The notes below the pieces were generated by a model, which had not been told where the DNA came from, made no database searches, and was given only the letters and a program-made list of their open reading frames with translations. This document shows positions 1-64,000 of a stretch of 64,000 bases of DNA, piece by piece (the stretch's first letter is position 1; each line of letters starts with the position of its first letter). The position numbers were made by a program, and so were the translations under genes. Location: the IMG/VR virus record IMGVR_UViG_3300044630_002233, positions 7,787 to 71,786 of that record; one strand, given 5' to 3'. This stretch comes from a virus (taxonomy: Duplodnaviria; Heunggongvirae; Uroviricota; Caudoviricetes).

Positions 1-304
1 CTAATTCTGCTGTTGGGTCTGCGTAACGCTGACTAAATTCCTGAAACGAAAAAGAACGGTGTCTTAAAATTTGGCGAGCAATATCTCTAGTAGTTGTAAT
101 CTCTAGACACATGCTTACCATTTCTAGTGGTGACCAGTGTTTGTGTTTAACAAGATAACGAATTAACTTTTCACTTGTTTCCATATTCATTTGATTGCTA
201 GGATTACTCACTCTAGCGCAAAAAGCAACCAACTCAGTTACACTTGAAACTTTCTCATCAAAATATTGTGATGGCTGAGAGTGGCTTACTAATTCGATTT
301 TCAT
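1..304 (-). CDS. thyX: FAD-dependent thymidylate synthase ThyX (N-terminal part; gene runs off the window start)
   Basis: Hand translation of the minus strand from the ATG at 304..302 gives MKIELVSH...HWSPLEM...RHRSFSFQEFSQRY, which carries the ThyX signature RHR-x7-S and an HxSPxEH-like motif. The ATG overlaps the stop of the upstream oxygenase gene (ATGA). This ORF is absent from the ORF track because it is truncated by the window edge. Confidence 0.75.
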   Translation of the reverse strand, partial: MKIELVSHSQPSQYFDEKVSSVTELVAFCARVSNPSNQMNMETSEKLIRYLVKHKHWSPLEMVSMCLEITTTRDIARQILRHRSFSFQEFSQRYADPTAEL

Positions 305-879
305 TTAACTGCTCCATATTGTATAACAAAACTAAAACGATATGATGGCGCCATGCTAGAAGGTGGTGCTATGCAGTGTGGTATTTCGCCATCAAATAAG
401 ATAACTCTTCCTGGAACATAGAAGCAACAATATTCAAGTTCCTTCCCTGTCTTATCCGTAAAGAGAGTGTGTCCACCCCATTCATTATCCCATTTTAAAT
501 TTGGGTAGTAGAGAAGGGTTTTTGTTCTAAGATCCCCATATGTGTCTGTGTGAAATCTATTTCTATCATTCAGAGTACTAAGGTTAATCCTGCTCTGTTT
601 AATATCCATACCCTCAACATAGGGGGTTATATACTTAGTGTTTTCTTGTTTTAAGAAACCCATTTGGTCAACCTGTTCATTACTTAAAGCGCAATAAAGA
701 TTGAAGTCGCCTTTGGTTTCTAGTGTTGATGTGTCTGAACCTGATGTAGAAAAGTTAGCATTTTTTACATAGTAATAAAACTTTTCTCTTGTCGCTAAAT
801 CAAATAGATCGTCAAAAATATCTATTTGACCAGCTGAGGTCTTAACTGTCTTGTGATTCATTATTAAGAGGGTTCTCAA
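301..879 (-). CDS. 2OG-Fe(II) oxygenase (prolyl-4-hydroxylase-like, cyanophage type)
   Basis: HTD...H pattern (HTDTYGD ... GEIPHCIAP) typical of the small 2OG-Fe(II) oxygenases common in marine T4-like phages. Confidence 0.6.
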   Translation of the reverse strand: MRTLLIMNHKTVKTSAGQIDIFDDLFDLATREKFYYYVKNANFSTSGSDTSTLETKGDFNLYCALSNEQVDQMGFLKQENTKYITPYVEGMDIKQSRINLSTLNDRNRFHTDTYGDLRTKTLLYYPNLKWDNEWGGHTLFTDKTGKELEYCCFYVPGRVILFDGEIPHCIAPPSSMAPSYRFSFVIQYGAVK

Positions 880-1150
880 ATTTTAGATTAGAAAATAGTA
901 TTTGGGTTGCTTCTTTACCAATCTCACAGATAAACAAATCTCTTGCAGTATGCATCATTGCAGTAGCCATCAACAAAATATCTGCACGTGTTTCACACTG
1001 CTCGATTTGTTGATTGATCGGTTTCATTAAATCTAAGAGTCGTGTCTCTCTTCGTGTTTCATCTGTTTCTACGGTGAATTCTTGTGGTACTTTTGGTACA
1101 TCTCTAAATTCAACGTCAACAATATTGTTGTCACTCATATTTTTCTCCAT
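842..1150 (-). CDS. hypothetical protein (102 aa)
   Basis: Minus-strand ORF packed between neighbouring genes with short overlaps. Confidence 0.4.
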   Translation of the reverse strand: MEKNMSDNNIVDVEFRDVPKVPQEFTVETDETRRETRLLDLMKPINQQIEQCETRADILLMATAMMHTARDLFICEIGKEATQILFSNLKFENPLNNESQDS

Positions 1151-2157
1151 GTCGTAAAATGTAATTTGGCTGCTGCTCCTGAGTAGGAGTTTTTATTTAT
1201 TAGATCAACGATAGAATTTTGATCCATCCCAGCCAAAATCATTTCATTAATATCTTTTTGTTTCATTGTATCTGGCAACATACAGACATTATACCCTTCG
1301 TCAATATATTTTTCAAGTTGCCTTACAATATCTTTGTTGCGTGGTTCATTGTCAATAACAATGGTGCAATTAGACTTAACCTTTTGGATTGTCAAAAGAT
1401 CGAAAGAAGCACCACTAACAGCAAGACAATTGGGAAGGAAAAGAGAATCAATTTGCCCTTCAACAACAAATATTTTCTCGGCATAGTTGACCCTGTCCAG
1501 ACCATAAATTTTCTCCTTGTCTTCATCAAGTTTAATTGTATAATACTTTGGTTCTTCCGCACCAAAAGCTCTAGCAGAATAAGCAAAGCATTTGCCTTCT
1601 GGTGTAAAGTATGGAAAGATTAAACGAGGATGGTCTTCATCTTCGTTTTTAAATTTTTCCAAGTTTTTATTTGACCACTTTTTAAATTTGGGCGCAAAAT
1701 ATATTAGATTCCATTTATCCTTGGGAATCTTTCTTGCTTCTACGTACTTAACCACTGGGTGGTCTTCTGGGAGTTTATCGATTCGTTGTGTTCCGTCAAG
1801 AACTGAATCAACACTTTCGATTACAGGCGCTTTTGTATCAGATACAAACCTGTCAATCTCTTTGTGATCATTATAACGAGTTGCTCCAGCTTTATATCTT
1901 TCCAGAACATACTCATCATACATAACATGGTCTACAAACTTTATAAAGTTTCCAATGTTAGTGCTATAACCACAATTGTGACACTTTACAAACAAGTCGG
2001 TCTTCATCTTATAGATGTACCCACGTGCTTTTAATTTGTTTTTCTTGGAGTCGCCACAGACAGGGCAACTAAAGTTCCAACTGTATTCATCTTTCTTCTT
2101 GAAGTTCCTAAGTCTTGGACCAAGAAGATTTGCATACTTTGCATCAATATATAACAT
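1135..2157 (-). CDS. 61: DNA primase (T4 gp61-like)
   Basis: N-terminal zinc ribbon CPVCGDS...CHNCG and C-terminal TOPRIM motif VVEGQIDSLFL. The likely true start is the ATG at 2157 (MLYIDAKY...), which is preceded by GGAG; the track ORF begins earlier at a TTG. Roughly 340 aa, matching T4 gp61. Confidence 0.8.
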   Translation of the reverse strand: MLYIDAKYANLLGPRLRNFKKKDEYSWNFSCPVCGDSKKNKLKARGYIYKMKTDLFVKCHNCGYSTNIGNFIKFVDHVMYDEYVLERYKAGATRYNDHKEIDRFVSDTKAPVIESVDSVLDGTQRIDKLPEDHPVVKYVEARKIPKDKWNLIYFAPKFKKWSNKNLEKFKNEDEDHPRLIFPYFTPEGKCFAYSARAFGAEEPKYYTIKLDEDKEKIYGLDRVNYAEKIFVVEGQIDSLFLPNCLAVSGASFDLLTIQKVKSNCTIVIDNEPRNKDIVRQLEKYIDEGYNVCMLPDTMKQKDINEMILAGMDQNSIVDLINKNSYSGAAAKLHFTTWRKI

Positions 2158-2182
2158 AATAACTCCACAAGCACATAATATA

Positions 2183-2211
2183 ATTATACTATAAAACAAC
2201 TTAAAAAGCAA
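2183..2211 (-). promoter_or_regulatory. Candidate sigma70-like promoter for the primase gene (-10 TATAAT, -35 TTGCTT, 17-nt spacer)
   Basis: Minus strand reads TTGCTT-N17-TATAAT about 25 nt upstream of the primase RBS. Confidence 0.3.
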
Positions 2212-2227
2212 GCATGATGCAATACTT

Positions 2228-2272
2228 GCTTCCAAACTTGACAACAGGCATAATTACGGTGTCAAGGATGAT
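2228..2272. repeat. 45-nt palindromic repeat element, copy 1 (CTTGACA-N16-TGTCAAG core)
   Basis: TGCTTCCAAACTTGACAACAGGCATAATTACGGTGTCAAGG is almost identical to the copy at 41999..42045. It is a 7-bp inverted repeat with a 16-nt spacer, sitting in the intergenic leader of the primase gene. Confidence 0.7.
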
Positions 2273-2275
2273 ATG

Positions 2276-2611
2276 TTAGCCAATGAGTTTGTCGATTATT
2301 CCGCTATGAGAAATTATCCAACCAACGACGACAGCGCCACCAACTACTAACCATCTCCACTGTTCTAACACAGTGATCCTACCATTAATTCTTTTGTCCA
2401 TTACATTCATTCTATCAACAATCGCATTGTGTTGAGAATCTGAATCCTTAGACATCTGCCCAAGTTTTTCCATAACCTTCTCGTTGCCTTCAGTAATCCT
2501 ACCGTGCACGACTTTCAGTTCGTCTTTAATTTCCATGACGTCATCCTTGATACCTTCTACCTCAGTTTCAAGTTTGGCGACCTTTATATCTAATTGCGCA
2601 GACATATCCAT
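2276..2611 (-). CDS. hypothetical tail-anchored membrane protein (coiled coil plus C-terminal TM)
   Basis: C-terminal hydrophobic helix WRWLVVGGAVVVGWIISHSGII; the N-terminal part is charged and heptad-like. Confidence 0.45.
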   Translation of the reverse strand: MDMSAQLDIKVAKLETEVEGIKDDVMEIKDELKVVHGRITEGNEKVMEKLGQMSKDSDSQHNAIVDRMNVMDKRINGRITVLEQWRWLVVGGAVVVGWIISHSGIIDKLIG

Positions 2612-2618
2612 ACATTCC

Positions 2619-3209
2619 TTATGGCTTGTTATACAGTTTTTCTTGTTCTTTGACCCAGTCTTGTAAAGATCTTAACTGTTCTCTTACTTCGTTGCAGGTT
2701 GTGTAGTTTCCTGCGACTGTTTTTCCAACGGTAGAGAGTTCAACTCCGCTGGACTTTTCATTAAACTCTCTGGGGGTGTTGGGAATTTCATTCTTAACGG
2801 CACTGTTGTGGAGCACGACGAAACCATTAGGCACATCACACTTAGCATCAGCGTCTTTGGTAATATACTCTGGAACTTTTTCAACAATAACATCACCCTT
2901 CTCCTTGATAACTTTTGTTCGTTCAATATAAACTTTTTCTACCTTAGTAGTTATTTCACCTGATGCTTTTTCTAGTCTAGCAATTTCTTGTTTTTGTTTT
3001 TCTACTGCTTCTAAAAATTCACGTTGAGTCCAGATACCACCAGAAATAAAAATACCACCAGCAGTTAATATCACGCCAATAAGTTTAGGGATAAAACTTG
3101 GCACCAAAGGATGCTTAACAAATGCATACACTCCTATACCAAGAACGATTAGTCCTAAAGCTACTGCTTGAAAAATCCATGTTGGTAAAAAATTTAATAA
3201 CCAAATCAT
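2619..3209 (-). CDS. hypothetical membrane protein (two N-terminal TM helices plus coiled coil)
   Basis: N-terminal hydrophobic segments followed by a charged coiled-coil region. Could be spanin- or holin-like, but this is not provable from sequence. Confidence 0.45.
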   Translation of the reverse strand: MIWLLNFLPTWIFQAVALGLIVLGIGVYAFVKHPLVPSFIPKLIGVILTAGGIFISGGIWTQREFLEAVEKQKQEIARLEKASGEITTKVEKVYIERTKVIKEKGDVIVEKVPEYITKDADAKCDVPNGFVVLHNSAVKNEIPNTPREFNEKSSGVELSTVGKTVAGNYTTCNEVREQLRSLQDWVKEQEKLYNKP

Positions 3210-3715
3210 TGTAATATTTTTCCTCTTTTAGCAATATCAATACCATCTTTTTTAGGTTTCTTTGGTTTTATTACAGGCTCATTAGTTGATACTGCAGCAC
3301 CTGTAACATTAGCAACCTCTTCAAAGAATTTCGTAACTAGAAGTTCTTCTTCAACAAGTGTAATATTATTCTTGTTAATTGTTTCTAACAATGAAGTATA
3401 CTTCTCTTCTAAAAATGCTGTAGAAGTTCTTTTCTCATAACATTCTTTCACTAAGAAGAATGCAGCGATAACACTCTTAAGTCTGTTCTCTCCACCTGGA
3501 AGTTTATTGATTAACCTCTTAACATTAAACACCAAACGTGTTAAGTAATTATACGCATCACGCTCTTGCATTGTCGAGAGTGTGTTTGCTTTCTTAAGGA
3601 CTTTACCTTTTTCATCAATGATTCCTAACTTAAATGCATCCGTTTCTTCAAACGGTTTTACTAGCATCGAAAGGATCCTAAATGCTAACAGATTGTCTAC
3701 TAATCTTGAAGCCAC
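3206..3715 (-). CDS. hypothetical protein (169 aa)
   Basis: ORF with a 4-nt overlap to its neighbour and consistent strand. Confidence 0.45.
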   Translation of the reverse strand: MASRLVDNLLAFRILSMLVKPFEETDAFKLGIIDEKGKVLKKANTLSTMQERDAYNYLTRLVFNVKRLINKLPGGENRLKSVIAAFFLVKECYEKRTSTAFLEEKYTSLLETINKNNITLVEEELLVTKFFEEVANVTGAAVSTNEPVIKPKKPKKDGIDIAKRGKILQ

Positions 3716-4101
3716 TATATGTTCCTTAATACTTTAATTACATTTTCATCCAACTCTATACCCGATAAGGTTAAATTAAAATTTGGTAATTCATCTGGCA
3801 TTCTATCCAGATAAACCAAAAATGTAACAAGAGTCGACCAATACTTCTCTTCTATCTTATAGAACAGCATTTGTGTTGCTGCTTCACCAAATATGTTATA
3901 CAAAACAATAATATGGTTAAGAATCAACCTCTCACGCAATTCGCCATTCTGTTGATACCGAGTAAAGAGTTTCTTAATATACAGAAATCTCTTTAGGTCT
4001 TCTTCGAACTCTGCAATACTATGACATTGTGGATTGTCATAGTGGTGCATTGCGTATAATAAAAAATTATTTTCTGTCAGTTTTTCCAGCAGCATCTTCA
4101 T
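3715..4101 (-). CDS. hypothetical protein (128 aa)
   Basis: ORF abutting neighbours on the same strand. Confidence 0.45.
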   Translation of the reverse strand: MKMLLEKLTENNFLLYAMHHYDNPQCHSIAEFEEDLKRFLYIKKLFTRYQQNGELRERLILNHIIVLYNIFGEAATQMLFYKIEEKYWSTLVTFLVYLDRMPDELPNFNLTLSGIELDENVIKVLRNI

Positions 4102-4258
4102 TCTCTAGCAATTTCTCACAGGCTTGGATCGCACCATTAAGCATGTTAATTTCTGCTTCCGTTTTAACAATAGTCTGTTTTAGTTGCTGTAAAAAATTTG
4201 CTTTTTCACTAACCGACTTTCTATATACTTCTAAATCACTAATCAACATATCTTTCAT
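4067..4258 (-). CDS. hypothetical small coiled-coil protein (63 aa)
   Basis: Short charged ORF in a tight operon arrangement. Confidence 0.3.
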   Translation of the reverse strand: MKDMLISDLEVYRKSVSEKANFLQQLKQTIVKTEAEINMLNGAIQACEKLLENEDAAGKTDRK

Positions 4259-4271
4259 TTTATACCCTCAA

Positions 4272-4868
4272 TTATAATGTAACAGTAAACCCTACATTCG
4301 AAATAACATGCCACTTAGAATTCAACCATTGCAACTGAAGGCTTGCTCCAGAAGATGATGTTGTAATTGATGTAGCACGAACATTTGATCCAGACAATGC
4401 AACTGCACCAGCAGCAGCCATTACTGCAACTGTTTTAATCTGCCCAGTAACACCGTTAGCGATTGTTAATGTAATCGCACCAGATGCATCAACTTCTGTT
4501 ACTGCAGTTGTTGCATTGATTGTTCCTGTACCCAACCCACTTAATGCTTGTGGAGTTTGTGACAAACGTAAGAAACCGTTGCTAACAGCAAGGTTACCAG
4601 TTACGTCTACTTTTTCTGTTGGAGTTTCTGTACCGAAGCCAACTCTATCGGTAGATGCGTCTACAAATACAAGTTGGTCATCGTTAAGACCTTTGATTCT
4701 TTGGTCTTGGTCACCACCGTCAGAGTTTAATACGGTAGGTGTTTTAATGTTAGCAAGGAAGTTAGCAACAGTAAGTTTCTTGTTACTACCACCCTGAACA
4801 ATATTCAATAAATCTGCACCAGCAGCTGAGGTCGCTACTGGTAATTCAGATATCTTTTGATCTGCCAT
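4272..4868 (-). CDS. virion structural protein, fiber/Ig-like (198 aa)
   Basis: Gly/Thr/Ala-rich beta-type composition. A late promoter motif and a 5' leader hairpin lie upstream. Confidence 0.45.
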   Translation of the reverse strand: MADQKISELPVATSAAGADLLNIVQGGSNKKLTVANFLANIKTPTVLNSDGGDQDQRIKGLNDDQLVFVDASTDRVGFGTETPTEKVDVTGNLAVSNGFLRLSQTPQALSGLGTGTINATTAVTEVDASGAITLTIANGVTGQIKTVAVMAAAGAVALSGSNVRATSITTSSSGASLQLQWLNSKWHVISNVGFTVTL

Positions 4869-4894
4869 TTGGCTCTCCTATTAAAATATAGAGT

Positions 4895-4918
4895 AGTGGA
4901 GTTTTTTACAACTCCACT
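4895..4918 (-). promoter_or_regulatory. Leader hairpin (AGTGGAGTT-loop-AACTCCACT) between the late promoter and the RBS
   Basis: Perfect 9-bp inverted repeat read directly from the sequence. Confidence 0.5.
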
Positions 4919-4934
4919 TCGTTCTAGGTATTTT

Positions 4935-4942
4935 TATTTATA
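4935..4942 (-). promoter_or_regulatory. T4-type late promoter motif TATAAATA
   Basis: Minus strand reads TATAAATA immediately after the upstream stop codon and about 65 nt before the ATG at 4868. Confidence 0.45.
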
Positions 4943-5509
4943 TTAACTAACGAAAGTCAATGTAGCTACGTCAGATACAACTTCTGCTGCGCCACCTGCT
5001 GATGTAACTTTAACACGATATTGATCGCCAGTATTGCCAACCAATTGTCCTGTCAATGCTAGTGAAGCAGATGTTGCGCCAGACACGTTTGTCCAACGAG
5101 TTGAGCCAACAGCTTTCTTCTGCCATTGATATGCTAGTGTACCACCACCAGAAGATACTGTTGCTGAAACGGAGAATGTTGCTCCACCAGATGAAGTATT
5201 TTGGTCAGCAGGTTGAGTACCGATAGTGATAGTGTATGTAGCGTCAGCTGCTTTAGTGTCATCAGCACGGTCGCCAGCGTTTGCTGCTGTTTCTGCCATT
5301 GCTACTAAGCATTCAGCTTTGTGACGTGTGTCACCAGCTGCGTCTACGAATGTGCTATACAACCACCAGCCTGCGCCAGTGATACCACGCTTCTTGTTTG
5401 TTTCTTGTTGTGCTTCAGTGATGTCTACAAAAATTGCCTTAGCAAGATCTGCAGTACCCAAGTACTTTGGACGATCAGCATCTGCGTCTGTTTTACCCCA
5501 TAGTGCCAT
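4943..5509 (-). CDS. Ig-like domain protein, probable capsid or tail decoration (188 aa)
   Basis: C-terminal TSSGGATFSVSATVSSGGGTLAYQWQKK...YRVKVTSAGG resembles a Big/Ig-like beta-sandwich. Confidence 0.45.
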   Translation of the reverse strand: MALWGKTDADADRPKYLGTADLAKAIFVDITEAQQETNKKRGITGAGWWLYSTFVDAAGDTRHKAECLVAMAETAANAGDRADDTKAADATYTITIGTQPADQNTSSGGATFSVSATVSSGGGTLAYQWQKKAVGSTRWTNVSGATSASLALTGQLVGNTGDQYRVKVTSAGGAAEVVSDVATLTFVS

Positions 5510-5524
5510 TTTAGTGCTCCTTGT

Positions 5525-7903
5525 TTATTTGTTTGAGTTTGGTAGGTGTAATGGATAACCAGTATAATCTACGCCAGTGCGTTTCTTACCAGTAGCTGCA
5601 CCTTTTTGTCTTGCCCCAGAAGTCGAACCTGCTGGACGTCCACGACCACGCTTCTCACCAGTTGGTGCTGGTTTCTTTTTTGGTTTATCTTCATCGTCAT
5701 CATCGTCGTCGCCTTGATATGATGAACCGTAAGATCCTTTATGAACATAACGACCGTTTTTATCAGTCTCATATTCGTCTAGTTGTTCGACTGACTCATC
5801 AATTTCATCAATCTCTTCTTCTATTACTGGAAGATTTTGAATGATATCTTCTTTAAATTGTTTATACTTTTTCAAGTCTCTCTCCTCTTTTTGTGCTTTG
5901 TCAGCTTGTAGTTTAGCAGCGATTGCCATCTGACGACGCTTCTCTGCGCTCTTACCTGCAAACTGAGGAGCATCTGATTGTTTGAAATCTTTGATTACAA
6001 CACCCATATCTGCCTTGGCCATATCCATCTTTTCGTCTAACTCAACTTCTTCATTAGTTGGTTTAGGTAAGTGTGGTGTTACTTTGAATTTATGTAGTTT
6101 GCCATCGCCAAGTTCTTTGTGCGCTTGGATATGAACAGACTTACCATCATTCTTAACTACTTTACCTTGCATCTTATCGCCAGTCTTACTTGCGTAGAAG
6201 TCAACGTGTTGTCCACTAACTTTATGGATATCCATCTTAGCGTGGTCAGGATGCATAACACCTTGTGACGCATACTCACGACCATTGATGCGCATTTCGT
6301 TCATTTCATATTCTTCTTTTGAGAAAGTAGAACGAGAAGTGTTGTAGTCGTGAACCGCACTGGTACGCTTTTTGTTTATTGCCTTACCGAAATCGTCAGC
6401 CTCAGCAGAAGTTTTGAATGGCTTCTTATGAACTACAACATTACCGTATGCGTTCATTGCTTTTGAATGATATGTTCCTGTAGTATTATGTTTTACTACA
6501 CCAGCATGATGCCATGTTTGGCTGGCTTCATCAATAGCAACATCTTCTTTGGTTAAACGATCAACTGCTTTATTAACACCAGCCTTACGTTTCCATGAAT
6601 TTGCTTTGTATTTGTTCGCAAGTGTTGTTGATGCTTCTTTCGAACTAGGTTTTCTAGCCTTGTCTGCCATGTTCTCAAAATCAGCACCGATTTTACGTTG
6701 AATAGTAGCATCATGCGCAGCTTTTTTGATGTAAGAACCCAAAGTTGATTTTGACAATTCATCAATCTGATCAACTTCTTCTTTCATCTTTCCAGTAGGC
6801 ATACCATTGATTGGTTTCTTAGTGGCTTTATATGCTTTATGTTCTGGTGTTCCCTTAATATATTTTCTATCAAGAGTTGGAGCAACTGGAGCAGTTTCTT
6901 TCATAGAAGCAGTTTTACGTTGCGCCTTGTCGCTCATGTTAGTGACTTTGCCACGTGGATCTTTGTTCTGCGCCTTCTTCCAATCACCCTCATAACTCCA
7001 GCTTTTTACTTTACCTGATTTATCTTTTACAACAGTAGAAGTTTCTTCGTTATGAAGACCGACGTAGTTGTGGTCATGAACCTTATAACCACTCTTCTTG
7101 TAATATGCAAGAGCAGTGTTGATAGCAGTATCTTTATCTGGAGCAGTTACTTTTGCTCTGCGCATCTTTTTCTCATTACGCTGAGAAACCATAGTGTGAT
7201 TTGGATTTGAAATAGTAACAGAAACAACGTGCTTACCTTCACACATTGATTTCTTTTTCGCTTCTTTCATTTCCTTCTCGTCTTCATCTTCTTCGCCTTC
7301 ATCTTCATCTTCACATTCACACTCTGCTTCTGGCATACCGCAGTCTTCGCATTTTTCATCTTCATCTTCAGTTTCGTCTTCGTCTTCGTCTTCTTCGCCT
7401 TCGTCTTTATCTTCTTTTACTGGAACACAATTTGGAACTTTCTTACCGTTCTTCATTTTCATTCCAACGGCAGTATAACCTTTCCAGCATGCATCCTTTA
7501 GACCTTCTTCTTCTAAGTCAACTTCTTCTGACATAGTAGAATGTTTTACTTGTGTCTTTGGACCATCGTTGGCTGAATGAAAATGAACGTCCTCGCCTTT
7601 GCGACGAGCAGTCCAGTGACGTCCAGTTTCATCTTTGAATTTATGTTCTTGTTCGTCTTTTAATTTTGCGATTGCTTGATGATGTTCTGGGTGCAAAGGA
7701 ATAGAGAAGTCTTTACCGTGATGTACAGTCTTCATTGTACCCCAAGAATATTTCTTAGTAGTAACTGTAGCTTCAGTAATGTCTTCTTTCATAGCATTTT
7801 TGCTCTTGCGTAGCAAGTGAAAGTCATGTGCATCAACTTTGCCGTTTTTGTTTTTATCAATCTTATGTTGATTGCCCTTTAAGGCTTCTTTAAAAGATAA
7901 CAT
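5525..7903 (-). CDS. giant charged protein with a poly-acidic block, Cys cluster, EF-hand-like loop and C-terminal AT-hooks (792 aa)
   Basis: DKNKNGKVDAHD EF-hand-like loop. Long D/E runs flank CEDCGMPEAECECEDE. The protein is Lys-rich throughout, has a DDDDDDED block, and ends in an AT-hook KRGRGRPAGS...GKKRTG. The N-terminus MLSFKEALKG is like the T4 internal-protein targeting motif. Confidence 0.5.
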   Translation of the reverse strand: MLSFKEALKGNQHKIDKNKNGKVDAHDFHLLRKSKNAMKEDITEATVTTKKYSWGTMKTVHHGKDFSIPLHPEHHQAIAKLKDEQEHKFKDETGRHWTARRKGEDVHFHSANDGPKTQVKHSTMSEEVDLEEEGLKDACWKGYTAVGMKMKNGKKVPNCVPVKEDKDEGEEDEDEDETEDEDEKCEDCGMPEAECECEDEDEGEEDEDEKEMKEAKKKSMCEGKHVVSVTISNPNHTMVSQRNEKKMRRAKVTAPDKDTAINTALAYYKKSGYKVHDHNYVGLHNEETSTVVKDKSGKVKSWSYEGDWKKAQNKDPRGKVTNMSDKAQRKTASMKETAPVAPTLDRKYIKGTPEHKAYKATKKPINGMPTGKMKEEVDQIDELSKSTLGSYIKKAAHDATIQRKIGADFENMADKARKPSSKEASTTLANKYKANSWKRKAGVNKAVDRLTKEDVAIDEASQTWHHAGVVKHNTTGTYHSKAMNAYGNVVVHKKPFKTSAEADDFGKAINKKRTSAVHDYNTSRSTFSKEEYEMNEMRINGREYASQGVMHPDHAKMDIHKVSGQHVDFYASKTGDKMQGKVVKNDGKSVHIQAHKELGDGKLHKFKVTPHLPKPTNEEVELDEKMDMAKADMGVVIKDFKQSDAPQFAGKSAEKRRQMAIAAKLQADKAQKEERDLKKYKQFKEDIIQNLPVIEEEIDEIDESVEQLDEYETDKNGRYVHKGSYGSSYQGDDDDDDEDKPKKKPAPTGEKRGRGRPAGSTSGARQKGAATGKKRTGVDYTGYPLHLPNSNK

Positions 7904-8350
7904 TTATTGTTCTCCGCTAGATTTTAATGTTGATGTCAACATCCAGTTATGTTTTTTATGAGCATCGATTCTACCTGCTAGATAATCCAGCAACCCTTGT
8001 TCATTTGCTGCTTCAGCTAATCTGAATGCTTGCATTAGTGAAGATAAAACTGATTGGTTTACTTGAACCAAATCAGCAATCATACCTTGAGCACCAGTAG
8101 CTGATGTATCCATCACCGTTCTATATTTATCAAACTCAATAAGTGTATGTGGAGCAACAGCACCCAATGCACGAATCTCTTCAGCTGTTACATCAATGCT
8201 ACCATAAACCTCTTCGTATATTTTTCCAAAGAAGTCATGTAACATTGGAAACAAAATTCCTTCTACATTCCAGTGGTAGCCTTGCGCCTTTAGATACATC
8301 ATAAAAGAATCTGCCAACACCACTTTCATTTGTTCTTGTAGTTCATTCAT
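7904..8350 (-). CDS. dps: Dps/ferritin-like DNA-protection protein
   Basis: YHWNVEG ... LHDFFGKIYEE matches the Dps ferroxidase-centre signature (HWNxxG ... H/D-E); the size, 148 aa, is typical. Confidence 0.65.
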   Translation of the reverse strand: MNELQEQMKVVLADSFMMYLKAQGYHWNVEGILFPMLHDFFGKIYEEVYGSIDVTAEEIRALGAVAPHTLIEFDKYRTVMDTSATGAQGMIADLVQVNQSVLSSLMQAFRLAEAANEQGLLDYLAGRIDAHKKHNWMLTSTLKSSGEQ

Positions 8351-8351
8351 T

Positions 8352-8633
8352 TTAACAGTCCCATGCTTTTCTAGACCAGTAATTTGCGCTAGTCTTATCG
8401 GTTAAATTTCCCTGACCAGAAGATCTTGCACAATAAGATTTCTTGCGGTTAGGATTATTCTTCTTAATACTTAAAGTTTTATCCCCGAAGTTTACTTTTT
8501 GCGCTTTACCGTCGCCATCTGGATCAACATATACCTTCGACTTCTTAACATCACCAGCCATTGGTTTGTTAAGTGGTACAGTCTTACCTTGATAGGTAGC
8601 TTCGTTTAGTAGGAACTCTTTAAATGTTATCAT
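8352..8633 (-). CDS. hypothetical protein (93 aa) with a CTS-like N-terminus
   Basis: MITFKEFLLNE start; contains VYVDPDGDGKAQKVNFGD. Confidence 0.4.
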   Translation of the reverse strand: MITFKEFLLNEATYQGKTVPLNKPMAGDVKKSKVYVDPDGDGKAQKVNFGDKTLSIKKNNPNRKKSYCARSSGQGNLTDKTSANYWSRKAWDC

Positions 8634-11404
8634 TTTGTGTACTTACTATGAGATAGTCTTGCTTTTTCGATCTGACGAACACGTGGAGCCAATTTCATCG
8701 CAATTCTATTTAACACTGGTTTCATCTTAGCGATGCGTTGCTCTAGACGTTCTTTCTCAGCAACTGATAGAGAAGCCAATGGTTTCTTAGCAATACGTTG
8801 CTTGATTGCTTTAATAGCAAGTCTACGTGCACGAGTGTTAATTACAGATTGTGGAGAAGATCTCTTTAAAGCAACTTTCGCTTTTGCCATACGTTTAGAT
8901 TTAGATCTAGCGAAACGTGTCTTTGCTTTAATGCGTTCTAGTCTTGAAAGAACTTCATTCAACGCTTCTTCTTTTAGGCTGTCTTCTAGTTCTTCACCTG
9001 TTTCATCATCAACAATAGCCAACTCTTCATCATCATATCCGTCAAGAATATCTTCCCAATCGTTGTGTTGGTTAACAATGTCATCAATCTCTTTATCGCT
9101 TAAACTAAATTCTTCAACTTCTTCTGAGAAACGATCATTACCTACAGATCTTTTTTCTCCTGGACCATCAGATCCAATCTTAATTAAACGAGAAGGATGT
9201 TTCTTTCCATCTTTACCCATTTTCTCATCAGCTGCTACAACATATCCCTCTTCAACTTCTTCTTTGCGATACTTAGAATATTCTTTTTCTAAATCTAGTT
9301 TACGTTGCTTAACGTGCTCTTGATCCACATCTTTGTTCATTGACAATTGATGTAGTGTTTTACTTTTCTCTTTGTAATCACCGTGTGGGTCTTTTGCGTT
9401 TAAAGCTGTTTCGCTTAAATCAAATTCTTCTTTTACGTTATGCTTGATATTGAAACTGTTGTCTCTGCGAACAGTTCCAAGATGCTTAGCACCTAATTTG
9501 TTTAGAGAGTTGCGACCACTAGCATTCATTGTGTGGTTTACATCATAGCTACCAGATTTATGTTTGTAGATTTCAATACCATCATCTGGATCTCTATGAG
9601 TTTTAACTTTATCGCTCGCATACTTCATTGCAGATTTTAAATCTTTGAAGTTTTCTTTTATGTTTTCTTTTTCTTGCTCATGCTTTTTAGATAGTGTTTC
9701 TTTTTCTCTAGCATGTTTTGCAGCAAGAGCAGCCTTAGCAACTTCACGAGCAAGTTTCTTAGGATCTCCGTTGGCTTCGCCTAAAGAATAGCGAACTTTT
9801 TGTTTTCTTAGGTTATCGTTTTCTGGTTGATTGTGTAAGGTTTCACCAACCTTAGTCATGTTTCTTTCTAACCAATCTGGGATACCATCATTGTCTGTAT
9901 CCACTTCAGTCATTCTACCTTCAGTATCATAGCTGAGTAACTTATTATAGTATGCTTCTTTTAATTTTTGTGGCATTAAGTTTGTATCAAACTCAATACC
10001 GATATCAGTTGCCATCTTCAACATACGTCTTAGGATTTCATATGACTCAGCATTCAATGCTTTGTTCTTAATCTTACGCAATCCCATGTTAACAATCTGC
10101 TCTGGGTTTGTTGTAGCTTCAACATTATCAACACCAAGTGTAGTAGCAATAATTCTAGCTGCTTTAATTTGATCAGCAGAACTTGGTTTTAATGTTTTGT
10201 TTGTTAGGTTTTCAATTACAGTACCAGTTACTTTAACAGAATCATTCATCTCTTCTTTACCTGCTTCTTTATAGTCAGACGCAAGTTTTTCGATATGGTC
10301 GCCATGCGTTTTTAAATAGTTGTCATGGTGTTCTGCTTGACCCATCTTAGCAAGATGCTCTCTTGCTCTATCCATATGAACTTTGACATTGTTGACTACT
10401 TCGGGGGATGCTTGTCTTGTTGCAATCGCAGCCTTAAGATGTCCAAGGTATTCGTCAACTTCTTTCATTGCGTGTAGAATATCTACAGCACTTGCGTCGC
10501 CTGAGTGGATACTAGTGTTGAACGCATCAACAACTGAAGTATCTAAGTCGAAGTGTTTAGTTGTGTAGCCTTGCCAGCTAACTTGATTGTGATCTTCTGG
10601 ATTTTCAAAATCTTCTTGAAGATACACGTCTTTAATCCAACGAGTAAATTTCACGTCTGTTCCTTCTTCTGTTAATAGTAGATGATTTGAACCACGTTTA
10701 ACGACAACGCATTGTTTATTCTCACAAACAACAACGTCACCAACATTAAAGATCTCACCACGGAAATATTTTTCACGTAGGTCATCAACTGTTATATTTA
10801 ATGATTCTTTAACTGGCGCAAGGTCATACGCTTTGCGAATCTCATTCATCAATCTGCGTGCATCCAAGTCGGTAAGAGTTTTAGGAACACCCTTTTTAAA
10901 CTCAGAGAACTTTCCAGCCTTTGCTGCTTCACGCATCTTTGTACCTGACATACCTGTAGCGTTATCTGAATCTGGATCCCTTTCACCAGCAGAAACTACA
11001 GTAACGGTATCAAAGTTGAATTCAGTTCCGTTATACTTTTCTAAAATCTTTTTGTATTCTGCGATACGGTCGCTACCTGCAACCATAACAATATTCTTGT
11101 AACGCTTGTTTAATTCTTTGGCAGCTTCGATAAATGTTCTTACTTGTTCGTTGGCTGCTTTAAAATTAGCTCCAGGAAACATACGCTGGAGGTAATATAC
11201 TTTACGGGAAACTGGGAGTGGGTTTTGCTTCTTGTCTTCAGTCTTAGAAGCATAAATGACATGGTCTGCTCCCTGAGCAGACGCAACTTTTTGAACAGCT
11301 TTTACTAAGAGTTCGTGTCCTGTGGTTGGTGGCTGGAAGCGACCAAACGCAAATACAACCTTCTTGGAAGGCAACTCTTTAATTAGTTGTCTATATTTCT
11401 TCAT
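8630..11404 (-). CDS. NadM-type nucleotidyltransferase (NMNAT superfamily) fused to an ~750-aa charged C-terminal region
   Basis: N-terminal FGRFQPPTTGHELL (archaeal NMNAT GRFQPFHKGH motif) and MSGTKMRE (equivalent to ISST/SGTEIR). The C-terminal ~750 aa are Lys/Glu-rich and low-complexity. The N-terminus MKKYRQLIKELP is like the T4 internal-protein targeting motif. Confidence 0.6.
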   Translation of the reverse strand: MKKYRQLIKELPSKKVVFAFGRFQPPTTGHELLVKAVQKVASAQGADHVIYASKTEDKKQNPLPVSRKVYYLQRMFPGANFKAANEQVRTFIEAAKELNKRYKNIVMVAGSDRIAEYKKILEKYNGTEFNFDTVTVVSAGERDPDSDNATGMSGTKMREAAKAGKFSEFKKGVPKTLTDLDARRLMNEIRKAYDLAPVKESLNITVDDLREKYFRGEIFNVGDVVVCENKQCVVVKRGSNHLLLTEEGTDVKFTRWIKDVYLQEDFENPEDHNQVSWQGYTTKHFDLDTSVVDAFNTSIHSGDASAVDILHAMKEVDEYLGHLKAAIATRQASPEVVNNVKVHMDRAREHLAKMGQAEHHDNYLKTHGDHIEKLASDYKEAGKEEMNDSVKVTGTVIENLTNKTLKPSSADQIKAARIIATTLGVDNVEATTNPEQIVNMGLRKIKNKALNAESYEILRRMLKMATDIGIEFDTNLMPQKLKEAYYNKLLSYDTEGRMTEVDTDNDGIPDWLERNMTKVGETLHNQPENDNLRKQKVRYSLGEANGDPKKLAREVAKAALAAKHAREKETLSKKHEQEKENIKENFKDLKSAMKYASDKVKTHRDPDDGIEIYKHKSGSYDVNHTMNASGRNSLNKLGAKHLGTVRRDNSFNIKHNVKEEFDLSETALNAKDPHGDYKEKSKTLHQLSMNKDVDQEHVKQRKLDLEKEYSKYRKEEVEEGYVVAADEKMGKDGKKHPSRLIKIGSDGPGEKRSVGNDRFSEEVEEFSLSDKEIDDIVNQHNDWEDILDGYDDEELAIVDDETGEELEDSLKEEALNEVLSRLERIKAKTRFARSKSKRMAKAKVALKRSSPQSVINTRARRLAIKAIKQRIAKKPLASLSVAEKERLEQRIAKMKPVLNRIAMKLAPRVRQIEKARLSHSKYTK

Positions 11405-11456
11405 TTTTACCCATCTATAAAATATTACTTTATCTATTATTTAGTCAATCTAGACT

Positions 11457-12695
11457 TTAATATATCTCTCGCCATTGCATTCCAACACCAACAGTAGTAC
11501 TTTGAGTACCTAGATTTGTAGCTACTAGAACATAAATCTCTGAGTCTGTAGAATCATAGTTCTGAACAATATAGTTTTTCTTGGCTGATGAAGGTAGATC
11601 TGGTCCTGGAGCACCACCAGCTTTAAGAGCACCTTGCGTAGAAGCACCGACCCATCCTGCATCGATACAATCACCCTCAGTATATGCCGTAGCATCCACA
11701 CAATACTCAACTCCACTATCATCATCGACTGGAGTCCATGTTGTTTCGGTTAAATTAGATGTGTTAGGTAACTTAATCAATTTCCAACCGATATTCTCAC
11801 CACTACTAAAAACAGACAAATTACCCATACGAACAATCATTCTATTTTTATAGGTTCTAAAGGCATTCTTTAAACGAATCGCCATGATTGGTAGAGTCTG
11901 CCCAGAAGTAAGAGTTCTTGGAATGTTTGCTTGCGCCCAATCGGTTCCAGCTTCAACATACCCACCCTCTGACATAACAGTAGAACAGATTTGATCAAAG
12001 TAACCACCAGCAGTTGTTCCCACATTAACAAGTTCGCAACGGATAGGTAGGTTTGGATTACTCATATAAACTGTTGGCAAATTATTGCTGTTGTTAAATG
12101 CATGAGCGATTACGTATTGCCCATCATGAACAAAACCACAACGAACTCTACCAACACCAAGCCATTGAAAGTCAATCCAAAATAATTGCGTTTTGGTTAT
12201 ATCTAAATTGAAAGCACTAGATCCAGTACCATCACACTTATCTCCATTCCATTGAGACTGAGGTATTCTTCTTTCTGTTGGCGCACCAGTAACATAAGTT
12301 CTAACAACAATGTTTAGTGTACCATCACCTGTTTGTTCAAAATAGATACCATCATTATCATCAAAATACCCTGTTCGTTTAGTTACGTTTGGGACTGCAG
12401 TATAAAAGTTAAAACTAGAAAGGATAACCTGACTTTTTCCAGGCATGTAATGATGATAGAATTTGCTTTGATGAACAAGTCTTGAGTTTGGATTGTTTGA
12501 AGTTGTTAATCTTGCGCATGCTTGATTGGGTTGAAACGATAGTGTTGCACCATTAACAGCATAATCAATAAAGTTTGGATCTAAACCAAAGATGTGTTTA
12601 TAATCACCAAGCGTATATGGTTCACTGGTGCGTCCTCTTCCAAACGCATCAACATTTTGACTCTCCTGAAATAAATACGTCATACTATTCTCCAA
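11457..12695 (-). CDS. hypothetical protein (412 aa), possibly virion-associated beta-rich protein
   Basis: Long ORF with no recognisable catalytic motif. Confidence 0.4.
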   Translation of the reverse strand: MENSMTYLFQESQNVDAFGRGRTSEPYTLGDYKHIFGLDPNFIDYAVNGATLSFQPNQACARLTTSNNPNSRLVHQSKFYHHYMPGKSQVILSSFNFYTAVPNVTKRTGYFDDNDGIYFEQTGDGTLNIVVRTYVTGAPTERRIPQSQWNGDKCDGTGSSAFNLDITKTQLFWIDFQWLGVGRVRCGFVHDGQYVIAHAFNNSNNLPTVYMSNPNLPIRCELVNVGTTAGGYFDQICSTVMSEGGYVEAGTDWAQANIPRTLTSGQTLPIMAIRLKNAFRTYKNRMIVRMGNLSVFSSGENIGWKLIKLPNTSNLTETTWTPVDDDSGVEYCVDATAYTEGDCIDAGWVGASTQGALKAGGAPGPDLPSSAKKNYIVQNYDSTDSEIYVLVATNLGTQSTTVGVGMQWREIY

Positions 12696-13363
12696 CCATC
12701 TCTATAAATCATCTGTATACCACCGTTGTCTATTTTTAAGATAAATCCGTTTGGATCATTATCAACATTTCCGTGAACAATTATTGGAAATTTTGAACAT
12801 CTTCCAGATTCATCTTTGATTATAAGGTATCTACCATTCTTAACAATAGAAGGTAAAGTTAATGTTACTGTGCCAGCATAATTTACGCCAATATAATAAT
12901 CTTTTCTACCAACTGTATATGAAGGTGTTGTTACTAGCGTTGTTGGGTGATCTAGGTTTACTACGTCACCAGCGCCACCACCTGGACCAGCGTTTTGTAT
13001 TTTAGCGATCCACTGCTCAAGAAATTTTATTTTAGCATCAACAGTTTTAAATTGTTTTGTTAATGGATCTACTGGAGCTGCAATACCAGCTGGTGTGCTT
13101 AGATACTTATCAATATTTGGTATCTGTAGTTCTGGTGGTGTAACACCGACTGGAGTTGGTATTGGTGTTTCTTCTAGTAGAGTTGGATTTTCTTCTACAA
13201 GTTTTTCTTTATGTTTTTGTAGAGAAGCCAACTCCTCAAACAATACACTCAAATCAGATTGAATGTTTTCTTTTACTTCCTTGATAATCTTATGCTCTGG
13301 ACTTTTCTCTTTAGCCTCACGCATAAGACTGACTAAATCATTTAGACTGCTCATCGCTGCCAA
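12680..13363 (-). CDS. hypothetical protein (227 aa), N-terminal coiled coil plus C-terminal beta domain
   Basis: ORF overlaps its neighbours by a few nt on the same strand. Confidence 0.4.
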   Translation of the reverse strand: MAAMSSLNDLVSLMREAKEKSPEHKIIKEVKENIQSDLSVLFEELASLQKHKEKLVEENPTLLEETPIPTPVGVTPPELQIPNIDKYLSTPAGIAAPVDPLTKQFKTVDAKIKFLEQWIAKIQNAGPGGGAGDVVNLDHPTTLVTTPSYTVGRKDYYIGVNYAGTVTLTLPSIVKNGRYLIIKDESGRCSKFPIIVHGNVDNDPNGFILKIDNGGIQMIYRDGWRIV

Positions 13364-14580
13364 CCTTTGATAATTTCTGGCGAGAAGTTTGCCTTACTAA
13401 ACTCTAAGCGATCAACGATCTTTACTGCGCCACCACGCAAGTGGTCAATAGCAACAAACCCTTCTACGCCAGTCGTCTTGAATCCATTAGCAGTCTTTAA
13501 GAAAGTCTTCATAGATCCAGCTTTATTCATCTTGGCGATAATCAATTTCTTGGCTTCAGTCAAAACATTAGCCAACTCAAATACGCTCTCGATAGACTTC
13601 CTGTCATTGTTTGCAAAGAAAGCCATTACAGCTTTGCGCTTTTCGTTGACACCAGCCTTACCTTTTTCTGTCTTCAACTTATCCATGTCTTTCTGATATT
13701 TCCCATGGATATAATCAAACAACTCATCAACGTGTTTCTTTGGATTAGAGATAGTTTCTCCAGCACGCACCTTGGAGTTATTGAAAGTCTTGACCAATGT
13801 AAGCAACTCGGTATTGTTAGAAATGCTGTTTAGAGTATTAGCATTAATAGACTTGAACAACACACCTGCTTTTGATAGTAGGGAAGTTACTTCAGTAGTT
13901 TCTGATTCCGTAAAGGTAGCAGTTCCAGAAACATCTTTGTAGTTGGCGTCATCCATCCAGATTGAACCAACCTTGTTAAATTTGTCAACAATACCTTTAC
14001 CGAAAGTAGCCTTCATTGTTTCAAACGAACTACCTTCATATGTAGTATGCCAAACAACACCAATCTTAGCAGCACGTAGTTTAGTGGCAAGAGGACTATC
14101 ATATGGAACAGCGTATACAATAGTGTTAGGATGGAAGGTTACATACTTCTTACCATCAATCGTTTCTGTTTTCAAATCGTTAGTGAACATCAAGTCGCCT
14201 TGATAAACACCAGACTTGATGCCCAACTTCTTAAACTCTGCCAATGCAACTTTCAGTTTAGCTGCCAAGTCGCCTTCAGTATCCGCATCGATTTCTTTTG
14301 GTGTCTTATAAACCTTTGGCTCTTTATTGAAGACACCTTTCTTTGCTACAAAGAATTTGCCATCACGTGGATCAATACCAGCAAATACAGCTGGCGCACC
14401 GTCCCACTTAACAGTAGTAGTAATTTTTGACTTGCTATTACCAGCCAACATATCACGCAAGTCTTGTAGGAAGTTAATTGCTTTACGTGTACCCAGAACA
14501 CCTTCGTTGAAGATTAAATCCTCAACGTGTTCCATATGGGTATTCTTTTCTTCTCTAATATACTCTTTTAAGTTTAACAT
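13351..14580 (-). CDS. rnlA: RNA ligase 1 (T4 RnlA-like) nucleotidyltransferase
   Basis: Motif I TVKWDGAP (KxDG), and motifs IV/V EGFVAIDHLRGGAVKIVD aligning with T4 RnlA EGYVAVMKDGSHFKIK. CTS-like start MLNLKEYIREE. Confidence 0.55.
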   Translation of the reverse strand: MLNLKEYIREEKNTHMEHVEDLIFNEGVLGTRKAINFLQDLRDMLAGNSKSKITTTVKWDGAPAVFAGIDPRDGKFFVAKKGVFNKEPKVYKTPKEIDADTEGDLAAKLKVALAEFKKLGIKSGVYQGDLMFTNDLKTETIDGKKYVTFHPNTIVYAVPYDSPLATKLRAAKIGVVWHTTYEGSSFETMKATFGKGIVDKFNKVGSIWMDDANYKDVSGTATFTESETTEVTSLLSKAGVLFKSINANTLNSISNNTELLTLVKTFNNSKVRAGETISNPKKHVDELFDYIHGKYQKDMDKLKTEKGKAGVNEKRKAVMAFFANNDRKSIESVFELANVLTEAKKLIIAKMNKAGSMKTFLKTANGFKTTGVEGFVAIDHLRGGAVKIVDRLEFSKANFSPEIIKGWQR

Positions 14581-15194
14581 TATTTCACCAACTTTATTTG
14601 TCCATCAGGTAAAGCGAAGTAGGCATTAAACCTAATCATCGGAAACTCTCTACCTAATTTTAGGAATTCTTTTAGGTTGCTCATGCTGTCATCAAACAGA
14701 GCAACTCTTGAAAATTGTTTAGTCTTTAAATACTCACGAATAATAATCGCCTTCTTAACAGCAGGGATATTATTGTCTTCCATATTACCAGCACGTTCAA
14801 CACGAACCTTGTCAATATCGAAACCATGCTTACGGAAGGTTGCTAGAAATTTGTCACGATTATCAAAGTTCGCTCTAGCAGTAACAATGATAACTTTGTT
14901 CAAAGGGTTTCTGTCTGTAGCGGAAACCAACTTGCTTGCTGTATTTAGCATCTTAGCGATTGGCTTCGATTCTTTATAAAACTTGGCAGCATCTTTGAAT
15001 TCAGAAAAATCGAAGGACTCACCAGCCCCAAGTTTGTAATTATTAAACTCTTGGTTGGTCAGCTTCTTTAGGACTGCGCCATCTTTTTTAACAGCGATCT
15101 GGGCAGTGGTATGGAAGAGGGTGTCGTCAATATCGAATATGGATAGACGACCCAGCGTTTCTTCTTCTTTTAGTAGATATTCTTTAAACCTCAT
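14580..15194 (-). CDS. HAD-family phosphatase (polynucleotide 3'-phosphatase-like)
   Basis: HAD motif I FDIDDTLFH, motif II IIVTAR, and motif IV ALFDDS. No P-loop kinase domain is present. Confidence 0.55.
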   Translation of the reverse strand: MRFKEYLLKEEETLGRLSIFDIDDTLFHTTAQIAVKKDGAVLKKLTNQEFNNYKLGAGESFDFSEFKDAAKFYKESKPIAKMLNTASKLVSATDRNPLNKVIIVTARANFDNRDKFLATFRKHGFDIDKVRVERAGNMEDNNIPAVKKAIIIREYLKTKQFSRVALFDDSMSNLKEFLKLGREFPMIRFNAYFALPDGQIKLVK

Positions 15195-15200
15195 ACCTTT

Positions 15201-15229
15201 ATTATACCTGAATTCTGAATTATTGTAAA
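15201..15229 (-). promoter_or_regulatory. Early sigma70-like promoter (TTTACA-N17-TATAAT)
   Basis: Minus strand reads TTTACAATAATTCAGAATTCAGGTATAAT. The -10 ends 6 nt before the ATG at 15194, so the mRNA may be leaderless. Confidence 0.6.
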
Positions 15230-15235
15230 GTATTC

Positions 15236-15252
15236 CCCTACGGTTTGTAGGG
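15236..15252 (-). terminator. Stem-loop CCCTAC-N5-GTAGGG immediately upstream of the early promoter (PeSL-like cassette)
   Basis: Inverted repeat read from the sequence. The same hairpin-plus-promoter arrangement recurs at 35.5 kb and 38.05 kb. Confidence 0.5.
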
Positions 15253-15263
15253 TTATTATTTTA

Positions 15264-16688
15264 TTAACTAACCTTGTAGTGGACAGAGGAAAAGGCATTC
15301 ATTTTCTTCGCTGCCAGATACATTTTTTTGTATATCGCTGCAGGGTTTGACGCTGTTTCTAATGCGTAAATATAATACAAAAGAACCACTGCTCGTTTGA
15401 CTTCATATTCTGACATCACATCAGTCATACCAGAAACCTTAACCATTTTGAATTGATCCTTAGCTACGTAGGCAGCAAATTTCTCATAGAACTTTTGATT
15501 ACCCATAGCCTTAATTTGAACAGCAACAGTTCCTGCTACTTTCGATACTTTCTTCATATCATCAGTTACAGTAATCATTCCTGGGAATTGAGTATTTAAC
15601 ATGTCTCTAGAAATAGCGCCATCCCAAACTTTGGCTGTCTCTGGTTGCCCTTCGCCATATGTATTAAGTTCATTAGATTTACCACGTGGTCTAAATCTAA
15701 ATCTGTAATTTACATCATCTTTAAACACTTTAAATTGGGGAAGTATATCGAAATAAGAATTAGAAACTTTATACTCGAACTTTTTCCATGGTTTGGTATA
15801 ATTGATGTTCTTAATGTATTTTGCATCAGTCTCAATCTTAGAAATTGTAGCCTTTGGACCAGCAACCTTTTTCAGAGAGATACCAATAATTTCTTTAGAA
15901 ATAAATTTATCTTCAACAAATTTGTTTAGGTCATCGATACCAGCACTCTCAGCGAGAAGTTTTTTATAAAGCGCATCAACAGTTGTTCCTAACTTTGATA
16001 TGCTTGTTTTCTTAACTGCCCATATATCTGATGGGTTCCAGTTATCTTTACTATCAGGAAGAACTTTTGGATCAGTTATTTGATTTAGAAAAGCAGGTTT
16101 CTTCGGATTACTGTCACGATAGAATTCATAACTTTTCATGCTAGACTTTGGTATAACAGTTAGAATAGCATTGATAGTTTTCTCAAAGGACTCATGCCAT
16201 GTTTTATCAAAATCAAACTTAACTGTCTTATTGATTAAATCTTTGGTTGGCATTTTGCCATTGTTAGCGATATACTCCAGACAGAATCTAGTTCCATCTT
16301 CTTGTTGAGCAGTTGTAGGTGTTTTAGAAGAAAGCGCATTGCCTTCCTGATCTATAACATTCTTGTAACCACCACCAGATTTATAGATGTTTACTTTATC
16401 TGCGCCAACTGTAATTAAAAACTTATTGTCTTTTTGATCAGTTACCTTAGCAGTTTTGATTGTGCTGATCTCAGAGATAGCAGCGATAAAACTTTTGGGG
16501 TCAACAATTTTTAACATTGGAACCCCACCTGTTATTTTCCCATCATCTGTTTCGAGAAAGGTAACAGCAGCAAAATCTTTTAATTTAGGAATGATGACTT
16601 TTAATGCTGGCTTCTTATCCACCAGCATATTAAATCCTGCCTTACCCTGAAAATATAACTTTGCCATGCGCCCTCTTATAACAGTCAA
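15264..16688 (-). CDS. hypothetical protein (474 aa)
   Basis: Long ORF with no clear motif. A possible PD-(D/E)xK-like stretch, PSDIW...EIIGISLKK, is weak. Confidence 0.45.
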   Translation of the reverse strand: MTVIRGRMAKLYFQGKAGFNMLVDKKPALKVIIPKLKDFAAVTFLETDDGKITGGVPMLKIVDPKSFIAAISEISTIKTAKVTDQKDNKFLITVGADKVNIYKSGGGYKNVIDQEGNALSSKTPTTAQQEDGTRFCLEYIANNGKMPTKDLINKTVKFDFDKTWHESFEKTINAILTVIPKSSMKSYEFYRDSNPKKPAFLNQITDPKVLPDSKDNWNPSDIWAVKKTSISKLGTTVDALYKKLLAESAGIDDLNKFVEDKFISKEIIGISLKKVAGPKATISKIETDAKYIKNINYTKPWKKFEYKVSNSYFDILPQFKVFKDDVNYRFRFRPRGKSNELNTYGEGQPETAKVWDGAISRDMLNTQFPGMITVTDDMKKVSKVAGTVAVQIKAMGNQKFYEKFAAYVAKDQFKMVKVSGMTDVMSEYEVKRAVVLLYYIYALETASNPAAIYKKMYLAAKKMNAFSSVHYKVS

Positions 16689-16694
16689 TATAAA

Positions 16695-17414
16695 CTATTT
16701 AGGTCGTTTACATGCACGAAGTTTTCGTTCGTACTTTCGATCCCACTTAGAAACCTGCTGAATTATCTTTGGTATGGCTTCGTTGTTACGGAAGTCATAG
16801 TCAAATGTTCTGAGGATGTAGTGGAGGGTTTTAGAATCACGTTTCTTTTTACAACGTGTCAGCAGTTCGCTGATAGTGATGTTGGGTCGTTTTATTTTAA
16901 AGTCGAGATAAACGCAATGAGCATATGCTTGAATCTCATCAAACTCAGAAAGGTATTTTCTCTCTTCGGTTTTCTTTGATGTCTTGGCTTTCTTGTAAGG
17001 AACAACATACCCAGACCATTCATCGCCACGTCTATCATATTGCATGAAGTGTATCAACTCATGCATCTGTGTCTGGATCAATCTATACTTGAAAGATTCC
17101 CATGCTTCGTCAGTAAACTGGAATTTGTTATAGTCTTTCTTGCCGTGGATTATCAGAGTACATTGTCTAAACTCCGCATCATATTCACCACCGACAGCCA
17201 TGTAGTTCTCATATACTTTGGCTTTTGAAAGTTCTGGTCGCCACTCTATTTTGGTGCGCCATTTTTTGAAGTAATTTGTTAGACCTCTTTTATCGTTGCG
17301 ATACTTGTCTAGGTCTACCCACACTTTTGCAGGAATGAGTTTGGCTCTAAATGGACGCTCATAAAAATTGAGCATCTCCATCCAATCGAAGTTGAGTTCT
17401 TTGAGGAAGCGCAT
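16695..17414 (-). CDS. putative zinc metallopeptidase (HExxH)
   Basis: Single HELIH motif (TQMHELIHFMQYD); the protein is basic. Confidence 0.4.
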   Translation of the reverse strand: MRFLKELNFDWMEMLNFYERPFRAKLIPAKVWVDLDKYRNDKRGLTNYFKKWRTKIEWRPELSKAKVYENYMAVGGEYDAEFRQCTLIIHGKKDYNKFQFTDEAWESFKYRLIQTQMHELIHFMQYDRRGDEWSGYVVPYKKAKTSKKTEERKYLSEFDEIQAYAHCVYLDFKIKRPNITISELLTRCKKKRDSKTLHYILRTFDYDFRNNEAIPKIIQQVSKWDRKYERKLRACKRPK

Positions 17415-17477
17415 GGTAAAATTATACTCCCCGTGGCAAAGTTAGAGTCCACCACATATTTAGGGTTTAGCATAATT

Positions 17478-17930
17478 TTACAATGTAAAAAGGACTGGAG
17501 CCTCCATACCCTTCTCCCAGAAATACAACTCTACTTCTGGTGGTAGTTTCTTCCTCATTCCTCTAAGAACCTTTTTGTTGTCCTCATAGTGTCGTTGAAC
17601 ACCAAGTTCCAAAACTTTGGAAGTCTTGTAGTTTACAACATTTTCTACAGTTCGTGTATCCGTAAGTAAGTGGAAACTTAGGACACGTCCAGTATAGTTT
17701 TTATCCAGCCATTCTTTTGTGATATGGTGGATTTTTGATTCAGCCTTCCTAGCTGAGATGGCATGGAAGGTTTCCTCTACTGGTTCAATAAGACGTTCCG
17801 CAGACGCATACCATTCATAAAGAAAATCTTTACGTGCACGACGTTGCTCGCCATTCATCCTACCCCACTTTGTTTCGTTAGCAGGTGGCTGAGCAGCGAG
17901 AACACCGTCAATATCATAAGATACTATCAT
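17478..17930 (-). CDS. 5'(3')-deoxyribonucleotidase-like HAD nucleotidase
   Basis: MIVSYDIDGVL (DxDGVL, the motif of the NT5C family). The likely start is the ATG at 17930, which overlaps the upstream stop (ATGA); the track ORF begins 19 codons earlier. Confidence 0.5.
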   Translation of the reverse strand: MIVSYDIDGVLAAQPPANETKWGRMNGEQRRARKDFLYEWYASAERLIEPVEETFHAISARKAESKIHHITKEWLDKNYTGRVLSFHLLTDTRTVENVVNYKTSKVLELGVQRHYEDNKKVLRGMRKKLPPEVELYFWEKGMEAPVLFTL

Positions 17931-18934
17931 AGGAAACTTAGATCTATCTTGTCTGTATTTAAAATATACTGTTTCTGCGCCAGCCAAATCTTCTCACGTT
18001 TCTCAACTGAGAGAGAAGCAAACTTCTCGATCGCTTCCGCATTATCCGCAGGAAAACACCAAACCAATCCGTTGTTTCCTTGTGGTGCGCAGACAGGAAT
18101 GCCAGCATAGACAGCATGGTAAGCACGACCAGTACGCCAGCCTGAACGCTTATGCTTGTCATCATAAACAGCAAGACAACCATGATACTTCTGATAGAAA
18201 GCACGTCTATCTCTTTGCTGTGGATTCTCAACGATATTCAACCCAACGTAGTCTGACCATTCAGTTTCTTTACCTGCTACTTCAAGATATGATGACTTTG
18301 TATATTCTTTGAAGTGTTTAGTGCGACCATTTGGGCGACCGATATAAACTACCTTCTCGATTGACCCAGCATGAAAGTTTGCGAAGTCCATACCTGAAGC
18401 CATCGGTAAGTCAATAGTAGTTGTACCTTCTGGGCATTTTAGAATGGTAGCAACTTCAGATGGTACTGCAGCATTAGCAGCGATAGTCCAACGTGACCAA
18501 TCTTCATCAGGTAACAACTCCCAAAGGAATGGTAGGTCTGGGTCATCGTTAAGGAACACAATTTTACCCTTGTGCGCTTTGATCATCTCAACAGTTTTAT
18601 CCCAATACTTCTGATAGAACTGTAGGTTAGTACCACCAAACTCAAGCACAAGTGTATCACACTCTTGGTAAATATCAAAAGATTCAAAGCCATCGTTGGC
18701 TGTTGCTTCAGTTGGTTCTGATAAAGGGATGATACGCATACCTGCGCCAAGTACGTTCTTAAAAAATGCTACACGTTTCTCTACCCATGCACCACGAATA
18801 CCATTCTCTTGGTTAGTTAAACCAATCTTACCTGATACCCTGCGGTAGCCAATCTTCTTTCCTGTGTTACTAGAGTTGGCTGAGTAGAACCACTCTAGTA
18901 ACTTTTCTTCACCTAGAAACTCATGTAATGACAT
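17927..18934 (-). CDS. T4 beta-glucosyltransferase-like DNA glycosyltransferase (GT-B fold)
   Basis: KIVFLNDDPDLPF is comparable to T4 BGT KIYYLFTDIRLPF. VVYIGRPNGRTKHFKEY is comparable to BGT VIYGGSFRSGQRESKM. The length, 335 aa, is close to BGT at 351 aa. The similarity is recalled from memory, not aligned. Confidence 0.4.
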   Translation of the reverse strand: MSLHEFLGEEKLLEWFYSANSSNTGKKIGYRRVSGKIGLTNQENGIRGAWVEKRVAFFKNVLGAGMRIIPLSEPTEATANDGFESFDIYQECDTLVLEFGGTNLQFYQKYWDKTVEMIKAHKGKIVFLNDDPDLPFLWELLPDEDWSRWTIAANAAVPSEVATILKCPEGTTTIDLPMASGMDFANFHAGSIEKVVYIGRPNGRTKHFKEYTKSSYLEVAGKETEWSDYVGLNIVENPQQRDRRAFYQKYHGCLAVYDDKHKRSGWRTGRAYHAVYAGIPVCAPQGNNGLVWCFPADNAEAIEKFASLSVEKREKIWLAQKQYILNTDKIDLSFL

Positions 18935-18940
18935 ATTATG

Positions 18941-20254
18941 TTATCCTAAAAAGTCTGCGAGAGAACCAGCACTTGCCTTTGGATGATAAGTGTGAAGCAT
19001 ATGTTCTCCACCTTTCTCACGCAAGAAGTCATACCATTCTTCCTCTTCCCACATTCCTGGAGAAACACCATTCCACAATTTCTTATACAAGCGATGCTCA
19101 GTATTCAAGCGACGTTGTTCAACGTATTCAAAACGAAAATCTTCATATTCTTTGCTACCAAGTTCTAGCATTTTTTCACGGAAGTATACAACCAAACTTA
19201 CACGCTCTGAACCTTCTTCACAAACAATAGGTGTATTGCCATGGATGATTTCGTGGTTATTAACCAACAACAAATCACCTGGACGCACGTTAACAGCCAT
19301 ACGGATCTCAGGGAAAATCAAATACCCACCTGAGTAACGACCATCGTTAGATAATGTCAACAGATTTGAGAGACCAGAATCCAAATCACCAGCATCACGA
19401 TGAGCAGCAGTGCGGAATGTTTTGTTTACAGTAACTGTTGTAAATGGTGTTTCTGGGATAAGGAATCTAGAATCAATTTTCTTAGCTGCTGCCATTTGAT
19501 TGCCATATCTCCAAGGCAACAACTCAGCAAAACCTTTAGCCAAGTGCTGTAAGAATGGGTATGCCATTTTAAACTTATCAAAGTTGTCTCTTGTATAAGT
19601 TGTAGCACGACCATAAGGGATACGTGGGTAGCGATCAAACCAACCAGCGATACCAGAATCAACTGGATTGCCATAAGATGTTTCGCTAATCATCTTCATG
19701 GTTTCTTCACATGACTTAGCACGTTCTTCTGGCGTCATAGTTTTGATGGAATCAACCCACTCATCAAAATTAAATTTACCACGGAAACGTGAGATAACCC
19801 AAACATTGTTTTTGCCAGAGCCAAGTGCCTTTAAACGTGACTCTGCTGTTGGATATTTTGAGCGAACATTTTCAATTGGGTCACCAGAAAATAGAGATGC
19901 CTTGCGACCATCAAGAAGCGCATTAATCATTTCTTCCTGATAGTTAGTAACCCACTCACGTCCTTCACCATTAACTTGTGTTCCAGCTTTAATACCTGAA
20001 GCCAAGCCACGATTCTCTGTTCGTTGAGCAGCTTCTCTTAGTCCATGATATGCTGCGTCTTGTTCTTCTTTAGTAAAGAAGTTCTTACGGAATTTGAAAG
20101 CGATCTTCTGTTCGTTTGGCGCTTCACCATAACCAACTGGCAAATAGCAATCAGTATCTTCCTCGATTAGAATATCATAATTTGATTCATCAAGAAACAT
20201 ACCCATAAGATTTTCACAATCATGTTTAGTTTCTGCTACAATAACTCGTGTCAT
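18941..20254 (-). CDS. 2OG-Fe(II) dioxygenase, TET/JBP-like (nucleobase hydroxylase candidate)
   Basis: AAHRDAGDL...LSNLLTL is comparable to TET2 AHAHRDLHNM...STLVCTL. The distal His is in HEIIHGNTP, followed by RVSLVVYF (the RxS 2-oxoglutarate contact). It sits next to a glucosyltransferase-like gene. Confidence 0.4.
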   Translation of the reverse strand: MTRVIVAETKHDCENLMGMFLDESNYDILIEEDTDCYLPVGYGEAPNEQKIAFKFRKNFFTKEEQDAAYHGLREAAQRTENRGLASGIKAGTQVNGEGREWVTNYQEEMINALLDGRKASLFSGDPIENVRSKYPTAESRLKALGSGKNNVWVISRFRGKFNFDEWVDSIKTMTPEERAKSCEETMKMISETSYGNPVDSGIAGWFDRYPRIPYGRATTYTRDNFDKFKMAYPFLQHLAKGFAELLPWRYGNQMAAAKKIDSRFLIPETPFTTVTVNKTFRTAAHRDAGDLDSGLSNLLTLSNDGRYSGGYLIFPEIRMAVNVRPGDLLLVNNHEIIHGNTPIVCEEGSERVSLVVYFREKMLELGSKEYEDFRFEYVEQRRLNTEHRLYKKLWNGVSPGMWEEEEWYDFLREKGGEHMLHTYHPKASAGSLADFLG

Positions 20255-20265
20255 AATAGTATCCT

Positions 20266-21669
20266 TTAAAAATTAAACTCTGCGTCTATTGTTTTTGTTT
20301 TTCTACTTCTGTCGAAAAGTGGAGTATCATCACCGATATCTTCCTTAGTATATGTATTCGACTTTTGATTTCCAACATTAGACTGAGCACCCACTTCAAC
20401 ATTATATAACTTCATTTTACTTCTGTCAACCCCAATTACAAACCTTTTATAATTTCCAGGATCCGCATAACGATTCTTGAGTTGCTTAACCATAATCTGT
20501 CCAAGTTCCTCTAGTTCTTCAGTAGAAACTAAAGCAAGCATTAAGTCTGCTGTTGCTGGAAGACCAAACGATTCAGAAGTATCTTCCAATCCAGGATCGC
20601 TATTTGTAAAACCACTTCGTGTAGTTTGAGTAGCAGAAACAATAGGAACATTGTATTCACCTGCTAGACCACGAAGTTCTTCAGCGATGGACTTAATATA
20701 TGTATATGAGTTAACACTAGCACCCAACTTTAATCTTGATGAAGCACAGATATTCAAGTAGTCAACGAAAACAATATCTGGTTTAAATTCACGCTTCATC
20801 TTTAATTCTTCAAGCAATGCTCTGAAGTGGCCAGAGTGAGCAGAAGCAGTAGGATATTCTTTGACAATCAATTTACCTTGCGTTTTACTTTGAACCTTTT
20901 GAACACGACGTTCAAATAATTCTCTATCAACAACTGCAAGTTCATCCATACCAAGATTAAGCAAGTTCGCATCAATACGTTCAGCAATACGTTCCTCTGC
21001 CATCTCCATAGTGATATAGAGAACATTTCTACCTTGCATTAGAGAAGTCGCTGCGACGTGACACATAAACAAAGACTTACCCACACCAGTACCAGCGAGG
21101 ATAATGTTTAGGGTCTTTTTAGACAATCCACCTTTGGTGATTGTATTGAGCATGTCGAGGTCGAATGGAAGTTTTTCTTCGACTCTATGGTAGAAGTCCC
21201 ATCGAGCTTCGAAGTCTTCCAGATAATCGTGACCAATGTGATTATCAAAAGAAACAGCAAGAGCATCAGACAACAATGAAGGAATGGCATCCTGTTGTCT
21301 TTGTTTGTCTTTTCCTTCGATAATTCGAATAGAGTCCATAATAGCATTATAGACAGCCCTTTGCTTACAGAATGATTCCGTTTCAATTTCTAACCAATCC
21401 TGTACGGTATCAGTTGGCGTCAACTCTGAAATATATTGTTGAAGTTCTTTAGACTCAACTTCATTTATATCTGTTCTGTTGCCAACTTCAATCGCAAGGA
21501 TTTCATTTGTTGCTGGTTTGTTAAACTCACTGAAGAATTTAATAATCTCAGTCGCAAGGATTTTCTCCCTGCGGTCTGAGAAATATGTTGGATCTATGTG
21601 AGGTAATACTTTACGACAAAAATTTTCATTATGAACCAGATTCGCTAGAATCGTTTTTTCTATCCTCAT
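20266..21669 (-). CDS. 41: replicative DNA helicase (T4 gp41-like, DnaB family)
   Basis: Walker A GTGVGKS. The N-terminus [30 protein letters not shown] parallels the T4 gp41 start. RecA-fold motifs are present downstream. Confidence 0.85.
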   Translation of the reverse strand: MRIEKTILANLVHNENFCRKVLPHIDPTYFSDRREKILATEIIKFFSEFNKPATNEILAIEVGNRTDINEVESKELQQYISELTPTDTVQDWLEIETESFCKQRAVYNAIMDSIRIIEGKDKQRQQDAIPSLLSDALAVSFDNHIGHDYLEDFEARWDFYHRVEEKLPFDLDMLNTITKGGLSKKTLNIILAGTGVGKSLFMCHVAATSLMQGRNVLYITMEMAEERIAERIDANLLNLGMDELAVVDRELFERRVQKVQSKTQGKLIVKEYPTASAHSGHFRALLEELKMKREFKPDIVFVDYLNICASSRLKLGASVNSYTYIKSIAEELRGLAGEYNVPIVSATQTTRSGFTNSDPGLEDTSESFGLPATADLMLALVSTEELEELGQIMVKQLKNRYADPGNYKRFVIGVDRSKMKLYNVEVGAQSNVGNQKSNTYTKEDIGDDTPLFDRSRKTKTIDAEFNF

Positions 21670-21955
21670 CAACACCACCTGAATAAACAATTGAATTATT
21701 TTTTAGTCCTTCTTCAATCAAATGATGAAGGATCTCACCTACAGTTTGCTCGAAGGCTGGCTTGTCAAACTTTTCGTCTTCAATAACATTATGCATGGTA
21801 TATTCAAACGACAACTTTGCAGACGAACCATCGGGCATTTCTGATACTTCTACTTTACCATATTCATATATTATACCTGAAAATTGACCACCTGTCAACT
21901 CTACAGTATAGATTGCAGTATCATTTGTGTGTTCAATCAGCTTGAACGGTGTCAT
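21629..21955 (-). CDS. hypothetical protein (108 aa)
   Basis: ORF between uvsX and gene 41; overlaps both slightly. Confidence 0.4.
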
Positions 21956-23003
21956 CTTCTAACTCCTCATCAACTTCTGATGTATCCAATGATTCATGAC
22001 CAAATTTATATTTCTTTGCAGTATACTCATTAATTTGCTGCAAGATATCTTTGGTGAAATATTTTTCTGGATCTTCAGAGATATGTTTGCCAAACACTTT
22101 CTTACCATCAGGAAGTTCGATACGACCACCCTGTGACTTCCAAATACCTGCCTCAACTGCTAAGTCAGTAAGACCATGATAACGATCTAGACCAGATGAG
22201 AATGACAGTTTGGTTTCTACCATTGATTGTTCTTTAGTAAAACGTGATTTCTCAAGTTTACATTTAATGATGTTGCCAATAACTTCTGTACCATCTTTGT
22301 CCTTAGACTTAGAAAGGAAAACAATAGTTGAAGCAGCATACTTAAGACCATCACCACCTCCCATAGTCTTAGTTGGAACATAAGCACCAACAACAGCGTA
22401 GGTATGATTAGTAACAATCATAGCAATATCAAGTTTAGCAAGTTTCAAAGAAAGAACACGGAAAGCGCCACGAACCAATTGAGCACGTGTCATATCACGT
22501 GTCTCTTTACCTTCGGCAATATCTTCCATCTCTTTAGATGTAGAAAGCATACCCAATGAATCTAGACACAATAGTAATTGTGGGCGATCATTCTTTGGTC
22601 GTTTCTCATATGCATCAAGAATCTTTGTTGCTTGAGTGCGGAACTCTTGGACAGTCGATACAGGAACAATAACAAATCTACGTGTATCAATACCACGCTC
22701 TGTTAACATATCACGTGTCAACGCTCCCTCAGTTTCAAAATATACAACTCCTGCTTCTGGATTGGCTTGTAGAAAGTTCTTACATATCCCGAGGGCGTAG
22801 AAGGTTTTTCCAGTTGAACTTTCTCCTGCAAGTGCTGTAACTTTATTAGAAGGAAGACCGCCAAAAATAGAACCACTGAGTAAAGCATTGAACGCATAAC
22901 TACCAGTGTCAATGAAACTAGCAGTGTCGCCCACAATGCCATCATCAGCCAGTCCAGCATACTCATTATCAAGTTCCTTTACGATTGTCTTTAAAAAATC
23001 CAT
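21933..23003 (-). CDS. uvsX: UvsX RecA-like recombinase
   Basis: Walker [12 protein letters not shown], RecA-fold core, and position between gene 41 and gene 43 as in T4. Confidence 0.8.
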
Positions 23004-23031
23004 GTTCTTCTCCGTATATGTTTATATGTTT

Positions 23032-23060
23032 AGTATATAATAGTTTGTGTTAAATGTCAA
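23032..23060 (-). promoter_or_regulatory. Early sigma70-like promoter (TTGACA-N17-TATACT)
   Basis: Read on the minus strand, upstream of the uvsX RBS GGAGAAG. Confidence 0.55.
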
Positions 23061-23061
23061 G

Positions 23062-23505
23062 TTATTTGCACCAAGATTGTTTTGCTTCTCCAAAATATTC
23101 TCGTGCAAGACCTTTCTCAATAAGTTGAGCACGTAAACTCTTGCCATCTAGGATAACGTCTCCAAGGACACGACCACCAAACTTATCCCATGACATCAGA
23201 GCAACTTTAACTTGCTTTGCTTCTGCAACTGCTTTCTTTGTAAAAGCAGTAGCTTCTTCACCACGCTGCGCTTCACTTGGACATTGTGCACGTGAACCTT
23301 TTTCTGGAGTATCAACACCAAAGATACGAACACTCAAAACAGGTTTAAGTGGTGGTGGTAAAAACTTTGCTTCAAACTCAACGGTATCACCGTCTTTAAC
23401 TTTTGTAACTTTCCAGTCATATTGAACACTTGGTTGTTCTTTTGCTTGCGCTGGAAGCATGAGTGCTAGGAAAACAAATCCTACTGCGTAATATAGTTTC
23501 TTCAT
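23062..23505 (-). CDS. secreted staphylococcal-nuclease-like (SNase/thermonuclease) protein
   Basis: Signal peptide MKKLYYAVGFVFLALMLPAQA, then KDGDTVEF...RIFGVDTPEKG, the SNase catalytic motif. Confidence 0.6.
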   Translation of the reverse strand: MKKLYYAVGFVFLALMLPAQAKEQPSVQYDWKVTKVKDGDTVEFEAKFLPPPLKPVLSVRIFGVDTPEKGSRAQCPSEAQRGEEATAFTKKAVAEAKQVKVALMSWDKFGGRVLGDVILDGKSLRAQLIEKGLAREYFGEAKQSWCK

Positions 23506-25991
23506 CCAAAAAACTCCTCTAAATTAGATTTCTCTTCGATTGACCAACCGATTGGTTGGATAAGACTTTCAAGTTGTTCAAGAAAAACTTTCTCAAACAT
23601 CAATTCATAGTCAACGTATTTATGTAGGTTAAGCTCTTTTGGCAACTCACCAGCAAAGGCAACCACGTTTTCTTGAATGGTATTTGGAACCTTTAAGTAA
23701 ACAAACTTAATTTTATCACCATCACGAATCATTGGATATTTCTTATCCAACTTATTTTGTTTAACGTAGTGATTAAACAAGAGAGCACCTCGCACATGAA
23801 TCGGTGTTCCCTTTTTATATATTGTAGAAGAAGCTGTATATTCTTTTAGACCATTCAATCCACGTGGGAATGCAATCTGCTCAACAGGCAACTCTTTAAA
23901 CTGAATGCGGAACTCATTAATAAACTTATGCAATTTACTTTCATCACCAGCAAGAATTACTTTCAACACTTCCTTCATCTTAGAACGGATAACTTGTGGT
24001 GTTGAAGATTTCACCATCTCTAGACCCATAACTTTTAATTTGGGTTGAGCATATTGAACACCCTCAGAGTTATGGACATTTAAAATATAACGCTTTTTCG
24101 CAGTCCAGATTGCTTTGTCGGCAAGAACCTCACGCTTCATCTGCATCTTCTGAGCATACGCATTCATATACTCAGCAAGTTTTTGATAGGTTGTATCTAT
24201 GAAAGGTTGGAAGGCATCCTCACAGATTTTATCCATGTATTTAATTTTCTGTTCATCTGTTTTCCCAGCACAAGTATGCTCAACCAAATCTTCAAGCGAT
24301 AGGTAGATGGAATCAGTATCAATAGCAATGACATAATCTTTGTCTTCAGTCTTTAAAATCTTATTCATGTATTTGTTAAACTCGTTAGCCATCCAACGGA
24401 TAGATAACTGCCCAGATGTCGTGATGCCTTCAGCAATCCTTACGTCAAAGTAACGGAAGTATTGATTACCGATCGCACCATAAGCTGAGTTCAAAGCAAT
24501 CTTCATAGCCATCTGTAGATTGTTGAGTCTTGAGATTTCTTTCAGTAGGTGAGTCTTTGACTTATCGTTCTGATATTCTTGCTCGACTTTCAACATCTGC
24601 TTTTTAAACTTAGAACGATTCACATACATTTGCTCCATCAACTCTGGCATGAAACCTCTTACGTCTTTGCGATAGCACCAGCCATTTGCGCTGACTGCTA
24701 GATCTTGCCTATGCCCATAGGAAGTATCAACATCTTTGTTTAGAAGTTTCTCAACGCTGATACCATGGACTTTTTCATCAGTCAATGTTTCAGGACTCAT
24801 GTTATACTGCATAATCAAATGCGGATACAGACTGTTCAAGTCAAAAGAAGCCACCCAACGATGCGCACCAATAATTGGATCTTTAACAAATGCACCTTCA
24901 AATGCTTCGGTTTTATTTGTTCGTGTCTTCTCAGGGATGACAATGTTTCTCTGACGTAGGTGATTATAGATGATAGAATCCCACATACGTACTTGAGAGA
25001 AAACATCCTCGTAGTTAATCTTAGCATTGTAAGCCATAGTGATTAACAACTCAATCAACTTCATTTTATCTTCAAGTCTATCGACAAGACGTGTATCATG
25101 GATGTTATACTTAACGAAAAGATCCCAATGCTTAGCATAGAAGTCACGGAAGTTATCTTCAGGATTCTCTAATTTGTTTTCGCCAAGTTCAACGAAAGCG
25201 ATGTGATCCAGTTTATATGATTCTTGTGCAGTATACGTATACTTCTTATAGAGATCTAAGTAGTCAACAGTAGATATGCCAACCATGTCATAACAAATCT
25301 CTTCGTTACCTTTGACATGAATTCTGCGTTCATTAACGATATCCCATGGTGACATCTTCTTAGAGAAACTGTTACCAAGGACTTTATCAATCCTGCGAAC
25401 AAGATAAGGGATATCAAAGAAGTTGATATTCCAGCCAGTGATAATGTCAGGGGATTGTGTTTGCCAGAAGATGAGAAATTCTTTTAGTAGAGAAGATTCA
25501 TTTTGGCATTGAATATAACGAACACCTTCTGCGCCAGCAAATGGACGTGAGCCGAAGGTAGTAATTTGTTTTGTGAAGTTATCTTGTATAGTGATTAGAA
25601 GAACTTCTTCCGCAGCAGATTCAACATTAGGGAAACCACTTTCAGCACCTACTTCAATATCAATAGAGAAAATTTTAATCTTCTCAATATCCCAGCGAAT
25701 GTCGTTTGAGTAACTATCGCTGATGTATTGGTGAGCATAGTTTGCGTTGCCATATACGCTGAATCCATCTACCTCTTTGTATCGTTCAATAAAGTCACGT
25801 GCTTCATTAATATCACCAAACTTAACTTCGCTTACTGGTTCACCAAACAAGGTGCGCCACTCACTAGGTTTATTTGATTTGATGTAGAGGGTTGGAGAAA
25901 AATCAATTTTAGTTTTGTATGGGTTGCCGTTCTTGACTGCACGAACAAGCAACTTGTTCCCATACTTAGTTACGTTTGTGTAAAATTCCAT
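23502..25991 (-). CDS. 43: DNA polymerase, family B (T4 gp43-like)
   Basis: Exo I motif FSIDIEV, and pol motifs DxxSLYPS (FDLNSLYPH), KxxxNSxYG (KIALNSAYG) and YGDTDS-like VIAIDTDSIY. Confidence 0.9.
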   Translation of the reverse strand: MEFYTNVTKYGNKLLVRAVKNGNPYKTKIDFSPTLYIKSNKPSEWRTLFGEPVSEVKFGDINEARDFIERYKEVDGFSVYGNANYAHQYISDSYSNDIRWDIEKIKIFSIDIEVGAESGFPNVESAAEEVLLITIQDNFTKQITTFGSRPFAGAEGVRYIQCQNESSLLKEFLIFWQTQSPDIITGWNINFFDIPYLVRRIDKVLGNSFSKKMSPWDIVNERRIHVKGNEEICYDMVGISTVDYLDLYKKYTYTAQESYKLDHIAFVELGENKLENPEDNFRDFYAKHWDLFVKYNIHDTRLVDRLEDKMKLIELLITMAYNAKINYEDVFSQVRMWDSIIYNHLRQRNIVIPEKTRTNKTEAFEGAFVKDPIIGAHRWVASFDLNSLYPHLIMQYNMSPETLTDEKVHGISVEKLLNKDVDTSYGHRQDLAVSANGWCYRKDVRGFMPELMEQMYVNRSKFKKQMLKVEQEYQNDKSKTHLLKEISRLNNLQMAMKIALNSAYGAIGNQYFRYFDVRIAEGITTSGQLSIRWMANEFNKYMNKILKTEDKDYVIAIDTDSIYLSLEDLVEHTCAGKTDEQKIKYMDKICEDAFQPFIDTTYQKLAEYMNAYAQKMQMKREVLADKAIWTAKKRYILNVHNSEGVQYAQPKLKVMGLEMVKSSTPQVIRSKMKEVLKVILAGDESKLHKFINEFRIQFKELPVEQIAFPRGLNGLKEYTASSTIYKKGTPIHVRGALLFNHYVKQNKLDKKYPMIRDGDKIKFVYLKVPNTIQENVVAFAGELPKELNLHKYVDYELMFEKVFLEQLESLIQPIGWSIEEKSNLEEFFG

Positions 25992-26546
25992 TTATACCCC
26001 ATAAAGTAACATCATCGCATCAAGCGCACAGTCATGCGTAGGATGATGTTTAATCACATTGTGTCTTCCGAATGTAGGATGGTTCACATCCGCATAACCA
26101 TTCTTAGACGTAGAACATAGAATATCAACTCCAGTTCTAACGTCTCGCCAATCATTATAAGGCAAAAGACGTTCTGTGTCAAGTTTTAAGCAAAGACTAT
26201 CAATAACCATTTGGTCTAAAGAACCACGTGCCCAAATTTTAGCTGGACCATATTTCTTGATGTAGTCTTTTAATTTGTTGATTGCATCGATCGGATGTAA
26301 GTCATCTGGCGCTGGATCGAAACTCAGCTTTCGAATGTGAGGATGAATTTTACTCCACCATTCGAGTGTGTCTTTAGAAACTGTTCTTCCATACTTTTCG
26401 ATTTGAACCTTACTATCAAACTTTACAAACAAAGATTTGTTTAGTAGGGTATCATAATCGTCGCCTTCTTCGAAGTAGAGAATGGCAGCAGATAGAACAA
26501 CAGAAGTGGACTCAATATCAAGAGTCTCAATGTCAAACATATACAT
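25992..26546 (-). CDS. DEDD-family 3'-5' exonuclease (DexA-like)
   Basis: N-terminal MFDIETLDIE (Exo I DxE motif); the gene abuts gene 43. Confidence 0.45.
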   Translation of the reverse strand: MYMFDIETLDIESTSVVLSAAILYFEEGDDYDTLLNKSLFVKFDSKVQIEKYGRTVSKDTLEWWSKIHPHIRKLSFDPAPDDLHPIDAINKLKDYIKKYGPAKIWARGSLDQMVIDSLCLKLDTERLLPYNDWRDVRTGVDILCSTSKNGYADVNHPTFGRHNVIKHHPTHDCALDAMMLLYGV

Positions 26547-26581
26547 TATAAAACACCCATAGAAAAATCTCAGATATAATA

Positions 26582-26610
26582 ATTATACCTGAGATTCTAA
26601 TTAAAAGCAA
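26582..26610 (-). promoter_or_regulatory. Candidate early promoter (TTGCTT-N17-TATAAT)
   Basis: Consensus -10 with the shared AGG upstream extension; the -35 is weak. Confidence 0.35.
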
Positions 26611-26612
26611 AT

Positions 26613-26939
26613 TTAAGAAAGTTGGATACTTGAGGTTGGCATAGTATTTGCAATTTCTATACCAGAACCGTAGATGCGGTTATATTCGTTGACCATCTGT
26701 ACGTCAGGCTCACAGTCAGCTGCGATAGCTGTCTTGTAAACATAAACTTTTGCAAACTCTGCGTAAGCCATATATGGAGCAAGCGCAACACTAAACTTAC
26801 CGTCTGGTGTTTGACGCATTAGAATTACTGCTGGGGATTTTAGAATGATGCCTGTAGCATCTGAAGATTCTTCGCTGCCGATTACTTCTTCACCTGTTAA
26901 CAACTTAAAAATTTTCACTGTCATAGTTATCCTGTTCAA
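26613..26939 (-). CDS. hypothetical protein (108 aa)
   Basis: Minus-strand ORF. Confidence 0.4.
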   Translation of the reverse strand: MNRITMTVKIFKLLTGEEVIGSEESSDATGIILKSPAVILMRQTPDGKFSVALAPYMAYAEFAKVYVYKTAIAADCEPDVQMVNEYNRIYGSGIEIANTMPTSSIQLS

Positions 26940-27132
26940 TTAAAAAATCAATAAAACTCGATGCTTCATTAAAATCGGTGAAGTATCTTGAGAATACCTG
27001 CTCTTGGTAAAAGCAGTGTTGCGCAACAAGTAACACGTACTTGTCACGGAATACAGATATCTTTAACAACCAGTCTTTACGACGGACTGTTTGAAAAGAG
27101 ATCATATCTTTGGAGACTTTTGCTTTCATCAT
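26905..27132 (-). CDS. hypothetical protein (75 aa)
   Basis: Minus-strand ORF overlapping the previous gene by about 35 nt. Confidence 0.35.
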   Translation of the reverse strand: MMKAKVSKDMISFQTVRRKDWLLKISVFRDKYVLLVAQHCFYQEQVFSRYFTDFNEASSFIDFLIEQDNYDSENF

Positions 27133-27149
27133 ATTCTTATTTATGATGA

Positions 27150-27174
27150 AGAGGGAGTCTCCTCCCTCTTTTTT
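27150..27174 (+). terminator. Plus-strand-oriented intrinsic terminator hairpin (AGAGGGAG-TCTC-CTCCCTCT followed by TTTTT)
   Basis: Perfect 8-bp GC-rich stem followed by a T5 run on the plus strand only. The minus-strand reading lacks a downstream U tract. Confidence 0.45.
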
Positions 27175-27327
27175 AAGACTTAGGTGGTTGGGTTTTACCG
27201 TTTACCCATTCCCAATCTTCATCTGTCATTGGGATCCAATTAGTCAATTCTATTCCCCTTAGCATACGCAGCAGCTTTTGCTTTGCGTGCTTCGATAATT
27301 GACTCGATCATGACGTTGAAGAATGTC

Positions 27328-27834
27328 TTACAGAGTTTCAGCAGCTTTGTCATATGCTTCTTCCTGTAAGAGTTGTTTACCTTTACCTGTCTTTACTGGC
27401 ACTTTCTTTGCCTTTCTTTCTTCTGGTACTAATTGATCTAGAGCGATCTTTAGAATACCATTGAAAAGTTCAGCGTCTTTAACTTCATACTGATCGCCGA
27501 TAGCCCACGCACGTGTGAACGAACGATTAGCAATACCTTTGAACAAGTAATCAGTGCCCTCTGGTTCTACCGATTCAGAGTTACCCTTGACAACTAATTT
27601 GCCACCATCGATAGTAATGTCGATTTCATTTTGTGCGAAACCTGCTACAGCGATTTCAATCGTGTAGGTATTACCGTTCTTACGAACATTGAATGGTGGA
27701 TAGTTAGGGATATTCTTAGTGAGTTCGTCATGCAATGCTTGCATCTTTGAGAATTGCTCATCAAAGCCAACAAAGACTTTATCAAATTCTTTGAAGTGTT
27801 CACCAAAAATAGTTGGAATGAATTTGTGTACCAT
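27328..27834 (-). CDS. hsp20: small heat-shock protein Hsp20 (alpha-crystallin domain)
   Basis: IEIAVAGFAQNEIDITIDGGKLVVKGN alpha-crystallin core. The start is reassigned to the ATG at 27834, preceded by AGGAGAAAAAACT. The track ORF extends 38 codons further upstream. Confidence 0.75.
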   Translation of the reverse strand: MVHKFIPTIFGEHFKEFDKVFVGFDEQFSKMQALHDELTKNIPNYPPFNVRKNGNTYTIEIAVAGFAQNEIDITIDGGKLVVKGNSESVEPEGTDYLFKGIANRSFTRAWAIGDQYEVKDAELFNGILKIALDQLVPEERKAKKVPVKTGKGKQLLQEEAYDKAAETL

Positions 27835-28025
27835 AGTTTTTTCTCCTATTAAGCGAGTTGAAAAACTCTCAAGCAAATCCCCGAAGGCGAATTGAAGAGA
27901 GCCATATTTAAAATGCTGGTTACGAGATCCAGCGACATCGTGCGTCATGTCCGCTTTATCACGCTTCGTTCCATAGCGGTCCTAAGGTGAAGTCTTTACG
28001 TTCCCATCCCGATTGGGACATAAAC

Positions 28026-28033
28026 TATTTATA
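28026..28033 (-). promoter_or_regulatory. T4-type late promoter motif TATAAATA upstream of the long hsp20 leader
   Basis: Minus strand reads TATAAATA, about 190 nt upstream of the hsp20 ATG. Confidence 0.35.
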
Positions 28034-28058
28034 ATGAAAAACCCACCGAAGTGGGTTT
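28031..28058 (-). terminator. Intrinsic terminator (CCCAC-TTCG-GTGGG plus T run) after the pqqA-like gene
   Basis: Minus strand reads AAACCCACTTCGGTGGGTTTTTCATTAT. The plus strand is also followed by a T-rich stretch, so the hairpin may terminate in both directions. Confidence 0.6.
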
Positions 28059-28117
28059 CTCTATATGTTTTTTAAACGCAATCGCCCAAACTTTCGAGCC
28101 AGCGTTCCAAATCAGAC

Positions 28118-28195
28118 TTATCTGTTTGCAACATACATTGTTACTTCGAAACCGAAACGCATTTCAGTAGCTGCTGGTTTTGTCCACATAATCAT
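28118..28195 (-). CDS. pqqA: PqqA-like peptide (25 aa; candidate pyrroloquinoline-quinone precursor peptide)
   Basis: Hand translation gives MIMWTKPAATEMRFGFEVTMYVANR. The PqqA consensus is MW(T/K)KPA-x4-R-x-G-x-EVT-x-Y-x3-R, with conserved Glu and Tyr spaced E-x3-Y. A strong RBS, AAGGAG, lies 5 nt upstream, and a terminator hairpin follows directly downstream. The gene is below the 60-aa cutoff of the ORF track. Confidence 0.6.
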   Translation of the reverse strand: MIMWTKPAATEMRFGFEVTMYVANR

Positions 28196-28298
28196 TTCTC
28201 CTTAATTAAAGATACGGAAATATTATCCGTATAATTATATAGAAGAAAGAACAAAAAACACGCTAATGAAAATCATTAGTTTGAGGTAACTGAAACCT

Positions 28299-28715
28299 TT
28301 ATTTCTTCTTACCGATATTGTACTTTGGAACAAGTTCCCAGTCATCTTTTTCTTTGTAAGAGACAACTTTAATTTGAGAAAGGGATGCTTGCGGTTCAGC
28401 TTTGGCTGGATGTAAAATCTTTAATAGACCCCAATCCGCCAACAACTTTGCAATAGTATTTCTTCGCTCAATATCGTTTGATGTGATATTAGATTCTTTG
28501 CCATCTAACGCAAAGAGTTCTTTGAAATGGACAATGAAGTATCTACCTTGCTTATGTAATATGTGGCAAGATTGATAAAGTTTCTTGTCTTTTCTTGATG
28601 CGATTCCGATTCGTGTTAGAGTTTCACGAATCTTTAAGAAATTGTCTGGTTCGTCTAATAGGACTTCCAACATAGAGTCGGCTGTCCAATCATAATAGAT
28701 CATCTCAACGGTCAT
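28299..28715 (-). CDS. regA: translational repressor RegA
   Basis: FLKIRETLTRIGIASRKDKKLYQSCHILHKQGRYFIVHFKE is closely parallel to T4 RegA (FLKVKETLTRMGIANNKDKVLYQSCHILQKKG). The gene is positioned next to gene 62 as in T4. Confidence 0.8.
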   Translation of the reverse strand: MTVEMIYYDWTADSMLEVLLDEPDNFLKIRETLTRIGIASRKDKKLYQSCHILHKQGRYFIVHFKELFALDGKESNITSNDIERRNTIAKLLADWGLLKILHPAKAEPQASLSQIKVVSYKEKDDWELVPKYNIGKKK

Positions 28716-29101
28716 TATCTTCCACCTTTGTTTAATCGTTCTTCAATATTTTTCAATTGGTCTTGAGTTAGTAAACTCAAAGCCACTGTCGCTTTTTCAC
28801 TAGAGTAGCCATAGTACTCCATGACCAAGGAAAGATCTTTGGACACATCTGCTTTGTGCCACTTTGAGAATCTTTTTTTCTTGGTAATACTATTTAGTAA
28901 ATATTGAAATTGCCATTTCTTAGGTGCGTCGTAAAGACGATTCATCTCGTTTGCCTGCATAACTGTATCGGCAAAGTAGGATAAACCTTTATTGACCATA
29001 AAAGCATTATACTCTTTTACGTTCTGAGGATCTTTCTCCAGTAGATCTTCTTTGGTTAGATTGATAGCGTTGAGGAAGTCAAATGGGGATAATTTACTCA
29101 T
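28715..29101 (-). CDS. 62: clamp-loader small subunit (gp62-like)
   Basis: FQYLLNSITKKKRFSKWHKA resembles T4 gp62 FNYLMAAVPRGKRYGKWAKL. It lies between regA and gene 44. Confidence 0.5.
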   Translation of the reverse strand: MSKLSPFDFLNAINLTKEDLLEKDPQNVKEYNAFMVNKGLSYFADTVMQANEMNRLYDAPKKWQFQYLLNSITKKKRFSKWHKADVSKDLSLVMEYYGYSSEKATVALSLLTQDQLKNIEERLNKGGR

Positions 29102-29423
29102 TATGAAACCCCACTTGTCTTAGGTTTTCTTCGTTGGCTGCAAACTTCTTATCAGGAAATCTTTCTTTTAAGATTCTAGCGATCTCATTTTTGTTCTTAC
29201 CCTGTGCCATGAATGATGAGTCATCTTCGTTATAAACAAAGAAAGTATCATTAACCCTTTCAACCTTTACACGAATAGTATTCTCTTTCTCATGTTCCTC
29301 AAAGGCATCCATAAGTCCATCAAGTTTTTTGATGGCTTCTCGTTCACGTGCTTCATAACCACGTTTGAATCCTGTAAGATACACCAATGCTACAATAATA
29401 GCCATAACAAAAAATTCAAGCAT
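29094..29423 (-). CDS. hypothetical membrane protein (109 aa, N-terminal TM)
   Basis: Hydrophobic N-terminus MLEFFVMAIIVALVYLTGF. Confidence 0.4.
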   Translation of the reverse strand: MLEFFVMAIIVALVYLTGFKRGYEAREREAIKKLDGLMDAFEEHEKENTIRVKVERVNDTFFVYNEDDSSFMAQGKNKNEIARILKERFPDKKFAANEENLRQVGFHNE

Positions 29424-29430
29424 GATTACC

Positions 29431-30426
29431 TCACTTAAACTTACATGATGTCATAATCTCCGTCATCGCTGCCATGGTATTAAGTTCTTGGTTGGCAACA
29501 AAAGCAGACTTGTATTGATAGTCCGCAAGAATAACAACAAGTTGGGGGATACTTTTTGGTTCAACATATTCTGACGCAGTAGTATATAGTTGGTCAAATA
29601 AACCAGCTGTATCCATATCAGAATTACGTGCGACCCATTTGCGCACTTCGTTGAAGTTCATACCCTTAAGATTGGCAATTAGATCTTTGAATGATTCTTC
29701 AGAAACACTTGACAGAATATCTGCATCGATAGTTCCGCTAACACTGTATCGTTGTAGTTCATTAAGAATACGACGATAGTCAGGGAAGTGCTTCATAATC
29801 AATTCAGCAACTACCTTAGAATCAAAAGCAACTTTCTCTTCCGTAAGGATAGCAGAAACTCTCTTGAAGAATTTACCAGCGATCTCTTGCTTTTCTTTTG
29901 CGTCAATCTTAAACTCTACAACAGCACAACGACTGTGTAGTGGTTCAATGATTCTATTTTTAAAGTTACATGTAAAGATGAATCGGCAGTTATTAGAAAA
30001 CTCTTCGATAAATGCACGCAACGCAGGTTGAACAGAATCAGCATTCATATAATCTGCTTCATCAATAATAACAACACGCTTTCTTGCGTCAAGAGAAACT
30101 GCTGCTGCGAAAGAAGTGATTGTAGTTCGCAGAGTGTCAATCTTACGCCCTTCATCTGAACCATTGATCACAATATACTCAGCACCAACTTCATTACATA
30201 GTGCCTTCGCTGCTGTCGTTTTACCTGTACCTGCTGAACCGCAGAACAGGAAGTTTGGAAGTTCACCAGATTGGATAAACTCTTTGAATGTATTTTTCAA
30301 ACCTTCAGGCAAAATACAATCATCAATTTTTTGTGGGCGATATTTCTCAACCCATAGATACTGCTCACGTTCACTCATAATATTAGTTTCTTTCAAAGTC
30401 AAAAAGTGTTGCTCTATTTTTATCAC
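29431..30426 (-). CDS. 44: clamp loader large subunit (gp44, RFC-like AAA+)
   Basis: Walker A GSAGTGKTT, DEAD-like VIIDEADY, and the SRC-like motif of RFC-family clamp loaders. Confidence 0.85.
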   Translation of the reverse strand: MIKIEQHFLTLKETNIMSEREQYLWVEKYRPQKIDDCILPEGLKNTFKEFIQSGELPNFLFCGSAGTGKTTAAKALCNEVGAEYIVINGSDEGRKIDTLRTTITSFAAAVSLDARKRVVIIDEADYMNADSVQPALRAFIEEFSNNCRFIFTCNFKNRIIEPLHSRCAVVEFKIDAKEKQEIAGKFFKRVSAILTEEKVAFDSKVVAELIMKHFPDYRRILNELQRYSVSGTIDADILSSVSEESFKDLIANLKGMNFNEVRKWVARNSDMDTAGLFDQLYTTASEYVEPKSIPQLVVILADYQYKSAFVANQELNTMAAMTEIMTSCKFK

Positions 30427-30706
30427 GCTTACGTGCTATTTGTAGACGTTCACGTCGTTTCCGATCACGGTCTTTTTGCATTTTAACACGGGCATCCCAA
30501 GCAAGAGCGCAAATAGGTTCAACATCATTTGCGTGTTTACGTTTGGTTTTGTCTTTCATATAAAATTCGCCGAGTGGCAAAAACTTCTTATACGCTTTAC
30601 ACCAAGAAACAGCACGTGTTTTGTTTCCATCCATGTCAGTAACCCACATGTCTCTAGCTCTCTCACGTGTAACAGTAGATGTGTTTTCACTTCGTTTGTG
30701 TGTCAT
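30383..30706 (-). CDS. hypothetical basic protein (107 aa)
   Basis: Arg/Lys-rich ORF between genes 45 and 44, overlapping gene 44 by about 44 nt. Confidence 0.35.
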   Translation of the reverse strand: MTHKRSENTSTVTRERARDMWVTDMDGNKTRAVSWCKAYKKFLPLGEFYMKDKTKRKHANDVEPICALAWDARVKMQKDRDRKRRERLQIARKRDKNRATLFDFERN

Positions 30707-30728
30707 AATATAGATCCATAATAAAGTA

Positions 30729-30746
30729 AGGGGAGTTTCCTCCCCT
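30729..30746 (-). terminator. Stem-loop (AGGGGAG-AAA-CTCCCCT) immediately after the gene 45 stop
   Basis: 7-bp GC-rich inverted repeat; the minus strand is followed by a T-rich stretch, TACTTTATTAT. Confidence 0.45.
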
Positions 30747-30750
30747 GTGT

Positions 30751-31413
30751 TTAGAAGTCGAATGTAGTATCTGCTTCAACTGCTACGTAGTAAACAAGGT
30801 CACTACCTGTTGCTTTAAAGCGAGAGATTTTCTTCTTAGAAACAGAAACCGAATAATCTCCTGGCAACATTTTTAGGTTTTCAACTTTCAAGAATACATT
30901 GAATGACTTGTCAGTTGCACCAAGTTCAAGCGAATAGGTATTTAGTGCTGGGTTCTTTTTGTCAAGAACAGTTGCGGTGATCTTTGAACCATCACCAGAA
31001 ATAGATAGGTCGCTACCACGAAGAATAGAAGATGTCTTCTGAATCATCGCAAGGTTAGATGCACTCACATTAAAGTCAATGTCGCTGTCAGGAAAAACAA
31101 TTTCCTTTTGCGGTGATGTTAAAACTGAAGCATCTGCTGCGCCAAACTTGATACTGTTTTTATCTTGTTTGATTTTAACATCTGTACCACTGAACGCAAA
31201 ATCTGGATCCTCAAATAATGATACTGCGCCAAGGAACTCATTCAAATCATAGATACCAAAGTCATTTGGGAATGATTCGTCAACGGTTACACTTGCCATA
31301 ACATTCTTATGGGCAGTGATAGTAGCAAGTCGATTGCCTTGCTTAATCATCAAGTTTGGATTGATATTTGCGAAATTCTTTAGCAACTCAATCGTCTTTT
31401 TACTAATTTTCAT
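30751..31413 (-). CDS. 45: sliding clamp (gp45)
   Basis: MKISKKTIELLKNFANINPNLMIKQG parallels the T4 gp45 N-terminus. The size, 220 aa, fits, and the gene sits beside genes 44 and 62. Confidence 0.8.
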   Translation of the reverse strand: MKISKKTIELLKNFANINPNLMIKQGNRLATITAHKNVMASVTVDESFPNDFGIYDLNEFLGAVSLFEDPDFAFSGTDVKIKQDKNSIKFGAADASVLTSPQKEIVFPDSDIDFNVSASNLAMIQKTSSILRGSDLSISGDGSKITATVLDKKNPALNTYSLELGATDKSFNVFLKVENLKMLPGDYSVSVSKKKISRFKATGSDLVYYVAVEADTTFDF

Positions 31414-31453
31414 TTGTTTCTCCTGTCAATAAACTCATAACTATGTATATAAA

Positions 31454-31482
31454 ATTATACCTCATTTTGACTCACTTGTCAA
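31454..31482 (-). promoter_or_regulatory. Early sigma70-like promoter (TTGACA-N17-TATAAT) for gene 45
   Basis: Minus strand reads TTGACAAGTGAGTCAAAATGAGGTATAAT. Confidence 0.6.
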
Positions 31483-31595
31483 ATTTTTTTCTTGCTTACG
31501 TTCGATAGGTGGTGGAAAGTAGGGTTCAATTATGTAATGTTGAGCACCCCACCATCCAAACGCACTAAAGAATCCCCAAAGAATGACTTCCGCAA

Positions 31596-32390
31596 TCATT
31601 TCAGCATCAGAGCATTAAAGTTTGCAGGAACTACAATAGTTTGCACCTTACCATTCTTAATGCCTTCTGAAATATTCAATGCAGCCTGAGCATTCATAAA
31701 CGCAATAGAACTAGCAGAGTTGTTTGCTAGAGCAGCCATACGTTCAGCTTCTTTCTTAGCAGTCTGCACTTCTACTTCCTTCTGTTTGTATTCGTTCTTT
31801 GCACGAACAAGAGCATTGGCAGATTCTACAACAGAGTCAGCAGGAACTACATTACGAATCAAAACCTGAGAGATGGTAATAGAACCATCCAACTTTTCTT
31901 CAGCCAGATTCTTTTGAATCTCTTCACGAATAATGGTCTCCATAGCCTCACGATTGTCTGCCATATCAAGTGCTTCATACTTACGTGCAGCTTTGTAAAT
32001 AGCATTACGTGCATTTTGAACAATGTAGTTATACATTACATAAGTGTCGCCTTTCGCTTCAGCATGGAAAGATTTATTCTTTGTAGAATAAAGTTCAGCG
32101 ACTTGCTGAGGGTTGATGTTATAAACAACCACAGCATCTACGTCTTTCATAGTAGAGTTGTCTTTAGCAACAGGAGTCATATTCTCCAGCACCACGTTCA
32201 CATCCTTAACTGGGAAAGTCAGAACATCACCAATCAAGACTTGGTTGAAAGATCCAGGAAGCAGTTCTCCAGGTTTGACTTGTTTATCAAAGCCAACACG
32301 AACACCAACTTCACCTGTCTCAATACGAGTACAACCAGTTGCCAAAGCAACAGCAGCAACCAAAGCAGAGATTTTAAATACGCTTTTCAT
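31596..32390 (-). CDS. SPFH/band-7 (prohibitin/stomatin-like) lipoprotein
   Basis: Lipoprotein signal MKSVFKISALVAAVALATGC and an SPFH-like body with a coiled-coil C-terminus. Start reassigned to the ATG at 32390, preceded by AAAGGAAA. Confidence 0.6.
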   Translation of the reverse strand: MKSVFKISALVAAVALATGCTRIETGEVGVRVGFDKQVKPGELLPGSFNQVLIGDVLTFPVKDVNVVLENMTPVAKDNSTMKDVDAVVVYNINPQQVAELYSTKNKSFHAEAKGDTYVMYNYIVQNARNAIYKAARKYEALDMADNREAMETIIREEIQKNLAEEKLDGSITISQVLIRNVVPADSVVESANALVRAKNEYKQKEVEVQTAKKEAERMAALANNSASSIAFMNAQAALNISEGIKNGKVQTIVVPANFNALMLK

Positions 32391-32402
32391 AATCAATTTC
32401 CT

Positions 32403-32579
32403 TTAAAACAAAACAACAAGAGTGGTAAGAACAATAATAACAAGAAGGGAAATGCCAACACTATATGCTGCCATCTTAACTACTTTCCATTGTTCTTTCT
32501 TTGTAAACTTTCTGAATAGATCTATACTGATAAAGAAAATAACAAAGAGAGAAATAAAAGCCAGAATTATTTTAATCAT
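32403..32579 (-). CDS. small two-TM membrane protein (58 aa), NfeD-like partner of the SPFH protein
   Basis: Hand translation gives MIKIILAFISLFVIFFISIDLFRKFTKKEQWKVVKMAAYSVGISLLVIIVLTTLVVLF. Its ATG overlaps the upstream stop (ATGA). Not in the ORF track. Confidence 0.45.
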   Translation of the reverse strand: MIKIILAFISLFVIFFISIDLFRKFTKKEQWKVVKMAAYSVGISLLVIIVLTTLVVLF

Positions 32580-32914
32580 TTTGAATCCTTTGAATATTTC
32601 ACATCGTGCTCATATAAGAACATTAAGCAACACATTGCATGTGCCAAGTGGTTCTTGCCAGTTTCTGGATCATTTTGCTCACCTTCTTTCCATGCCCAAA
32701 GGTGTCTTTGCATTGCGTCAAAGTACCTGCGCTTGGAATCAGGAACATGCTTCCAGTTATCTGGTTCATACTTCTCTGCGCCAAATGTTAGAATCTCTAC
32801 AGTGGCTTTTAATGCAAGCGGAGGGACTAAACCATATTGGAGTTTACCACCGTCAAACTTGCGACCACCTGTTGTTGCGTTTTGTGATTTTTTAACTTCT
32901 TCTTTAGTAGCCAT
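32576..32914 (-). CDS. conserved phage protein (112 aa), nucleotide-pyrophosphohydrolase-associated domain family
   Basis: FDGGKLQYGLVPPLALKATVEILTFGAEKYEPDNW is a motif I recall from phage proteins that are often fused to MazG-type domains. Confidence 0.35.
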   Translation of the reverse strand: MATKEEVKKSQNATTGGRKFDGGKLQYGLVPPLALKATVEILTFGAEKYEPDNWKHVPDSKRRYFDAMQRHLWAWKEGEQNDPETGKNHLAHAMCCLMFLYEHDVKYSKDSK

Positions 32915-32915
32915 A

Positions 32916-33131
32916 TTACCTCAACAAAAACAAATGAATGATAACAAAATAATCTACAACTATCATAAATGAGTATTGGAGTTTTAACCTAAAGTCTTTC
33001 ATCTCTGCCGAGAGAATTAACAATATAGTATGAGCACTTAAGAATGCCCATATCCACATTGGACTGTTAGTTGATATTAAGATTAACCCACCAATTATGT
33101 AAAGCCATGTACTGCACCATCGAGCAAACAA
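32916..33131 (-). CDS. hypothetical membrane protein (71 aa)
   Basis: Two hydrophobic helices. Confidence 0.35.
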   Translation of the reverse strand: MFARWCSTWLYIIGGLILISTNSPMWIWAFLSAHTILLILSAEMKDFRLKLQYSFMIVVDYFVIIHLFLLR

Positions 33132-33157
33132 TCATCACATCCTCAAAATGAAAATAA

Positions 33158-33185
33158 GTCTGGATACTCCGAAGAATATCCAGAC
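33158..33185 (-). terminator. Intrinsic terminator (GTCTGGATA-loop-TATCCAGAC plus T-rich tail)
   Basis: 9-bp inverted repeat; the minus strand is followed by TTATTTTCATTTTGAGG. Confidence 0.5.
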
Positions 33186-33194
33186 GTATCTCAC

Positions 33195-33452
33195 TTATCG
33201 AGTGAAAATCGCAGCACCGTAAATACGGTTAGCCAAAGCAACCATACGGCGATTTGGTTTACCGAGACGATACTTAACTACTTCGCTACCAGTGCTGAGT
33301 TTAGCACGGTTGCCATACACGCAATAACCTTGCTCACGCAAGTTACGGATAGCAGAAGCTGGGTGAGCAATACCGAAAGAAGCAGAGATTTGCTTAGCAG
33401 TAAATGCCTTACCCTTTTCAAGATGGGTTAGCAACAGATCTTGTTTAGACAT
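33195..33452 (-). CDS. putative HTH DNA-binding protein (85 aa)
   Basis: TAKQISASFGIAHPASAIRNLREQGY is helix-turn-helix-like. Start reassigned to the internal ATG at 33452, which has a GGAG RBS. The longer track ORF would run through an upstream terminator hairpin. Confidence 0.45.
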   Translation of the reverse strand: MSKQDLLLTHLEKGKAFTAKQISASFGIAHPASAIRNLREQGYCVYGNRAKLSTGSEVVKYRLGKPNRRMVALANRIYGAAIFTR

Positions 33453-33477
33453 ATTAAGTCTCCATAATAAAGCCATC

Positions 33478-33516
33478 ATAAAAAAAGCTGGGGCGACGAT
33501 GGCAGATAATCGCCCC
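33478..33516 (-). terminator. Intrinsic terminator (GGGGCGA-loop-TCGCCCC plus T7)
   Basis: Minus strand reads GGGGCGATTATCTGCCATCGTCGCCCCAGCTTTTTTTATG. Confidence 0.55.
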
Positions 33517-33536
33517 AACTAAAAACTCAAGTTCGA

Positions 33537-33896
33537 TTAAACTTGAATACCGTTTTCACGCAACTCGGCGAGAAATTCTTCTTCGTTGGCTTCCTCAACA
33601 GGATCGCTTTCATTGAGAATCTTTTGTAGTTTAGACTTCTCAAGAGCAGTTGTTTCCCCAGTAGAGTTGGGTCCAGGGAAAGCCAAAAGACCACGTTGGA
33701 TTTGGTTATGCTTTGACAGCCAGTGTGGGTAACCAATTTTTACGCCACCATCACCACGCTTTGCGTAGATTTCTTGCCAGATATAGTACATATCTTTAGA
33801 TGCAAGGGTGTCAGCCGAAGCAAGTTCGGGACGATGCTCAACGAAGGCATCGATACAACGCTTTTGTCCTTTAGAGAGATCAGAATATTTCAACAT
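33537..33896 (-). CDS. hypothetical protein (119 aa)
   Basis: ORF with an AGGAG RBS downstream of an early promoter. Confidence 0.45.
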   Translation of the reverse strand: MLKYSDLSKGQKRCIDAFVEHRPELASADTLASKDMYYIWQEIYAKRGDGGVKIGYPHWLSKHNQIQRGLLAFPGPNSTGETTALEKSKLQKILNESDPVEEANEEEFLAELRENGIQV

Positions 33897-33942
33897 AATA
33901 TAAACTCCTGTGTGTTAGTGTGTTTTTCAAGACTACAATATA

Positions 33943-33971
33943 ATTATACCTGAACATTGATTAAATGTCAA
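33943..33971 (-). promoter_or_regulatory. Early sigma70-like promoter (TTGACA-N17-TATAAT)
   Basis: Minus strand reads TTGACATTTAATCAATGTTCAGGTATAAT; the -35 overlaps the cobS stop codon. Confidence 0.6.
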
Positions 33972-35143
33972 GCACTTGCAACTTCTTCAGAAGTTGTTTC
34001 TTGCAAGGGTTGTTCAACTTGCAACTCGCCAGAAGAAACCTTCTCGAACAAGTCATTAAATGCGATTCGAGTGGAGTCATCAAAACGATTGGTACAAAGC
34101 TCGATTGCCTTTTTCTGATTCTTAAAGATAGAGAAGGCACGAACAATATGAATCAAACGACGTGTAGTGATTGTTTCATCCACGCCACCAGCGTCAAACG
34201 TGCGACGGATAGCGTCTGCCCACTTGACCATGTTATCTGCAAAGTCTTCATCAATAGCATTGTAAGACTTCATCAGATTCATAATGATACGCTTTTCAAC
34301 CTTAGAATCTGGATATTCTTGGTTGAACGTAACCGCAAAACGCTCGAGGAACGCTTCGTTGAGTACGTTAGTACCGATGTAACGACCATCGTCACTACCC
34401 TTACCCTTTGTGTTAGCAGTAGCGAACACATTGAATCCAGGTGCGGGAACGATCATTTCGTTCTTAAGTTTGAAGTAATAGGGTTTGCCCTCGAGAATGG
34501 GTTGCAAACACAACAGGGTGTTAGCAGAGCCAGCGTCAATCTCATCAAGTAGCAGTACGGATCCTGTACGCATAGCGATGACGACTGGTCCTTCAACGAT
34601 CTCTACGTTGCCATTCACAAGGGTCTTAGTACCGATGAGTTGGTCTTCGTCAGTCATAGTGTTAAGGTTAACACGAATCAGAGCACGACGTTGCTTTGCG
34701 CAAATCTGCTCAATGGTAGTAGACTTACCGTTGCCAGTTGGACCCGAAATATAAGCAGGGTAAAATTGCTTTGACGAAATAATTTGTTCGAGGTCTTTGT
34801 GATTACCGAATGCGACATAGTTAGCATCCAAACGTGGGATGAGCGATTCAGTATCCGTAAAATCAACCACAACAGACTCCATTTTCTTTGCTGATGGTTC
34901 AGCGTATTCAGTTACAGGTTTGCGAGCCATAGGTTGTGTTACGGAACCTCCAGGGATCGCATAAAGTCCACGACCCAGTTGAGTTTGCATCAACCATAGT
35001 GGATGGAAAGGGTTACCCATCGATTCACGAACAGTCAACAGTTGACTGCGAGTAACAGTACCTGAAGTCTGAACATCGGGAAACATCTCAAAGAGTTTCT
35101 GCTCAAACTCAGCTTTTTGCGCTTCAGTAATTTTAGCCATCAT
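33968..35143 (-). CDS. cobS: CobS-like AAA+ ATPase (MoxR family; cobaltochelatase subunit homolog)
   Basis: Walker A GPTGNGKST, Walker B LLDEID, and sensor ATANTKGKG...GRYIGT. It is paired with a downstream CobT/VWA gene as in marine myophages. Confidence 0.7.
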   Translation of the reverse strand: MMAKITEAQKAEFEQKLFEMFPDVQTSGTVTRSQLLTVRESMGNPFHPLWLMQTQLGRGLYAIPGGSVTQPMARKPVTEYAEPSAKKMESVVVDFTDTESLIPRLDANYVAFGNHKDLEQIISSKQFYPAYISGPTGNGKSTTIEQICAKQRRALIRVNLNTMTDEDQLIGTKTLVNGNVEIVEGPVVIAMRTGSVLLLDEIDAGSANTLLCLQPILEGKPYYFKLKNEMIVPAPGFNVFATANTKGKGSDDGRYIGTNVLNEAFLERFAVTFNQEYPDSKVEKRIIMNLMKSYNAIDEDFADNMVKWADAIRRTFDAGGVDETITTRRLIHIVRAFSIFKNQKKAIELCTNRFDDSTRIAFNDLFEKVSSGELQVEQPLQETTSEEVASA

Positions 35144-35180
35144 TCACTCCATTCATCATAAAAGTATTTCGCATAAGATA

Positions 35181-35209
35181 ATTATAGCACATGCAAGGAT
35201 TATTGTCAA
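35181..35209 (-). promoter_or_regulatory. Early sigma70-like promoter (TTGACA-N17-TATAAT) for cobS
   Basis: Minus strand reads TTGACAATAATCCTTGCATGTGCTATAAT. Confidence 0.6.
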
Positions 35210-35418
35210 GCAATTTCTTCCACGGTTACAACATACTTACGTCCATTGCCATCTTCAACTACCATGGTCTTCTTTGTAGATTTGAAAGCACCATTGCTAT
35301 CCAAATCCCAGTTTATCTTTCCAACTTCGTTCAGCGGAACAGGCGCAAAGGCATCTTCCTTGGCAGCAACCAACGCTTTACGAACCCTGTCTGCAATATA
35401 ATCACAATAAACTAACAT
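35206..35418 (-). CDS. hypothetical protein (70 aa)
   Basis: ORF with a GAGGAG RBS, downstream of the PeSL-like promoter at 35.47 kb. Confidence 0.4.
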   Translation of the reverse strand: MLVYCDYIADRVRKALVAAKEDAFAPVPLNEVGKINWDLDSNGAFKSTKKTMVVEDGNGRKYVVTVEEIA

Positions 35419-35450
35419 AGAAACTCCTCAATTTTTCAGTCTATAATAAT

Positions 35451-35479
35451 ATTATACAGGAATTCTGAATTATTGTAAA
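35451..35479 (-). promoter_or_regulatory. Early sigma70-like promoter (TTTACA-N17-TATAAT), near-identical copy of the 15.2-kb promoter
   Basis: Minus strand reads TTTACAATAATTCAGAATTCCTGTATAAT; about 28 of 29 nt match the 15201..15229 copy. Confidence 0.6.
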
Positions 35480-35493
35480 GCATTATTTTCATT

Positions 35494-35540
35494 CCCCTAC
35501 GGTTTATAGGGGATTAGAAACCCTCTACCAGAGAGGGTTT
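35494..35540 (-). terminator. Tandem stem-loops after cobT (AAACCCTCT-loop-AGAGGGTTT and CCCCTA-loop-TAGGGG)
   Basis: A 9-bp and a 6-bp inverted repeat between the cobT stop at 35544 and the early promoter (PeSL-like cassette). Confidence 0.5.
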
Positions 35541-35543
35541 GGC

Positions 35544-37790
35544 TCACGCCACCAGCCCCACGAACCGATTGAGTAGGATACGACTGGTTTTCTTCACGTT
35601 CATATACTTCTCAAACTGCTTTGCGATCGCCTTGCTATTCATAGATTCCTTTACAGCAAGTTCGCCTTCTTGGATCTCCAACTTAGCAATAGACACCAAG
35701 AACAACTCATCGTGACCAGTGCCAGTCATGCTGTAGAAACCTTCCTTGCGGAGATTCACACGCATGTCATCAACAAGCAAACGACGTGCGGTATATTCAC
35801 CAGAGGTAGAAACCGAACCGAGATTGTCATGGCAGAACTGCTCAAGCATACGCTTACTATTACGCAAGACATGGAAACCAATGACTGCGCAGTTGTATCT
35901 GTCACGAATAATGTTCAGCAAGACTGAAGTATGGTTGTATCGTGATAGATTATACTCTTTGCGAGTCACAGGATCACGCATGTAGTTTTTAACTTTCACG
36001 CTCTTGTGTTGCTCATAGTTGTATTCAGTTTCTTGGATACCACCACTCACACTATTCAAAGCACTACCTTGACCATCGGTGAGAGTAATCAAAGAGAATT
36101 TCTCTACATTGTTTGTACGCAGAAACTTACTGATTTGCGTATCAATCATATAGAGCAACGCTTCATTCAGTGGCGTACCACCCATACCGTAACCATTACC
36201 GTACTGGTATGGACGATCCAACATGAAAGATACCATACGGTTAAACTCGCTGTTGCTCATTTTGTTGTTGAAGAATTCAATCAGATTGAAGTGGCTGCAA
36301 GCAACAAACTTCTTATCGTCTTTAGGATTTTTTTCTTCAGGATATTTCTGTCTACGCAAGTTGTAGTCGTTGCGTGTAGACTTATCATAATCACTAGAGA
36401 ACGCAAACACTTGGTATGGAATCATAGCACGTTGGCAGAACATTGCTAGGCTGATTACCTGCTTGATAGTATCATCGATACACTCAATCATAGAGCCAGA
36501 CCAGTCAAGCAAGAACAACATACCGTGATTCTTAGCATCGGGGATAATTTGAACACGACGGAACAAGTCGTCAGTCAACTGATATACTGCAAGTTTGCGT
36601 GCATCAAGTTGTCCGATCTTAGCTGTCTGCGTACGTTTGTATTGTGTCGCAGACTTGCGCATCTCAAATTCTTTGACAAGGTAGTTTACAACACGTGAAC
36701 TTTCTACCTTAAACTTTTCGACATCAGCCTTGCGTTTCGCATAGTGCTTGTCTCTCTCCGTAGTATTCAACAACCCTGTTTGGTAGTCGCTGAACATACG
36801 GGTGTCACGGTCTTCACGACCAACTTCAAGTTCTTCCAAAACACGCTTGTAACTAATTACGGTGTCTTCATAGAAGTTGTCATAGATGGTTGGCTCATAG
36901 ATGCGCACCATAGTATTAGTATCTGCATACTCTTCAACCCTACGGTAGAATGCGTCATCGGTATGGGACTTAACTTCTTCGTCCTCATCCATCTTTGGCT
37001 CTTCTTTGGGGGTTTCTGGCTCTTGCTCTTCTTCTTTAGAGTTGCCATTAATTTTCTCTGCATCCTCATCCTCGACTTCATCTTCGTCAAGTTCTTCATC
37101 GTCATAGGATGCAGGATCCCAACCTTCTTCTTCGTCATCCTCAGCATCAAGCAACTGCTCTTCAAGTTCTTCTTGCTGGTCTTCAGAATCAAGATTCAAC
37201 TTTTTACGCTCTTCCTCCATCAGCTGACGCATTTTCTTGCGCTCACCTTTGGTGAAGTCATAGATTTCTTTTGCGACAGAGTATACATCTGCCATAGTAT
37301 CGGTAGACTCAACCTTGCGAACAAAGTCCATCTCTGCTGGCGTAAAGCGAACACCACAGTTGATACCGCACTTGTAGTATAGGTTAATTCTATCAATCAA
37401 CAAAAGTTTGGACAAGTCCTTACCCTGCAAGTCAAAGAAGTCTTTTTCGTTGAGTTCTTTGTAGCCTTGGATGAAGGTACGACGGAGTCCAGGATATTTG
37501 TTTTTGATTTTCTTTTCAATACGCACGTCTTCACATACGTTCATGTAGCCGTGGAATGAGTGAGTATAATCTTCTTTCTTGATATACTCATTAGTAGTGA
37601 ACAGTGCGTGACCCACCTCATGACCGATAAGCATCTCTTCGACTTGATCGGACATTTCCTTCCACTGTGGGAGGGTGAGAGTTCGTGACTCAACATCAAA
37701 TGATGCGGTACGCACTGGTGCCCTAAGAACCGTAAGATTCTCGCTGGCGAGCAACTTTGCTAGTAAGTCTTTGGAATTGTTTGTCATCAT
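35544..37790 (-). CDS. cobT: CobT-like protein with C-terminal von Willebrand factor A domain
   Basis: Long acidic central region with a VWA-like C-terminus, and pairing with cobS. The start is probably the ATGATG at 37790..37785, directly after a promoter -10 (leaderless). The track ORF extends to 37847. Confidence 0.6.
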   Translation of the reverse strand: MMTNNSKDLLAKLLASENLTVLRAPVRTASFDVESRTLTLPQWKEMSDQVEEMLIGHEVGHALFTTNEYIKKEDYTHSFHGYMNVCEDVRIEKKIKNKYPGLRRTFIQGYKELNEKDFFDLQGKDLSKLLLIDRINLYYKCGINCGVRFTPAEMDFVRKVESTDTMADVYSVAKEIYDFTKGERKKMRQLMEEERKKLNLDSEDQQEELEEQLLDAEDDEEEGWDPASYDDEELDEDEVEDEDAEKINGNSKEEEQEPETPKEEPKMDEDEEVKSHTDDAFYRRVEEYADTNTMVRIYEPTIYDNFYEDTVISYKRVLEELEVGREDRDTRMFSDYQTGLLNTTERDKHYAKRKADVEKFKVESSRVVNYLVKEFEMRKSATQYKRTQTAKIGQLDARKLAVYQLTDDLFRRVQIIPDAKNHGMLFLLDWSGSMIECIDDTIKQVISLAMFCQRAMIPYQVFAFSSDYDKSTRNDYNLRRQKYPEEKNPKDDKKFVACSHFNLIEFFNNKMSNSEFNRMVSFMLDRPYQYGNGYGMGGTPLNEALLYMIDTQISKFLRTNNVEKFSLITLTDGQGSALNSVSGGIQETEYNYEQHKSVKVKNYMRDPVTRKEYNLSRYNHTSVLLNIIRDRYNCAVIGFHVLRNSKRMLEQFCHDNLGSVSTSGEYTARRLLVDDMRVNLRKEGFYSMTGTGHDELFLVSIAKLEIQEGELAVKESMNSKAIAKQFEKYMNVKKTSRILLNRFVGLVA

Positions 37791-37796
37791 AATATA

Positions 37797-37825
37797 ATTA
37801 TACCTCAGGTGTGAATTAATGTCAA
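37797..37825 (-). promoter_or_regulatory. Early sigma70-like promoter (TTGACA-N17-TATAAT), perfect consensus
   Basis: Minus strand reads TTGACATTAATTCACACCTGAGGTATAAT, followed 6 nt later by ATGATG. Confidence 0.6.
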
Positions 37826-37974
37826 GCGAAAGCCAAGTCGTGCTCATAGCGTGTCAAGATACGCTCGACTTCAACACGATTCATCAATGCACCCTTCTCA
37901 ACTTGCAAGATGTAATCAAGGCAGTAGTCATACGCCAAACAGATAAGTTCTTTGTCAGTAAATCCAGCCCACAT
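37822..37974 (-). CDS. hypothetical small protein (50 aa)
   Basis: Hand translation gives MWAGFTDKELICLAYDYCLDYILQVEKGALMNRVEVERILTRYEHDLAFA, with a GGAG RBS. Below the track cutoff. Confidence 0.35.
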   Translation of the reverse strand: MWAGFTDKELICLAYDYCLDYILQVEKGALMNRVEVERILTRYEHDLAFA

Positions 37975-38006
37975 AATTCACTCCTGTTTTCATCATCAAT
38001 AATAGA

Positions 38007-38035
38007 ATTATACAGGATTTTTGAATTAAAGTAAA
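38007..38035 (-). promoter_or_regulatory. Early sigma70-like promoter (TTTACT-N17-TATAAT)
   Basis: Minus strand reads TTTACTTTAATTCAAAAATCCTGTATAAT. Confidence 0.5.
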
Positions 38036-38040
38036 TACCC

Positions 38041-38098
38041 CCAAAACTCCTCTGTTTCAGAGGGTTCCAAAACCCTACTGGGCGTAGGGGTATTTTAT
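38041..38098 (-). terminator. Tandem stem-loops after gene 46 (CCCTAC-loop-GTAGGG and CCTCTG-AAA-CAGAGG plus TTTT)
   Basis: Third copy of the hairpin-plus-promoter cassette; the second hairpin is followed by TTTTGGGGG. Confidence 0.5.
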
Positions 38099-39813
38099 GG
38101 GCTTACAATTACGGAAAAATCGTTGCGCTTCTCAAACTTGATAACGCTACGGAATTTATCAAAAAGCTGATCGCCTTTGTGACTGATGACGAAAGTGTTG
38201 GATCTTTCGCCAAGTTGGGACATGACAGACAGGAAGTAATCAGTTCCTGATGTGTCAAGAGAGGAATCAAAGATCTCGTCAAGGATGAGTAGGTTTGTAT
38301 TGACAGAGTTTTTCATCTTAGCAATCTGACGCCAAGTGAATAGGATAGCCAAGTCAATACGCATCTTCTCGCCTTCAGAGAAACTTGCATAGGTAAACTC
38401 ATCACGGTATCGTGATTTAATAACTTCATTGAAAGACTCATCAAGTTCGAAGTGAACAAAGAAGTCCATCGCTTGTAGATACATGTTGATCAACTTATTC
38501 ATTGCAGGCAGGTACTCACGAATAATCGCAGTCTTGATACCTGTGTCTTTCAGCAATGTAGAAGCAACTTCTTCTAAGTTCCTTTGTTCAAGCAAAGCAG
38601 TTTTAGTATTGATACACTCAAGTGCTTTGGCAGCAAGTTCTTTTAACTTGGCTTTCTCTTCATCAATATTAGCAGTGTTTTCTTTTGCTTCTTCTATCTC
38701 ATTCTGCAAAGATGTATTTTGCTTGTTCAATAATGTGATAGAAGAATTGAAGGAAGAAACTTCTGCGGTAAGAGACATAATCTCATCTTGAACCTTTTTA
38801 ATTTCAGCAAGACGCTGGCGAAGTTTGACAAGAGCTTCATCAATCTTTTGAATAAAGTCTGCATTACTTTGCGCATCTTGCTTCATTTTATCCACGATAG
38901 AACTCTTATGTTCATGAGGGATATCTTGCGCACAAGAAGGGCAACTATCGTTATTGACAAAAAACTCGATATGTGTATCGATCTCTGTATTCTTTTCTTT
39001 CTTTCGATTCAGAGAATTAAGAAGTTTGTCGATACCTTCTTCTACGTCAGTCCTATCCTTTATACTCTCTCGTAGTGCATCAACTCTAACATTCGTTCCC
39101 TCAATGTTAGTTGTGATGGTTGAAATCTCCAAATTATTTGCTGTGATCTTTTGTTGAATAGAATCGATGTATTCATTTTTGGATTGGACCAGAGACTTAA
39201 TAAGTTTTTGTTGTGCGTCAACTTCGGCTCTTGATTTCGATAAAGTAGATTCAACATCGAGCAACTCCATTTTTGATTTTGCGCTCTTCTCTTTTAAGAG
39301 AGTGTTCATTGTTGAGAAGATACGGATATCCAAAATATCTTCAATAACATCTTTACGCTGGTTAGATGGTAACTGCATAAAAGGAACAAACGATGCTGAA
39401 CCCAGAATGACTACCTGCGTAAATGTTTTATAGTTTAACTTTAGGATTTGCTGCTCAAGGATCTTTTGATAATCTCTTGATGCAGAGTCTTGATTGAGAA
39501 GGGTTGTTCCCTGATAGATCTCAAAGATGTTTGGCTTGATGCCACGGATAATTTTATATTCAGCTGAGCCGATACTAAACTCAATTTCAACAAGACAATT
39601 TTTAAGATTGATACTATTGATTAGTTGGTTCTTGTTGATATTACGGAAGGGTTTGCCAAACAACCCAAAGCAAAGAGCATCCAGAATAGTTGACTTACCT
39701 TCACCATTCTTACCAACGATTAGTGTAGTAAGAGAACGATTTAATTCAACTGTATTGGGAGAGTTGCCTGTAGATAAAAAGTTTTTCCAAGTTACCTTCT
39801 TCAGTTCAATCAT
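38095..39813 (-). CDS. 46: recombination endonuclease subunit gp46 (SbcC/Rad50-like ATPase)
   Basis: N-terminal Walker A GKNGEGKST, a long coiled coil with a CxxC zinc hook (CPSCAQ), and C-terminal signature/Walker B LLILDE. Confidence 0.85.
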   Translation of the reverse strand: MIELKKVTWKNFLSTGNSPNTVELNRSLTTLIVGKNGEGKSTILDALCFGLFGKPFRNINKNQLINSINLKNCLVEIEFSIGSAEYKIIRGIKPNIFEIYQGTTLLNQDSASRDYQKILEQQILKLNYKTFTQVVILGSASFVPFMQLPSNQRKDVIEDILDIRIFSTMNTLLKEKSAKSKMELLDVESTLSKSRAEVDAQQKLIKSLVQSKNEYIDSIQQKITANNLEISTITTNIEGTNVRVDALRESIKDRTDVEEGIDKLLNSLNRKKEKNTEIDTHIEFFVNNDSCPSCAQDIPHEHKSSIVDKMKQDAQSNADFIQKIDEALVKLRQRLAEIKKVQDEIMSLTAEVSSFNSSITLLNKQNTSLQNEIEEAKENTANIDEEKAKLKELAAKALECINTKTALLEQRNLEEVASTLLKDTGIKTAIIREYLPAMNKLINMYLQAMDFFVHFELDESFNEVIKSRYRDEFTYASFSEGEKMRIDLAILFTWRQIAKMKNSVNTNLLILDEIFDSSLDTSGTDYFLSVMSQLGERSNTFVISHKGDQLFDKFRSVIKFEKRNDFSVIVSP

Positions 39814-40124
39814 TTACCCATCCATTTCATACCAAATATTTTTTTCATCAATACCTTCTGTAAGAAAGTAGGTTTGCGTTTATTGTTTTCAATTTCCCAG
39901 CTACCAAGTCTAGTACTGTTTTCCCAGTCAATGGAATTAGTAGTTAGCGTCAATCCTGTGATACTACCATTCATAGCACTACCAGCAGAAATAGTTATCG
40001 TTGAATTACTAATAAACTTCCTACGCTGTTCTTCAATATACTCAAGTGTTTTTGTATAATCAAGATCGAGCGGAATCTGTTCCGTCAACGGAAAAAAATA
40101 CTGAATCTCAAGTTGCTGCATCAA
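39810..40124 (-). CDS. hypothetical protein (104 aa)
   Basis: ORF between genes 47 and 46, overlapping both by 4 nt. Confidence 0.4.
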   Translation of the reverse strand: MMQQLEIQYFFPLTEQIPLDLDYTKTLEYIEEQRRKFISNSTITISAGSAMNGSITGLTLTTNSIDWENSTRLGSWEIENNKRKPTFLQKVLMKKIFGMKWMGK

Positions 40125-41182
40125 ACCACCTCTACGTTAATTGCCTCGGTGTAAAGTGTCTTAACAAATGTTTTAATCTTTTCTTTATCAAGATCAGTTT
40201 CGATAGAATCAATGTATTCACTCAAAACTGTCTGTGTATCTTCTAAGTTAATTTCAGAAGAAACTTCTCCTTCATTGAAAGCAGAAAAATCTTCAATGAT
40301 TTTCACTTCATATGGTGGAGGATTATTAGTATATACTCTTGAAAGGAATTTGTCAAACTTGTAAAAGTCTGCCTTGTTTACAACAACAACCTTAACAAAC
40401 TTTTCACCAAATCTAGATACATCAAGTGTTTCTGCTTCTGGTGTGCTGTCGTCATATTCATAACGATCAAACATCGTGTAAGGGTTTTCTACGAAAGTGA
40501 GACTGCGAGCGCTAAGATCAAAGGTGTGGAAACCACGAGGATCGTTATAATCCTGCCAAGTAAGTTCATATGGGTTTCCAACATAAGTGATGTTATCTTT
40601 ACTACTGCGATGGTGATAATGACCACTAAAAACACAGTCAAACTTTTTAAACAAAGAAGGATCAAGTCCGTCATGGCTTTCCATTCCTCTATACATGGCA
40701 AACCCTGCGATCTCAAAATGCCCCATACAAATTTCAGCTGGGGTGTTCTTTAATGTTTCAATAGAATCACTGTAGTTCTCAGCGCAGATCCAAGGCATCA
40801 TACAAATAGGAATGTCGTCTACGTAAATAGTTGTAGGCGAATCTATGATATTGATGTTGCTGTATTCTGCCAATAACAAATCAACAGAGTTTACATCGTT
40901 AGTATTTTTAAAGTATGTGTCATGGTTACCTGCAAGCATATGCACAGTAATACCAAGTTCTTCTAACCGATCAAAGAACATTTGCTTTGCTCTTTTTAGG
41001 GTAAAGAAGTTTACATACTTACGTCTATCAAATGTATCACCAAGAATCAGTAATGTGGTGATTCCTTCCTCTTTTAACTTAGGAAAGAAAATTGTATCAT
41101 AAAACTTTTCATAAAAATTCAAAAACGCAACTGAGTCATTGCGTGCACCGAAGTGCTGGTCAGTTATTATCGCAGTCTTCAT
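40121..41182 (-). CDS. 47: recombination endonuclease subunit gp47 (SbcD/Mre11-like)
   Basis: Calcineurin-like phosphoesterase motifs DQHFG, GDTFD, GNHD and GHxH. Confidence 0.85.
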   Translation of the reverse strand: MKTAIITDQHFGARNDSVAFLNFYEKFYDTIFFPKLKEEGITTLLILGDTFDRRKYVNFFTLKRAKQMFFDRLEELGITVHMLAGNHDTYFKNTNDVNSVDLLLAEYSNINIIDSPTTIYVDDIPICMMPWICAENYSDSIETLKNTPAEICMGHFEIAGFAMYRGMESHDGLDPSLFKKFDCVFSGHYHHRSSKDNITYVGNPYELTWQDYNDPRGFHTFDLSARSLTFVENPYTMFDRYEYDDSTPEAETLDVSRFGEKFVKVVVVNKADFYKFDKFLSRVYTNNPPPYEVKIIEDFSAFNEGEVSSEINLEDTQTVLSEYIDSIETDLDKEKIKTFVKTLYTEAINVEVV

Positions 41183-41198
41183 AATATATCCTGACTAA

Positions 41199-41384
41199 TT
41201 ATTCAGTAACTTTTAATTCGCTCACCAATACGTTAATTTGACGCTTTACTGCTTCTTTTGGAACACCGTCTTCATCATCTTCAACGTGGTCATATTCAAT
41301 CCAAATACGATCAGCGTCAGCTTCTTTAATAAATGTCGCTGGAACCCATGCATCATTATGGTAAATTTCATAAGTCTTAGCCAT
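41199..41384 (-). CDS. hypothetical acidic protein (61 aa)
   Basis: ORF between genes 55 and 47. Confidence 0.35.
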   Translation of the reverse strand: MAKTYEIYHNDAWVPATFIKEADADRIWIEYDHVEDDEDGVPKEAVKRQINVLVSELKVTE

Positions 41385-41907
41385 TAATATCTCCTTCGGT
41401 AAAGTCTTCTAGCGTAGAACGCTTTTTAGTTTTTTTCGGTTTAACAGGAACATCAGTATTGTTGTTCATCTGTAAATAGTCAACATACGCATTATTATAT
41501 AGTCCGTCTTCGTCATGCTCTTGCAGCTCAAATGCATCAAAGGGCATATCTTGAATCATTTTTTGCTTCACATAATTTTGTTTCTTTTCTTTTTGAATGC
41601 GTCTTAGAAAAGCATACCATATAATCTGTGTAAAATAAGCGAAGGGATTTTTAGATTTGTCTGGATCGAAATTTTTTACATACTGGATGCAGTTTTCAAT
41701 ACCATCACTAATCATCTCTTCTCGGTAAGTATAATTTAGAAAATTTGGTTTGTATGATAAATGCGTAGCAATTTGTAAAATACATTTACCAACATATTCT
41801 GGGACTCTTGGTTCAGCTTCTCCCGATTCATGAGCCTCAGCAATTTTCTTCCTATACTCAATTAATGCTGCTAGTAACTCAGCATTGTTTACATAATGTG
41901 TTGCCAT
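41377..41907 (-). CDS. 55: late-transcription sigma factor gp55
   Basis: YVNNAELLAALIEY ... EEMISDGIE ... NFDPDKSKNPFAYFTQ parallels T4 gp55 (YVNNKELLQAI ... QEMIADGIE ... NFDETKYKNPHAYITQ). Confidence 0.85.
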   Translation of the reverse strand: MATHYVNNAELLAALIEYRKKIAEAHESGEAEPRVPEYVGKCILQIATHLSYKPNFLNYTYREEMISDGIENCIQYVKNFDPDKSKNPFAYFTQIIWYAFLRRIQKEKKQNYVKQKMIQDMPFDAFELQEHDEDGLYNNAYVDYLQMNNNTDVPVKPKKTKKRSTLEDFTEGDING

Positions 41908-41998
41908 AATTTAAACCTTATTTTTTTGTTTTAACCAACTGTAATCATTATACTTTAATTATCTTTAAAAAGCAAGTTTGTTTTATTGGAAAATATAT

Positions 41999-42045
41999 TT
42001 GCTTCCAAACTTGACAACAGGCATAATTACGGTGTCAGGGTTGAA
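41999..42045. repeat. 45-nt palindromic repeat element, copy 2, upstream of gene 55
   Basis: TTGCTTCCAAACTTGACAACAGGCATAATTACGGTGTCAGGG; about 40 nt are identical to copy 1 at 2228..2272, which is preceded by a similar AAAAGCAAG block. Confidence 0.7.
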
Positions 42046-42053
42046 GATAGGAA

Positions 42054-42530
42054 CTAATGTTTAGTTTCATTACCAGGAACGACAGTAAAAGGAATCTCTT
42101 CCTCTTCTCTCTTTTCCCTTCTCTTCCTTGCTCTCTCGAATATACTATGAAGTTGATCTACTGCTTTAGCAATATTCTCCACAGTTTCATCATTCTCGAG
42201 ATTCCCTTCCGCAGCTTGCTTCTCATCAACATCTACATCAGTTTCATGCTCGTGGATCATTCTTTGATAATGGGGAATCATCACTTCATGTAACTTCTTA
42301 GAAAATAAGATGTCTTTCTTTTGAAACGTAAAGACCTTATCCTCAGTAAACTGACAATATGGACCAGATGTAATTTGTTCAACAAGACCTGTTGGTTCTA
42401 ACCTTGGAAACAGACGAATTATCATGGGAAACTCAATTGTAATTATTTCGTTGTTTTCAAATAATTTAGTTGCCATCAATTGGTCGCCGTTATACATTCG
42501 CAAAAAGATATACTTATCTTCTTCTGTCAT
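42054..42530 (-). CDS. hypothetical protein (158 aa)
   Basis: ORF downstream of uvsW. Confidence 0.4.
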   Translation of the reverse strand: MTEEDKYIFLRMYNGDQLMATKLFENNEIITIEFPMIIRLFPRLEPTGLVEQITSGPYCQFTEDKVFTFQKKDILFSKKLHEVMIPHYQRMIHEHETDVDVDEKQAAEGNLENDETVENIAKAVDQLHSIFERARKRREKREEEEIPFTVVPGNETKH

Positions 42531-44011
42531 ATCTTGACCTCTACTAACTTGTAATCAAACTTCTCTTCGGAATAGGTTTTTATTCTTTCCGCAAAGTGAT
42601 GCAATGTATGATTCTTCCAAGACTTCCATGATAGGTCGTCAGCAATATCATACAAGTTACATTCAGTCTTACCTTCTTTTAATCTTAAGCCACGACCAAT
42701 ACTTTGTAGGTTGCGGATCTTGCTCTTAGAAGGTGAAGCAAAAATAACATTTTCAATCGAAGGTATATTAATACCTGTCGAGAAGGTACCAAACGAAGCA
42801 ATAATGATAGCATCTTCTTCGCCCTCAGTAATATGGCGAATGGCTTCTCTATCGGTTGTTTCAGTACCACCATAGACGAAAAACACTTTTCTATCTTCGT
42901 GAGATTTAGAAAGAATTATATCGTGTAAGACTTTACCGTGTTTCTCAACGTATTGAAATAGGACAAGAGTATTTCCTTTTGACTTTAGCGCCAAATTAGA
43001 AATAAAGTTGTTTCTCTTATCGTGAGAAACTAAGAAGTCCATCTCGTCTTGATATTGGTTATTCTTTCTACCCTGACGTGTTATGTCATCATATTTTAGT
43101 AGTATACATGTTATATTTAGGTTTGCTAGTCTCTGGCTCTCCATTAGTTGCTTAGTGGTAGTAACCCTATGCATCGGTCCAAAGATACCTTCTAGTACAA
43201 GTTTATGTACTTTCTTATTGTCTAGCGTTCCTGTAGTACCAACTCTATATCTAACCTCTGTCAATTTTTCCATTACGGTAGTTAACGACTTGGCTTTAAA
43301 TTGGTGCGCTTCGTCGCCAAAAATTACTTGAAACTGATTGAACCAACTTTTTGGTTGTTTGTAGATAGATTGCCATGTAGTAATTAGTACGTCTGAGGTA
43401 AATTCTTTTGGGAAGCCAGAATATAGTTTCTGGCAGTGACGATCAACCCTCCATCCATTAGCAGATGAGTAGTCCGCAAAGTCTGCGTATAGTTGCTCAA
43501 CTAGAGATGTAGTAGGAACGATAATAATTTGTTTACGTCCTTCGTTTAAATGCCACCTCATAGTAGTATAGATAATAAACGACTTACCTGATGCTGTTGG
43601 AGACAACAGTAAAGTTCGTTCGTCTTGAATTGCTTTATGTACTGCTTCTAATTGGTAATCACGGATCTCAATAGGTTTACCATGACCCATTGGTGTTAAC
43701 CACTCAGCAAATTTAGAAACAGTTTCTAAGTCAACATTAGTTTGGGTAATAACTTGATTTACCCATTCAATTTCATACCCACGTTCAAACGCAAAACTTT
43801 CAACATACTTTACTAGACCAACGTAAAGAGTCTTGCGCATAATATCATACATACGGACTTTACCGTCCCAAAGTCTAGCACGATACTGTGGCGTAAATCT
43901 TGCTCCTGGATATTCATATGTAAAGAACTCTGCAAGTTCGTATAAGATTCCTTCATCTTCTGAAAGAACTCTTACGTATACATTGTCTAGTTTTTCAATC
44001 TTTAACTTCAT
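42527..44011 (-). CDS. uvsW: UvsW-like SF2 DNA helicase
   Basis: Walker A SPTASGKS and DEAH box FGDEAHQ, with helicase C-terminal motifs. Sits beside uvsY as in cyanomyophages. Confidence 0.8.
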   Translation of the reverse strand: MKLKIEKLDNVYVRVLSEDEGILYELAEFFTYEYPGARFTPQYRARLWDGKVRMYDIMRKTLYVGLVKYVESFAFERGYEIEWVNQVITQTNVDLETVSKFAEWLTPMGHGKPIEIRDYQLEAVHKAIQDERTLLLSPTASGKSFIIYTTMRWHLNEGRKQIIIVPTTSLVEQLYADFADYSSANGWRVDRHCQKLYSGFPKEFTSDVLITTWQSIYKQPKSWFNQFQVIFGDEAHQFKAKSLTTVMEKLTEVRYRVGTTGTLDNKKVHKLVLEGIFGPMHRVTTTKQLMESQRLANLNITCILLKYDDITRQGRKNNQYQDEMDFLVSHDKRNNFISNLALKSKGNTLVLFQYVEKHGKVLHDIILSKSHEDRKVFFVYGGTETTDREAIRHITEGEEDAIIIASFGTFSTGINIPSIENVIFASPSKSKIRNLQSIGRGLRLKEGKTECNLYDIADDLSWKSWKNHTLHHFAERIKTYSEEKFDYKLVEVKI

Positions 44012-44448
44012 TAAGCACCACTAATAAATTTCTTCCAGTCAATCGCACCTTTGATTTGAAAGTCTCTTGATTTAATTTGATTGAGGATAGATTCGCAGAA
44101 GGTAACTATGGCAGAAACATATTCCATTCTGACATATTCTTTATTTAATTCTGCGTCGCCAGATAGAAATTCATCCATTTCATTCTTAAGTGGCTTTGCG
44201 CCTTGCCACTGCCCCCATCCATAATCTTCTAATTCTTGTTTACCCATCTCGCCACGATAGTAACGAAACTTTGCTTGTCTAAGTGTGTTGTAGTCTGCCT
44301 TGACTTTAGCAAGTTTCAATTTATTTGCGATTAGAATGTTTAGATATTTCGAGTGCAGGTTAGGTGTTCTGACTGCTTCTTTGTCAAGACGATCATCGTC
44401 TATCTGGCAGTCGACCGCCCACATCTCTTGTAATTGTTCAATGTTCAT
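44011..44448 (-). CDS. uvsY: UvsY-like recombination mediator (145 aa)
   Basis: Size, and position between uvsW and gp3/gp23 as in cyanophage T4-like genomes. No strong motif beyond that. Confidence 0.45.
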   Translation of the reverse strand: MNIEQLQEMWAVDCQIDDDRLDKEAVRTPNLHSKYLNILIANKLKLAKVKADYNTLRQAKFRYYRGEMGKQELEDYGWGQWQGAKPLKNEMDEFLSGDAELNKEYVRMEYVSAIVTFCESILNQIKSRDFQIKGAIDWKKFISGA

Positions 44449-44463
44449 AATAATCTCCGTAGG

Positions 44464-44492
44464 TATATACTCTATTATACCCTAAATGTCAA
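44464..44492 (-). promoter_or_regulatory. Early sigma70-like promoter (TTGACA-N17-TATATA)
   Basis: Minus strand reads TTGACATTTAGGGTATAATAGAGTATATA, upstream of the uvsY RBS GGAGATT. Confidence 0.5.
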
Positions 44493-44507
44493 TAATTGTA
44501 AATTTGT

Positions 44508-45041
44508 TTACAAGAACTTGTAGTATGAGAATTTAAACGTAGCAGTTGCTCCAATGTACTGTACGTCTTGGTTTTGCGTTTGGAAAATCATTGACGATAA
44601 ACTTACAGGAAAACAATCATAGAACTGCACGAGTTGATTATCTGTATTCACGTTTGTTAAGATTTGCAAAGTAGCATCAGAATAGTTTGATGCCAATTCG
44701 CTGATATTGTTCAACTCAGCAGCATCAACAAAATTTACATATTGAGAGTATGACTCTGGGAATCCAAGAGCAATCATCCAACTATAAATTGCTTTGTAGT
44801 TTTTCATCCTTTCATCAACCATAAAACGAATCTCAAAAGAATCATAGGTTAATGTTTCGCCAGGAACAGGAACACGTGAGAATGGTGTACCAAACTCTGG
44901 CTCACCTAATTGGAGTCCAGGAAGGTTTACTTCTTGTGCGAAAAATGTTAACTCAGGCAATTTCTCAATAGAGAGTTTAAATCCGTTAGGACTTAAAAAA
45001 TTGATATTGTCTGGAACAGGACAGGTTAAAACTTGCGCCAT
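44508..45041 (-). CDS. 3: tail completion / sheath stabiliser protein (gp3-like)
   Basis: 177 aa, positioned directly after gene 23 as in cyanomyophages, with a late promoter upstream. Confidence 0.45.
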   Translation of the reverse strand: MAQVLTCPVPDNINFLSPNGFKLSIEKLPELTFFAQEVNLPGLQLGEPEFGTPFSRVPVPGETLTYDSFEIRFMVDERMKNYKAIYSWMIALGFPESYSQYVNFVDAAELNNISELASNYSDATLQILTNVNTDNQLVQFYDCFPVSLSSMIFQTQNQDVQYIGATATFKFSYYKFL

Positions 45042-45068
45042 AGTGTTATCTCTAATAGGTAATATGAC

Positions 45069-45076
45069 TATTTATA
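45069..45076 (-). promoter_or_regulatory. T4-type late promoter TATAAATA
   Basis: Minus strand reads TATAAATA 28 nt upstream of the gp3-like ATG. Confidence 0.5.
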
Positions 45077-45080
45077 AGAT

Positions 45081-45106
45081 AAAAAAAGAGAGACCGAAGT
45101 CTCTCT
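45081..45106 (-). terminator. Strong intrinsic terminator after the major capsid gene (AGAGAGAC-TTCG-GTCTCTCT plus T7)
   Basis: Minus strand reads AGAGAGACTTCGGTCTCTCTTTTTTTAT. Confidence 0.7.
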
Positions 45107-45139
45107 TTTAAATACCACTCTTATTGGTGGCTCAACCAA

Positions 45140-46471
45140 TTACATTAGGTTGTTTACACGTACCTTGCGGTAGTAGTAGTTTTCGCCAGCAACCATGTTG
45201 CCAGAACCGTCCAATTGAACGAATGGATTTGAGACCATGCCGTAGCGAGTCTTGAAACCAATCTTTGGTTGGAAAGTAGCTGGGTCGATTGCACGAACCA
45301 ATTGTAGAGGAACGTATGGGCAGTAGAACAAACCAGCATCGAATGCTGAAGTGCCTTTGTAACCAACCACGAAGAACTGTTGACCAGTACCTGCAGATGC
45401 GTTAGCAACTGTATATGGATCAACATAAACTTTGTAGCGACCATTTAGAACACCAGCGAAAGTTGTTGAAGACTCATCAACATTCAAACCGTTGTTGCCA
45501 GCAAGAGCTGGAGTATAGTCAAGAACACCAGCCATAGCCATTGCAGAAGCAACATCGCTAGAGCAGATGATGAAGTTACCACGTCCACGACGAGTTTGTT
45601 GAGCAATTGCGTTTGCTTCACGCTCGATTTGGAATAGCAAGCCTTTGAACTTCTCAACAGACCAACGACCGTTAGCGTCAACGTCTAAGTCGAATACGCC
45701 AGGAGCTGCTGTTCCAGCTTGAGCACCAACCTTAGCAGAAGAGTACACAGTACGTACAACTTCACGGTTGATTTCAGCCAAGATTTCTGTTGAAAGGATG
45801 CTTGACAATTCGCCTTCAGCATCAAGACCATGAACTGATTTCAAGTCTTGTGCTAGTTCGATTGTGTATTCAGCTTTCAAAGCACGTGTCTTTGCAGTCA
45901 CGCTAGTTTTCTCGATAGAGAAAGCCATTTCATTGAAAGTGTTAGCGCCACCAAGATCTTCAGCAGTAGCTGTAGACATACCACGACCGATGTCATAGTT
46001 AGCATCGTATGGGTTGTTGCCACGCTGACCTTGATAACCAGCAGTGCCACTATCACGGTCACCAGTACCAGAGAATAGTGTATCTGCTTCGTTGTAAAGA
46101 GCTTCAGTGCCGTTTTGTGCGCTGTATTTGCTCTTCATTGCGAAGATAAGACCAGTTGGTTGTGTCATTGGCTGAACACCGCAAATGTCATAAGCGATCA
46201 TTTGTGGAGCTGCACGACGTACTAGGCTGATTAGAACTGGGTCATAGCCAGCCATATTAGCATTAGTACCTGCGCCACCAAGAGAGATACCAGCGCCTGC
46301 AGCGTTAACTGGAGTTGTCTCAAATAGTTGTTGACGTTCTTCTTTAAGAGCCTTTTCTTGGTTCTCTAGTAGAACTGCTGTAACTTCCTTACGGTAGTTA
46401 TCTTTAATTGTTGGCATTGATTCATGTTCTAGAATCGGTGCCCATTTTTTTAATAGATCTGTGCGGTCCAT
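45140..46471 (-). CDS. 23: major capsid protein (gp23)
   Basis: 443 aa; flanked by scaffold, protease and portal genes in T4 order. HK97-fold-like Gly/Ala-rich composition. Confidence 0.8.
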   Translation of the reverse strand: MDRTDLLKKWAPILEHESMPTIKDNYRKEVTAVLLENQEKALKEERQQLFETTPVNAAGAGISLGGAGTNANMAGYDPVLISLVRRAAPQMIAYDICGVQPMTQPTGLIFAMKSKYSAQNGTEALYNEADTLFSGTGDRDSGTAGYQGQRGNNPYDANYDIGRGMSTATAEDLGGANTFNEMAFSIEKTSVTAKTRALKAEYTIELAQDLKSVHGLDAEGELSSILSTEILAEINREVVRTVYSSAKVGAQAGTAAPGVFDLDVDANGRWSVEKFKGLLFQIEREANAIAQQTRRGRGNFIICSSDVASAMAMAGVLDYTPALAGNNGLNVDESSTTFAGVLNGRYKVYVDPYTVANASAGTGQQFFVVGYKGTSAFDAGLFYCPYVPLQLVRAIDPATFQPKIGFKTRYGMVSNPFVQLDGSGNMVAGENYYYRKVRVNNLM

Positions 46472-46496
46472 TGTTTACTCCTAATGTGGATTGTTA

Positions 46497-47504
46497 TTAT
46501 TTCTTGATACTGTTAAATGCAGTTAGATAAGCACTGATAGATGGGTCAACGACCTTCTCTTCTTTTAGCTCTTCTACTGCGCTGTCTGTTACAACAGACT
46601 TAACTTCTGAAGTTGCCTTCTTAGTAAAGTAGTTTTCACGTATTGTCTGAAGTTTTGTCTTAAATGATTCAGCATCATCATAAGCCAATTCTTCTGCTAA
46701 AGACTTAAACTTCTCTACTTCTGTGTCAGCCATGTCTTTAACATAAGCATCAATTGTTGCCTGACGAGCAGACTCATTGATTGACTTTGTCAACTCAACA
46801 TTCTTAGCGACAGTTTCGTCAAGTTTGGATTCAAGAGACTGAAGTTTTTCTTCCATGTCTGCCAATACATCGAAACGCTCTTCAGGAATTTCAATGTAAG
46901 ACTCTTGGAAAGCAACTTTAATCTTCTCGATAAAGTCTTCCATAATTTCAGACTTAATACCAGATTCAAGGGCAAGTTCATTATCTGCAATCCACTGCTC
47001 AACCATATAGTTGAGATATCCATCAACCTTTTCAACAAGACCCTCTTTGAAGCTCTCAACTTGCTCAGCAAGTTTTGCATCAAACTCTTCTTCGAGTTTA
47101 GCGACTTCTTGCTTAACTCGAGTAACTACTGCTGCTTCAAAAATTGTTGCAGCTTTAGTTTTAAATTCTTCTGAAAGACCTTCACCGTTAACAAGAGCAG
47201 CTACATCTTCGCTGACATCAACTGTGATTTCTCTTTCTTTCTTCTCGTCAACGATTTCTTCTTCAACGATCTCTTCTTCTACTAGAGTTTCATCTTCGAT
47301 TGTTTCGTCTTCTTCTTTTACTGCTTTAAGATTTGATGATTCTGGAGCTGAAGCATTGCTCTTAACATCACCTTTCTTAGTTGTTGGTGCTGTTGGCTCG
47401 CGAACATCATTTCTCTTATTGTCTGGATTTTGTTCTTCGCCCAACGATGCCTGCAGCTTTTGTGATTCAGCTAGCATCTCGGCAATTTTCTTTTCAATTG
47501 ACAT
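46497..47504 (-). CDS. 22: prohead scaffold protein (gp22)
   Basis: Highly acidic coiled-coil protein (EEEIVEEEIVDE) between the protease and capsid genes. Confidence 0.75.
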   Translation of the reverse strand: MSIEKKIAEMLAESQKLQASLGEEQNPDNKRNDVREPTAPTTKKGDVKSNASAPESSNLKAVKEEDETIEDETLVEEEIVEEEIVDEKKEREITVDVSEDVAALVNGEGLSEEFKTKAATIFEAAVVTRVKQEVAKLEEEFDAKLAEQVESFKEGLVEKVDGYLNYMVEQWIADNELALESGIKSEIMEDFIEKIKVAFQESYIEIPEERFDVLADMEEKLQSLESKLDETVAKNVELTKSINESARQATIDAYVKDMADTEVEKFKSLAEELAYDDAESFKTKLQTIRENYFTKKATSEVKSVVTDSAVEELKEEKVVDPSISAYLTAFNSIKK

Positions 47505-47541
47505 CTTTGGTCTCCTGTAACTGGATGAGTTCTATTGTAAT

Positions 47542-47549
47542 TATTTATA
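47542..47549 (-). promoter_or_regulatory. T4-type late promoter TATAAATA upstream of the scaffold gene
   Basis: Minus strand reads TATAAATA in the 47-nt gap between the protease and scaffold genes. Confidence 0.45.
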
Positions 47550-47551
47550 AA

Positions 47552-48205
47552 TTATTTGATTTTACTCAAAAAATTCTGGAAAGCACGGATCTTGGCTTCC
47601 GTTAAATTCTTCGATGATGTCTTACGTATTACACGCTTAACTTCATCTATATGTTTCTCCACAAATTTCCCATCAACGAAAACCCACTCCTTACCTTCCA
47701 TAATGCCACGAACGAAAGCATCTGGTGCTGAAGGGTCGGCAACGATATCTGCTGCGGTTGACAACATGAAATCGTCTTGAACAATTTGTACACCGTCTTT
47801 GTTTTCTTTAAGTGAACCCATTGCTCTTGAAGAAACACCTAGATTTGCGCCACCGTCTAAAAGACCTCTAGCGATCATACCGTTTGGTGTTTCTAAAATC
47901 TTTGCTCTACCAACGTAGTTACTACCTTCCTTGCGCAATGATGTAATCATATGCGAAACAAGATGAAGGTTAATGCCTGGACCGTCTGGATGTCCCAGTT
48001 CGCCAAAGGCACGATTATTCTGCACTGTTTCTTCCATGTAACGAGCAACTTCTTTATCCATAATTTCAGATGGATACATGCGACCGTTACGGTTTTTAAT
48101 ATCAGCTTGCAAGAAGATACCTTCAATAAAGTAGTCTTTTTTCTTTCCTACTTTTTCTTCTACAACAAACTTAATGTCTTGTACTTCTTCTCTAATGAGT
48201 TTCAT
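47552..48205 (-). CDS. 21: prohead protease (gp21)
   Basis: GELGHPDGPG motif, size 217 aa, and position match T4 gp21. Confidence 0.8.
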   Translation of the reverse strand: MKLIREEVQDIKFVVEEKVGKKKDYFIEGIFLQADIKNRNGRMYPSEIMDKEVARYMEETVQNNRAFGELGHPDGPGINLHLVSHMITSLRKEGSNYVGRAKILETPNGMIARGLLDGGANLGVSSRAMGSLKENKDGVQIVQDDFMLSTAADIVADPSAPDAFVRGIMEGKEWVFVDGKFVEKHIDEVKRVIRKTSSKNLTEAKIRAFQNFLSKIK

Positions 48206-48208
48206 TGA

Positions 48209-48616
48209 TTAACTCCCTACAACAGTTTCGTCATCATAGATACCGAAAGCTGCAGTTTCGATTGGATCATTATATCCATCAATTTTCTTAAGGTGTAACA
48301 GAATCATTCCTGCGCCACCAAAGGTAACAACGATATCGTGTGTTTCTTGATCGGTAATAACCCACTCAGCATCGATATGATCGCCACCACCAAAGTAGTT
48401 AGCAACCACTACGCTGTTTCTTGTTAAACTTACATTCGCAGCTGTGCTAAAATAAGCAGCTGAAATATAAACCTTTTGGGCTGCGCCTAATGTTTCGTTT
48501 GTAAGTTTAAGATCGGTTTGAAGGTCAATCGTTGATGTGTCATTCGCAGCTGTCGCAACGATTCTAACGATCGCATCTTTATTTGTTTTCTTTGTTACTG
48601 TTTTAGTAGCAGCCAT
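48209..48616 (-). CDS. hypothetical virion protein (135 aa)
   Basis: ORF between the prohead core and protease genes. Confidence 0.4.
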   Translation of the reverse strand: MAATKTVTKKTNKDAIVRIVATAANDTSTIDLQTDLKLTNETLGAAQKVYISAAYFSTAANVSLTRNSVVVANYFGGGDHIDAEWVITDQETHDIVVTFGGAGMILLHLKKIDGYNDPIETAAFGIYDDETVVGS

Positions 48617-48619
48617 TTC

Positions 48620-49165
48620 TTACCCTTTAATGTCTCTAACAATACGCATAAAATTATCCTTAGATTCTCTCATGTACTCAACTATCTCGGGACGGTCTTT
48701 CAATAACATATTTAGGTTAGATTGAGTAGATTCGTCAATAGCAACTACAGTACCATCTTCTAGCGTATAGTCTAATTTTCCAGCGATTAGCGTAGAGCCT
48801 GTCTTCATTTCAAGAATAACAGGGTCTACTGTAAAAATGTTAGAAGAAGCCAATTCAATATATGACTCGATCAAAGTATCGGTTATCTTTTCTATATTGT
48901 AGTGTTTCTTAATATATGACGCTACTTTATTTTCTGGTATTGTTATATCGATACTTTCTAATATTTCTTGTGTAGATATATGCTCTTTACTGTATTCTCT
49001 GGCTTCTTCTAAACTCGAAAATTCTACATCTAACTTTTCGCCATTAATGTATACAGATAGATCTGACGTAATTTTTACATTAGATCTATTCTTACCGTAT
49101 AAAAAAGATTCTGCGATGTTCGTCGCACCTAAAATCTTTTTTCTTAATGACGAAAACTGTAGCAT
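48620..49165 (-). CDS. prohead core protein (gp68-like)
   Basis: Position between the portal and protease genes; acidic 181-aa protein. Confidence 0.4.
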   Translation of the reverse strand: MLQFSSLRKKILGATNIAESFLYGKNRSNVKITSDLSVYINGEKLDVEFSSLEEAREYSKEHISTQEILESIDITIPENKVASYIKKHYNIEKITDTLIESYIELASSNIFTVDPVILEMKTGSTLIAGKLDYTLEDGTVVAIDESTQSNLNMLLKDRPEIVEYMRESKDNFMRIVRDIKG

Positions 49166-49169
49166 TAGA

Positions 49170-49346
49170 TTACTCTTCTACAGCGGTTTCTGTTTCTTCT
49201 GAACTTTGGAACATTGTTTGTGCAAGATCCACTTTCATTTGGTTTAACTTTTCAGCAACACGTTCTGCAACGCATGAATTAAATGCGGATTCCATGTCGA
49301 CTGATTTACCAGCAACCATAGCATCAACTAAATCTCTTGTACTCAT
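49170..49346 (-). CDS. small acidic prohead core protein (gp67-like, 58 aa)
   Basis: Hand translation gives MSTRDLVDAMVAGKSVDMESAFNSCVAERVAEKLNQMKVDLAQTMFQSSEETETAVEE, with an AAGGAG RBS. Absent from the ORF track. Confidence 0.45.
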   Translation of the reverse strand: MSTRDLVDAMVAGKSVDMESAFNSCVAERVAEKLNQMKVDLAQTMFQSSEETETAVEE

Positions 49347-49358
49347 CTGTTATTCTCC

Positions 49359-50906
49359 TTAAGGAACATTCTGTGTTTCACCATCAGCTTCTGGGGCAAT
49401 CTCATCAGGTTGTTGCGTAACTGGTGTTGGCGCAAACTGTAACTGAGAAATTTTCTCTTGCTCACTATCAATCTGACCATCGATCTCTTCGATCTCTTCG
49501 TCTGTTTGATGTAAGACGTTCTTACGAACCCACTCGACTGAATAATATTTACCAACGTAAGGTTCAACTGCTTGAAGCATGTTTAGTCGACCTTGTAAAA
49601 TTTCAGTACCTTTTAACTCTGCGAAGAAGTTATCCTTCATAAAGTCAAATTTAATATCCTGCTCTAACGATAAATCTTCCCAATCATCTGGGCTAATAAT
49701 AGACTTAGCAATTAGCTGTACTCTTAATGTATCTAAGAATACCTTTGAAAACTTTTTACGTAGACGATTAATAAATTTACTAAACTTAACTTCGTCACGT
49801 GTAATCTCAGATGCTTTACCTAAGGTAAATCCTGTATCTTGTCTTAGACGTGTTACAGGAACACTTAATGCTTGATAAAGTTTATTTTGGAAATATTCAA
49901 CGTCTTCGATGTTTGCTAAACTTTGACCACCTTGTAGCGTAGTAATCTCAGTTCCTTTACCACCTTCACGACGTGGCATCCAAAAGTCTTCAAGCATACT
50001 AAGGTGTTTTCTGTCATCTTTGACTTCACCTGTAGTAGCATCATAAACAACTTTATTCTTAAACTTATTCATAATGTCGTTAACATATTGCTCAGCTTTT
50101 AACTTAGGCAAGTTACCGACATCAATATAGAAAACTCTACGCTCTGGTGCTCTAGTAATTCTATAGATGACCAAAGAGTCTTCAATCATCTTAAGTTGAT
50201 TTACTGGTTTAATTGCTTTATGCAAATGACTTAATGTCATACCAGTGTTATTATCAACTACACCTGAAGGAACAAAAATTACAGAATCGAGTGAAAGTCT
50301 GATTCCTTGTGTTCTACCTTCAGTAATACCTTTGTCGTTATAGATGTAGTATTCTTCAACACCTGTAACAATCTCAGCACCATTTTGTCCACGCTCTTTA
50401 ATAACTTCTTTAATCTTACGGATCTTGCGTGGATCAATAAATCTTAATTCAATAATGCCATCTTTTGGCTTATTGACGTCTAATAAAATATGGTAATAGA
50501 GTCTGCCATCTATGTACCATGAACGAAACATGTCATTGCATTTCTCTTCAAATTTTAACACCTTAAGAATATTAGCAAATTCGTCTTGAATTTTATTCTT
50601 AATACTTGGCGATAATTTGACATGATCTAGTACAATGTTAACTGGAGACTTATTGTCTTCAGATACAATCGCTTCGTTTACAATATCTTCAATTGCTGCA
50701 TCGCAATCTGGATATTGTGCGATCTCTCTATACTTCTTAATAAGATCGTTCTCGTTCTTGATTAAAGAATCTAGATCAAGAACCATCCCATAGTAACCAC
50801 CAGCACTGTTTACGATCGTGCTGCCATCGTCAGGAGATGGCAAGACGATGCTTGCCACCTCTTTCTGTTTCTTTCGCTTTATCTCAAAACCAAATAATTC
50901 AGCCAT
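49359..50906 (-). CDS. 20: portal vertex protein (gp20)
   Basis: 515 aa, directly upstream of the core/protease genes and downstream of the tail tube gene, in T4 order. Confidence 0.8.
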   Translation of the reverse strand: MAELFGFEIKRKKQKEVASIVLPSPDDGSTIVNSAGGYYGMVLDLDSLIKNENDLIKKYREIAQYPDCDAAIEDIVNEAIVSEDNKSPVNIVLDHVKLSPSIKNKIQDEFANILKVLKFEEKCNDMFRSWYIDGRLYYHILLDVNKPKDGIIELRFIDPRKIRKIKEVIKERGQNGAEIVTGVEEYYIYNDKGITEGRTQGIRLSLDSVIFVPSGVVDNNTGMTLSHLHKAIKPVNQLKMIEDSLVIYRITRAPERRVFYIDVGNLPKLKAEQYVNDIMNKFKNKVVYDATTGEVKDDRKHLSMLEDFWMPRREGGKGTEITTLQGGQSLANIEDVEYFQNKLYQALSVPVTRLRQDTGFTLGKASEITRDEVKFSKFINRLRKKFSKVFLDTLRVQLIAKSIISPDDWEDLSLEQDIKFDFMKDNFFAELKGTEILQGRLNMLQAVEPYVGKYYSVEWVRKNVLHQTDEEIEEIDGQIDSEQEKISQLQFAPTPVTQQPDEIAPEADGETQNVP

Positions 50907-50942
50907 TCTGACCTACTCTCAAATAATTATAAAAAAAATGTA

Positions 50943-51536
50943 TTAGATACGGATTGGTAGTGAACCGATCGGTGTATCGATCGATACGTTCACGCCAATA
51001 CCAGATGCTGTCGCAGTATTAGATGACCAGAAGTTGTATGTAAATTCTACTTCGAATTCTTCGATAGCATTTGTTGTATCAAAACTTAAAGCAATCGCTC
51101 CAATGTTTGTTGGATATGCATCCACAAATTTGTAAGTCTTAATGATACCACCGTTACGGTCTAGCTGATGCACGTTCAAGTCAACTTGATAATCACGTGG
51201 GTTAGTTCTACCGTTTGTAGTTGTCAAGTTTTGAACACCGTTTGACCATTGTTCGAACGCATTGCGAATATTGAATGTTGTGTCATTAATAATCGAAACA
51301 GTCCATGGAGCAAACGTACGCTCGCCAGCAAAGTGAACAGCACGACCACGATATTGGACAGGGATGTCTTCAATCGTAGCAGCAGGTAATTGCGCAGCTT
51401 TACATAAAAACTGAGCACGAGTACCTGCGATAATCCCAGCAGTAACATATGAAGGGAAAGCAAGTTCTACACGGAACTGGTTAGGACGAGCACCGCCTCC
51501 AACCAGTTGCGCTTTAAAATCAGCAATATTTGCCAT
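50943..51536 (-). CDS. 19: tail tube protein (gp19)
   Basis: ARPNQFRVE ... FLCKAAQLPA ... AGERTFAPWTVSIIND ... AYPTNIGAIALSFD ... EEFEV parallels T4 gp19. Confidence 0.85.
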   Translation of the reverse strand: MANIADFKAQLVGGGARPNQFRVELAFPSYVTAGIIAGTRAQFLCKAAQLPAATIEDIPVQYRGRAVHFAGERTFAPWTVSIINDTTFNIRNAFEQWSNGVQNLTTTNGRTNPRDYQVDLNVHQLDRNGGIIKTYKFVDAYPTNIGAIALSFDTTNAIEEFEVEFTYNFWSSNTATASGIGVNVSIDTPIGSLPIRI

Positions 51537-51574
51537 TTAATATCTCCTTAATTCTTTCTTCTATTATTTAGGTA

Positions 51575-53293
51575 TTATCCACCAATTTCGTTAAAGTTCA
51601 CTGATGAACGTGAAGCAACGAAAGTTAGAGTGATAAAGTTAATAGAACGATTTGGTTTAACGAAGATCTCGGCAACGAATTCATTGCGATCAATTACCTC
51701 GCCAGTGTTGTTAGTGTCATCGCACTTAACACGGAAGTCAGTCACACCACGACGTCCCTGAACGTCACGTAGGAATGGCTCAACTAGGTTACGGAACTGA
51801 GCACGAGTAAACGAATCGTTGAACTCGAACAATTGGAATTTAGCAGCAGTTGCAATCGCTTTTTCAAGAACGATAAACAAGCGACGCACGTTAATTCTAT
51901 CAAACGCACTTGGTGCAGCCAATAGAGTCTTGTCGCCAAATAGAACAGTTCCTTCTCCTGGGAATGTAACAACTGGGTTAACACCTTTCTTGTAAAGTGT
52001 ATCACGTTGTGTCTTACCTGGATTAACTGCCAATTTAACTACGTTCTTAATTTGACCACGATTTAGACCACCTGGAGAGAACCATGGATCTGTTGTGTAA
52101 TCAGTACGAGCACATAGACCAGCTACGTCACCATTCAATGGAACGTAACGGAACTTATCGTTGTAACGGTCGTATTGATATTTGAAACCTGAGTCAAGAA
52201 CTGCGTATGATGAACTTGGTAGAGCATCACGGTATGCAGTAATTTTTGTAATAGCAGCAGCGTCAGAGCCAAGGATGATAGAACCATCAGTGTCTTCTGG
52301 TGAAATGAACACAACGCAATCTTTACGCACTTCTGCAATATTGTTAATAATGTGAGTAGCAACAGTAGAAGATGCTTTACCTGCCATCACTAGAGAAATG
52401 TCATACAATTCATCGTTAGCGAAAATTGTATAAGCAGTTTGTTGATTGCCTGCAGTTGGAGCGAAGTCATCAGCACCACCTGTTAGAGTAATATCTAATG
52501 CAGCAGATAATGCTTTGTACTGAGCAGAACCGATTGTTGTAACAGCAGTACCCCATTCAGCGCCAGTAGAAGCAACAGCAGTTGAGTGATCCATCCACCA
52601 GATATACTTAGATTGGCTGTTAAGCACATCTTTGTAGTAGTTGTTTGAACCATCTAATTTCTTAGCATCAGATGCTTTAGATAGACCAACGAATTTTTCT
52701 AGAACAGTTCCTGCTACACCAGACCATGCACCATTCTTGTCTAGGACTAAAATGTGCAATTCATCTTCAGCACCTGTTTTGCCAGCATTCTTAGCATAAG
52801 GTGAAGTGTCTGGAGAGAACTCAAACTGAGCAGCAACTGCTGGTTGAGCAGTTTGGAAAGCAGACCATGAATCCTTGTCCACTGCGATAACTTCTAAAGA
52901 GTTACCCAATGTTCCTGGATATTTGGCAGCGAACTCACCTACGTTTGCTTGGCCAGTTGCAAAGCTGGAAGCGTAAGTATCTGCATTTTTGATTATGATT
53001 GGTGTACCAGATGACACCGCATTTTTAAGACTTGTACCATCAGTACGAACAACCAACAGGTTATTAGCGTATGATAGGAAGTTTGCTGCTGTCAAGAAAG
53101 GGATAAAATTGTTGTCGGTAGCTTTACCGAATCTGTCAACAAGTTCGTTTTCAGAAGCGATCTGAACAGGATCCTCTACAGGACCCCACGCAAATGCGCC
53201 AGCAAAAGCACCAGCAGAAGTAGATACTGCTGGAACAATTGAAGTGAAATCTTTTTCTACGACTGCAACGCCAGGACTAAGTTGGAAAGGCAT
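51575..53293 (-). CDS. 18: tail sheath protein (gp18)
   Basis: 572 aa, upstream of the tail tube gene and downstream of the terminase gene as in T4. Confidence 0.8.
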   Translation of the reverse strand: MPFQLSPGVAVVEKDFTSIVPAVSTSAGAFAGAFAWGPVEDPVQIASENELVDRFGKATDNNFIPFLTAANFLSYANNLLVVRTDGTSLKNAVSSGTPIIIKNADTYASSFATGQANVGEFAAKYPGTLGNSLEVIAVDKDSWSAFQTAQPAVAAQFEFSPDTSPYAKNAGKTGAEDELHILVLDKNGAWSGVAGTVLEKFVGLSKASDAKKLDGSNNYYKDVLNSQSKYIWWMDHSTAVASTGAEWGTAVTTIGSAQYKALSAALDITLTGGADDFAPTAGNQQTAYTIFANDELYDISLVMAGKASSTVATHIINNIAEVRKDCVVFISPEDTDGSIILGSDAAAITKITAYRDALPSSSYAVLDSGFKYQYDRYNDKFRYVPLNGDVAGLCARTDYTTDPWFSPGGLNRGQIKNVVKLAVNPGKTQRDTLYKKGVNPVVTFPGEGTVLFGDKTLLAAPSAFDRINVRRLFIVLEKAIATAAKFQLFEFNDSFTRAQFRNLVEPFLRDVQGRRGVTDFRVKCDDTNNTGEVIDRNEFVAEIFVKPNRSINFITLTFVASRSSVNFNEIGG

Positions 53294-53377
53294 TGTAATT
53301 CTCCTTATTACATATACATGTTATTTTGTTTGCTGAGGAGCACGGACTGCATAGTATTATTTAGTAATTTCGCATTT

Positions 53378-54958
53378 TTAGAAATTCAAAGGCGCAGCTT
53401 CCTCTTCCCTGCCATCCGAAATAAACCCGAATGGTGTTAACTGTTCTTCTATTGCTTGTATTTGTTTTTCGTATATAACAGTTCTCATATTAACGTCAGT
53501 AAGCTCCTTAAAGTATGGCTGGGTTGACAACCAAGCAAAAAGAACCAAAGTCATAACGATATCGTCATGATAACCGTCATCTGCAGCGAAAGATCCTTTC
53601 GATTCGATGAAAGTTGAAATCTCAGAAATTGCATCAAAGTCCGTGATCAACAATTTCTTCTCTTCAATTAGAGTTTTCAGATTCATGCAACCACGTCTTT
53701 TGACTGCCTTATCCGTGTAAACACCCAACTGAGTCTTACCACCACCAAAGCCACCAGAGACAAATTGCCCCTTTGTGGTTCTGTTGACGAATAATATATT
53801 TTCGTATTCTAATTCGTTGTATAAAATATCAGTAACTTGATCGCTTGTATTTTGTTCTACAAGCACAAAAGCATTATTGTATTCTCTACCCACCTTCTCA
53901 ATTATAGAAGGGTAAAACATAGGACTGACTGAATTATTCCTATATTTAGCTACAATGCGATATGGCACTTCTGTAACATCAGTAACCGTAAACGCACTAT
54001 AATCGCCCTCAACCCCACGAGCAATATCAGCTACCAAGGTATAGACATGCCCTTCTTCTGGAGGGGTGATAACATCAAGTCCATCTTTCTGGAAAACATA
54101 AGGCGATGGCGACATTTGGGCGATAGTATCTGCAGCAATAAGTGTAAGCGCAGAACCAAGAAACTTACAAAGAACCTCTTGGTTGAACTTAATTTCGCCA
54201 AGCTGTCTTCTTTGCTCTTCAGCCCAAACTTCATCTCTACCTGGAATTTTCCAGTAAGGGATGAACATATGTTTAAAGTCGTTTCTACCGTTCTCGGCAT
54301 CATTCCAGAATTTCCAGAAATGATTATATCCAAGAGGTGTAGAAGTAATTAGGATCTTAGTCGTTTTACCAGCAGAAATTGTTGGATAAACGGAAGTAAA
54401 GAAACCCTCAGCAATTTGGTTTGGAATAATCGCTGCTTCGTCAATATACAATAAGTTTACAGACTTAGAACGGATACCCGAAATAGTTGTCGCAGCAGTA
54501 AATACTTTACTACCATTTTCTAATTCAATATCACCTTTGTTCCAAGTGGTAACACCTTGTTGTAACCAAACTGGAAGATTCTCATACATCAACTGATAAC
54601 GAGATAAAATTTCCTGAGCTGTCTTTGCCTTGTTAGCCAACACAGCAACGGTCTTACTATCATTAAAAATGGTATACCATAAAATATATGCAGCAGAAGT
54701 GGTCGTCTTACCTTGCTGACGACCTTCCATCAAGATCACCTTACGTTCATTATGTATAAGTTGAACTTTTTCTTTTTGACAATCATACAACTTAAATGGC
54801 TGTAACCCTTCATCAAGAGTTACAATATAACAGTAGTTGTCAATAAAGTAAATTGGATCTTGCGAACATTTTATATACTCTTGTACTTGCTCTGGCGTAA
54901 ACTCAATTTTTACGCCAGCAGCTTTTACTGAGGCATTCGAATTATAAAAATCAGCCAT
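53378..54958 (-). CDS. 17: terminase large subunit (gp17)
   Basis: ATPase Walker A-like region with Walker B LLYIDEAA, and C-terminal RNaseH-like nuclease aspartates. Confidence 0.85.
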   Translation of the reverse strand: MADFYNSNASVKAAGVKIEFTPEQVQEYIKCSQDPIYFIDNYCYIVTLDEGLQPFKLYDCQKEKVQLIHNERKVILMEGRQQGKTTTSAAYILWYTIFNDSKTVAVLANKAKTAQEILSRYQLMYENLPVWLQQGVTTWNKGDIELENGSKVFTAATTISGIRSKSVNLLYIDEAAIIPNQIAEGFFTSVYPTISAGKTTKILITSTPLGYNHFWKFWNDAENGRNDFKHMFIPYWKIPGRDEVWAEEQRRQLGEIKFNQEVLCKFLGSALTLIAADTIAQMSPSPYVFQKDGLDVITPPEEGHVYTLVADIARGVEGDYSAFTVTDVTEVPYRIVAKYRNNSVSPMFYPSIIEKVGREYNNAFVLVEQNTSDQVTDILYNELEYENILFVNRTTKGQFVSGGFGGGKTQLGVYTDKAVKRRGCMNLKTLIEEKKLLITDFDAISEISTFIESKGSFAADDGYHDDIVMTLVLFAWLSTQPYFKELTDVNMRTVIYEKQIQAIEEQLTPFGFISDGREEEAAPLNF

Positions 54959-55899
54959 TAAACTACAGTAATAGTACCTAACATAGTTCCTGGATTTGTT
55001 TTACTGCGATACTTAAATGTTGCGCCAGTAGCAGCATCCATAGGAATCGTGAAAGTAACAGTTTCGTTTTGGTCAGCTTCGTTTCTTGTTGCGCCAGTTG
55101 ATGAAATATATGATGTCGCAGGTGCCACGTTTGAACTGTCTAGAATTTCTAAAATTTGTCCTGAACGTGTATTTGTAAAACGGTATGTATGACCACGATA
55201 CACATATAAAGTTGGGTCGCCAACACCAGCAGATGGAAGACCAGAACCTGTTACGTTATACTCAGTTGTTAATGCACCACCGAAACTAAATGACAATGCT
55301 GGGTGCATGAAAATATCACCCTTTACACCATTGACTGTTTTTACGCCATCGTTAGTAATCTGGAAGTTTGTATTTAGAGATGATGATAAAGCGATACCGT
55401 CACCAGCAATAATAGCAAGGTCTTTAGTTCCAGATGGATTTAACGAAGCAAGTCTTAGTGTAATCTGTCCAGCAAATAATGTTTCTGCTGTAATGTCATA
55501 TGTTGTATTGGTATCAGTAGAATTTAATGTAATTGTATTAGCGTCAGTTCTAACAACCGTCATGTTAGTTCCTGAAGCAAACTTAACATCATCAGTACTA
55601 GCATCTGTGCCTGTTAAGCGCAGGTTTACACCACCAGTTGCTGTCTCTGATGAAATTGCGTATTGAGTGTTTGTATCAGTAGCGATACTTGCTGGTGCAA
55701 ATGTTGTTCCATTCCAACGCAAAGCGTCTCCTGAAGCTGCTCCAGCAACGCTAACCTTTAATGTAGTAGCTCCAGAACTACCTCCAAGAGCATCATACAA
55801 TTCAGTTAATGTACTATTTACTTTGACGCCAGCATCACGCAGCGTGTCACCAGTACCATCGTTTGGTGTTGTTCCAACATTAATTAGTTGTTTTGCCAT
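54958..55899 (-). CDS. fiber-like structural protein (313 aa) occupying the position where gene 16 (small terminase) is expected
   Basis: The N-terminus LINVGTTPNDGTGDTLRDAGVKVNSTLTELY is like phage tail-fiber/baseplate N-termini. The rest is Thr/Gly/Asn-rich beta-type sequence. Confidence 0.45.
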   Translation of the reverse strand: MAKQLINVGTTPNDGTGDTLRDAGVKVNSTLTELYDALGGSSGATTLKVSVAGAASGDALRWNGTTFAPASIATDTNTQYAISSETATGGVNLRLTGTDASTDDVKFASGTNMTVVRTDANTITLNSTDTNTTYDITAETLFAGQITLRLASLNPSGTKDLAIIAGDGIALSSSLNTNFQITNDGVKTVNGVKGDIFMHPALSFSFGGALTTEYNVTGSGLPSAGVGDPTLYVYRGHTYRFTNTRSGQILEILDSSNVAPATSYISSTGATRNEADQNETVTFTIPMDAATGATFKYRSKTNPGTMLGTITVV

Positions 55900-55909
55900 T
55901 TTCTACCCC

Positions 55910-56653
55910 TTAGAAATTATCCTCGTCCCAATTTTCATTTATAGTAGCAATTGGGTTTGCTTGATCAGCTGTATATAGTGCTGGTGCATCTCCTGTAGTT
56001 TGCACAAACACTTTCTTAATTGGTCCACCACTATCAGTTGGTCCATATAAATTAACTTTTAAACTAAACGTAAGCGTATATGTTACAAAACGTCTAGTTT
56101 GAAAATCTCCATCATAATCATCTTGGACTGAAACAGAATTCAAGATGATTGGAACATCATTTACTACGTTCATTTCTGGAACAGACTTTAACGACAAAGT
56201 AAACTCTGGCGTAAAGTATGGAAGAATTTGCTCTACAATCTGCATAGCATCTTCTTGCGTTTTTGTTAGAACGTATAGAGATATATCTATATTATATGGA
56301 ACTGGCGTATACATTTTTGTATACGATGCTGGGGTGGCTCCAGCAGCTGGCTTATAACAAGCAAGCTGGTTCATTCTGTTTAACTTTCTATTAGCGTCGT
56401 ATGAAATACCAGTTATCTCAAACGACATTCTAGGAAGTGTTGTATATACTTGTTTATCTAGTAATGGATCTTCGTCTAAACGAACGATCCACTTTTCTTT
56501 TGGCGCATATGCGATTGGCACTTTAAGAGTTTGCGCAATAGCATTTGTTCCATCTTTCATTTTTCTTTCTATTTGGATGTTACTAAACAGACTACCGAAC
56601 GCTACGATAGTCTTTCTAATAATACCATGATAGAATACGTCACCGACTAACAT
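55910..56653 (-). CDS. tail sheath terminator / neck protein (gp15-like by position)
   Basis: Gene order 13-14-15-(16)-17 as in T4-like phages. Confidence 0.4.
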   Translation of the reverse strand: MLVGDVFYHGIIRKTIVAFGSLFSNIQIERKMKDGTNAIAQTLKVPIAYAPKEKWIVRLDEDPLLDKQVYTTLPRMSFEITGISYDANRKLNRMNQLACYKPAAGATPASYTKMYTPVPYNIDISLYVLTKTQEDAMQIVEQILPYFTPEFTLSLKSVPEMNVVNDVPIILNSVSVQDDYDGDFQTRRFVTYTLTFSLKVNLYGPTDSGGPIKKVFVQTTGDAPALYTADQANPIATINENWDEDNF

Positions 56654-57309
56654 TAATTTACATCCCCAAACGGATTATTTTTATCAAACAACACATCGTT
56701 TGCTTCAGTCTTAAACTTAGTGTTATCGCCAAATGATTGCGACTTTTGCACATCAGAATTAATGTTCACATCAAACGACTTCAAGTTTTCAAACACATCG
56801 ATACTAGGAAGACCTGTATCAATTTTCTCAGAAGCATATTGAAACAACTCAACTTGTAATTTATAGACATAAAGTCTACCAAGTTGATAAAACGGATCTT
56901 CGTGTTTAACGAATTTAATTTCAAATAGACCACCAGACAAAGGAAAATATAGTAAGTCTCCTTCGTTTGGTCTATTTGGAATTATTGTTTGTCCAAATCT
57001 TCCAACGAGTTGTTCCCAACGACGACGAGCAACAGTAAGTGTTGCGCTAAATTCATTCATCAAACCGAACTTCTGAATAAATGCACCTTGACCATCAAAA
57101 GCGTCAATGTTCTCAAAGTACATCTCGATAGGATAAGCTGTTTTAAATTTGCTTAAACGATCTTCGCCAAGAATCTCATCCTTTGCGATAAGAGTTCTTG
57201 GAATATAATACATCTCTTGGCCATAAATTGCTAGAGACTCAACAATCAGATCTTCTATTAGATACTGTTCGTTTTTTGTTCCATTGGTAAAATAGACATT
57301 GCGTGCCAT
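56653..57309 (-). CDS. neck protein (gp14-like by position)
   Basis: Gene order; 218 aa. Confidence 0.4.
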   Translation of the reverse strand: MARNVYFTNGTKNEQYLIEDLIVESLAIYGQEMYYIPRTLIAKDEILGEDRLSKFKTAYPIEMYFENIDAFDGQGAFIQKFGLMNEFSATLTVARRRWEQLVGRFGQTIIPNRPNEGDLLYFPLSGGLFEIKFVKHEDPFYQLGRLYVYKLQVELFQYASEKIDTGLPSIDVFENLKSFDVNINSDVQKSQSFGDNTKFKTEANDVLFDKNNPFGDVN

Positions 57310-57312
57310 AAT

Positions 57313-58053
57313 TTATCCCATGAAAAATTCTAATGGCGCAGATTTGTTTTGAAGGTTATCTTCTAACGTGCGCATCTCTTCGATAGCCTCTCTGTAAATT
57401 CCATCACCGTCTATTGTTACACCACCTGGAAGTTGAAGACCATTAAATTTTTTCAGGTTAGTACCCCACTGTTTTTTAAATAACGCAGAGGTATAGTGTT
57501 TTAACCACTGTTCATTCCAGACTTTAGGGAATGTTGTTGGGTCTAGTACACGATATGCTTCAACCAAAATAAATTGCCCTTCAGTAACTTCAGTACCCCA
57601 ATCAATGTCAATGTGTAAACGATCCTGAAGTCTATTGAATCTATACATAACGCTACCATTCAACACATTATCTAATAGTGCCAAATGATTCATTACTGTT
57701 TTATAGTAGATGATTGATGTAGATGTTAAGTCATACAAATCGTTTAGTCTTAATTGATATTGTAAATCAAAAATAGACTTAGAAGTTGTTGTGCTTGAAA
57801 TAATTGGAAACACACGTGTAACACCATATACTAAATCGTTAACAGGAATGTATCTGTTAGTGATGTCAGTTGCAGTAACTTGGTGTTTCATATAGATTTT
57901 TTCTATACCATCATAGTGGTATTGTCTCCAATATTCTAGAGCTTCGTCAATACGATCTTCTAATTGATCATCATCTACGTTAATCTCTACTACTGGTGCG
58001 CCCAATTCTCTTAGGCAATATTCTTTTAAACCTTGTCTTGATGATACTGCCAT
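57313..58053 (-). CDS. neck protein (gp13-like by position)
   Basis: Gene order; 246 aa. Confidence 0.4.
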   Translation of the reverse strand: MAVSSRQGLKEYCLRELGAPVVEINVDDDQLEDRIDEALEYWRQYHYDGIEKIYMKHQVTATDITNRYIPVNDLVYGVTRVFPIISSTTTSKSIFDLQYQLRLNDLYDLTSTSIIYYKTVMNHLALLDNVLNGSVMYRFNRLQDRLHIDIDWGTEVTEGQFILVEAYRVLDPTTFPKVWNEQWLKHYTSALFKKQWGTNLKKFNGLQLPGGVTIDGDGIYREAIEEMRTLEDNLQNKSAPLEFFMG

Positions 58054-58054
58054 G

Positions 58055-59683
58055 TTAAGCTCCTAGTGCAATGGCGAAAGGTATACCTGATAACCCAGCG
58101 CCAGCTTTGGTTGCCATCGCTATATTACTTCCAGAAGGGTAGTTACCTGCTGAGTCTTTATTTGTCATCATGTCACCATTAGCATCAATCATAATTTTTG
58201 TAGTGCCCAAGTAAATGGATGAGCCTGCTAGATACAAGTCACGGAATCTATTTGTTGCGCTACCTAAGTCATAGGTAATGTTTGCTGTTGGCAAGAAGTG
58301 ACCAGTAATATTTGTATTGCCACTTAATGTAGCAGTTGTTAGCGTTGGGCTTGTACCAAAGACTAATGCGCCAGAACCTGTTTCGTCAGAAATAACACCA
58401 AGTAATTCAGCTGAAGATGTAGCAGCAAACTGCGATAGGTTACCCGAAGTAACAGCAAGACCAGTAACAGAACCACCTAGTGAAACAGCAGAACCATTAA
58501 TGCTGATGCTACTATTTGTTAGAGAAGAGTTGCCAATATTAGATAGAGTGTTGTTTGCACCACTAATAGTTTTATTTGTTAGAGTTTCAGAACCAGCAAG
58601 AGATGCCAAGTCAGCATCGGTTACAGCAGTATTAAACTGAGCCAATGTTCCACTTACGGTATTGCTACCTAGAGCAATCGTTTTATTTGTAAGTGTTTGT
58701 GAAACTGAATTCTGACCATCTACATAGGTCTTAACTGCTTTCTCTGTTGGGATTGCATCGTCAGCGTTTCCAGCTAATGTTCCGTCGGCACTAAATTCAG
58801 CAACAGAAACTCCAGCATTAAATCCCAATCCTGTAATATTAGCAATTGTTCCACCAGTTAAGTTAGCAGAACCTTTGAAAGAAGTAGCTTCAATACCAAT
58901 GTTTGCTGTCCACAATCCAGTTGCGTTTACAAATGTAAAGGTCTTATCTGTTGCACCTTTAAGAGTAATACCACCACCATCTGCTGTAGTATCTGTAGGA
59001 GTAGCAATATCTCCAAGTACAATATTCTTATCATCAACTGCTAGAGTTGTTGAGTTAATTGTTGTAGTTGTTCCGTTTACTGTTAAGTCGCCTGAAACAA
59101 CTAGATCTTTATTGATTGTTGTAGTACCACCACTAGCAGAACCAATGTTAATGTTTGTTGTAGAACCTGATGCACCACCAGTACCAAGATTCAATGTTTT
59201 TGTGACACCTGAACCAGTAGCAGCAGTAGCTAAGTTTACTGTATTTACTCCAGTACCAGTGTTACCAATATTGAATGTGGTTGCTGCAGCACCAAAGTTA
59301 ATTGTTGTTGGTGTGTCTAGTAAAGTAAACGATGCACTCGCAGATGCCAGAGATGTTCCGACAGACGGAGTATTTAAAACTGGCGATGTTAAAGTTTTGT
59401 TTGTTAGAGTTTCTGAACCGTCTAAAGAAACAAGATCTGCATCAGAAACCGCAGAATTTAATTGTGCCAGTGTTGCGGATAAAGTATTACTTGTTAGGTT
59501 AATTGTCTTATTGGTTAGAGTTTGTGTAGCAGCTTTCTGTACTAACTCAAAACCACCAGCAGTAGCTCCATCGTGAACACGAATTGTGTCTAACGTAGTA
59601 TCTACTGTTAGTTCGCCTTCTGCTCCAGTAAAGGCATTATTTTGTGTAGTATTACCACGTCTAAATTGCACAACTGTTGGCAT
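58055..59683 (-). CDS. tail fiber protein (542 aa) with conserved N-terminal anchor motif
   Basis: N-terminus VQFRRGNTTQNNAFTGAEGELTVDTTLDTIRVHDG, then long Thr/Gly/Ser/Asn/Leu beta-repeat sequence. Confidence 0.6.
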   Translation of the reverse strand: MPTVVQFRRGNTTQNNAFTGAEGELTVDTTLDTIRVHDGATAGGFELVQKAATQTLTNKTINLTSNTLSATLAQLNSAVSDADLVSLDGSETLTNKTLTSPVLNTPSVGTSLASASASFTLLDTPTTINFGAAATTFNIGNTGTGVNTVNLATAATGSGVTKTLNLGTGGASGSTTNINIGSASGGTTTINKDLVVSGDLTVNGTTTTINSTTLAVDDKNIVLGDIATPTDTTADGGGITLKGATDKTFTFVNATGLWTANIGIEATSFKGSANLTGGTIANITGLGFNAGVSVAEFSADGTLAGNADDAIPTEKAVKTYVDGQNSVSQTLTNKTIALGSNTVSGTLAQFNTAVTDADLASLAGSETLTNKTISGANNTLSNIGNSSLTNSSISINGSAVSLGGSVTGLAVTSGNLSQFAATSSAELLGVISDETGSGALVFGTSPTLTTATLSGNTNITGHFLPTANITYDLGSATNRFRDLYLAGSSIYLGTTKIMIDANGDMMTNKDSAGNYPSGSNIAMATKAGAGLSGIPFAIALGA

Positions 59684-59697
59684 TTATATCTCCACTC

Positions 59698-60444
59698 TTA
59701 TAATGTTCCAAAGTTTACTGTTCTAAGATACCCTGAGTATCCAGCTAAATCATAATCTTTGGCAGATGTTATTGCAACACCGAACGCATCTAATGTTGGG
59801 GAGAATGCAGTAAAATCGCCATAGTCTCCTGTAGGAAACACTTCTGTATTAACTACATCTTCTACATATGCTTCAGAAGCAAATGACCCAGATGACAATC
59901 CAGTATTAGTAATTGTAATTTTATTTAGGATGGAATCCAAAGTAATAGAAATACCTGAACCGCCCACAATATCTAAACTTGATGATGTAACTGCAGATAA
60001 TGAGGTCTGGCTTGGTGAAGTTATACTAGCAAAACCAGAACCATTTGGAATCCAAGATACATTACCACTACCATCAGTTGATAAAACATAATTTGGTGAA
60101 CCATCGCTGGTAGGTAAAGTATAAGCATTATTAACGCCAACCGAACCAGCATTTAATTTTCCACCAATACCAACACCACCTGTAACCTTTAGTGCACCAG
60201 TAGTAGTTGATGACGAAGCAGTAGCATTACTTAATGTGATAGCGTTTGATGATGAAGCGCCACGACTAGTAATGTTTTGAAGTGTATCACTAGCAGTAGC
60301 AATTAAAACAACATTACCACCACTATCTTTTGAATATATTTTCTTATCGGCTGAATTAAATGCGACTTCTCCGACCGCAAGGTCTGCTGCCAACGGCACT
60401 GCGTTGGCAACTTCAGATCGCTTTAATTTAATTACGTTTGCCAT
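59698..60444 (-). CDS. tail fiber protein (248 aa) with the same N-terminal anchor motif
   Basis: N-terminus VIKLKRSEVANAVPLAADLAVGEVAFNSADKKIYSKD. Confidence 0.55.
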   Translation of the reverse strand: MANVIKLKRSEVANAVPLAADLAVGEVAFNSADKKIYSKDSGGNVVLIATASDTLQNITSRGASSSNAITLSNATASSSTTTGALKVTGGVGIGGKLNAGSVGVNNAYTLPTSDGSPNYVLSTDGSGNVSWIPNGSGFASITSPSQTSLSAVTSSSLDIVGGSGISITLDSILNKITITNTGLSSGSFASEAYVEDVVNTEVFPTGDYGDFTAFSPTLDAFGVAITSAKDYDLAGYSGYLRTVNFGTL

Positions 60445-63014
60445 TAAGCGTATGTTCCACCATCAAGATCACCGTATACTAGAGTAGTTCCATTAGATTG
60501 TAGAACTTGACCATTAGTACCGATAGTTAATTTAGCAAGACTTGTTGCACCATTAGCGACTAATAAGTCGCCAACTGCATATGATGTCAAACCAGTACCA
60601 CCTCTGTTTACTGCGATAGTTGTAGCATTCCAAGTACCAGTAGTAATAGTACCTAATGTTGTAATTGTGTTTTGACCGATATAGGTAGAAGCAATGTCAA
60701 TGCTATCTGCATTAACAGTAATTCTATCTGCAGTTCCACCAATATCCAATACACCAGCTGTTAAGGTTAAACCAGCGCCAGCAACAGATGATTTTAATTG
60801 TAATGCGTCAGCAGCAATTTCAAGACCACCAGTTGCTGCTAGGTTAACATCAATAACACCAGCTGAATATGTCAAACCAGAACCAGCGATAGTTGATTCT
60901 AGAGAGATTACGCCATTAGAAAAATCTAAACCAGTTCCTGCTACAGTAGATTTTAGTCCTAGTTCATCAGATACAATCTCAAGACCACCTTGAGTTTGTA
61001 AAACGATATCAATAGTATTTCCTGTAAACGCTAAACCAGAACCAGCGATATATGTTCCTGCACCAGAGAATTGCTCAAATACAATATTAGATGTTCCGAT
61101 GGCTGTTGATTTAACAGTTTGTACCCAACCTGTTTTACCGTTTACTGTACCATTAGAAACGAATAGGAAGTCACCAGAAGCAACTTCATCTGTTGTATTA
61201 AAGTCAGAAGAACGAGTAAATACAGTTGAAGAAGTGCGGATGTAAATACCGTTATGAGCAGCGTTTGCTTGATTCTTAATTAAGACACGATCACCGTTTA
61301 CTAGTGAATAGCCATCCATGCTATTCATAGGTGTATCTGTAGTTAATGTTGCGCCGACACCATCTGTGCCGTTATCATAAGTTACTGAACCAGCAATCGG
61401 TGCTGTAGTAGCAGCTAATACTGATGCGTGGATATGCAAACCTTCAGCAACAGCATCTACGTATGCTTTGTTAGCAGCATCAGTTGGTGATAGAGGAGTT
61501 GCAACATCTCTTAGTAATGCTCCACTTACAGAAACGTGTCCTGTTCCGTTTGGATCAAGAGTAATACCACCGTTAGTGTCAGTTGCAGTAATAGTGTTAC
61601 CGTTGATGTTTAAGTTATCAACAGTTAATTCTGTAAGACCAGCAAGGGTAGTAGATGTTCCACCAAGAGAAACTGATGTAGAACCAATTGTTACACTTGA
61701 GTTTTCTAATTGAGCATTGCTGACACCTGCAGTCTTAATGCTAACTGCGCCAGCTGTTACTGTAAAATCGCCACCATCGAAAGAAGCAACACCAAGATTA
61801 GAACCTGTTGCAACTTCACCAGCAACAGTAATAGTAGTACCAGAGTGAGTAACATCAATACCTTCACCACCAAGGATGGTGATAGCATTGCCAGCCATGT
61901 TGATTGCGCCAGAATCAGTTGTAATATTTTGTACAACATTATCGTTTAGAACAACATTACCAGCTGTTACTGTAAATCCTGCTGACGAGAATGAAGCAAC
62001 ACCCTTGTTAGATGAAGATGCGTCTTCTGCTGCGATAGTAAGTGTATTTGTAGAAGAATTGATAGAAGTATCAATACCTTCACCACCAACGACATTTAGC
62101 GTATCGTTCAATAGAGAGATAGTATCGCTACCAGTGTCTCCAGAGATTGACAAGTTTGTTGCTACGTTTACTGTTCCTGCAGCAGACAAACGACCTTTGC
62201 TGTCAACAGTAAATGTTGGAATTTGTGTACTAGAACCATAAGAACCAGCAGTTACACCAGTTGTCTTAAGGTCTAGTGTAGTAGTGCCAGCTGTATCATT
62301 ATAGGTAGCATCAATTTCTGTACTATCACTAATCTGTCCACCAGTAACATCTTGAATATATTCTTGTAGGGTATCAGCACCAATCATCACCCCACCATTA
62401 AATGTAGCAGTACCTGTTACACCTAATGTGCTAGAAGCAGTTAATGTAGTAAACGCACCAGTACTTGGTGTTGTATTGCCGATTGGCGTATTATTGATAG
62501 AAGTAAAATTACCTGCACCAGCAGAAAGTTGTCCATTAAGGTATAATGCGCCCTCAATAGATGCACCACCTGCTACTTGTAATGCGCCAGTATTAGATCC
62601 TGTCGCTGCAGCGGTAGAAGAAATTTTAACTGCGCCAGTAGTAACATTAACAGATCCAGTACCATTAGCAGCAAGATTTAAATCGCCATTTGTGTCTGTA
62701 ACACTAATAGTATTTCCATTTAAATCGATATTGTCAACTTTTAAGTTGTCGATCTTACTATTAGCGTCAGTAATAATAGCAGAGTTTGCTGTCAGCGTTC
62801 CTTTTGCATGATCCAGCATGTCGGTAAAGAACTTACCACCAATAACAATATGCGCAGCTGCATTTCCACCAGTTTCTGTACCAGAACCGATATAAAGACG
62901 ATCACCACCACTGACAACACTAGAGTCGGCTGCAGAATATGCTAACTCACCATTTCCCAGCGTACTTGGATCGCCAGCAGTAGTTGATCTTTTAATACGA
63001 ATAATAGATGCCAT
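60444..63014 (-). CDS. long tail fiber protein (856 aa) with the same N-terminal anchor motif
   Basis: N-terminus IIRIKRSTTAGDPSTLGNGELAYSAADSS, with repetitive Gly/Thr/Ala/Ser/Asn beta-helix-like sequence. Confidence 0.6.
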   Translation of the reverse strand: MASIIRIKRSTTAGDPSTLGNGELAYSAADSSVVSGGDRLYIGSGTETGGNAAAHIVIGGKFFTDMLDHAKGTLTANSAIITDANSKIDNLKVDNIDLNGNTISVTDTNGDLNLAANGTGSVNVTTGAVKISSTAAATGSNTGALQVAGGASIEGALYLNGQLSAGAGNFTSINNTPIGNTTPSTGAFTTLTASSTLGVTGTATFNGGVMIGADTLQEYIQDVTGGQISDSTEIDATYNDTAGTTTLDLKTTGVTAGSYGSSTQIPTFTVDSKGRLSAAGTVNVATNLSISGDTGSDTISLLNDTLNVVGGEGIDTSINSSTNTLTIAAEDASSSNKGVASFSSAGFTVTAGNVVLNDNVVQNITTDSGAINMAGNAITILGGEGIDVTHSGTTITVAGEVATGSNLGVASFDGGDFTVTAGAVSIKTAGVSNAQLENSSVTIGSTSVSLGGTSTTLAGLTELTVDNLNINGNTITATDTNGGITLDPNGTGHVSVSGALLRDVATPLSPTDAANKAYVDAVAEGLHIHASVLAATTAPIAGSVTYDNGTDGVGATLTTDTPMNSMDGYSLVNGDRVLIKNQANAAHNGIYIRTSSTVFTRSSDFNTTDEVASGDFLFVSNGTVNGKTGWVQTVKSTAIGTSNIVFEQFSGAGTYIAGSGLAFTGNTIDIVLQTQGGLEIVSDELGLKSTVAGTGLDFSNGVISLESTIAGSGLTYSAGVIDVNLAATGGLEIAADALQLKSSVAGAGLTLTAGVLDIGGTADRITVNADSIDIASTYIGQNTITTLGTITTGTWNATTIAVNRGGTGLTSYAVGDLLVANGATSLAKLTIGTNGQVLQSNGTTLVYGDLDGGTYA

Positions 63015-63030
63015 CTAAATTCTCCAGTTT

Positions 63031-63288
63031 TTAATAGTGCCCGCCTTCCATGTTTTGGGCGTCTAATGTTGTTGTTGATGTCCATTTCGAAGTAGCAGTT
63101 CTGTATACCAACATTGAACCATTGACTTTTCCGTTAGTTGTTACGTCAATTTCTACATTAGAACTTAAAGGAACGTCCGCAGAAGATGGTCCTTGTATTC
63201 CAATAGAAGATACTTGAGTTGCGCTACCAGTAGAATCAACTACAGCAGTTATGTTTGGGTCTGCCACCACTACAGTCATATCAGTCAT
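63031..63288 (-). CDS. small structural beta-protein (85 aa)
   Basis: ORF immediately upstream of the fiber gene; Thr/Ser/Val-rich. Confidence 0.35.
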   Translation of the reverse strand: MTDMTVVVADPNITAVVDSTGSATQVSSIGIQGPSSADVPLSSNVEIDVTTNGKVNGSMLVYRTATSKWTSTTTLDAQNMEGGHY

Positions 63289-63292
63289 CTTG

Positions 63293-63622
63293 TTACCTCG
63301 TAATTTCTGGTGATATAACTATAATTCCTTCTAAGACTCTTTTTCTTTCTCCACTACCAACAATTTCTATATCATACAGATATCTACCTGCTTGAATCGC
63401 AGATGATGCTGTTGCTGATAATTGTAATCTTATTTGACCTGCTATTGCATTATGAACAGTAGCAACAAAGTCTGTCTTAGATGAAGATTGATAGGATTTT
63501 CTAAATTGAGACGCTACAGTATATCCAGTCAAATTCATGACTGTCCCGTTCTGATTAGTCAATGTTATAATTGAACTATAATCAGATCCTTGGTCGATAT
63601 AAAGATTAGATACTGTTGCCAC
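63293..63622 (-). CDS. Ig/FN3-like structural protein (109 aa)
   Basis: Beta-rich composition, GTG start with a GAGGGG RBS, and a late promoter 25 nt upstream. Confidence 0.4.
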   Translation of the reverse strand: MATVSNLYIDQGSDYSSIITLTNQNGTVMNLTGYTVASQFRKSYQSSSKTDFVATVHNAIAGQIRLQLSATASSAIQAGRYLYDIEIVGSGERKRVLEGIIVISPEITR

Positions 63623-63646
63623 TTTTACCCCTCTAGTCTACTACTA

Positions 63647-63654
63647 TATTTATA
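63647..63654 (-). promoter_or_regulatory. T4-type late promoter TATAAATA
   Basis: Minus strand reads TATAAATA between the terminator at 63.68 kb and the gene start at 63622. Confidence 0.5.
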
Positions 63655-63675
63655 ATTAATGCAAGGTAGAAACAA

Positions 63676-63694
63676 AAAGACCCTTTCGGGTCTT
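63676..63694 (-). terminator. Intrinsic terminator (AAGACCC-GAAA-GGGTCTT plus T5)
   Basis: Minus strand reads AAGACCCGAAAGGGTCTTTTTGTTTC, directly after the stop of the upstream structural gene. Confidence 0.65.
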
Positions 63695-63697
63695 AAA

Positions 63698-64000
63698 TTA
63701 AGTTACTACGAACCAACTAACCCCATCTGACGCAATTGTAGCAGAAGAGTTTGGCGTAACCGTTGTAATATTTGCCCCAGCATTAATTATAACTGATACC
63801 GTAGAACTTCTATTTCTAACGATAACTTGATAACCTGCCATTTCAACAGCAGTAGGGATAAAAACAGTTCTATTTGTAGTAATAGGGTTTACTGAAAGGA
63901 TATCAGGTAAATCTGAAGCATCTATTGTTAAATTATCTGTAAGATCTCTAACGATAAACGATCTTCCATATTTTGGAACTAGAAGTTGTTTTCCAAGATA
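63698..64000 (-). CDS. structural (fiber/baseplate-like) protein, C-terminal part; the gene starts beyond the window end
   Basis: The minus strand is open from the window edge down to the TAA at 63700..63698. Hand translation ends ...GYQVIVRNRSSTVSVIINAGANITTVTPNSSATIASDGVSWFVVT. Confidence 0.45.
   Translation of the reverse strand, partial: YLGKQLLVPKYGRSFIVRDLTDNLTIDASDLPDILSVNPITTNRTVFIPTAVEMAGYQVIVRNRSSTVSVIINAGANITTVTPNSSATIASDGVSWFVVT

Follow-up and report, generated by a model that had tools for sequence, protein, structure and literature searches.

How T4-like phages of marine and fresh waters arrange middle-phase expression without MotA and AsiA is the general question on which the locus studied here bears (PMC2984593). 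The more immediate question is what a short sequence, present in two almost identical copies, does ahead of a primase gene and a late sigma factor gene. The DNA analysed (a 64-kb stretch, hereafter referred to as the window) belongs to an uncultured T4-like myovirus, and all its credible open reading frames (ORFs) were on the minus strand, which is called the gene strand below. Megablast searches of the cultured phage genomes with both loci gave no match, i.e. no close cultured relative was found. The gene identities proposed in a preliminary description of this DNA held: the primase (1135-2157, minus strand) gave a weak match to DnaG and was 60-87% identical to the proteins of relatives, and the gp55-like late sigma factor (41377-41907, minus strand) was approximately 60% identical, in tblastn, to the gp55 of cyanophages and pelagiphages, matches annotated as late sigma factor.

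The 38-mer TGCTTCCAAACTTGACAACAGGCATAATTACGGTGTCA occurred exactly twice in the window, both times on the plus strand (2227-2264 and 42000-42037), whereas none was expected by chance (100 shuffles). Similarity between the copies was wider than this core, with 47 of 50 nucleotides (94%) identical between 2222-2271 (copy 1) and 41995-42044 (copy 2; the pair constitutes repeat family D12), and TTAAAAAGCAAG was found 5' of both (2201-2212 and 41965-41976). The duplicated element is real and well above chance. The preliminary description had reported the two-copy repeat, with about 40 identical nucleotides, and the shared sequence before each copy; both were borne out, with coordinates off by 1-2 nt. 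An element profile search revealed no third copy in the window, but the element was conserved in relatives (see below), and the chance duplication which that description had contemplated was not upheld. No tRNA or tmRNA was found, and neither the window nor 16 related loci had an Rfam family reaching the gathering score (noise only, with E values up to 5).

Both copies had the same position in the order of genes and signals. Along the gene strand, the stop codon of the upstream gene was followed by the element, a hairpin, a TTGCTT-N17-TATAAT promoter, a Shine-Dalgarno sequence and the ATG of the primase or gp55 gene. Copy 1 was located directly after the stop codon of the gene at 2276-2611 and copy 2 directly after that of the gene at 42054-42530 (both minus strand), and both were upstream of the -35 boxes of the primase (2211-2206) and gp55 (41975-41970) promoters. 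Since the element follows the upstream stop codons and precedes the sense promoters, it is outside the transcribed leaders of primase and gp55, and the earlier placement in their 5' leaders had to be abandoned; the element reads instead as a promoter on the opposite strand.

The two upstream transcription units were headed by the late promoter TATAAATA. The one at 4935-4942 (minus strand) headed the operon running from 4272-4868 to 2276-2611 and ending at copy 1: small genes, mostly of unknown function, the last of which encoded a DUF7201 coiled-coil protein. The one at 45069-45076 (minus strand) headed a unit composed of a tail-tube-like gene, the genes for UvsY and UvsW and a 158-aa gene, which ended at copy 2; this unit was not purely late, as uvsY also had its own early-type promoter (TTTACA-N17-TATAAT at 44502). 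In the whole window TATAAATA was present five times (4935-4942, 28026-28033, 45069-45076, 47542-47549 and 63647-63654), always on the gene strand, in intergenic DNA and 25-78 nt upstream of a start codon, making up a clean set of T4-type late promoters.

On the plus strand, the element consisted of TTGCTT, exactly 17 nt, CATAAT, an inverted repeat around this -10 hexamer and a Shine-Dalgarno-like leader. In copy 1, between the stop codon of the gene at 2276-2611 and the primase promoter, the -35 box of the predicted antisense promoter was at 2226-2231, the -10 box at 2249-2254, the inverted repeat CTTGACA-N16-TGTCAAG at 2237-2266 and the Shine-Dalgarno-like end AAGGATGA (AGGATGA) at 2264-2271, in the 5' end of the predicted plus-strand transcript. 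In copy 2, between the stop codon of the gene at 42054-42530 and the gp55 promoter, the corresponding predicted -35 and -10 boxes were at 41999-42004 and 42022-42027, the inverted repeat CTTGACA-N16-TGTCAGG at 42010-42039, and the element ended in GGGTTGA. The 7-bp inverted repeat formerly assigned to both copies was thus exact only in copy 1; copy 2 had six Watson-Crick pairs and a seventh, G-T, on the plus strand only. A promoter built on the TTGACA hexamers of the repeat was considered and rejected, as the spacing to -10-like hexamers was wrong on either strand (5 nt, or none at 16-18 nt).

The divergent -35 boxes of the sense promoter and the cassette formed an AAGCAAG/CTTGCTT inverted repeat, so that the “AAAAGCAAG” highlighted previously is the -35 box of the sense promoter read backwards. 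This hairpin was located at and upstream of the cassette -35 box, with its T-run on the gene strand and not on the cassette strand. In copy 1 (2204-2233, minus strand; GGAAGCAAGTAT...ATGCTTGCTTTT and a T-run) the arms carried the two -35 boxes, and the structure was terminator-like and passed the terminator scan on the gene strand (2233-2204, 12 pairs). At copy 2 the same scan gave no acceptable gene-strand terminator (8-bp stem, 23-nt loop).

No conserved ORF was present behind the Shine-Dalgarno-like end of either window copy. A 25-codon ORF after copy 1 was discarded as a gene, not being conserved in the relative L171. A 78-codon ORF after copy 2 (42057-42293, plus strand) was discarded too: its frame coincided with a part of the sense protein that is acidic and poor in Leu and Ser, and it is probably open through the composition of that protein rather than being a gene. 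It was antisense to the 158-aa gene, and its ATG was formed by the terminal His codon of that gene.

The motif TTGCTT-N17-[TC]ATAAT was found five times in the window, against a chance expectation of about 0.08 (our estimate), and always in intergenic DNA. Three sites, all TTGCTT-N17-TATAAT, were on the gene strand and preceded the primase (2183-2211), gp55 (41947-41975, the top weight-matrix match in the window) and exonuclease/DNA polymerase (26582-26610) genes; the other two were the plus-strand copies, each back-to-back with the gene-strand promoter of primase or gp55. In the exonuclease/DNA polymerase promoter, an 8-16 bp inverted repeat enclosed the -10 box (folding z of -7.3). There were also seven perfect TTGACA-N17-TATAAT sites (-35 starts at 20429, 21898, 26182, 31482, 33971, 35209 and 37825), several of which shared spacer sequence (AATTCA...CAGG, repeat family D3) and several of which fell inside ORFs as called. 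All seven were on the gene strand, and TTGCTT therefore represents a distinct class, for homologues of T4 middle genes.

Only sense primase promoters from other phages (41 training promoters) went into a weight matrix. With its -35 and -10 columns, the top five matches in the window, both strands considered, were the three gene-strand promoters and the two copies, the copies scoring 17.1 and 16.2 bits vs. 16.0 for the primase promoter of the window itself. Among 20 shuffled windows, one gave 17.4 bits, and each copy alone is therefore borderline. The full-length sense-promoter matrix missed the copies (1-2 bits), the spacer columns being dominant in it. In the copies, unlike in the sense promoters, TTGCTT was followed by CC and not by an invariant T, and the -10 box began with C. 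The element profile matched the sense primase promoters of two relatives (L147 and L135) in reverse orientation (E of 1.7e-4).

The CTTGACA/TGTCAAG stem, for which an RNA hairpin had been suggested, folded no better than shuffled sequences on either strand (z from -0.4 to -1.1). In relatives, 81% of the cells of this long inverted repeat paired, with one compensatory cell, a result equalled by 111 of 500 shuffles, i.e. there was no covariation beyond shuffles. The left arm (CTTGAC) was near-invariant and the right arm drifted (GTCAAG, GTCAGG, GTTAGG, GTAGAG, GTCTGTGG); the variable positions were G-T pairs on the plus strand and A-C mismatches on the gene strand. A second, small hairpin after the -10 box (CTGAC/GTCAG, CTAAC/GTTAG or CCACAG/CTGTGG, depending on the relative) was rejected: it was out of register between clades and no more frequent than in shuffles.

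An inverted repeat enclosing the -10 box, with a sequence differing in each phage, is a general feature of the TTGCTT promoter class: the 46 distinct sense primase promoters had a mean folding z of -2.86, and the -10 box was enclosed by at least five pairs in 89% of them. The geometry of the copy 1 repeat is common to these sense promoters, and the repeat first described is a weaker version (z of about -1.5) of the class feature, in an antisense cassette. Hairpin-embedded TTGCTT-N17-TA..AT promoters were observed approximately 30-70 nt upstream of the primase start in L084, L097, L128, L131, L150 and other relatives. The hairpins enclosing the -10 box ended beside the Shine-Dalgarno sequence, their stems differed between phages and their G-U pairs were on the gene strand only; they look like a device separating read-through from self-initiated transcripts. 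Another plus-strand site of the window, within the 388-nt gap at 26940-27327, had TTGCTT-N16-TATGAT and, immediately after it, a strong hairpin (AGAGGGAG TCTC CTCCCTCT) and a six-T run on the same strand (27120-27185); this site may be a bidirectional terminator or a tiny antisense RNA. The gap also contained unannotated small minus-strand ORFs of approximately 17 and 75 codons.

The element was compared with 80 loci around g55 and 80 around primase, taken from viral contigs, and viral and metagenome contigs were scanned with a degenerate pattern; together these defined a family of 21 distinct members. Invariant in these 21 relatives were the TTG of the -35 box, positions A2, A4 and T6 of the -10 box and the length of the spacer (17 nt, no indels); indels fell immediately after the -10 box. 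The ACnGTG...GG(A/T)TGA block which follows, with the invariant GG.TGA of the Shine-Dalgarno-like end, was conserved above what a promoter needs, and this could reflect a gene-strand signal instead.

Members of the family were found in four contexts: before g55, before primase, between baseplate genes, and in sense orientation among small ORFs. Before g55, and before primase in a minority of lineages, the cassette was antisense. It was also antisense in L170, L175 and L180, where it separated a gp5-like baseplate hub gene from the structural gene that follows, and there no sense promoter was found near it. In L168, L192, L197, L198, L209 and L213, a cassette approximately 84% identical was in sense orientation, within a block of small co-oriented ORFs. 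In these sense-orientation contigs GAGGATGAnATATG started a 75-aa ORF, and in L168, L192 and L213 an SD-like motif (GAGGATGA) was followed by the ATG of this ORF; judging by this arrangement, the cassette can serve as an ordinary gene promoter.

From the primase loci of relatives the cassette was mostly absent, and it is therefore dispensable there; the primase copy is, going by the loci sampled, lineage-specific. The g55 copy was found in the same place in lineages whose gp55 was 59-65% identical and whose neighbouring intergenic DNA was unalignable. In L005, the g55 copy carried the AAGGATGAT end of the window's primase copy, and this shared end suggests sequence exchange between the g55 and primase loci; for concerted evolution it gives a hint only, as the two loci could be linked on one contig in no other lineage. 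The g55 copy of L005/L165, the closest relative, ended in GTCAAGGATGAT, like the primase copy of the window (2260-2272), and not in GTCAGGGTTGAAG, unlike the g55 copy of the window (42033-42048).

Using a threshold of at least 10 of 12 consensus positions, an antisense sigma-70-type promoter motif was identified before g55 in S-RSM4 (TTGACA-N17-TAGAAT), S-SRM01 (TTGACA-N17-TAGACT), HTVC008M (TTGACA-N17-TATAAT) and most uncultured relatives; among g55 loci whose intergenic region was 130 nt or longer, roughly three quarters carried it. Most of these motifs had a shuffle p of 0.05 or lower, and their -10 boxes ended 11-44 nt from the upstream stop codon, the upstream gene being uvsW itself in some phages. 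The antisense promoter was present even where the sequence was otherwise unrelated (TTGTAC-N18-TATAAT, TTGACA-N17-TATAAT), and a position kept in this way speaks against the g55 element being a neutral relic. A TTGAAGATAG-like motif opened the predicted g55-context antisense transcript in the window (42038-42053, plus strand), in L055 and in L183 (S-RSM4); these very distant phages share it in the forms GGTTGAAGATAGG, CCTTGAAGATAGT and GGTTCAAGAGAGG, beyond the needs of a promoter.

Each copy is, on sequence grounds, probably an active, backward-facing promoter cassette of the sigma-70 type, similar to the PeSL/PmSL cassettes and antisense to all the genes. This reading was preferred because of the anatomy of the motif, its promoter-like conservation, the family members that appear to drive genes and the antisense conservation at g55. 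During infection, host RNA polymerase would fire from the cassette, which points into the 3' end of the preceding TATAAATA-headed operon, and the product would be a non-coding antisense transcript interfering with, or insulating, transcription across the boundary, by convergent transcription or by RNA pairing against the upstream operon; the outcome would be that primase and gp55 stay dependent on their own promoters. The primase copy may have arisen from the g55 copy, or been homogenised with it, via recombination between cassettes, as proposed for PeSLs. The early-type promoter of uvsY makes a simple “anti-late” account weaker at copy 2.

A wider proposal, possible though doubtful, is that T4-like viruses of the cyanophage and pelagiphage types, whose genes are all on one strand, keep a dedicated backward promoter between uvsW (or a small neighbour) and g55. 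Its non-coding transcript would converge on uvsW/uvsY and help to time the switch from origin-dependent to recombination-dependent replication and late transcription, and the device would have been copied, in the lineage of the window, to where a second late operon ends beside the primase gene. This promoter is proposed as the functional counterpart of the T4 arrangement, in which the middle transcript of uvsY, the primer at oriF, is directed towards uvsW.

Four other explanations were weighed against the backward-facing promoter. It is unlikely that the copies are functionless relics, that is, PeSL/PmSL-type cassettes which recombination at the palindromic -35 hairpin had inserted or turned round and which have yet to decay. 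Several unrelated contexts in both orientations, primase loci mostly devoid of the cassette, a 38-nt identity of the window copies, such as a recent duplication or conversion would leave, and an SD-like end with no conserved ORF in the window would all agree with such an origin; however, the g55 copy was kept in place across lineages with gp55 59-65% identical and unalignable flanks, the promoter-critical positions and spacer length were invariant, and phages with unrelated sequence at the g55 site still had an antisense promoter motif. Less likely again is a gene-strand module, combining a stabilising hairpin with a terminator and a (T)CATC(A/C)ACC box, at the 3' end of the operon upstream; the plus-strand promoter would then be an incidental feature. 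Such a module would account for an element that always begins within a few nucleotides of a stop codon, for the terminator-like gene-strand hairpin after copy 1, for the invariance of TCAnCC and CAC on the gene strand and for the small, differing hairpins beside a conserved ACAC in several relatives (the CTGAC/GTCAG, CTAAC/GTTAG and CCACAG/CTGTGG pairs), but it leaves the fixed 17-nt spacing and the sense use of the L168-type cassette unexplained. Moreover, copy 2 had no acceptable terminator and a hairpin loop of 23 nt, the small hairpins were out of register between clades with no covariation beyond shuffles, and the variable positions of the long repeat were A-C mismatches on the gene strand.

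The shared symmetric operator advanced in the preliminary description, in which CTTGACA-N16-TGTCAAG would bind a dimeric regulator of both primase and gp55, or act as a sigma-70 decoy, was not favoured and is improbable. Both arms were conserved as sequence and not by compensatory change, as in a protein site, and the site is at about -45 to -95 of two co-expressed genes and overlaps the antisense -10 box, where a repressor could act. Against this, the arms were unequally conserved, the cassettes of L170, L175 and L180 were followed by no sense promoter to regulate, that of L168, L192 and L213 appears to be a promoter itself, most relatives' primase promoters work without the element, and inverted repeats of unrelated sequence are general at the same place, around the -10 box, in the other promoters of the class. 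The centre-to-centre distance between the arms, 23 bp, is also unusual for a helix-turn-helix dimer. The least probable explanation, and a very improbable one, is that the antisense promoter makes a primer RNA, the site being an origin of the T4 oriF/oriG kind, in which the transcript of a middle-mode promoter forms an R-loop. The MotA-box-like TGCTT of the -35 box and the lack of an obvious protein product would suit it, as would the neighbourhood of one copy to uvsW/uvsY (by analogy only with T4 oriF, whose primer, the uvsY middle transcript, is convergent towards uvsW) and of the other to the primase gene. However, no A+T-rich unwinding element was present downstream (GC of 0.40-0.44, and 0.41-0.44 in the 100 nt downstream, vs. 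0.384 in the window), GC skew, uninformative here, was monotonic across both copies, and the family also occurs as an apparently ordinary gene promoter and between baseplate genes.

The main interest of the backward-facing promoter is the wide conservation of the g55 antisense promoter together with its testability in cultured phages: the motif at the uvsW/g55 boundary is present in S-RSM4, S-SRM01 and HTVC008M, and can be tested directly in existing hosts. If this promoter is active, conserved antisense or convergent transcription would be a timing or insulation device in a large and ecologically important group of viruses; if it is silent, the element would be an ordinary duplicated promoter cassette. 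On the gene strand, TTGCTT-N17-TATAAT, usually with a hairpin enclosing the -10 box, marks homologues of T4 middle genes.

The MotA/AsiA-dependent middle promoters of T4 have a MotA box 12 +/- 1 bp from the -10 box (PMC2988021), and the cyanophage-type relatives of T4 are reported to be without motA and asiA (PMC2984593). As in T4 middle promoters, TGCTT replaced the TTGACA of the -35 box and was accompanied by a good -10 box, and the class was used by the homologues of primase 61, 55 and DNA polymerase 43; the hint of middle-mode control in the preliminary description has some basis in this MotA-box-like -35 class. Unlike T4 middle promoters, all the members in the window and the 41 training promoters had 15 nt from TGCTTnn to the -10 box, i.e. 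a normal -35 geometry. The T4 MotA box is (a/t)(a/t)(a/t)TGCTTtA, compared with aaaCTTGCTTT in the sense promoters and TTGCTTCC in the cassette, which had TGCTTCC where the sense promoters had TGCTTT.

In T4, the genes e, soc, 49 and I-TevI have a late (or middle) promoter inside a hairpin of early transcripts. Here too, an inverted repeat brackets the promoter, and read-through transcripts could form a hairpin beside the ribosome-binding site which transcripts started inside it could not; the class here, however, is TTGCTT-N17-TATAAT, and its antisense copies have no known read-through transcript or ORF. The “anti-late” RNA of T4 is mostly early transcription running into oppositely oriented late genes, and does not come from dedicated cassettes. 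A further antisense RNA, CfrI of cyanophage S-PM2, is placed at psbA and a homing-endonuclease gene (Millard et al. 2010, as cited in PMC2984593). As with anti-late RNA and CfrI, the host-type promoter of the cassette would give an RNA complementary to the 3' part of the neighbouring operon, late genes included; unlike them, the antisense transcript is here predicted from sequence, and the locus is different from that given for CfrI in the citing paper. Literature searches on anti-late RNA and on cyanophage antisense start sites found nothing on this locus.

Among described systems, the PeSL/PmSL cassettes known from T4-like phages (Arbiol et al. 2010, PMC2839356; Comeau et al. 2014, PMC4122927, for the definition of the family) come closest, the likeness being functional and architectural. 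The window copies differ from them in their location in the conserved core (primase, gp55, uvsW), facing against the genes and with no ORF behind, and there are only two in 64 kb. The stem of the cassette encloses the -10 box, whereas the PeSL stem is upstream, as a terminator, and the g55 copy is widely conserved in position, whereas PeSLs are described as markers of plastic regions. PeSL membership fails in the window on two defining features, the downstream gene and the hyperplastic location. Both systems are short composite regulatory cassettes repeated within one genome, in which a promoter, either sigma-70-like or of the TGCTT (“Mot-box”) type, is combined with a stem-loop next to it and a Shine-Dalgarno sequence, in varied gene contexts and with signs of exchange between copies, and the member found among the small ORFs of L213 and L192 is in surroundings resembling a hyperplastic region.

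Follow-up and report, generated by a model that had tools for sequence, protein, structure and literature searches.

Several genes in one island of this phage genome encode similar N-termini, which raises the question of whether these short segments address the proteins to the phage head, as the leaders of the T4 internal proteins (IPs) do. The window, i.e. the whole stretch of 64,000 nucleotides that was analysed, has a GC content of 35-41%; the phage is, unlike T4, a Kyanoviridae-like aquatic T4 relative, and its closest cultured relative is Melnitz. A sequence-only reading had quoted seven N-termini as following one pattern. All seven are present at the genes to which they had been assigned, on the minus strand, and in each ORF the start codon used is the earliest one possible. 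The pattern consists of Met, a hydrophobic or aromatic residue at about positions 4 and 7, and [L/I]-x-E at about positions 8-10. It fits five of the seven (the 93-aa, 924-aa, 409-aa, 204-aa and 335-aa proteins) and does not fit the 792-aa and 239-aa proteins. A further candidate beyond these seven, a 224-aa protein, had been concealed by its TTG start. We consider it rather probable that at least four of the island proteins, namely the basic 93-aa protein, the cytidylyltransferase fusion of 924 aa, the ligase-like DUF6267 protein and the HAD phosphatase, carry a capsid-targeting propeptide of the T4 type in their first 9-11 residues. Two more, of 335 aa and 224 aa, may belong to the set. The island genes are translationally coupled and include the following:

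4943..5509, minus strand: 188-aa head-decoration-like protein (MALWGKTD...), at the island end
5525..7903, minus strand: 792-aa charged protein, N-terminus MLSFKEALKGN, off pattern
8352..8633, minus strand: small basic 93-aa protein, DUF6321-like, candidate leader MITFKEFLLNE (residues 1-11, nt 8601-8633)
8630..11404, minus strand: 924-aa HxGH-type nucleotidyltransferase ('cytidylyltransferase') fusion, candidate leader MKKYRQLIKE (nt 11375-11404)
11457..12683, minus strand: 408-aa phrog_1645 'virion structural protein', within the island and without leader
12680..13354, minus strand: 224-aa protein, extra candidate, N-terminus MSSLNDLVSLMRE
13351..14580, minus strand: 409-aa DUF6267 protein, ligase-like nucleotidyltransferase with a KWDG motif, candidate leader MLNLKEYIRE (nt 14551-14580)
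14580..15194, minus strand: 204-aa HAD-superfamily phosphatase with a DxDDT motif, AphA/T4 PNKP-phosphatase-like, candidate leader MRFKEYLLKE (nt 15165-15194)
16695..17414, minus strand: 239-aa HExxH protein, N-terminus MRFLKELNFD, off pattern
17927..18934, minus strand: 335-aa protein adjoining a Tet/JBP dioxygenase, possible leader MSLHEFLGE

In the 93-aa protein the predicted cut after L-N-E would leave a mature protein starting ATYQGK with a pI of 9.8, and its orthologs read M-[IL]-x-F-K-E-[FYW]-[LI]-x(1-2)-E-A-T-Y-Q-G, L/I-x-E being retained despite an indel. The 924-aa protein has a weakly NMNAT-like domain at about residues 12-270, followed by a long charged tail whose C-terminal 124 aa have a pI of 11.2; in its family a leader with [LIVM]-x-E is found in 112 of 150 representatives (50% identity). 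The 409-aa protein matches PF19782, and the DUF6267 leader consensus M-x-x-L-K-x-[YF]-[IL]-x-E is found at 78 loci (46 distinct N-termini) and in 120 database proteins; the homologs of S-SM1, S-CRM01 and XaC1 are without leader. In the HAD family, where 20/20 orthologs have the motif, the leader M-x-x-F-x-E-Y-[IL]-x-E-E is followed by a linker of variable length and the GSLT-IFDIDDT motif. Regarding the enzyme names of the sequence-only reading, that of the phosphatase is backed by matches to AphA (E=3e-4) and T4 PNKP (rank 50). 'NMN adenylyltransferase' relies on a weak, sub-threshold match and 'RNA ligase' on the KWDG motif and non-significant fold matches, and 'glucosyltransferase-like' for the 335-aa protein found no support, this protein having no match to any family. 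The N-terminus of the 335-aa protein hardly varies among 28 orthologs and continues directly into a conserved LLEWFYS, so that leader and fold are not separable there. The 224-aa N-terminus, MSSLNDLVSLMRE, fails the leader regular expression; it is hydrophobic at 4, 7 and 8 with a non-canonical [IMV]-x-E at 11-13, and its orthologs read MSELNDFLKL[IMV][AS]E.

The two non-conforming proteins had been counted among the leader bearers. The 792-aa protein, described as a polyanion, has no L-x-E, and in its orthologs the N-terminus leads into a conserved EF-hand-like loop. The S-SM1 virion protein GC1455 has a resembling start (MLSFKELQEKK); a comparison of the two proteins detected no sequence similarity. 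The HExxH protein has to be withdrawn as well: none of 41 orthologs matches the pattern, and a family-specific block, M-x-FLE-x-ANFDWM, is conserved throughout. The N-terminal block of the 188-aa protein matches the S-SM1 virion protein GC425, the BLAST match covering the first 16 residues only.

Ortholog comparison, which the sequence-only reading had proposed, bore out the pattern: across 80 related contigs the family distribution of the motif is bimodal, seven families without relation to one another having it in 60-100% of their members and about 55 others in 0%. Positions 4, 7, 8 and 10 are conserved and positions 2, 3, 6 and 9 vary, both in these contigs and in 360 close database homologs (independent gene calls, counted apart from the 150 cytidylyltransferase representatives). 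The leader is anchored to the N-terminus and separable from the catalytic folds, since linkers are variable (4-9 aa between leader and catalytic domain in the HAD family, about 65 additional residues in the S-SM1 cytidylyltransferase), the Pfam DUF6267 model begins at residue 13, the predicted leader helices are of low confidence (HAD, residues 3-11, pLDDT 59, then coil; DUF6267, residues 4-10, pLDDT 46), leaderless homologs exist, and cytidylyltransferase register shifts retain L-x-E (LIKELP vs LVESLP or LLEGLP). A split module points the same way: the 650-aa cytidylyltransferase fusion of Melnitz has a C-terminal domain homologous to the 93-aa body, so the stand-alone gene has its own leader. 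In the sequences compared, the leader is missing from homologs in non-T4-like jumbo phages, namely the RaK2 and 121Q cytidylyltransferases and the XaC1 DUF6267 homolog.

The window also encodes the following head proteins:

45140..46471, minus strand: gp23 major capsid protein, with [LI]-x-E sites clustered in the propeptide
46497..47504, minus strand: gp22 scaffolding core protein (T4_CASP), presumed docking partner
47552..48205, minus strand: gp21 prohead core protease (Peptidase_S77; PF03420, E=6.7e-38), presumed processing enzyme

In gp22 the density of [LI]-x-E sites is 3.7 times that found overall (17 sites in 335 aa, 5.1 vs 1.38 per 100 aa), and gp23 has four within its first 52 residues but a single one in the remaining 390. 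The T4 IPI, IPII and IPIII capsid targeting sequence (CTS) is well described (Mullaney & Black 1996; reviews PMC9026906, PMC3012670): MKTYQEFIAEA is the start of both ipII and ipIII and MKTFKEF that of ipI, and mutagenesis of the IPIII leader assigned targeting to residues 4 and 7 and processing to residues 8 and 10 (PMC9026906). The targeting reading rests on the identity of these mapped positions with those conserved here, from gp21 and gp22 being encoded in the window, and from the presence of leader-bearing proteins in purified virions of related cyanophages. The proposal of a T4-like leader with a gp21 site is thus supported in part: two of the seven proteins for which it was made do not carry the signal, and the 335-aa protein is no more than a possible bearer.

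As to the virions, cytidylyltransferase orthologs were found in those of S-SM1, S-CREM2 and S-SCSM1, and virion-associated NMNAT/cytidylyltransferase, protein kinase and SAM hydrolase have been reported among S-SM1, S-SCSM1, S-CBWM1, S-CRM01 and S-CREM2 (PMC3037559, PMC9602691, PMC10665884); NMNAT-like proteins are described as frequent in cyanophage virions. The cyanophage cytidylyltransferase has its window ortholog in the 924-aa protein, in the same neighbourhood after gp41. The virion-associated proteins whose sequences were compared, from S-SM1, S-CREM2 and S-CRM01, have the same leader as the window proteins, the leaders of the S-SM1 and S-CREM2 cytidylyltransferases being perfect. Among annotated starts in 165 kb of S-SM1 the stricter pattern marks the cytidylyltransferase only, which was found in virions with 25 peptide counts; the S-SM1 DUF6267 homolog, itself without leader, was not detected in the virion proteome. 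In S-CREM2, the pattern-bearing gp6 SAM hydrolase, gp13, gp14 kinase and gp154 cytidylyltransferase are in the virion proteome, and gp175 (55 aa), with the pattern at its annotated start, is absent from it. The association of motif and virion proteome in S-CREM2 is significant, on small numbers (one-sided Fisher p=0.012 for all genes, 0.0012 for non-structural genes). The annotated S-CRM01 kinase g130 starts MISFDQFLSE, and a Ser/Thr kinase reported in S-CRM01 virions is, according to a secondary citation, this protein. The proteome papers give presence in particles and no targeting signal, and their authors allow for co-purification of abundant non-structural proteins; a link between CTS and cyanophages was not found in the searchable literature.

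Could the resemblance have arisen without selection for a shared protein signal? AT-rich codon usage, which the sequence-only reading had named as a source of K/E/F/L-rich N-termini by chance, would suit the low GC content and the fact that UvsX, outside the island, matches the loose pattern. UvsX is, however, the sole such match among the 59 remaining window genes, as against 5 of 12 island genes, so that the claimed rarity elsewhere is confirmed; internal-Met contexts match in 2/364 cases, and [FL]KE[FY][LI] occurs three times N-terminally vs three times in 18,427 internal positions. Shuffled N-termini, a control likewise proposed earlier and carried out on the window, gave a mean of 0.47 matches vs six observed, and none of 2000 shuffles reached six. 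Moreover, in the first 100 kb of T4, which is more AT-rich, the stricter pattern marks only ipII, ipIII and gp61.1 among annotated starts, and nearly all proteins that stricter patterns mark at annotated starts in T4, S-SM1 and S-CREM2 are known virion proteins or were detected in virions by MS. Together with the conservation across orthologs this refutes chance, to which we give hardly any weight. Scarcely more credible is a DNA or RNA element at gene starts, for instance a recombination cassette for module shuffling or a translation-initiation signal. T-even IP genes have nearly identical CTS-coding DNA, hyperplastic regions are known from the literature to shuffle via conserved cassettes, and the window genes are translationally coupled. 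But the first 33 nt (11 codons) of four window genes with similar N-termini are only 39-64% identical, their upstream DNA is 27-43% identical (about random), and in 58 distinct DUF6267 starts the codons at 4, 7 and 8 vary freely, synonymously and conservatively, which largely refutes such an element. As judged from the codons, selection on the leader acts at the protein level rather than on DNA.

A protein-level signal need not be a targeting signal. Each of the similar N-termini might be the opening helix of the fold that it belongs to, family-specific and like the others by convergence: those of the 335-aa and HExxH proteins are conserved without break into the domain, and DUF6267-cytidylyltransferase fusions retain a leader-like segment as interdomain linker, before the first beta strand of the transferase domain, so that part of the cytidylyltransferase leader could be structural. 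We regard this as improbable, given one four-position pattern that seven unrelated families share and about 55 others lack, the varying distance to the catalytic domain, a position outside the Pfam model with low pLDDT, and homologs that manage without leader. A more serious alternative, although still an unlikely one, is a shared N-terminal module for another function, such as docking to membrane, replisome or a chaperone such as Hsp20, a degron or stability signal, or control of oligomerisation, detection of some bearers in virions being incidental. Indeed, the sequence data show a shared signal and not its binding partner, contamination is considered possible by the proteome authors, and the T4-type late promoter (TATAAATA), which precedes gp22 and other structural genes, is absent from the 80 nt upstream of every island gene, which leaves expression of the island during head assembly a presumption. 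Against this stand the coincidence with the mapped T4 CTS positions, including P3/P1 of the gp21 site, the survival of L-x-E through register shifts, and the lack of leaders in homologs from phages without the T4 head system. In addition, seven motif-bearing proteins were examined in phages with proteome data, and the virion proteomes of two of these phages contain five of them, which represent three enzyme families and one small protein (a sixth, g130, per the secondary citation), while motif-less neighbours of the detected bearers are undetected.

If the segments are capsid-targeting propeptides, the leader would, as in T4, form a short amphipathic helix whose hydrophobic or aromatic residues 4 and 7 dock onto the gp22-based core during prohead assembly. 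The gp21 serine protease would then cleave after [L/I]-x-E (8-10) and free the mature protein inside the head, where it would remain with the packaged DNA until infection. Given the same tag on proteins in related cyanophage particles, the leader-bearing enzymes of this T4-like aquatic phage probably enter the host along with the phage DNA.

Enzymes as cargo have counterparts. T4 Alt, an ADP-ribosyltransferase and not a structural protein, is packaged in the head and injected along with the DNA, gp21 having removed its short N-terminal propeptide; it differs from the predicted cargo in its enzymology and, according to reviews, in being processed at the C-terminus too. The Alt propeptide, MELITE, is not known to follow the aromatic pattern at 4 and 7. 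Giant phages (phiKZ, 201phi2-1 and SPN3US) likewise carry many head-internal proteins, some of them enzymes (virion RNA polymerase), cleaved after Glu by a T4-gp21-like prohead protease (PMC5694885), but with an S/A/G-x-E motif, propeptides often longer than 100 residues and no short 4/7/8/10 leader. Beyond the cyanophage cargo, the window lineage adds DUF6267, HAD and DUF6321-type proteins. The T4 IPs remain the closest parallel, with a 10-19 residue leader (M-K-T-[YF]-[QK]-E-F) that is likewise aromatic or hydrophobic at 4 and 7 with [L/I]-x-E at 8-10, is common to several unrelated, fast-evolving cargo genes, and is encoded in the same genome as gp21 and gp22. They are small and basic with nearly identical leader DNA, whereas the window leaders, whose targeting and cleavage are predicted, are degenerate at the DNA level and precede large enzymes (a 105-kDa transferase fusion, a ligase-like protein, a HAD phosphatase). 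In T4 itself, gp61.1 bears such a leader in the gp41-gp61 interval, the same interval as that of the island.

Seven proteins of the island, a 12-gene hyperplastic region on the minus strand, had been proposed from sequence alone to start with a motif like that of the T4 internal proteins. All seven N-termini are present, and each coincides with the earliest start codon available in its ORF. The shared pattern holds for five of them, in which the leader lies at the extreme N-terminus (within the first 10-19 residues) and carries hydrophobic or aromatic residues near positions 4 and 7, then [L/I]-x-E at about positions 8-10; independent database gene calls concur with these starts.

Island genes with a conforming leader
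8352-8633, minus strand, 93-aa protein, MITFKEFLLNE
8630-11404, minus strand, 924-aa protein of the transferase (cytidylyltransferase) family, MKKYRQLIKE
13351-14580, minus strand, 409-aa DUF6267 protein, MLNLKEYIRE
14580-15194, minus strand, 204-aa HAD protein, MRFKEYLLKE
17927-18934, minus strand, 335-aa protein, MSLHEFLGE

Positions 4 and 7 (each F/Y/L) are conserved in the orthologs of four families, whereas positions 2, 3, 6 and 9 vary; in the HAD and 335-aa proteins of the window the register is displaced by one residue. The remaining two of the seven have no [L/I]-x-E and were rejected as bearers. In the 792-aa protein (5525-7903, minus strand; MLSFKEALKGN) the ortholog starts lead into a conserved EF-hand-like loop. 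In the 239-aa HExxH protein (16695-17414, minus strand) the entire N-terminus (M-x-FLE-x-ANFDWM...) is conserved in the family and never matches the pattern. A weaker additional candidate is the 224-aa protein (12680-13354, minus strand), the real start of which is probably an ATG giving MSSLNDLVSLMRE.

The window belongs to a T4-like myovirus with all genes on the minus strand and codes for DNA polymerase, UvsX, gp41 helicase, gp61 primase, portal, gp21 protease, gp22 scaffold and gp23 capsid protein, the latter 63% identical to the capsid protein of Synechococcus phage ACG-2014d. The island is bounded by gp41 (20266-21690) on one side and the primase (1135-2244) on the other. A nucleotide search revealed no near-identical DNA of the island among cultured phages, and its relatives were identified via proteins. 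The nearest cultured relative of the island genes is the Methylophilales phage Melnitz (Kyanoviridae), and close relatives are present on 80 IMG/VR contigs, one of them 100% identical across the DUF6267 gene.

Genes were called in these 80 related contigs and grouped into families. The ortholog comparison suggested by the sequence-only reading gave a bimodal result: the motif occurs in 60-100% of the members of seven unrelated families and in 0% of about 55 others, with 24% of the UvsX family matching. The seven comprise the HAD phosphatase, the family of the 93-aa protein (about 120 aa), DUF6267, the cytidylyltransferase, a family of ~400 aa, one of 145-203 aa with a C-terminus resembling that of the 93-aa protein, and one of 54 aa. 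Members of a family agree at positions 4, 7, 8 and 10 and vary freely at positions 2, 3, 6 and 9, giving the consensus M-x-x-L-K-x-[YF]-[IL]-x-E for DUF6267 and M-x-x-F-x-E-Y-[IL]-x-E-E for HAD; independent gene calls in public databases yield the same N-termini. Large homolog searches with DUF6267 and with the transferase of cyanophage S-SM1 returned close relatives only (at least 70-82% identical), which serve as independent start calls and are unsuited to distant comparison; for the latter, 50%-identity representatives were used. The leader with [LIVM]-x-E is found in 112 of 150 such representatives of the transferase family; in several of the rest, positions 4, 7 and 8 are retained and the Glu is lost. 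The cleavage-type site survives register shifts and indels (LIKELP vs LVESLP or LLEGLP; FLLNE vs WLNE vs FIQE).

Could such a pattern arise by chance? Chance does account for the match in UvsX, which was rejected as a leader bearer since Melnitz and S-SM1 conserve the same N-terminus in their own UvsX. UvsX is also the only one of the 59 other window genes that matches a pattern tolerating a one-residue shift, as compared to 5 of the 12 island genes; the presumed rarity of the motif outside the island is thereby confirmed. Shuffling of N-termini gave a mean of 0.47 hits against six observed, and none of 2000 shuffles reached six, which largely excludes chance. Likewise, internal Met contexts match in 2 of 364 cases, and the core [FL]KE[FY][LI] has three N-terminal occurrences vs three among 18,427 internal positions. 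Codons differ at the conserved positions, with synonymous and conservative alternatives, and the sequences upstream of the motif genes in the window show no relationship to one another. Selection therefore acts on the peptide, and a nucleotide cassette is largely excluded.

Conservation intrinsic to each fold is largely excluded as well, for the leader is separable from the cargo and lies outside the catalytic folds. HAD family members differ in the length and composition of the linker that joins the leader to the invariant DxDDT strand; the AlphaFold model places a low-confidence helix at residues 3-11, then coil, then the domain. The structure predicted for DUF6267 resembles this, and its Pfam model starts at residue 13. 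The S-SM1 transferase has about 65 extra residues between leader and transferase domain, the transferases of the jumbo phages RaK2 and 121Q start directly at the first beta strand, and the XaC1 homolog of DUF6267 is without a leader. The 93-aa protein of the window shares homology with the C-terminal domain in a 650-aa transferase fusion of Melnitz and has its own leader when it is a separate gene. A weak point here is that DUF6267-transferase fusions retain a leader-like segment in the role of a linker. Seven fusions with an internal transferase domain (P0324, P0334, P0343, P0346, P0354, P0355 and P0361) keep [LV]-x-E just before that domain, e.g. SLMENNNKK or TLVESSADT, which may be an internal gp21 site separating both enzymes after packaging.

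T4 ipII and ipIII start with MKTYQEFIAEA and ipI with MKTFKEFTSTTTPVSTITEA. Amber-suppressor mutagenesis of the IPIII leader (Black's work, reviewed in PMC9026906) assigned targeting mainly to residues 4 and 7 and processing to residues 8 and 10; Asp at position 10 stops processing but not targeting (PMC9026906). These four mapped positions are the four conserved in the island leaders. T4 is more AT-rich than the window, and among annotated starts in its first 100 kb the strict pattern is found only in ipII, ipIII and gp61.1. The latter (NC_000866 18966-19130, locus L083) is a 54-aa hypothetical protein with a perfect leader of this type (MKTFKEFIKED), encoded between gp61 and gp41, the interval syntenic with the island. 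Possibly it is a T4 internal protein that has gone unrecognised. A 53-54-aa family with a gp61.1-type leader (MLSFKQFNEENN, MLNFKDYIEEENN) occurs in the related contigs.

The window also encodes the presumed targeting and processing machinery:
47552-48205, minus strand, gp21 protease (Peptidase_S77, PF03420)
46497-47504, minus strand, gp22 scaffolding core (T4_CASP, PF25623)

In gp22 the density of [LI]-x-E is 3.7 times average, and 4 of the 5 [LI]-x-E sites of the capsid protein lie within its first 52 residues. This distribution fits a conserved gp21 specificity.

Published virion proteomes of cyanophages permit a comparison of leader and particle. Purified S-SM1 virions contain the 'cytidylyltransferase' T4-GC190 with 25 peptide counts, together with its neighbours GC1453, GC1454, GC1455, GC425 and GC426 (Sullivan et al. 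2010). These genes are contiguous in the gp41-to-gp61 interval, which in the window holds the island. GC190 starts with MKKFSAFLNEAE, a perfect match, and is the sole annotated gene with the strict motif in 165 kb of S-SM1; GC1455 starts with MLSFKELQE. The S-SM1 homolog of DUF6267 is without a leader and is missing from the proteome table. The virion protein T4-GC15 was considered as an ortholog of the 408-aa phrog_1645 protein of the window and rejected, since BLAST gives no similarity and the GC15 gene is located at a different place in the S-SM1 genome.

A whole-genome scan of cyanophage S-CREM2 revealed five annotated starts with the pattern. Among them are gp6, a SAM hydrolase (MKDFDSFLEE), gp13 (MKDLHSFLTE), gp14, a kinase (KRFDAFLTE), and gp154, a cytidylyltransferase (MKNFSSFLTE), and all four are in the published virion proteome (PMC10665884). 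All three virion proteins classed as 'regulatory' by its authors bear the strict motif. The association of motif and virion detection gives a one-sided Fisher p of 0.012 for all genes and 0.0012 for non-structural genes, on small numbers. The fifth, the 55-aa gp175 (OR473000 139029-139196), has the leader-type start MNWLKNYLIE and is flanked by the MS-detected virion proteins gp174 and gp176; gp175 itself was not detected in the virion proteome and may be too small for detection. In cyanophage S-CRM01, leaders are present on the Ser/Thr kinase g130 (MISFDQFLSE), on g129 (MKKLDQFLTE) and on the transferase (MKLFNQFFKE). According to a statement in the S-CREM2 paper (PMC10665884), S-CRM01 virions contain a Ser/Thr kinase, and the leader-bearing kinase is reportedly a virion protein. 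S-CREM2 gp12 (OR473000 7704-10313), a virion protein annotated 'Cas9-like' with 28 peptides, and S-CRM01 g128 (L121 9397-9948) have a common N-terminal extension, M-x-x-x-W-x-x-W-S..., of 17-20 residues, and residues 22-26 then form a leader-like F-[IM]-x-E-A; this arrangement resembles the longer, 19-residue propeptide of T4 IPI.

The best-supported reading is that the island leaders are T4-type capsid-targeting propeptides, and judged by sequence comparison and the proteomes of relatives we consider it probable. We infer that in the phage of the window an amphipathic N-terminal helix would dock onto the scaffolding core via residues 4 and 7, that gp21 would cleave after [L/I]-x-E, and that the mature protein would remain in the head and then be injected. 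The main rival sees in the leader a genuine shared signal for another partner. It agrees equally with selection on the peptide; set beside the positions mapped in T4 and the leader-bearing proteins in cyanophage virions, we regard it as rather unlikely.

Under the capsid-targeting reading, the predicted mature N-termini are ATYQGK (93 aa), LPSKKV (transferase), EKNTHM (DUF6267) and EETLGR (HAD), and the predicted mature proteins are basic (pI 8.8-9.8). Concerning their identity, the phosphatase assignment of the 204-aa protein is upheld: it is a HAD protein with an invariant FDIDDT (DxDDT) and matches AphA class B acid phosphatase (Foldseek, E=2.9e-4) and phrog_415 (E=4.6e-9), with T4 PNKP as a more distant Foldseek match at rank 50. 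The 924-aa protein consists of an HxGH-type nucleotidyltransferase domain (GRFQPPTTGH) and a long charged tail that becomes very basic towards its end, and matches phrog_3041/395 'cytidyltransferase' (E=2.7e-67). A PDB sequence search gave no informative match for the transferase domain. That this domain is an NMN adenylyltransferase of NadR/NadM type is weakly suggested by sub-threshold matches to TIGR01526 (22.6 bits, cutoff 341) and PF01467 (20.2 bits, cutoff 21). In DUF6267, KWDG (motif I, KxDG) is invariant. Its best Foldseek matches are the RNA ligases REL1, Rnl2 and Palaeococcus Rnl, non-significant (E>0.3) and obtained with a mediocre model (pLDDT 70.6), and the PDB sequence search returned no match; 'RNA ligase' is a lead resting on KWDG. 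The 335-aa protein gave no family match, and its label 'glucosyltransferase-like' finds no support.

A scan for T4-type late promoters (TATAAATA) detected none in the 80 nt in front of each island gene (5525-18934), a weak point of the capsid-targeting reading; such sequences do occur upstream of gp22, 44508-45041, 63293-63622 and 4272-4868. The missing sites neither favour nor exclude late expression. The island genes overlap or abut each other, an arrangement that suggests their co-transcription in a long unit starting from the replication genes.

Cyanophage proteome papers have reported non-structural enzymes, namely NMNAT-like transferases, kinases and a SAM hydrolase, in purified particles; they left cargo versus contamination undecided and offered no targeting mechanism. 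Our full-text literature search found no paper tying a capsid targeting sequence to cyanophages. A T4-type leader on those same enzymes, SAM hydrolase and kinases included, would provide a mechanism for this recurring oddity. It would further allow injected proteins to be predicted from sequence alone in phages that are among the most abundant of oceans and lakes, and would extend the T4 sequence, already a tool for packaging foreign proteins, to a different phage family. Applied to the window, it predicts between four and six new cargo proteins, the ligase-like and phosphatase enzymes among them. Such cargo might already be active in the opening seconds of infection, e.g. against restriction, tRNA-cleaving or NAD-depleting defences. 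A more specific proposal, which we hold to be doubtful, is that the capsid of this abundant aquatic T4-like lineage is pre-loaded with an enzymatic counter-defence kit (ligase-like nucleotidyltransferase, PNKP-like HAD phosphatase and NMNAT-like transferase). Injected with the DNA, the kit would mend cleaved tRNA/RNA or replenish NAD+ ahead of phage gene expression. If true, the simple leader M-x-x-[FYL]-x-x-[FYL]-[LI]-x-E would suffice to predict from sequence which proteins any Kyanoviridae-like phage injects.

Several further features of the window were noted. Besides its N-terminal EF-hand-like loop (DKNKNGKVDAHDF), the 792-aa protein contains a long acidic tract of E/D that includes pairs of Cys, and at the C-terminus it has an AT-hook-like basic tail (GRGRP). 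Between residues 107 and 191 it shows homology to the central part of the 650-aa Melnitz transferase fusion, which indicates that modules are shuffled among island proteins. A Dps/ferritin-like protein (7904-8350, minus strand; PF00210, E=2.5e-19; phrog_3636 'DNA binding protein') is encoded inside the island among leader-bearing genes and is itself without a leader. Two minus-strand genes among the replication genes, 31596-32390 and 23062-23505, have secretion-type N-termini, one with a lipoprotein-like Cys (MKSVFKISALVAAVALATGC) and one signal-peptide-like (MKKLYYAVGFVFLALMLPAQA). A Tet/JBP-type 2OG-Fe dioxygenase (18941-20254, minus strand; PF12851, E=2.3e-23) is directly followed by the conserved 335-aa protein, and both may form a DNA base hypermodification pair.

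Follow-up and report, generated by a model that had tools for sequence, protein, structure and literature searches.

A shuffled mosaic protein of marine T4-like phages as a candidate protease-processed internal head protein

One gene in the 64,000-nucleotide stretch of viral DNA analysed here (the window) encodes a 792-aa protein that, going by conservation among relatives and an AF2 model, is a mosaic in which acidic, disordered linkers join six or more small modules that are conserved and confidently folded. We tentatively propose, with a confidence that stops just short of even, that it is a capsid-packaged, protease-processed "poly-internal-protein", the basic fragments of which would bind DNA. 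A preliminary description had named a DNA-condensing internal head protein as one of three options, and this is the one favoured by the T4-like head genes and gp21-type protease of the phage, the protease motifs in the linkers, the conserved AT-hook and virion mass spectrometry of cyanophage S-CREM2, although the emphasis then placed on an acidic and cysteine-rich block was misplaced.

The open reading frame is real and contains every motif first listed for it. Its ATG has a GGAG 8 nt upstream and is abutted by the TAA stop of the neighbouring gene, 7904-8350, which encodes a Dps/ferritin protein (PF00210, E 2.5e-19) as had been reported. Lysine accounts for 15.0% of the residues, confirming the Lys-rich composition, with R at 3.4%, D 8.6%, E 9.5% and H 4.5%, and K+R total 146 against 143 for D+E. 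The term polyampholyte suits the composition but not the protein as a whole, which is a mosaic of folded modules; in the AF2 model 315 residues fall below pLDDT 50, while 299 reach pLDDT 70 or more in discrete modules. The acidic block is there (19 D/E per 30 aa between aa 166 and 210, with CEDCGMPEAECECEDE at aa 185-200), as are the DDDDDDED stretch, an EF-hand-like loop that matches PROSITE PS00018 exactly, and a canonical AT-hook. The PS00018 pattern in 111 of 120 relatives, and KRGRGRP in 112 of 120, always 20-49 residues from the C-terminus, place these two motifs beyond chance. The statement that no enzymatic motif is present holds, since no Pfam family matches at E<=0.1 and no PDB sequence is matched. 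A protein identical to the query is already in a public collection (P0001).

The independently conserved folded modules are S3, the CW hairpin, M1, S5, M4 and S7 (Table 1). Residue conservation was read from an alignment of 40 collinear full-length relatives; an alignment that included 123 module fragments was discarded, as MAFFT had misplaced N-terminal fragments onto aa 350-700. Module S3 has a beta-beta-beta-alpha-beta4-alpha topology and nearly invariant histidines (HHG, HPEHH), and may have a Whirly/PUR-like fold of the kind that binds single-stranded nucleic acid, in which two beta-beta-beta-beta-alpha repeats superpose on Whirly, MRP or Pur-alpha; kinship between S3 and M4, suspected from a shared HP[ED]H, was rejected at an hhalign probability of 1%. 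A tblastn match links S7 (aa 622-669) to cyanophage proteins with a DUF6321 annotation, but outside that domain, and the query itself has no Pfam match to DUF6321 (PF19846). At the junction equivalent to the end of M3, relatives have KEEVELDE/A where the query has KEEYEMNE. Within the C-terminal module, G753 and G763 are invariant among the 40 collinear relatives. The linkers are also repeated at the DNA level (D3, D4), with D4 pairing 6032-6052 and 7508-7528.

Table 1. Features of the mosaic gene and its genomic setting, with positions in the window
Feature	Position (nt)	Strand	Remarks
Mosaic protein, whole ORF, 792 aa	5525-7903	minus	ATG start; stop codon 5525-5527
N-terminal leader MLSFKE, aa 1-6	7886-7903	minus	shortened form of family leader M[EDQK][YF]K[ST]F[ML]E / MKSYKEILE; only partial likeness to the T4 capsid targeting sequence
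N module, aa 7-44: helix, EF-hand-like loop DKNKNGKVDAHDF, helix	7772-7885	minus	linker end ...KEDITE, site after aa 44
EF-hand-like loop DKNKNGKVDAHDF, aa 16-28	7820-7858	minus	PS00018 match
Module S3, aa 45-132 (YSWGTMKTVHHG...IPLHPEHH...)	7508-7771	minus	most conserved folded domain; linker end MSEEVDLEE, site after aa 132
CW beta-hairpin mini-module, aa 139-161: CWKGYTAVGMKMKNGKKVPNCVP, two Cys	7421-7489	minus	phrog_9737; pLDDT ~80; in 24/120 relatives
Variable acidic block with Cys cluster CEDCGMPEAECEC, aa 162-221	7241-7420	minus	predicted disordered; DNA-level GAN repeats D1/D2
Module M1, aa 222-305: HVVSVTISNPNHTMVSQRNEKK...AYYKKSGYKVHDHNYVG, alpha/beta	6989-7240	minus	pLDDT ~70; homologous module in BUCT-ZZ01 UTS51990
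Conserved proline-rich segment APVAPTLDRKYIKGTPEHKAYKATKKPINGMPTGK and linker MKEEVDQIDE, aa 338-382	6758-6892	minus	site after aa 382
Module S5, aa 383-459: LSKSTLGSYIKKA..., helical hairpin	6527-6757	minus	phrog_5709; pLDDT ~90; end KEDVAIDE, site after aa 459; also in P-TIM68
Lineage-specific segment M3, aa 460-537	6293-6526	minus	in 3/120 relatives only; degenerate linker end KEEYEMNE
Module M4, aa 538-624: INGREYASQGVMHPDHA...KFKV, small beta domain	6032-6292	minus	pLDDT ~90; end TNEEVELDE, site after aa 624
Module S7, aa 625-696: KMDMAKADMG..DAPQFAGKSAEKRRQMAIAAKL, helical	5816-6031	minus	internal leader-like KKYKQF at aa 678-683
Acidic linker EIDEIDESVEQLDE	5774-5815	minus	three [LI]xE sites, after aa 700, 703, 710; pLDDT<50; a fourth, after aa 696, ends S7
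C-terminal module, aa 711-792: YETDKNGRYVHKGSYG.., D-run, AT-hook, tail ..GVDYTGYPLHLPNSNK	5528-5773	minus	predicted disordered, pLDDT<45; always C-terminal in relatives
D-run, aa 732-739	5687-5710	minus	within C-terminal module
AT-hook KRGRGRP, aa 751-757	5633-5653	minus	within C-terminal module
Upstream cassette part	7904-15194	minus	HAD-like 204 aa, DUF6267 409 aa, 227 aa, 412-aa virion structural protein, cytidylyltransferase-like 924 aa, DUF6321-like 93 aa, Dps
gp22-type scaffolding protein, proposed prohead-core docking partner	46497-47504	minus	PF25623 T4_CASP, E 1e-65; itself rich in [LI]xE sites
gp21-type prohead core serine protease, proposed linker-cutting enzyme	47552-48205	minus	PF03420 Peptidase_S77, E 6.7e-38
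Two small ORFs at gp67/gp68 position	48209-49165

The linkers conform to the consensus K-E-E-[EV]-E-[EQ]-[LI]-[DE]-E|[A/L/K], ending in L/I-x-E, and the gp21 protease of T4 cleaves after L/I-x-E (PMC9026906 sections 2.5-2.6; PMC10229621). All nine [LI]xE sites of the query, after aa 44, 132, 382, 459, 624, 696, 700, 703 and 710, lie inside linkers or at a linker edge. Eight of them are in residues with pLDDT<50 in the AF2 model, where 2.64 would be expected (P=0.002), and the remaining one sits where a helix ends, with a disordered stretch alongside. Depletion of the motif inside the folded modules was not detectable (1 observed, 1.66 expected), and part of the enrichment in linkers may simply come from their being acidic and helix-capping. 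Across 119 relatives the background is 0.0123 [LI]xE per position, and the motif stands at most 4 aa before the module start in 62/62 instances of S5, 36/38 of S7, 86/110 of S3 and 29/38 of the C module. Cutting of the query at these sites would give fragments of 5.1, 10.2, 28.3, 8.5, 18.6, 8.3 and 8.9 kDa, five of the seven with a predicted pI above 9 (most 9-9.8) and the acidic ones at pI 5.3 and 6.9.

By its gene content the window belongs to a T4-like marine myophage with AT-rich DNA (38% GC). The head genes gp23, gp22 and Peptidase_S77 (gp21) are present, together with portal, sheath, TerL, gp43, UvsX, gp41 and gp46/47. The mosaic gene is part of one tightly packed gene string with genes assigned by PHROG to "virion structural protein" and "head protein", and its cassette has a conserved order of DUF6267, cytidylyltransferase-like, DUF6321, Dps and mosaic gene, with synteny held in about 55 IMG/VR loci. 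PDB sequence searches with the DUF6267 protein and the cytidylyltransferase-like domain gave nothing significant. Early transcription is suggested by a near-perfect sigma-70-type promoter at the head of the cassette, which scores 11/12 in this window and 12/12 in three relatives. No copy of the T4 late motif TATAAATA was found near the mosaic gene, its five matches in the window being all on the coding strand and intergenic with none directly upstream; the 7-mer ATAAATA is not enriched, and in relatives TATAAATA precedes the cytidylyltransferase gene in only 9/47 loci.

For packaging in T4, a capsid targeting sequence (CTS) of 10 N-terminal amino acids is enough (PMC9026906 sections 2.5-2.6; PMC10229621), with a hydrophobic or aromatic residue at positions 4 and 7, L/I at 8 and Glu at 10 (PMC9026906 section 2.6). 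T4 IPII and IPIII both begin MKTYQEFIAE-A. The pattern derived from T4 is matched by 5 of the 78 ORFs in the window against 0.18 expected, and four proteins of the upstream cassette have CTS-like starts (MRFKEYLLKE, MLNLKEYIRE, MKKYRQLIKE and MITFKEFLLNE). It recurs in orthologues of the cytidylyltransferase (42/47), the DUF6267 protein (20/37) and the HAD protein (8/11), and is absent from Dps (0/40), head188 (0/30), DUF7207 (0/52) and primase (0/37). The adjacency to Dps that had drawn early attention is conserved, in 40/80 loci, but Dps itself lacks the leader. The mosaic protein is a weaker case: the query N-terminus, MLSFKEALKG, has F4 and L8 but A7 and G10, with no [LI]xE in its first 12 aa, and just 2/120 and 4/38 of the N-termini in the family conform to the pattern. 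The family leader consensus, ...SFME/ALKG, has Phe at P3 instead of L/I. Some relatives do conform, starting MKSYKEILE/A or MLSFKNYLTE/K directly before differing first modules, as do some internal sequences. Internal 10-mers at least 6/10 identical to MKTYQEFIAE number 15 against 0.5 expected, and are located just ahead of the AT-hook module. Homology to T4 IPII and IPIII was rejected: blastp against 254 family members gave nothing significant, with short CTS alignments at E>=1.2 and a best non-CTS E of 0.35.

The family is large, with 4639 related 50%-identity clusters at E<=1e-3, and has neither a Pfam family nor a PHROG function other than "unknown function". Module order is shuffled among relatives, with the N module fixed at the N-terminus and the AT-hook module at the C-terminus. 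No description of the family was found in the literature on DUF6267/DUF6321, cytidylyltransferase, cyanophage capsid targeting or AT-hooks in phage virions. Among 50,697 phage genomes none matched 4000-12000 by megablast, so that the phage has no close cultured relative there. In tblastn searches of phage genomes the C-terminal AT-hook module found no match, and the N-terminal region, for which a remote homology search had been suggested, matched only through its EF-hand-like loop. This N module also occurs at the N-terminus of gp53 of the Pelagibacter podophage HTVC023P, a phage without a T4-type protease. Fold searches with the whole 792-aa model returned only uncharacterised relatives from BFVD and nothing below E 0.5 from the PDB with Foldseek. 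Homology to a tail or decoration protein, which the preliminary description had named as evidence against its own proposals, was not found; assignments as tail fibre, decoration protein or tape measure are unsupported, given the disordered acidic linkers and the lack of any such PHROG or Pfam match.

Three phages provide counterparts: S-CREM2 (gp160, with gp154), P-TIM68 (AIR93496, 1006 aa) and BUCT-ZZ01 (UTS51990, 612 aa) share the CW hairpin and equivalents of M1, S5 and S7, acidic [LI]xE linkers, and a neighbourhood of cytidylyltransferase, DUF7207 and primase. They differ in that none has the N module, S3 or C-terminal AT-hook module of the query, and all are annotated hypothetical; in P-TIM68 the related gene is among replication genes. 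Published mass spectrometry of purified virions of the T4-like cyanophage S-CREM2 detected both the gp154 cytidylyltransferase and gp160 (PMC10665884 Table 3), from few peptides and with the authors saying only that they "may be encapsulated" (PMC10665884). The first of these is homologous to the cytidylyltransferase-like enzyme of the window (E 3e-35) and starts MKNFSSFLTE/A. The second is a small mosaic relative that has the CW module in common with the query; two of its modules recur in the mosaic protein of P-TIM68.

A "beads-on-a-string" precursor would, on the proposal made here, enter the prohead scaffolding core, docking through its N-terminal leader and N module or through the internal leader-like sequences. 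Cleavage at the linkers by the prohead protease would then yield some seven pieces (5-28 kDa, in the main of pI 9-9.8), and the basic ones would stay with the packaged AT-rich DNA, like T4 IPI-III, and probably reach the host together with it. The main candidates for DNA binding are the C-terminal AT-hook fragment, which would use the minor groove, and perhaps module S3 with its possible Whirly/PUR-like fold. The linkers, which double as short DNA repeats, may serve as conserved joints for the gain, loss and reordering of modules, which could be tolerated because each module would be released separately; together, separate release and reordering at linkers would account for the extreme mosaicism of the family. 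Counted against the proposal are the degenerate query leader, the undepleted [LI]xE in modules, the sigma-70-type promoter, the missing late motif near the gene, the podophage N module and the replication-gene setting in P-TIM68. A wider reading, which we regard as possible if somewhat doubtful, is that the heads of marine T4-like phages carry a combinatorial arsenal, made up of a protease-processed polyprotein of shuffled small modules, DNA-binding and other (the present family, with its more than 4600 clusters), plus CTS-tagged enzymes. All would be injected along with the DNA as ready-made counter-defence or take-over factors, and the linkers would act as both protease sites and recombination joints, driving a rapid exchange of modules. 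The CTS-tagged enzymes in such an arsenal would be the cytidylyltransferase-like nucleotidyltransferase, the DUF6267 protein with its KxDG motif and the HAD phosphatase.

Several of these points could instead describe an uncleaved, cytoplasmic multi-domain protein, produced in the course of infection, that binds DNA or organises the nucleoid and, with Dps, coats, compacts or protects phage DNA or disrupts the host nucleoid, its linkers being spacers and recombination joints. The conserved AT-hook, the possible Whirly/PUR-like fold of S3, translational coupling to Dps and the conserved adjacency to it, the presumably early promoter, the D3 and D4 repeats, the N module in a podophage that is not T4-like and a query N-terminus outside the strict CTS pattern would all suit such a role, which we nevertheless judge unlikely. 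It leaves unexplained why module boundaries should carry the [LI]-x-E pattern, beyond acidity, so consistently for S5 and S7, why near-copies of the T4 CTS are found internally, and why a mosaic relative and a leader-bearing cytidylyltransferase were detected in purified virions. Free reordering of modules is also harder to square with a single folded assembly.

The protease sites and targeting evidence apply equally to an accessory component of the prohead core, comparable to T4 gp22, gp67 and gp68, that builds or sizes the head and is digested at L/I-x-E, with most fragments expelled before DNA packaging, so that it does not reach the host. T4 core proteins are indeed cut into multiple fragments that exit the head (PMC9026906), the gp22 homologue of this phage is equally dense in [LI]xE, and the two acidic fragments resemble acidic core peptides. 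We find this improbable, as a gp22-type scaffold and two small ORFs at the gp67/gp68 position are already present, the query has no T4_CASP match in Pfam, and T4-like core proteins are conserved and collinear, not shuffled mosaics. Nor would the strongly conserved AT-hook and the basic folded modules have an obvious use if destroyed before DNA entry.

The EF-hand-like loop raises the separate possibility that the primary role is the binding or sensing of metal or calcium, for example with Ca2+ at this loop, Zn2+ at CxxC...CxC and S3, rich in His, also holding metals, perhaps in connection with the handling of iron by Dps. The loop, for which Ca2+ binding is putative, is conserved as an exact PS00018 pattern between predicted helices (aa 12-15 and 25-39 in the AF2 model, at pLDDT of only 70-74 and with just four residues in the first), relatives are automatically named "EF-hand domain-containing protein" in UniProt/BFVD, and the histidine content, the nearly invariant S3 histidines, the four-Cys motif kept in a subgroup and the adjacent Dps fit as well. 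As an EF-hand it falls short: it is a single unpaired loop (one pattern match), has Asp27 rather than Glu at position 12, and matches no Pfam EF-hand profile at E<=0.1. The Cys cluster is predicted to be disordered and, as CxxCxMPxxxCxC, present in only 22/120 relatives. A metal-based role, which would leave the mosaic architecture, AT-hook and linkers unaccounted for, is highly improbable, though metal binding may be a property of single modules.

Together with the limited spread of the CW motif and the lowest homologue coverage in the protein, the rarity of the Cys motif marks the acidic/Cys block, by sequence comparison, as a variable accessory and no core feature. The earlier DNA-mimic and metal-binding ideas had both been motivated by this block and its Cys cluster, found in about 20% of relatives. 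We give next to no credence to a mimic of the Ocr or Arn kind, in which the dense D/E residues of the block, or the second D-run, would pass for a DNA backbone and so sequester host restriction enzymes or nucleoid proteins, since the block is the least conserved region, missing from most relatives and predicted to be disordered, whereas known DNA mimics are rigid folded arrays, and fold searches gave no Ocr- or Arn-type match.

As a packaged and processed internal protein, the mosaic protein is best compared with T4 IPI, IPII and IPIII. The phage is T4-like with a gp21-type protease and gp22-type scaffold, leaders of the family and its neighbours resemble MKTYQEFIAE, L/I-x-E sites are in accessible regions, and the predicted products are small and mostly basic, the T4 proteins being basic and of 8-20 kDa. 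Each of those, however, has a small gene to itself and a single N-terminal site, while in the query about seven units are fused into one precursor with internal sites; the mature parts have no sequence homology (IPII and IPIII compared), and the query leader is degenerate. We know of no AT-hook or EF-hand-like loop in the T4 internal proteins. Inner-body and ejection proteins of giant phages (phiKZ, 201phi2-1, SPN3US) are likewise large internal head proteins cut repeatedly after Glu, but they have no sequence or fold similarity to the query, are not module-shuffled mosaics and come from genomes above 200 kb. Their protease motif is S/A/G-x-E and not L/I-x-E. The enzyme is a diverged gp21 homologue that cuts internal head proteins, whose propeptide regions carry redundant sites (PMC9026906 section 3.2).

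The AT-hook region (K751-P757, pLDDT<45) has an R-G-R-P core and basic flanks and is predicted to be unstructured, and DNA binding is predicted for it. It resembles HMGA in its K-R-G-R-G-R-P core within a disordered basic stretch and in the neighbouring acidic run, comparable to the HMGA acidic tail. A single hook, where HMGA has three, and the phage setting distinguish it, and the likeness goes no further.

To our knowledge, hardly anything has been learned about the non-DNA contents of tailed-phage heads, except in T4 and a few giant phages. If the proposal is correct, it would define a very large uncharacterised family, and its conserved AT-hook would be a rare case of a DNA-binding motif typical of eukaryotes in a phage virion. 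A simple sequence rule, leader plus L/I-x-E linkers, would then predict injected proteins from metagenomes, and the same elements would provide natural tags for loading cargo into the capsids of non-model phages. The packaging logic of the T4 CTS and gp21 would extend to abundant marine T4-like phages, by way of a fused, module-shuffling precursor and several enzymes.

The mosaic protein is the product of a genuine open reading frame of 792 residues (minus strand, 5525..7903), which begins with ATG, has GGAG 8 nt 5' of the start codon, and directly abuts the TAA stop of the preceding gene. That neighbour was proposed to be a Dps in the preliminary description and is confirmed as such (7904-8350, Dps/ferritin, PF00210, E 2.5e-19); the surrounding genes all lie on the same strand and are tightly packed. 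Each sequence feature picked out in that description was also recovered, namely the EF-hand pattern, the D/E block, the Cys cluster, the DDDDDDED run and KRGRGRP. Lysine makes up 15.0% of residues, aspartate plus glutamate 18.1% and histidine 4.5%, and searches with the protein gave zero matches to Pfam families and zero to PDB sequences. The term polyampholyte is apt for the charge balance (K+R 146 vs D+E 143) but not for the protein as a uniform chain, as an AlphaFold2 model built on 40 collinear relatives (alignment A2) contains discrete, confident modules. These alternate with disordered stretches at aa 35-48, 127-132, 166-228, 314-382, 462-468, 524-538, 616-635 and 691-792, and the protein is therefore best described as beads on a string.

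Features of the mosaic protein (aa) and of the surrounding DNA (nt)
Feature	Position	Strand	Detail
EF-hand-like loop	aa 16-28		DKNKNGKVDAHDF; exact PROSITE PS00018 match
D/E block	aa 166 to 210		19/30 residues acidic
Cys cluster	aa 185-200		CEDCGMPEAECECEDE
Acidic run	aa 732-739		DDDDDDED
AT-hook	aa 751-757		KRGRGRP
Beta plus helix module	aa 58-125		pLDDT about 90
Hairpin	aa 143-161		AlphaFold2 confident module
Module	aa 225-305		AlphaFold2 confident module
Helical hairpin	aa 385-463		pLDDT about 90
Beta domain	aa 541-610		pLDDT about 90
Helix	aa 653-689		AlphaFold2 confident module
DUF6321-like, 93 aa	8352-8633	minus	leader MITFKEFLLNE
Cytidylyltransferase-like, 924 aa	8630-11404	minus	leader MKKYRQLIKE
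DUF6267	13351-14580	minus	leader MLNLKEYIRE
HAD-like with DxDxT motif	14580-15194	minus	leader MRFKEYLLKE
Late motif TATAAATA, exact matches	4935-4942, 28026-28033, 45069-45076, 47542-47549, 63647-63654	minus	plausible T4-type late promoters

The window is that of a T4-like myophage. It encodes a major capsid protein (gp23), a scaffold of the gp22 type (T4_CASP) and a prohead protease of the gp21 type (Peptidase_S77, E 6.7e-38), together with portal, sheath, TerL, gp43 polymerase, UvsX, gp41 and gp46/47. The nearest cultured phages are cyanomyophages, with a capsid protein identity of only 63%, and no match was found at the nucleotide level. Two small minus-strand ORFs between the portal and protease genes (48209-48616 and 48620-49165), both without a Pfam match, occupy the position of the T4 prohead core genes 67 and 68.

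On the best-supported reading, to which we give somewhat less than an even chance, the mosaic protein would be packaged in the capsid as a precursor and processed there by the prohead protease, as a “poly-IP”, to small internal proteins. T4 gp21 recognizes L/I-x-E and cuts after the Glu (PMC9026906, section 2.5). Nine such sites occur in the mosaic protein, after aa 44, 132, 382, 459, 624, 696, 700, 703 and 710, eight of them in residues with pLDDT<50 where composition-preserving shuffles predict 2.64 (P=0.002); depletion of the motif within the folded modules could not be shown. Across 119 relatives the background frequency is 0.0123 per position, and yet the motif lies <=4 residues before the start of module S5 (aa 383-459 here) in 62/62 cases, of S7 (aa 625-696) in 36/38, of S3 (aa 45-132) in 86/110 and of the C-terminal AT-hook module (aa 711-792) in 29/38. 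Before module M4 (aa 538-624) the relatives have KEEVELDE/A, as against a degenerate EYEMNE/M in the mosaic protein itself. The logo of 594 unique sites reads K-E-E-[EV]-E-[EQ]-[LI]-[DE]-E followed by A, L, E or K, and L/I-x-E is also found in the scaffold and the capsid propeptide that this phage encodes. Cleavage at these sites would yield fragments of 5.1, 10.2, 28.3, 8.5, 18.6, 8.3 and 8.9 kDa. Of these seven, five would have a pI of 9.1-9.8, comparable to the T4 internal proteins, which are basic and 8-20 kDa. Two linker pairs are short repeats at the DNA level too (D3; and D4, 90% over 21 nt) and could be joints for module exchange.

T4 IPII and IPIII both begin with MKTYQEFIAE-A, a 10-residue capsid targeting sequence (CTS) that alone suffices for packaging; residues 4 and 7 are important for targeting, and residues 8 and 10 are important for processing (PMC9026906). 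A leader pattern derived from it in advance of the scan matches 5/78 ORFs in the window against 0.18 expected, and four of the five belong to the conserved gene cassette directly upstream of the mosaic gene. The leaders of these four mutually non-homologous proteins end in L/I-x-E at residue 10-11; the proteins are candidates for enzymes packaged in the capsid. Synteny of the cassette is conserved in 80 IMG/VR loci, in the order (HAD), DUF6267, (227 aa, 412-aa structural protein), cytidylyltransferase, (DUF6321), Dps, mosaic, (head protein), DUF7207, with the primase further on. Orthologues keep the leader pattern in 42/47 cytidylyltransferases, 20/37 DUF6267 proteins and 8/11 HAD proteins; it is absent in these loci from Dps (0/40), head188 (0/30), DUF7207 (0/52) and primase (0/37). 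The mosaic protein's own N-terminus, MLSFKEALKG, fails the strict CTS pattern. Within the family, for which the consensus reads M[EDQ][YF]K[ST]FME/ALKG, only 2/120 and 4/38 N-termini fit that pattern. Some relatives start with MKSYKEILE/A, MKSYTQFLE/A, MLSFKNYLTE/K or MLSFLEYIQE/S, immediately before differing first modules. Fifteen internal 10-mers (e.g. MKTYKEFVTE, MKTFKEFIEE) are >=6/10 identical to the T4 CTS against 0.5 expected; all keep the Met and lie just upstream of the AT-hook module, which suggests fusion of once-separate, leader-bearing genes.

The cassette proteins have further features of their own. In the DUF6267 protein, which matched no PDB sequence, VKWDGAP forms a KxDG motif similar to motif I of ligase/capping nucleotidyltransferases. 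Taken together with the DxDxT HAD-like protein next to it, and with a P-loop polynucleotide-kinase-like gene that one relative (L002) carries, it resembles a set for RNA/DNA end repair. Modularity is also seen in the 924-aa protein: its leader is accompanied by a nucleotidyltransferase domain (aa about 15-270, HxGH-like TTGH) and by a long charged region that contains EEV..E linkers and a calcium-loop-like motif, DTDNDGIPDW. The C-terminus of this protein, which is helical, very basic and conserved, is also present in BUCT-ZZ01 UTS51989. DUF6267 and nucleotidyltransferase parts are fused in some phages (phrog_455). The primase-like ORF (1135-2244, minus strand, 369 aa) is listed with a TTG start that is probably too far upstream, as orthologues in 37 loci start at an internal MLYIDAKYA.

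The sole wet-lab evidence on packaging is indirect. Mass spectrometry of CsCl-purified virions of the T4-like cyanophage S-CREM2 detected four proteins from the corresponding region: the cytidylyltransferase ORF154 (3 peptides, 11.2% coverage) and the hypothetical proteins ORF155, ORF156 and ORF160, the last with 7 peptides and 13.1% coverage (PMC10665884, Table 3). According to the genome record gp154 is homologous to the cytidylyltransferase-like domain of the window (33% identity, E 3e-35), and it starts with a perfect CTS-type leader, MKNFSSFLTE/A. The K-rich gp160 (297 aa) adjoins DUF7207 and primase. In common with the mosaic protein it has the CW module (aa 139-161 of the latter) and the linker upstream of that module (46% over 37 aa). 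Two modules of gp160 also recur in the P-TIM68 mosaic protein of 1006 aa (E 3e-22 and 1e-12), which in turn has S5, CW and S7 in common with ours. The virion-detected gp156 (L088 6013-6726) has a leader of 7 residues, MKKLISE/L, with I-x-E at its end; this leader is reminiscent of the short propeptide reported for T4 Alt.

A sigma-70-type promoter (TTTACA-17-TATAAT, 11/12 match, 15201-15229, minus strand) heads the cassette just after a hairpin at 15236-15252, and is a perfect 12/12 TTGACA-17-TATAAT in three relatives (L007, L016, L036). Only 6 nt separate its end from the start codon of the HAD-like gene, which points to an early, possibly leaderless, transcript. Early transcription would suit a cytoplasmic protein that stays uncleaved and organises DNA together with Dps, an alternative that we hold to be unlikely; the near-invariant L/I-x-E motif before S5 and S7 argues against it. 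The five late motifs, whose count alone is not above chance, are all intergenic, on the coding strand and just upstream of genes (tail-fibre-like, scaffold and others); none adjoins the mosaic gene, and in 9/47 relative loci the motif precedes the cytidylyltransferase gene. A role as an accessory of the scaffolding core, later expelled, is distinctly improbable.

Metagenomes hold one protein identical to the mosaic protein and >1755 relatives, and an exhaustive HMMER scan gave 4639 clusters (50% identity) at E<=1e-3, 252 of them at E<=1e-30. Many homologues cover aa 1-125, 340-460, 530-680 and 700-780, but few the acidic/Cys block. The relatives are built from the same small modules in differing order and number, the N module (aa 7-44) being nearly always N-terminal and the AT-hook module always C-terminal. 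Of 120 relatives, 111 retain the EF-hand pattern and 112 retain KRGRGRP; the Cys motif is in only 22/120 and the CW motif in only 24/120. Metal or calcium binding as the main function is very improbable. That the protein is a DNA mimic is scarcely credible. Many family members (L014, L042, L086 and P0208 among them) carry an extra recurrent module, EYxYEGDMA.NQL....L..DTNLPEWVQSKIT.A.DYI, absent from the mosaic protein. The EF-hand-like N module also opens gp53 of the Pelagibacter podophage HTVC023P (L006 3998-4363, 121 aa), where it reads MLKGNQKKLDKNKDGKISGEDFKLMKK and precedes a segment that is hydrophobic and rich in Gly/Ala; the module is therefore not specific to T4-like heads, and is mobile between unrelated marine phage groups.

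The packaged precursor that we favour would operate like the CTS/gp21 internal-protein system of T4. It is not classed as a member of the T4 internal proteins because it has no homology to IPII or IPIII (the two tested) and because its own N-terminus departs from the strict CTS. Once inside the capsid, the precursor would be cut by the prohead protease to give small internal proteins; the basic fragments, above all the C-terminal AT-hook piece, may bind the AT-rich genome, and would then probably enter the host together with it.
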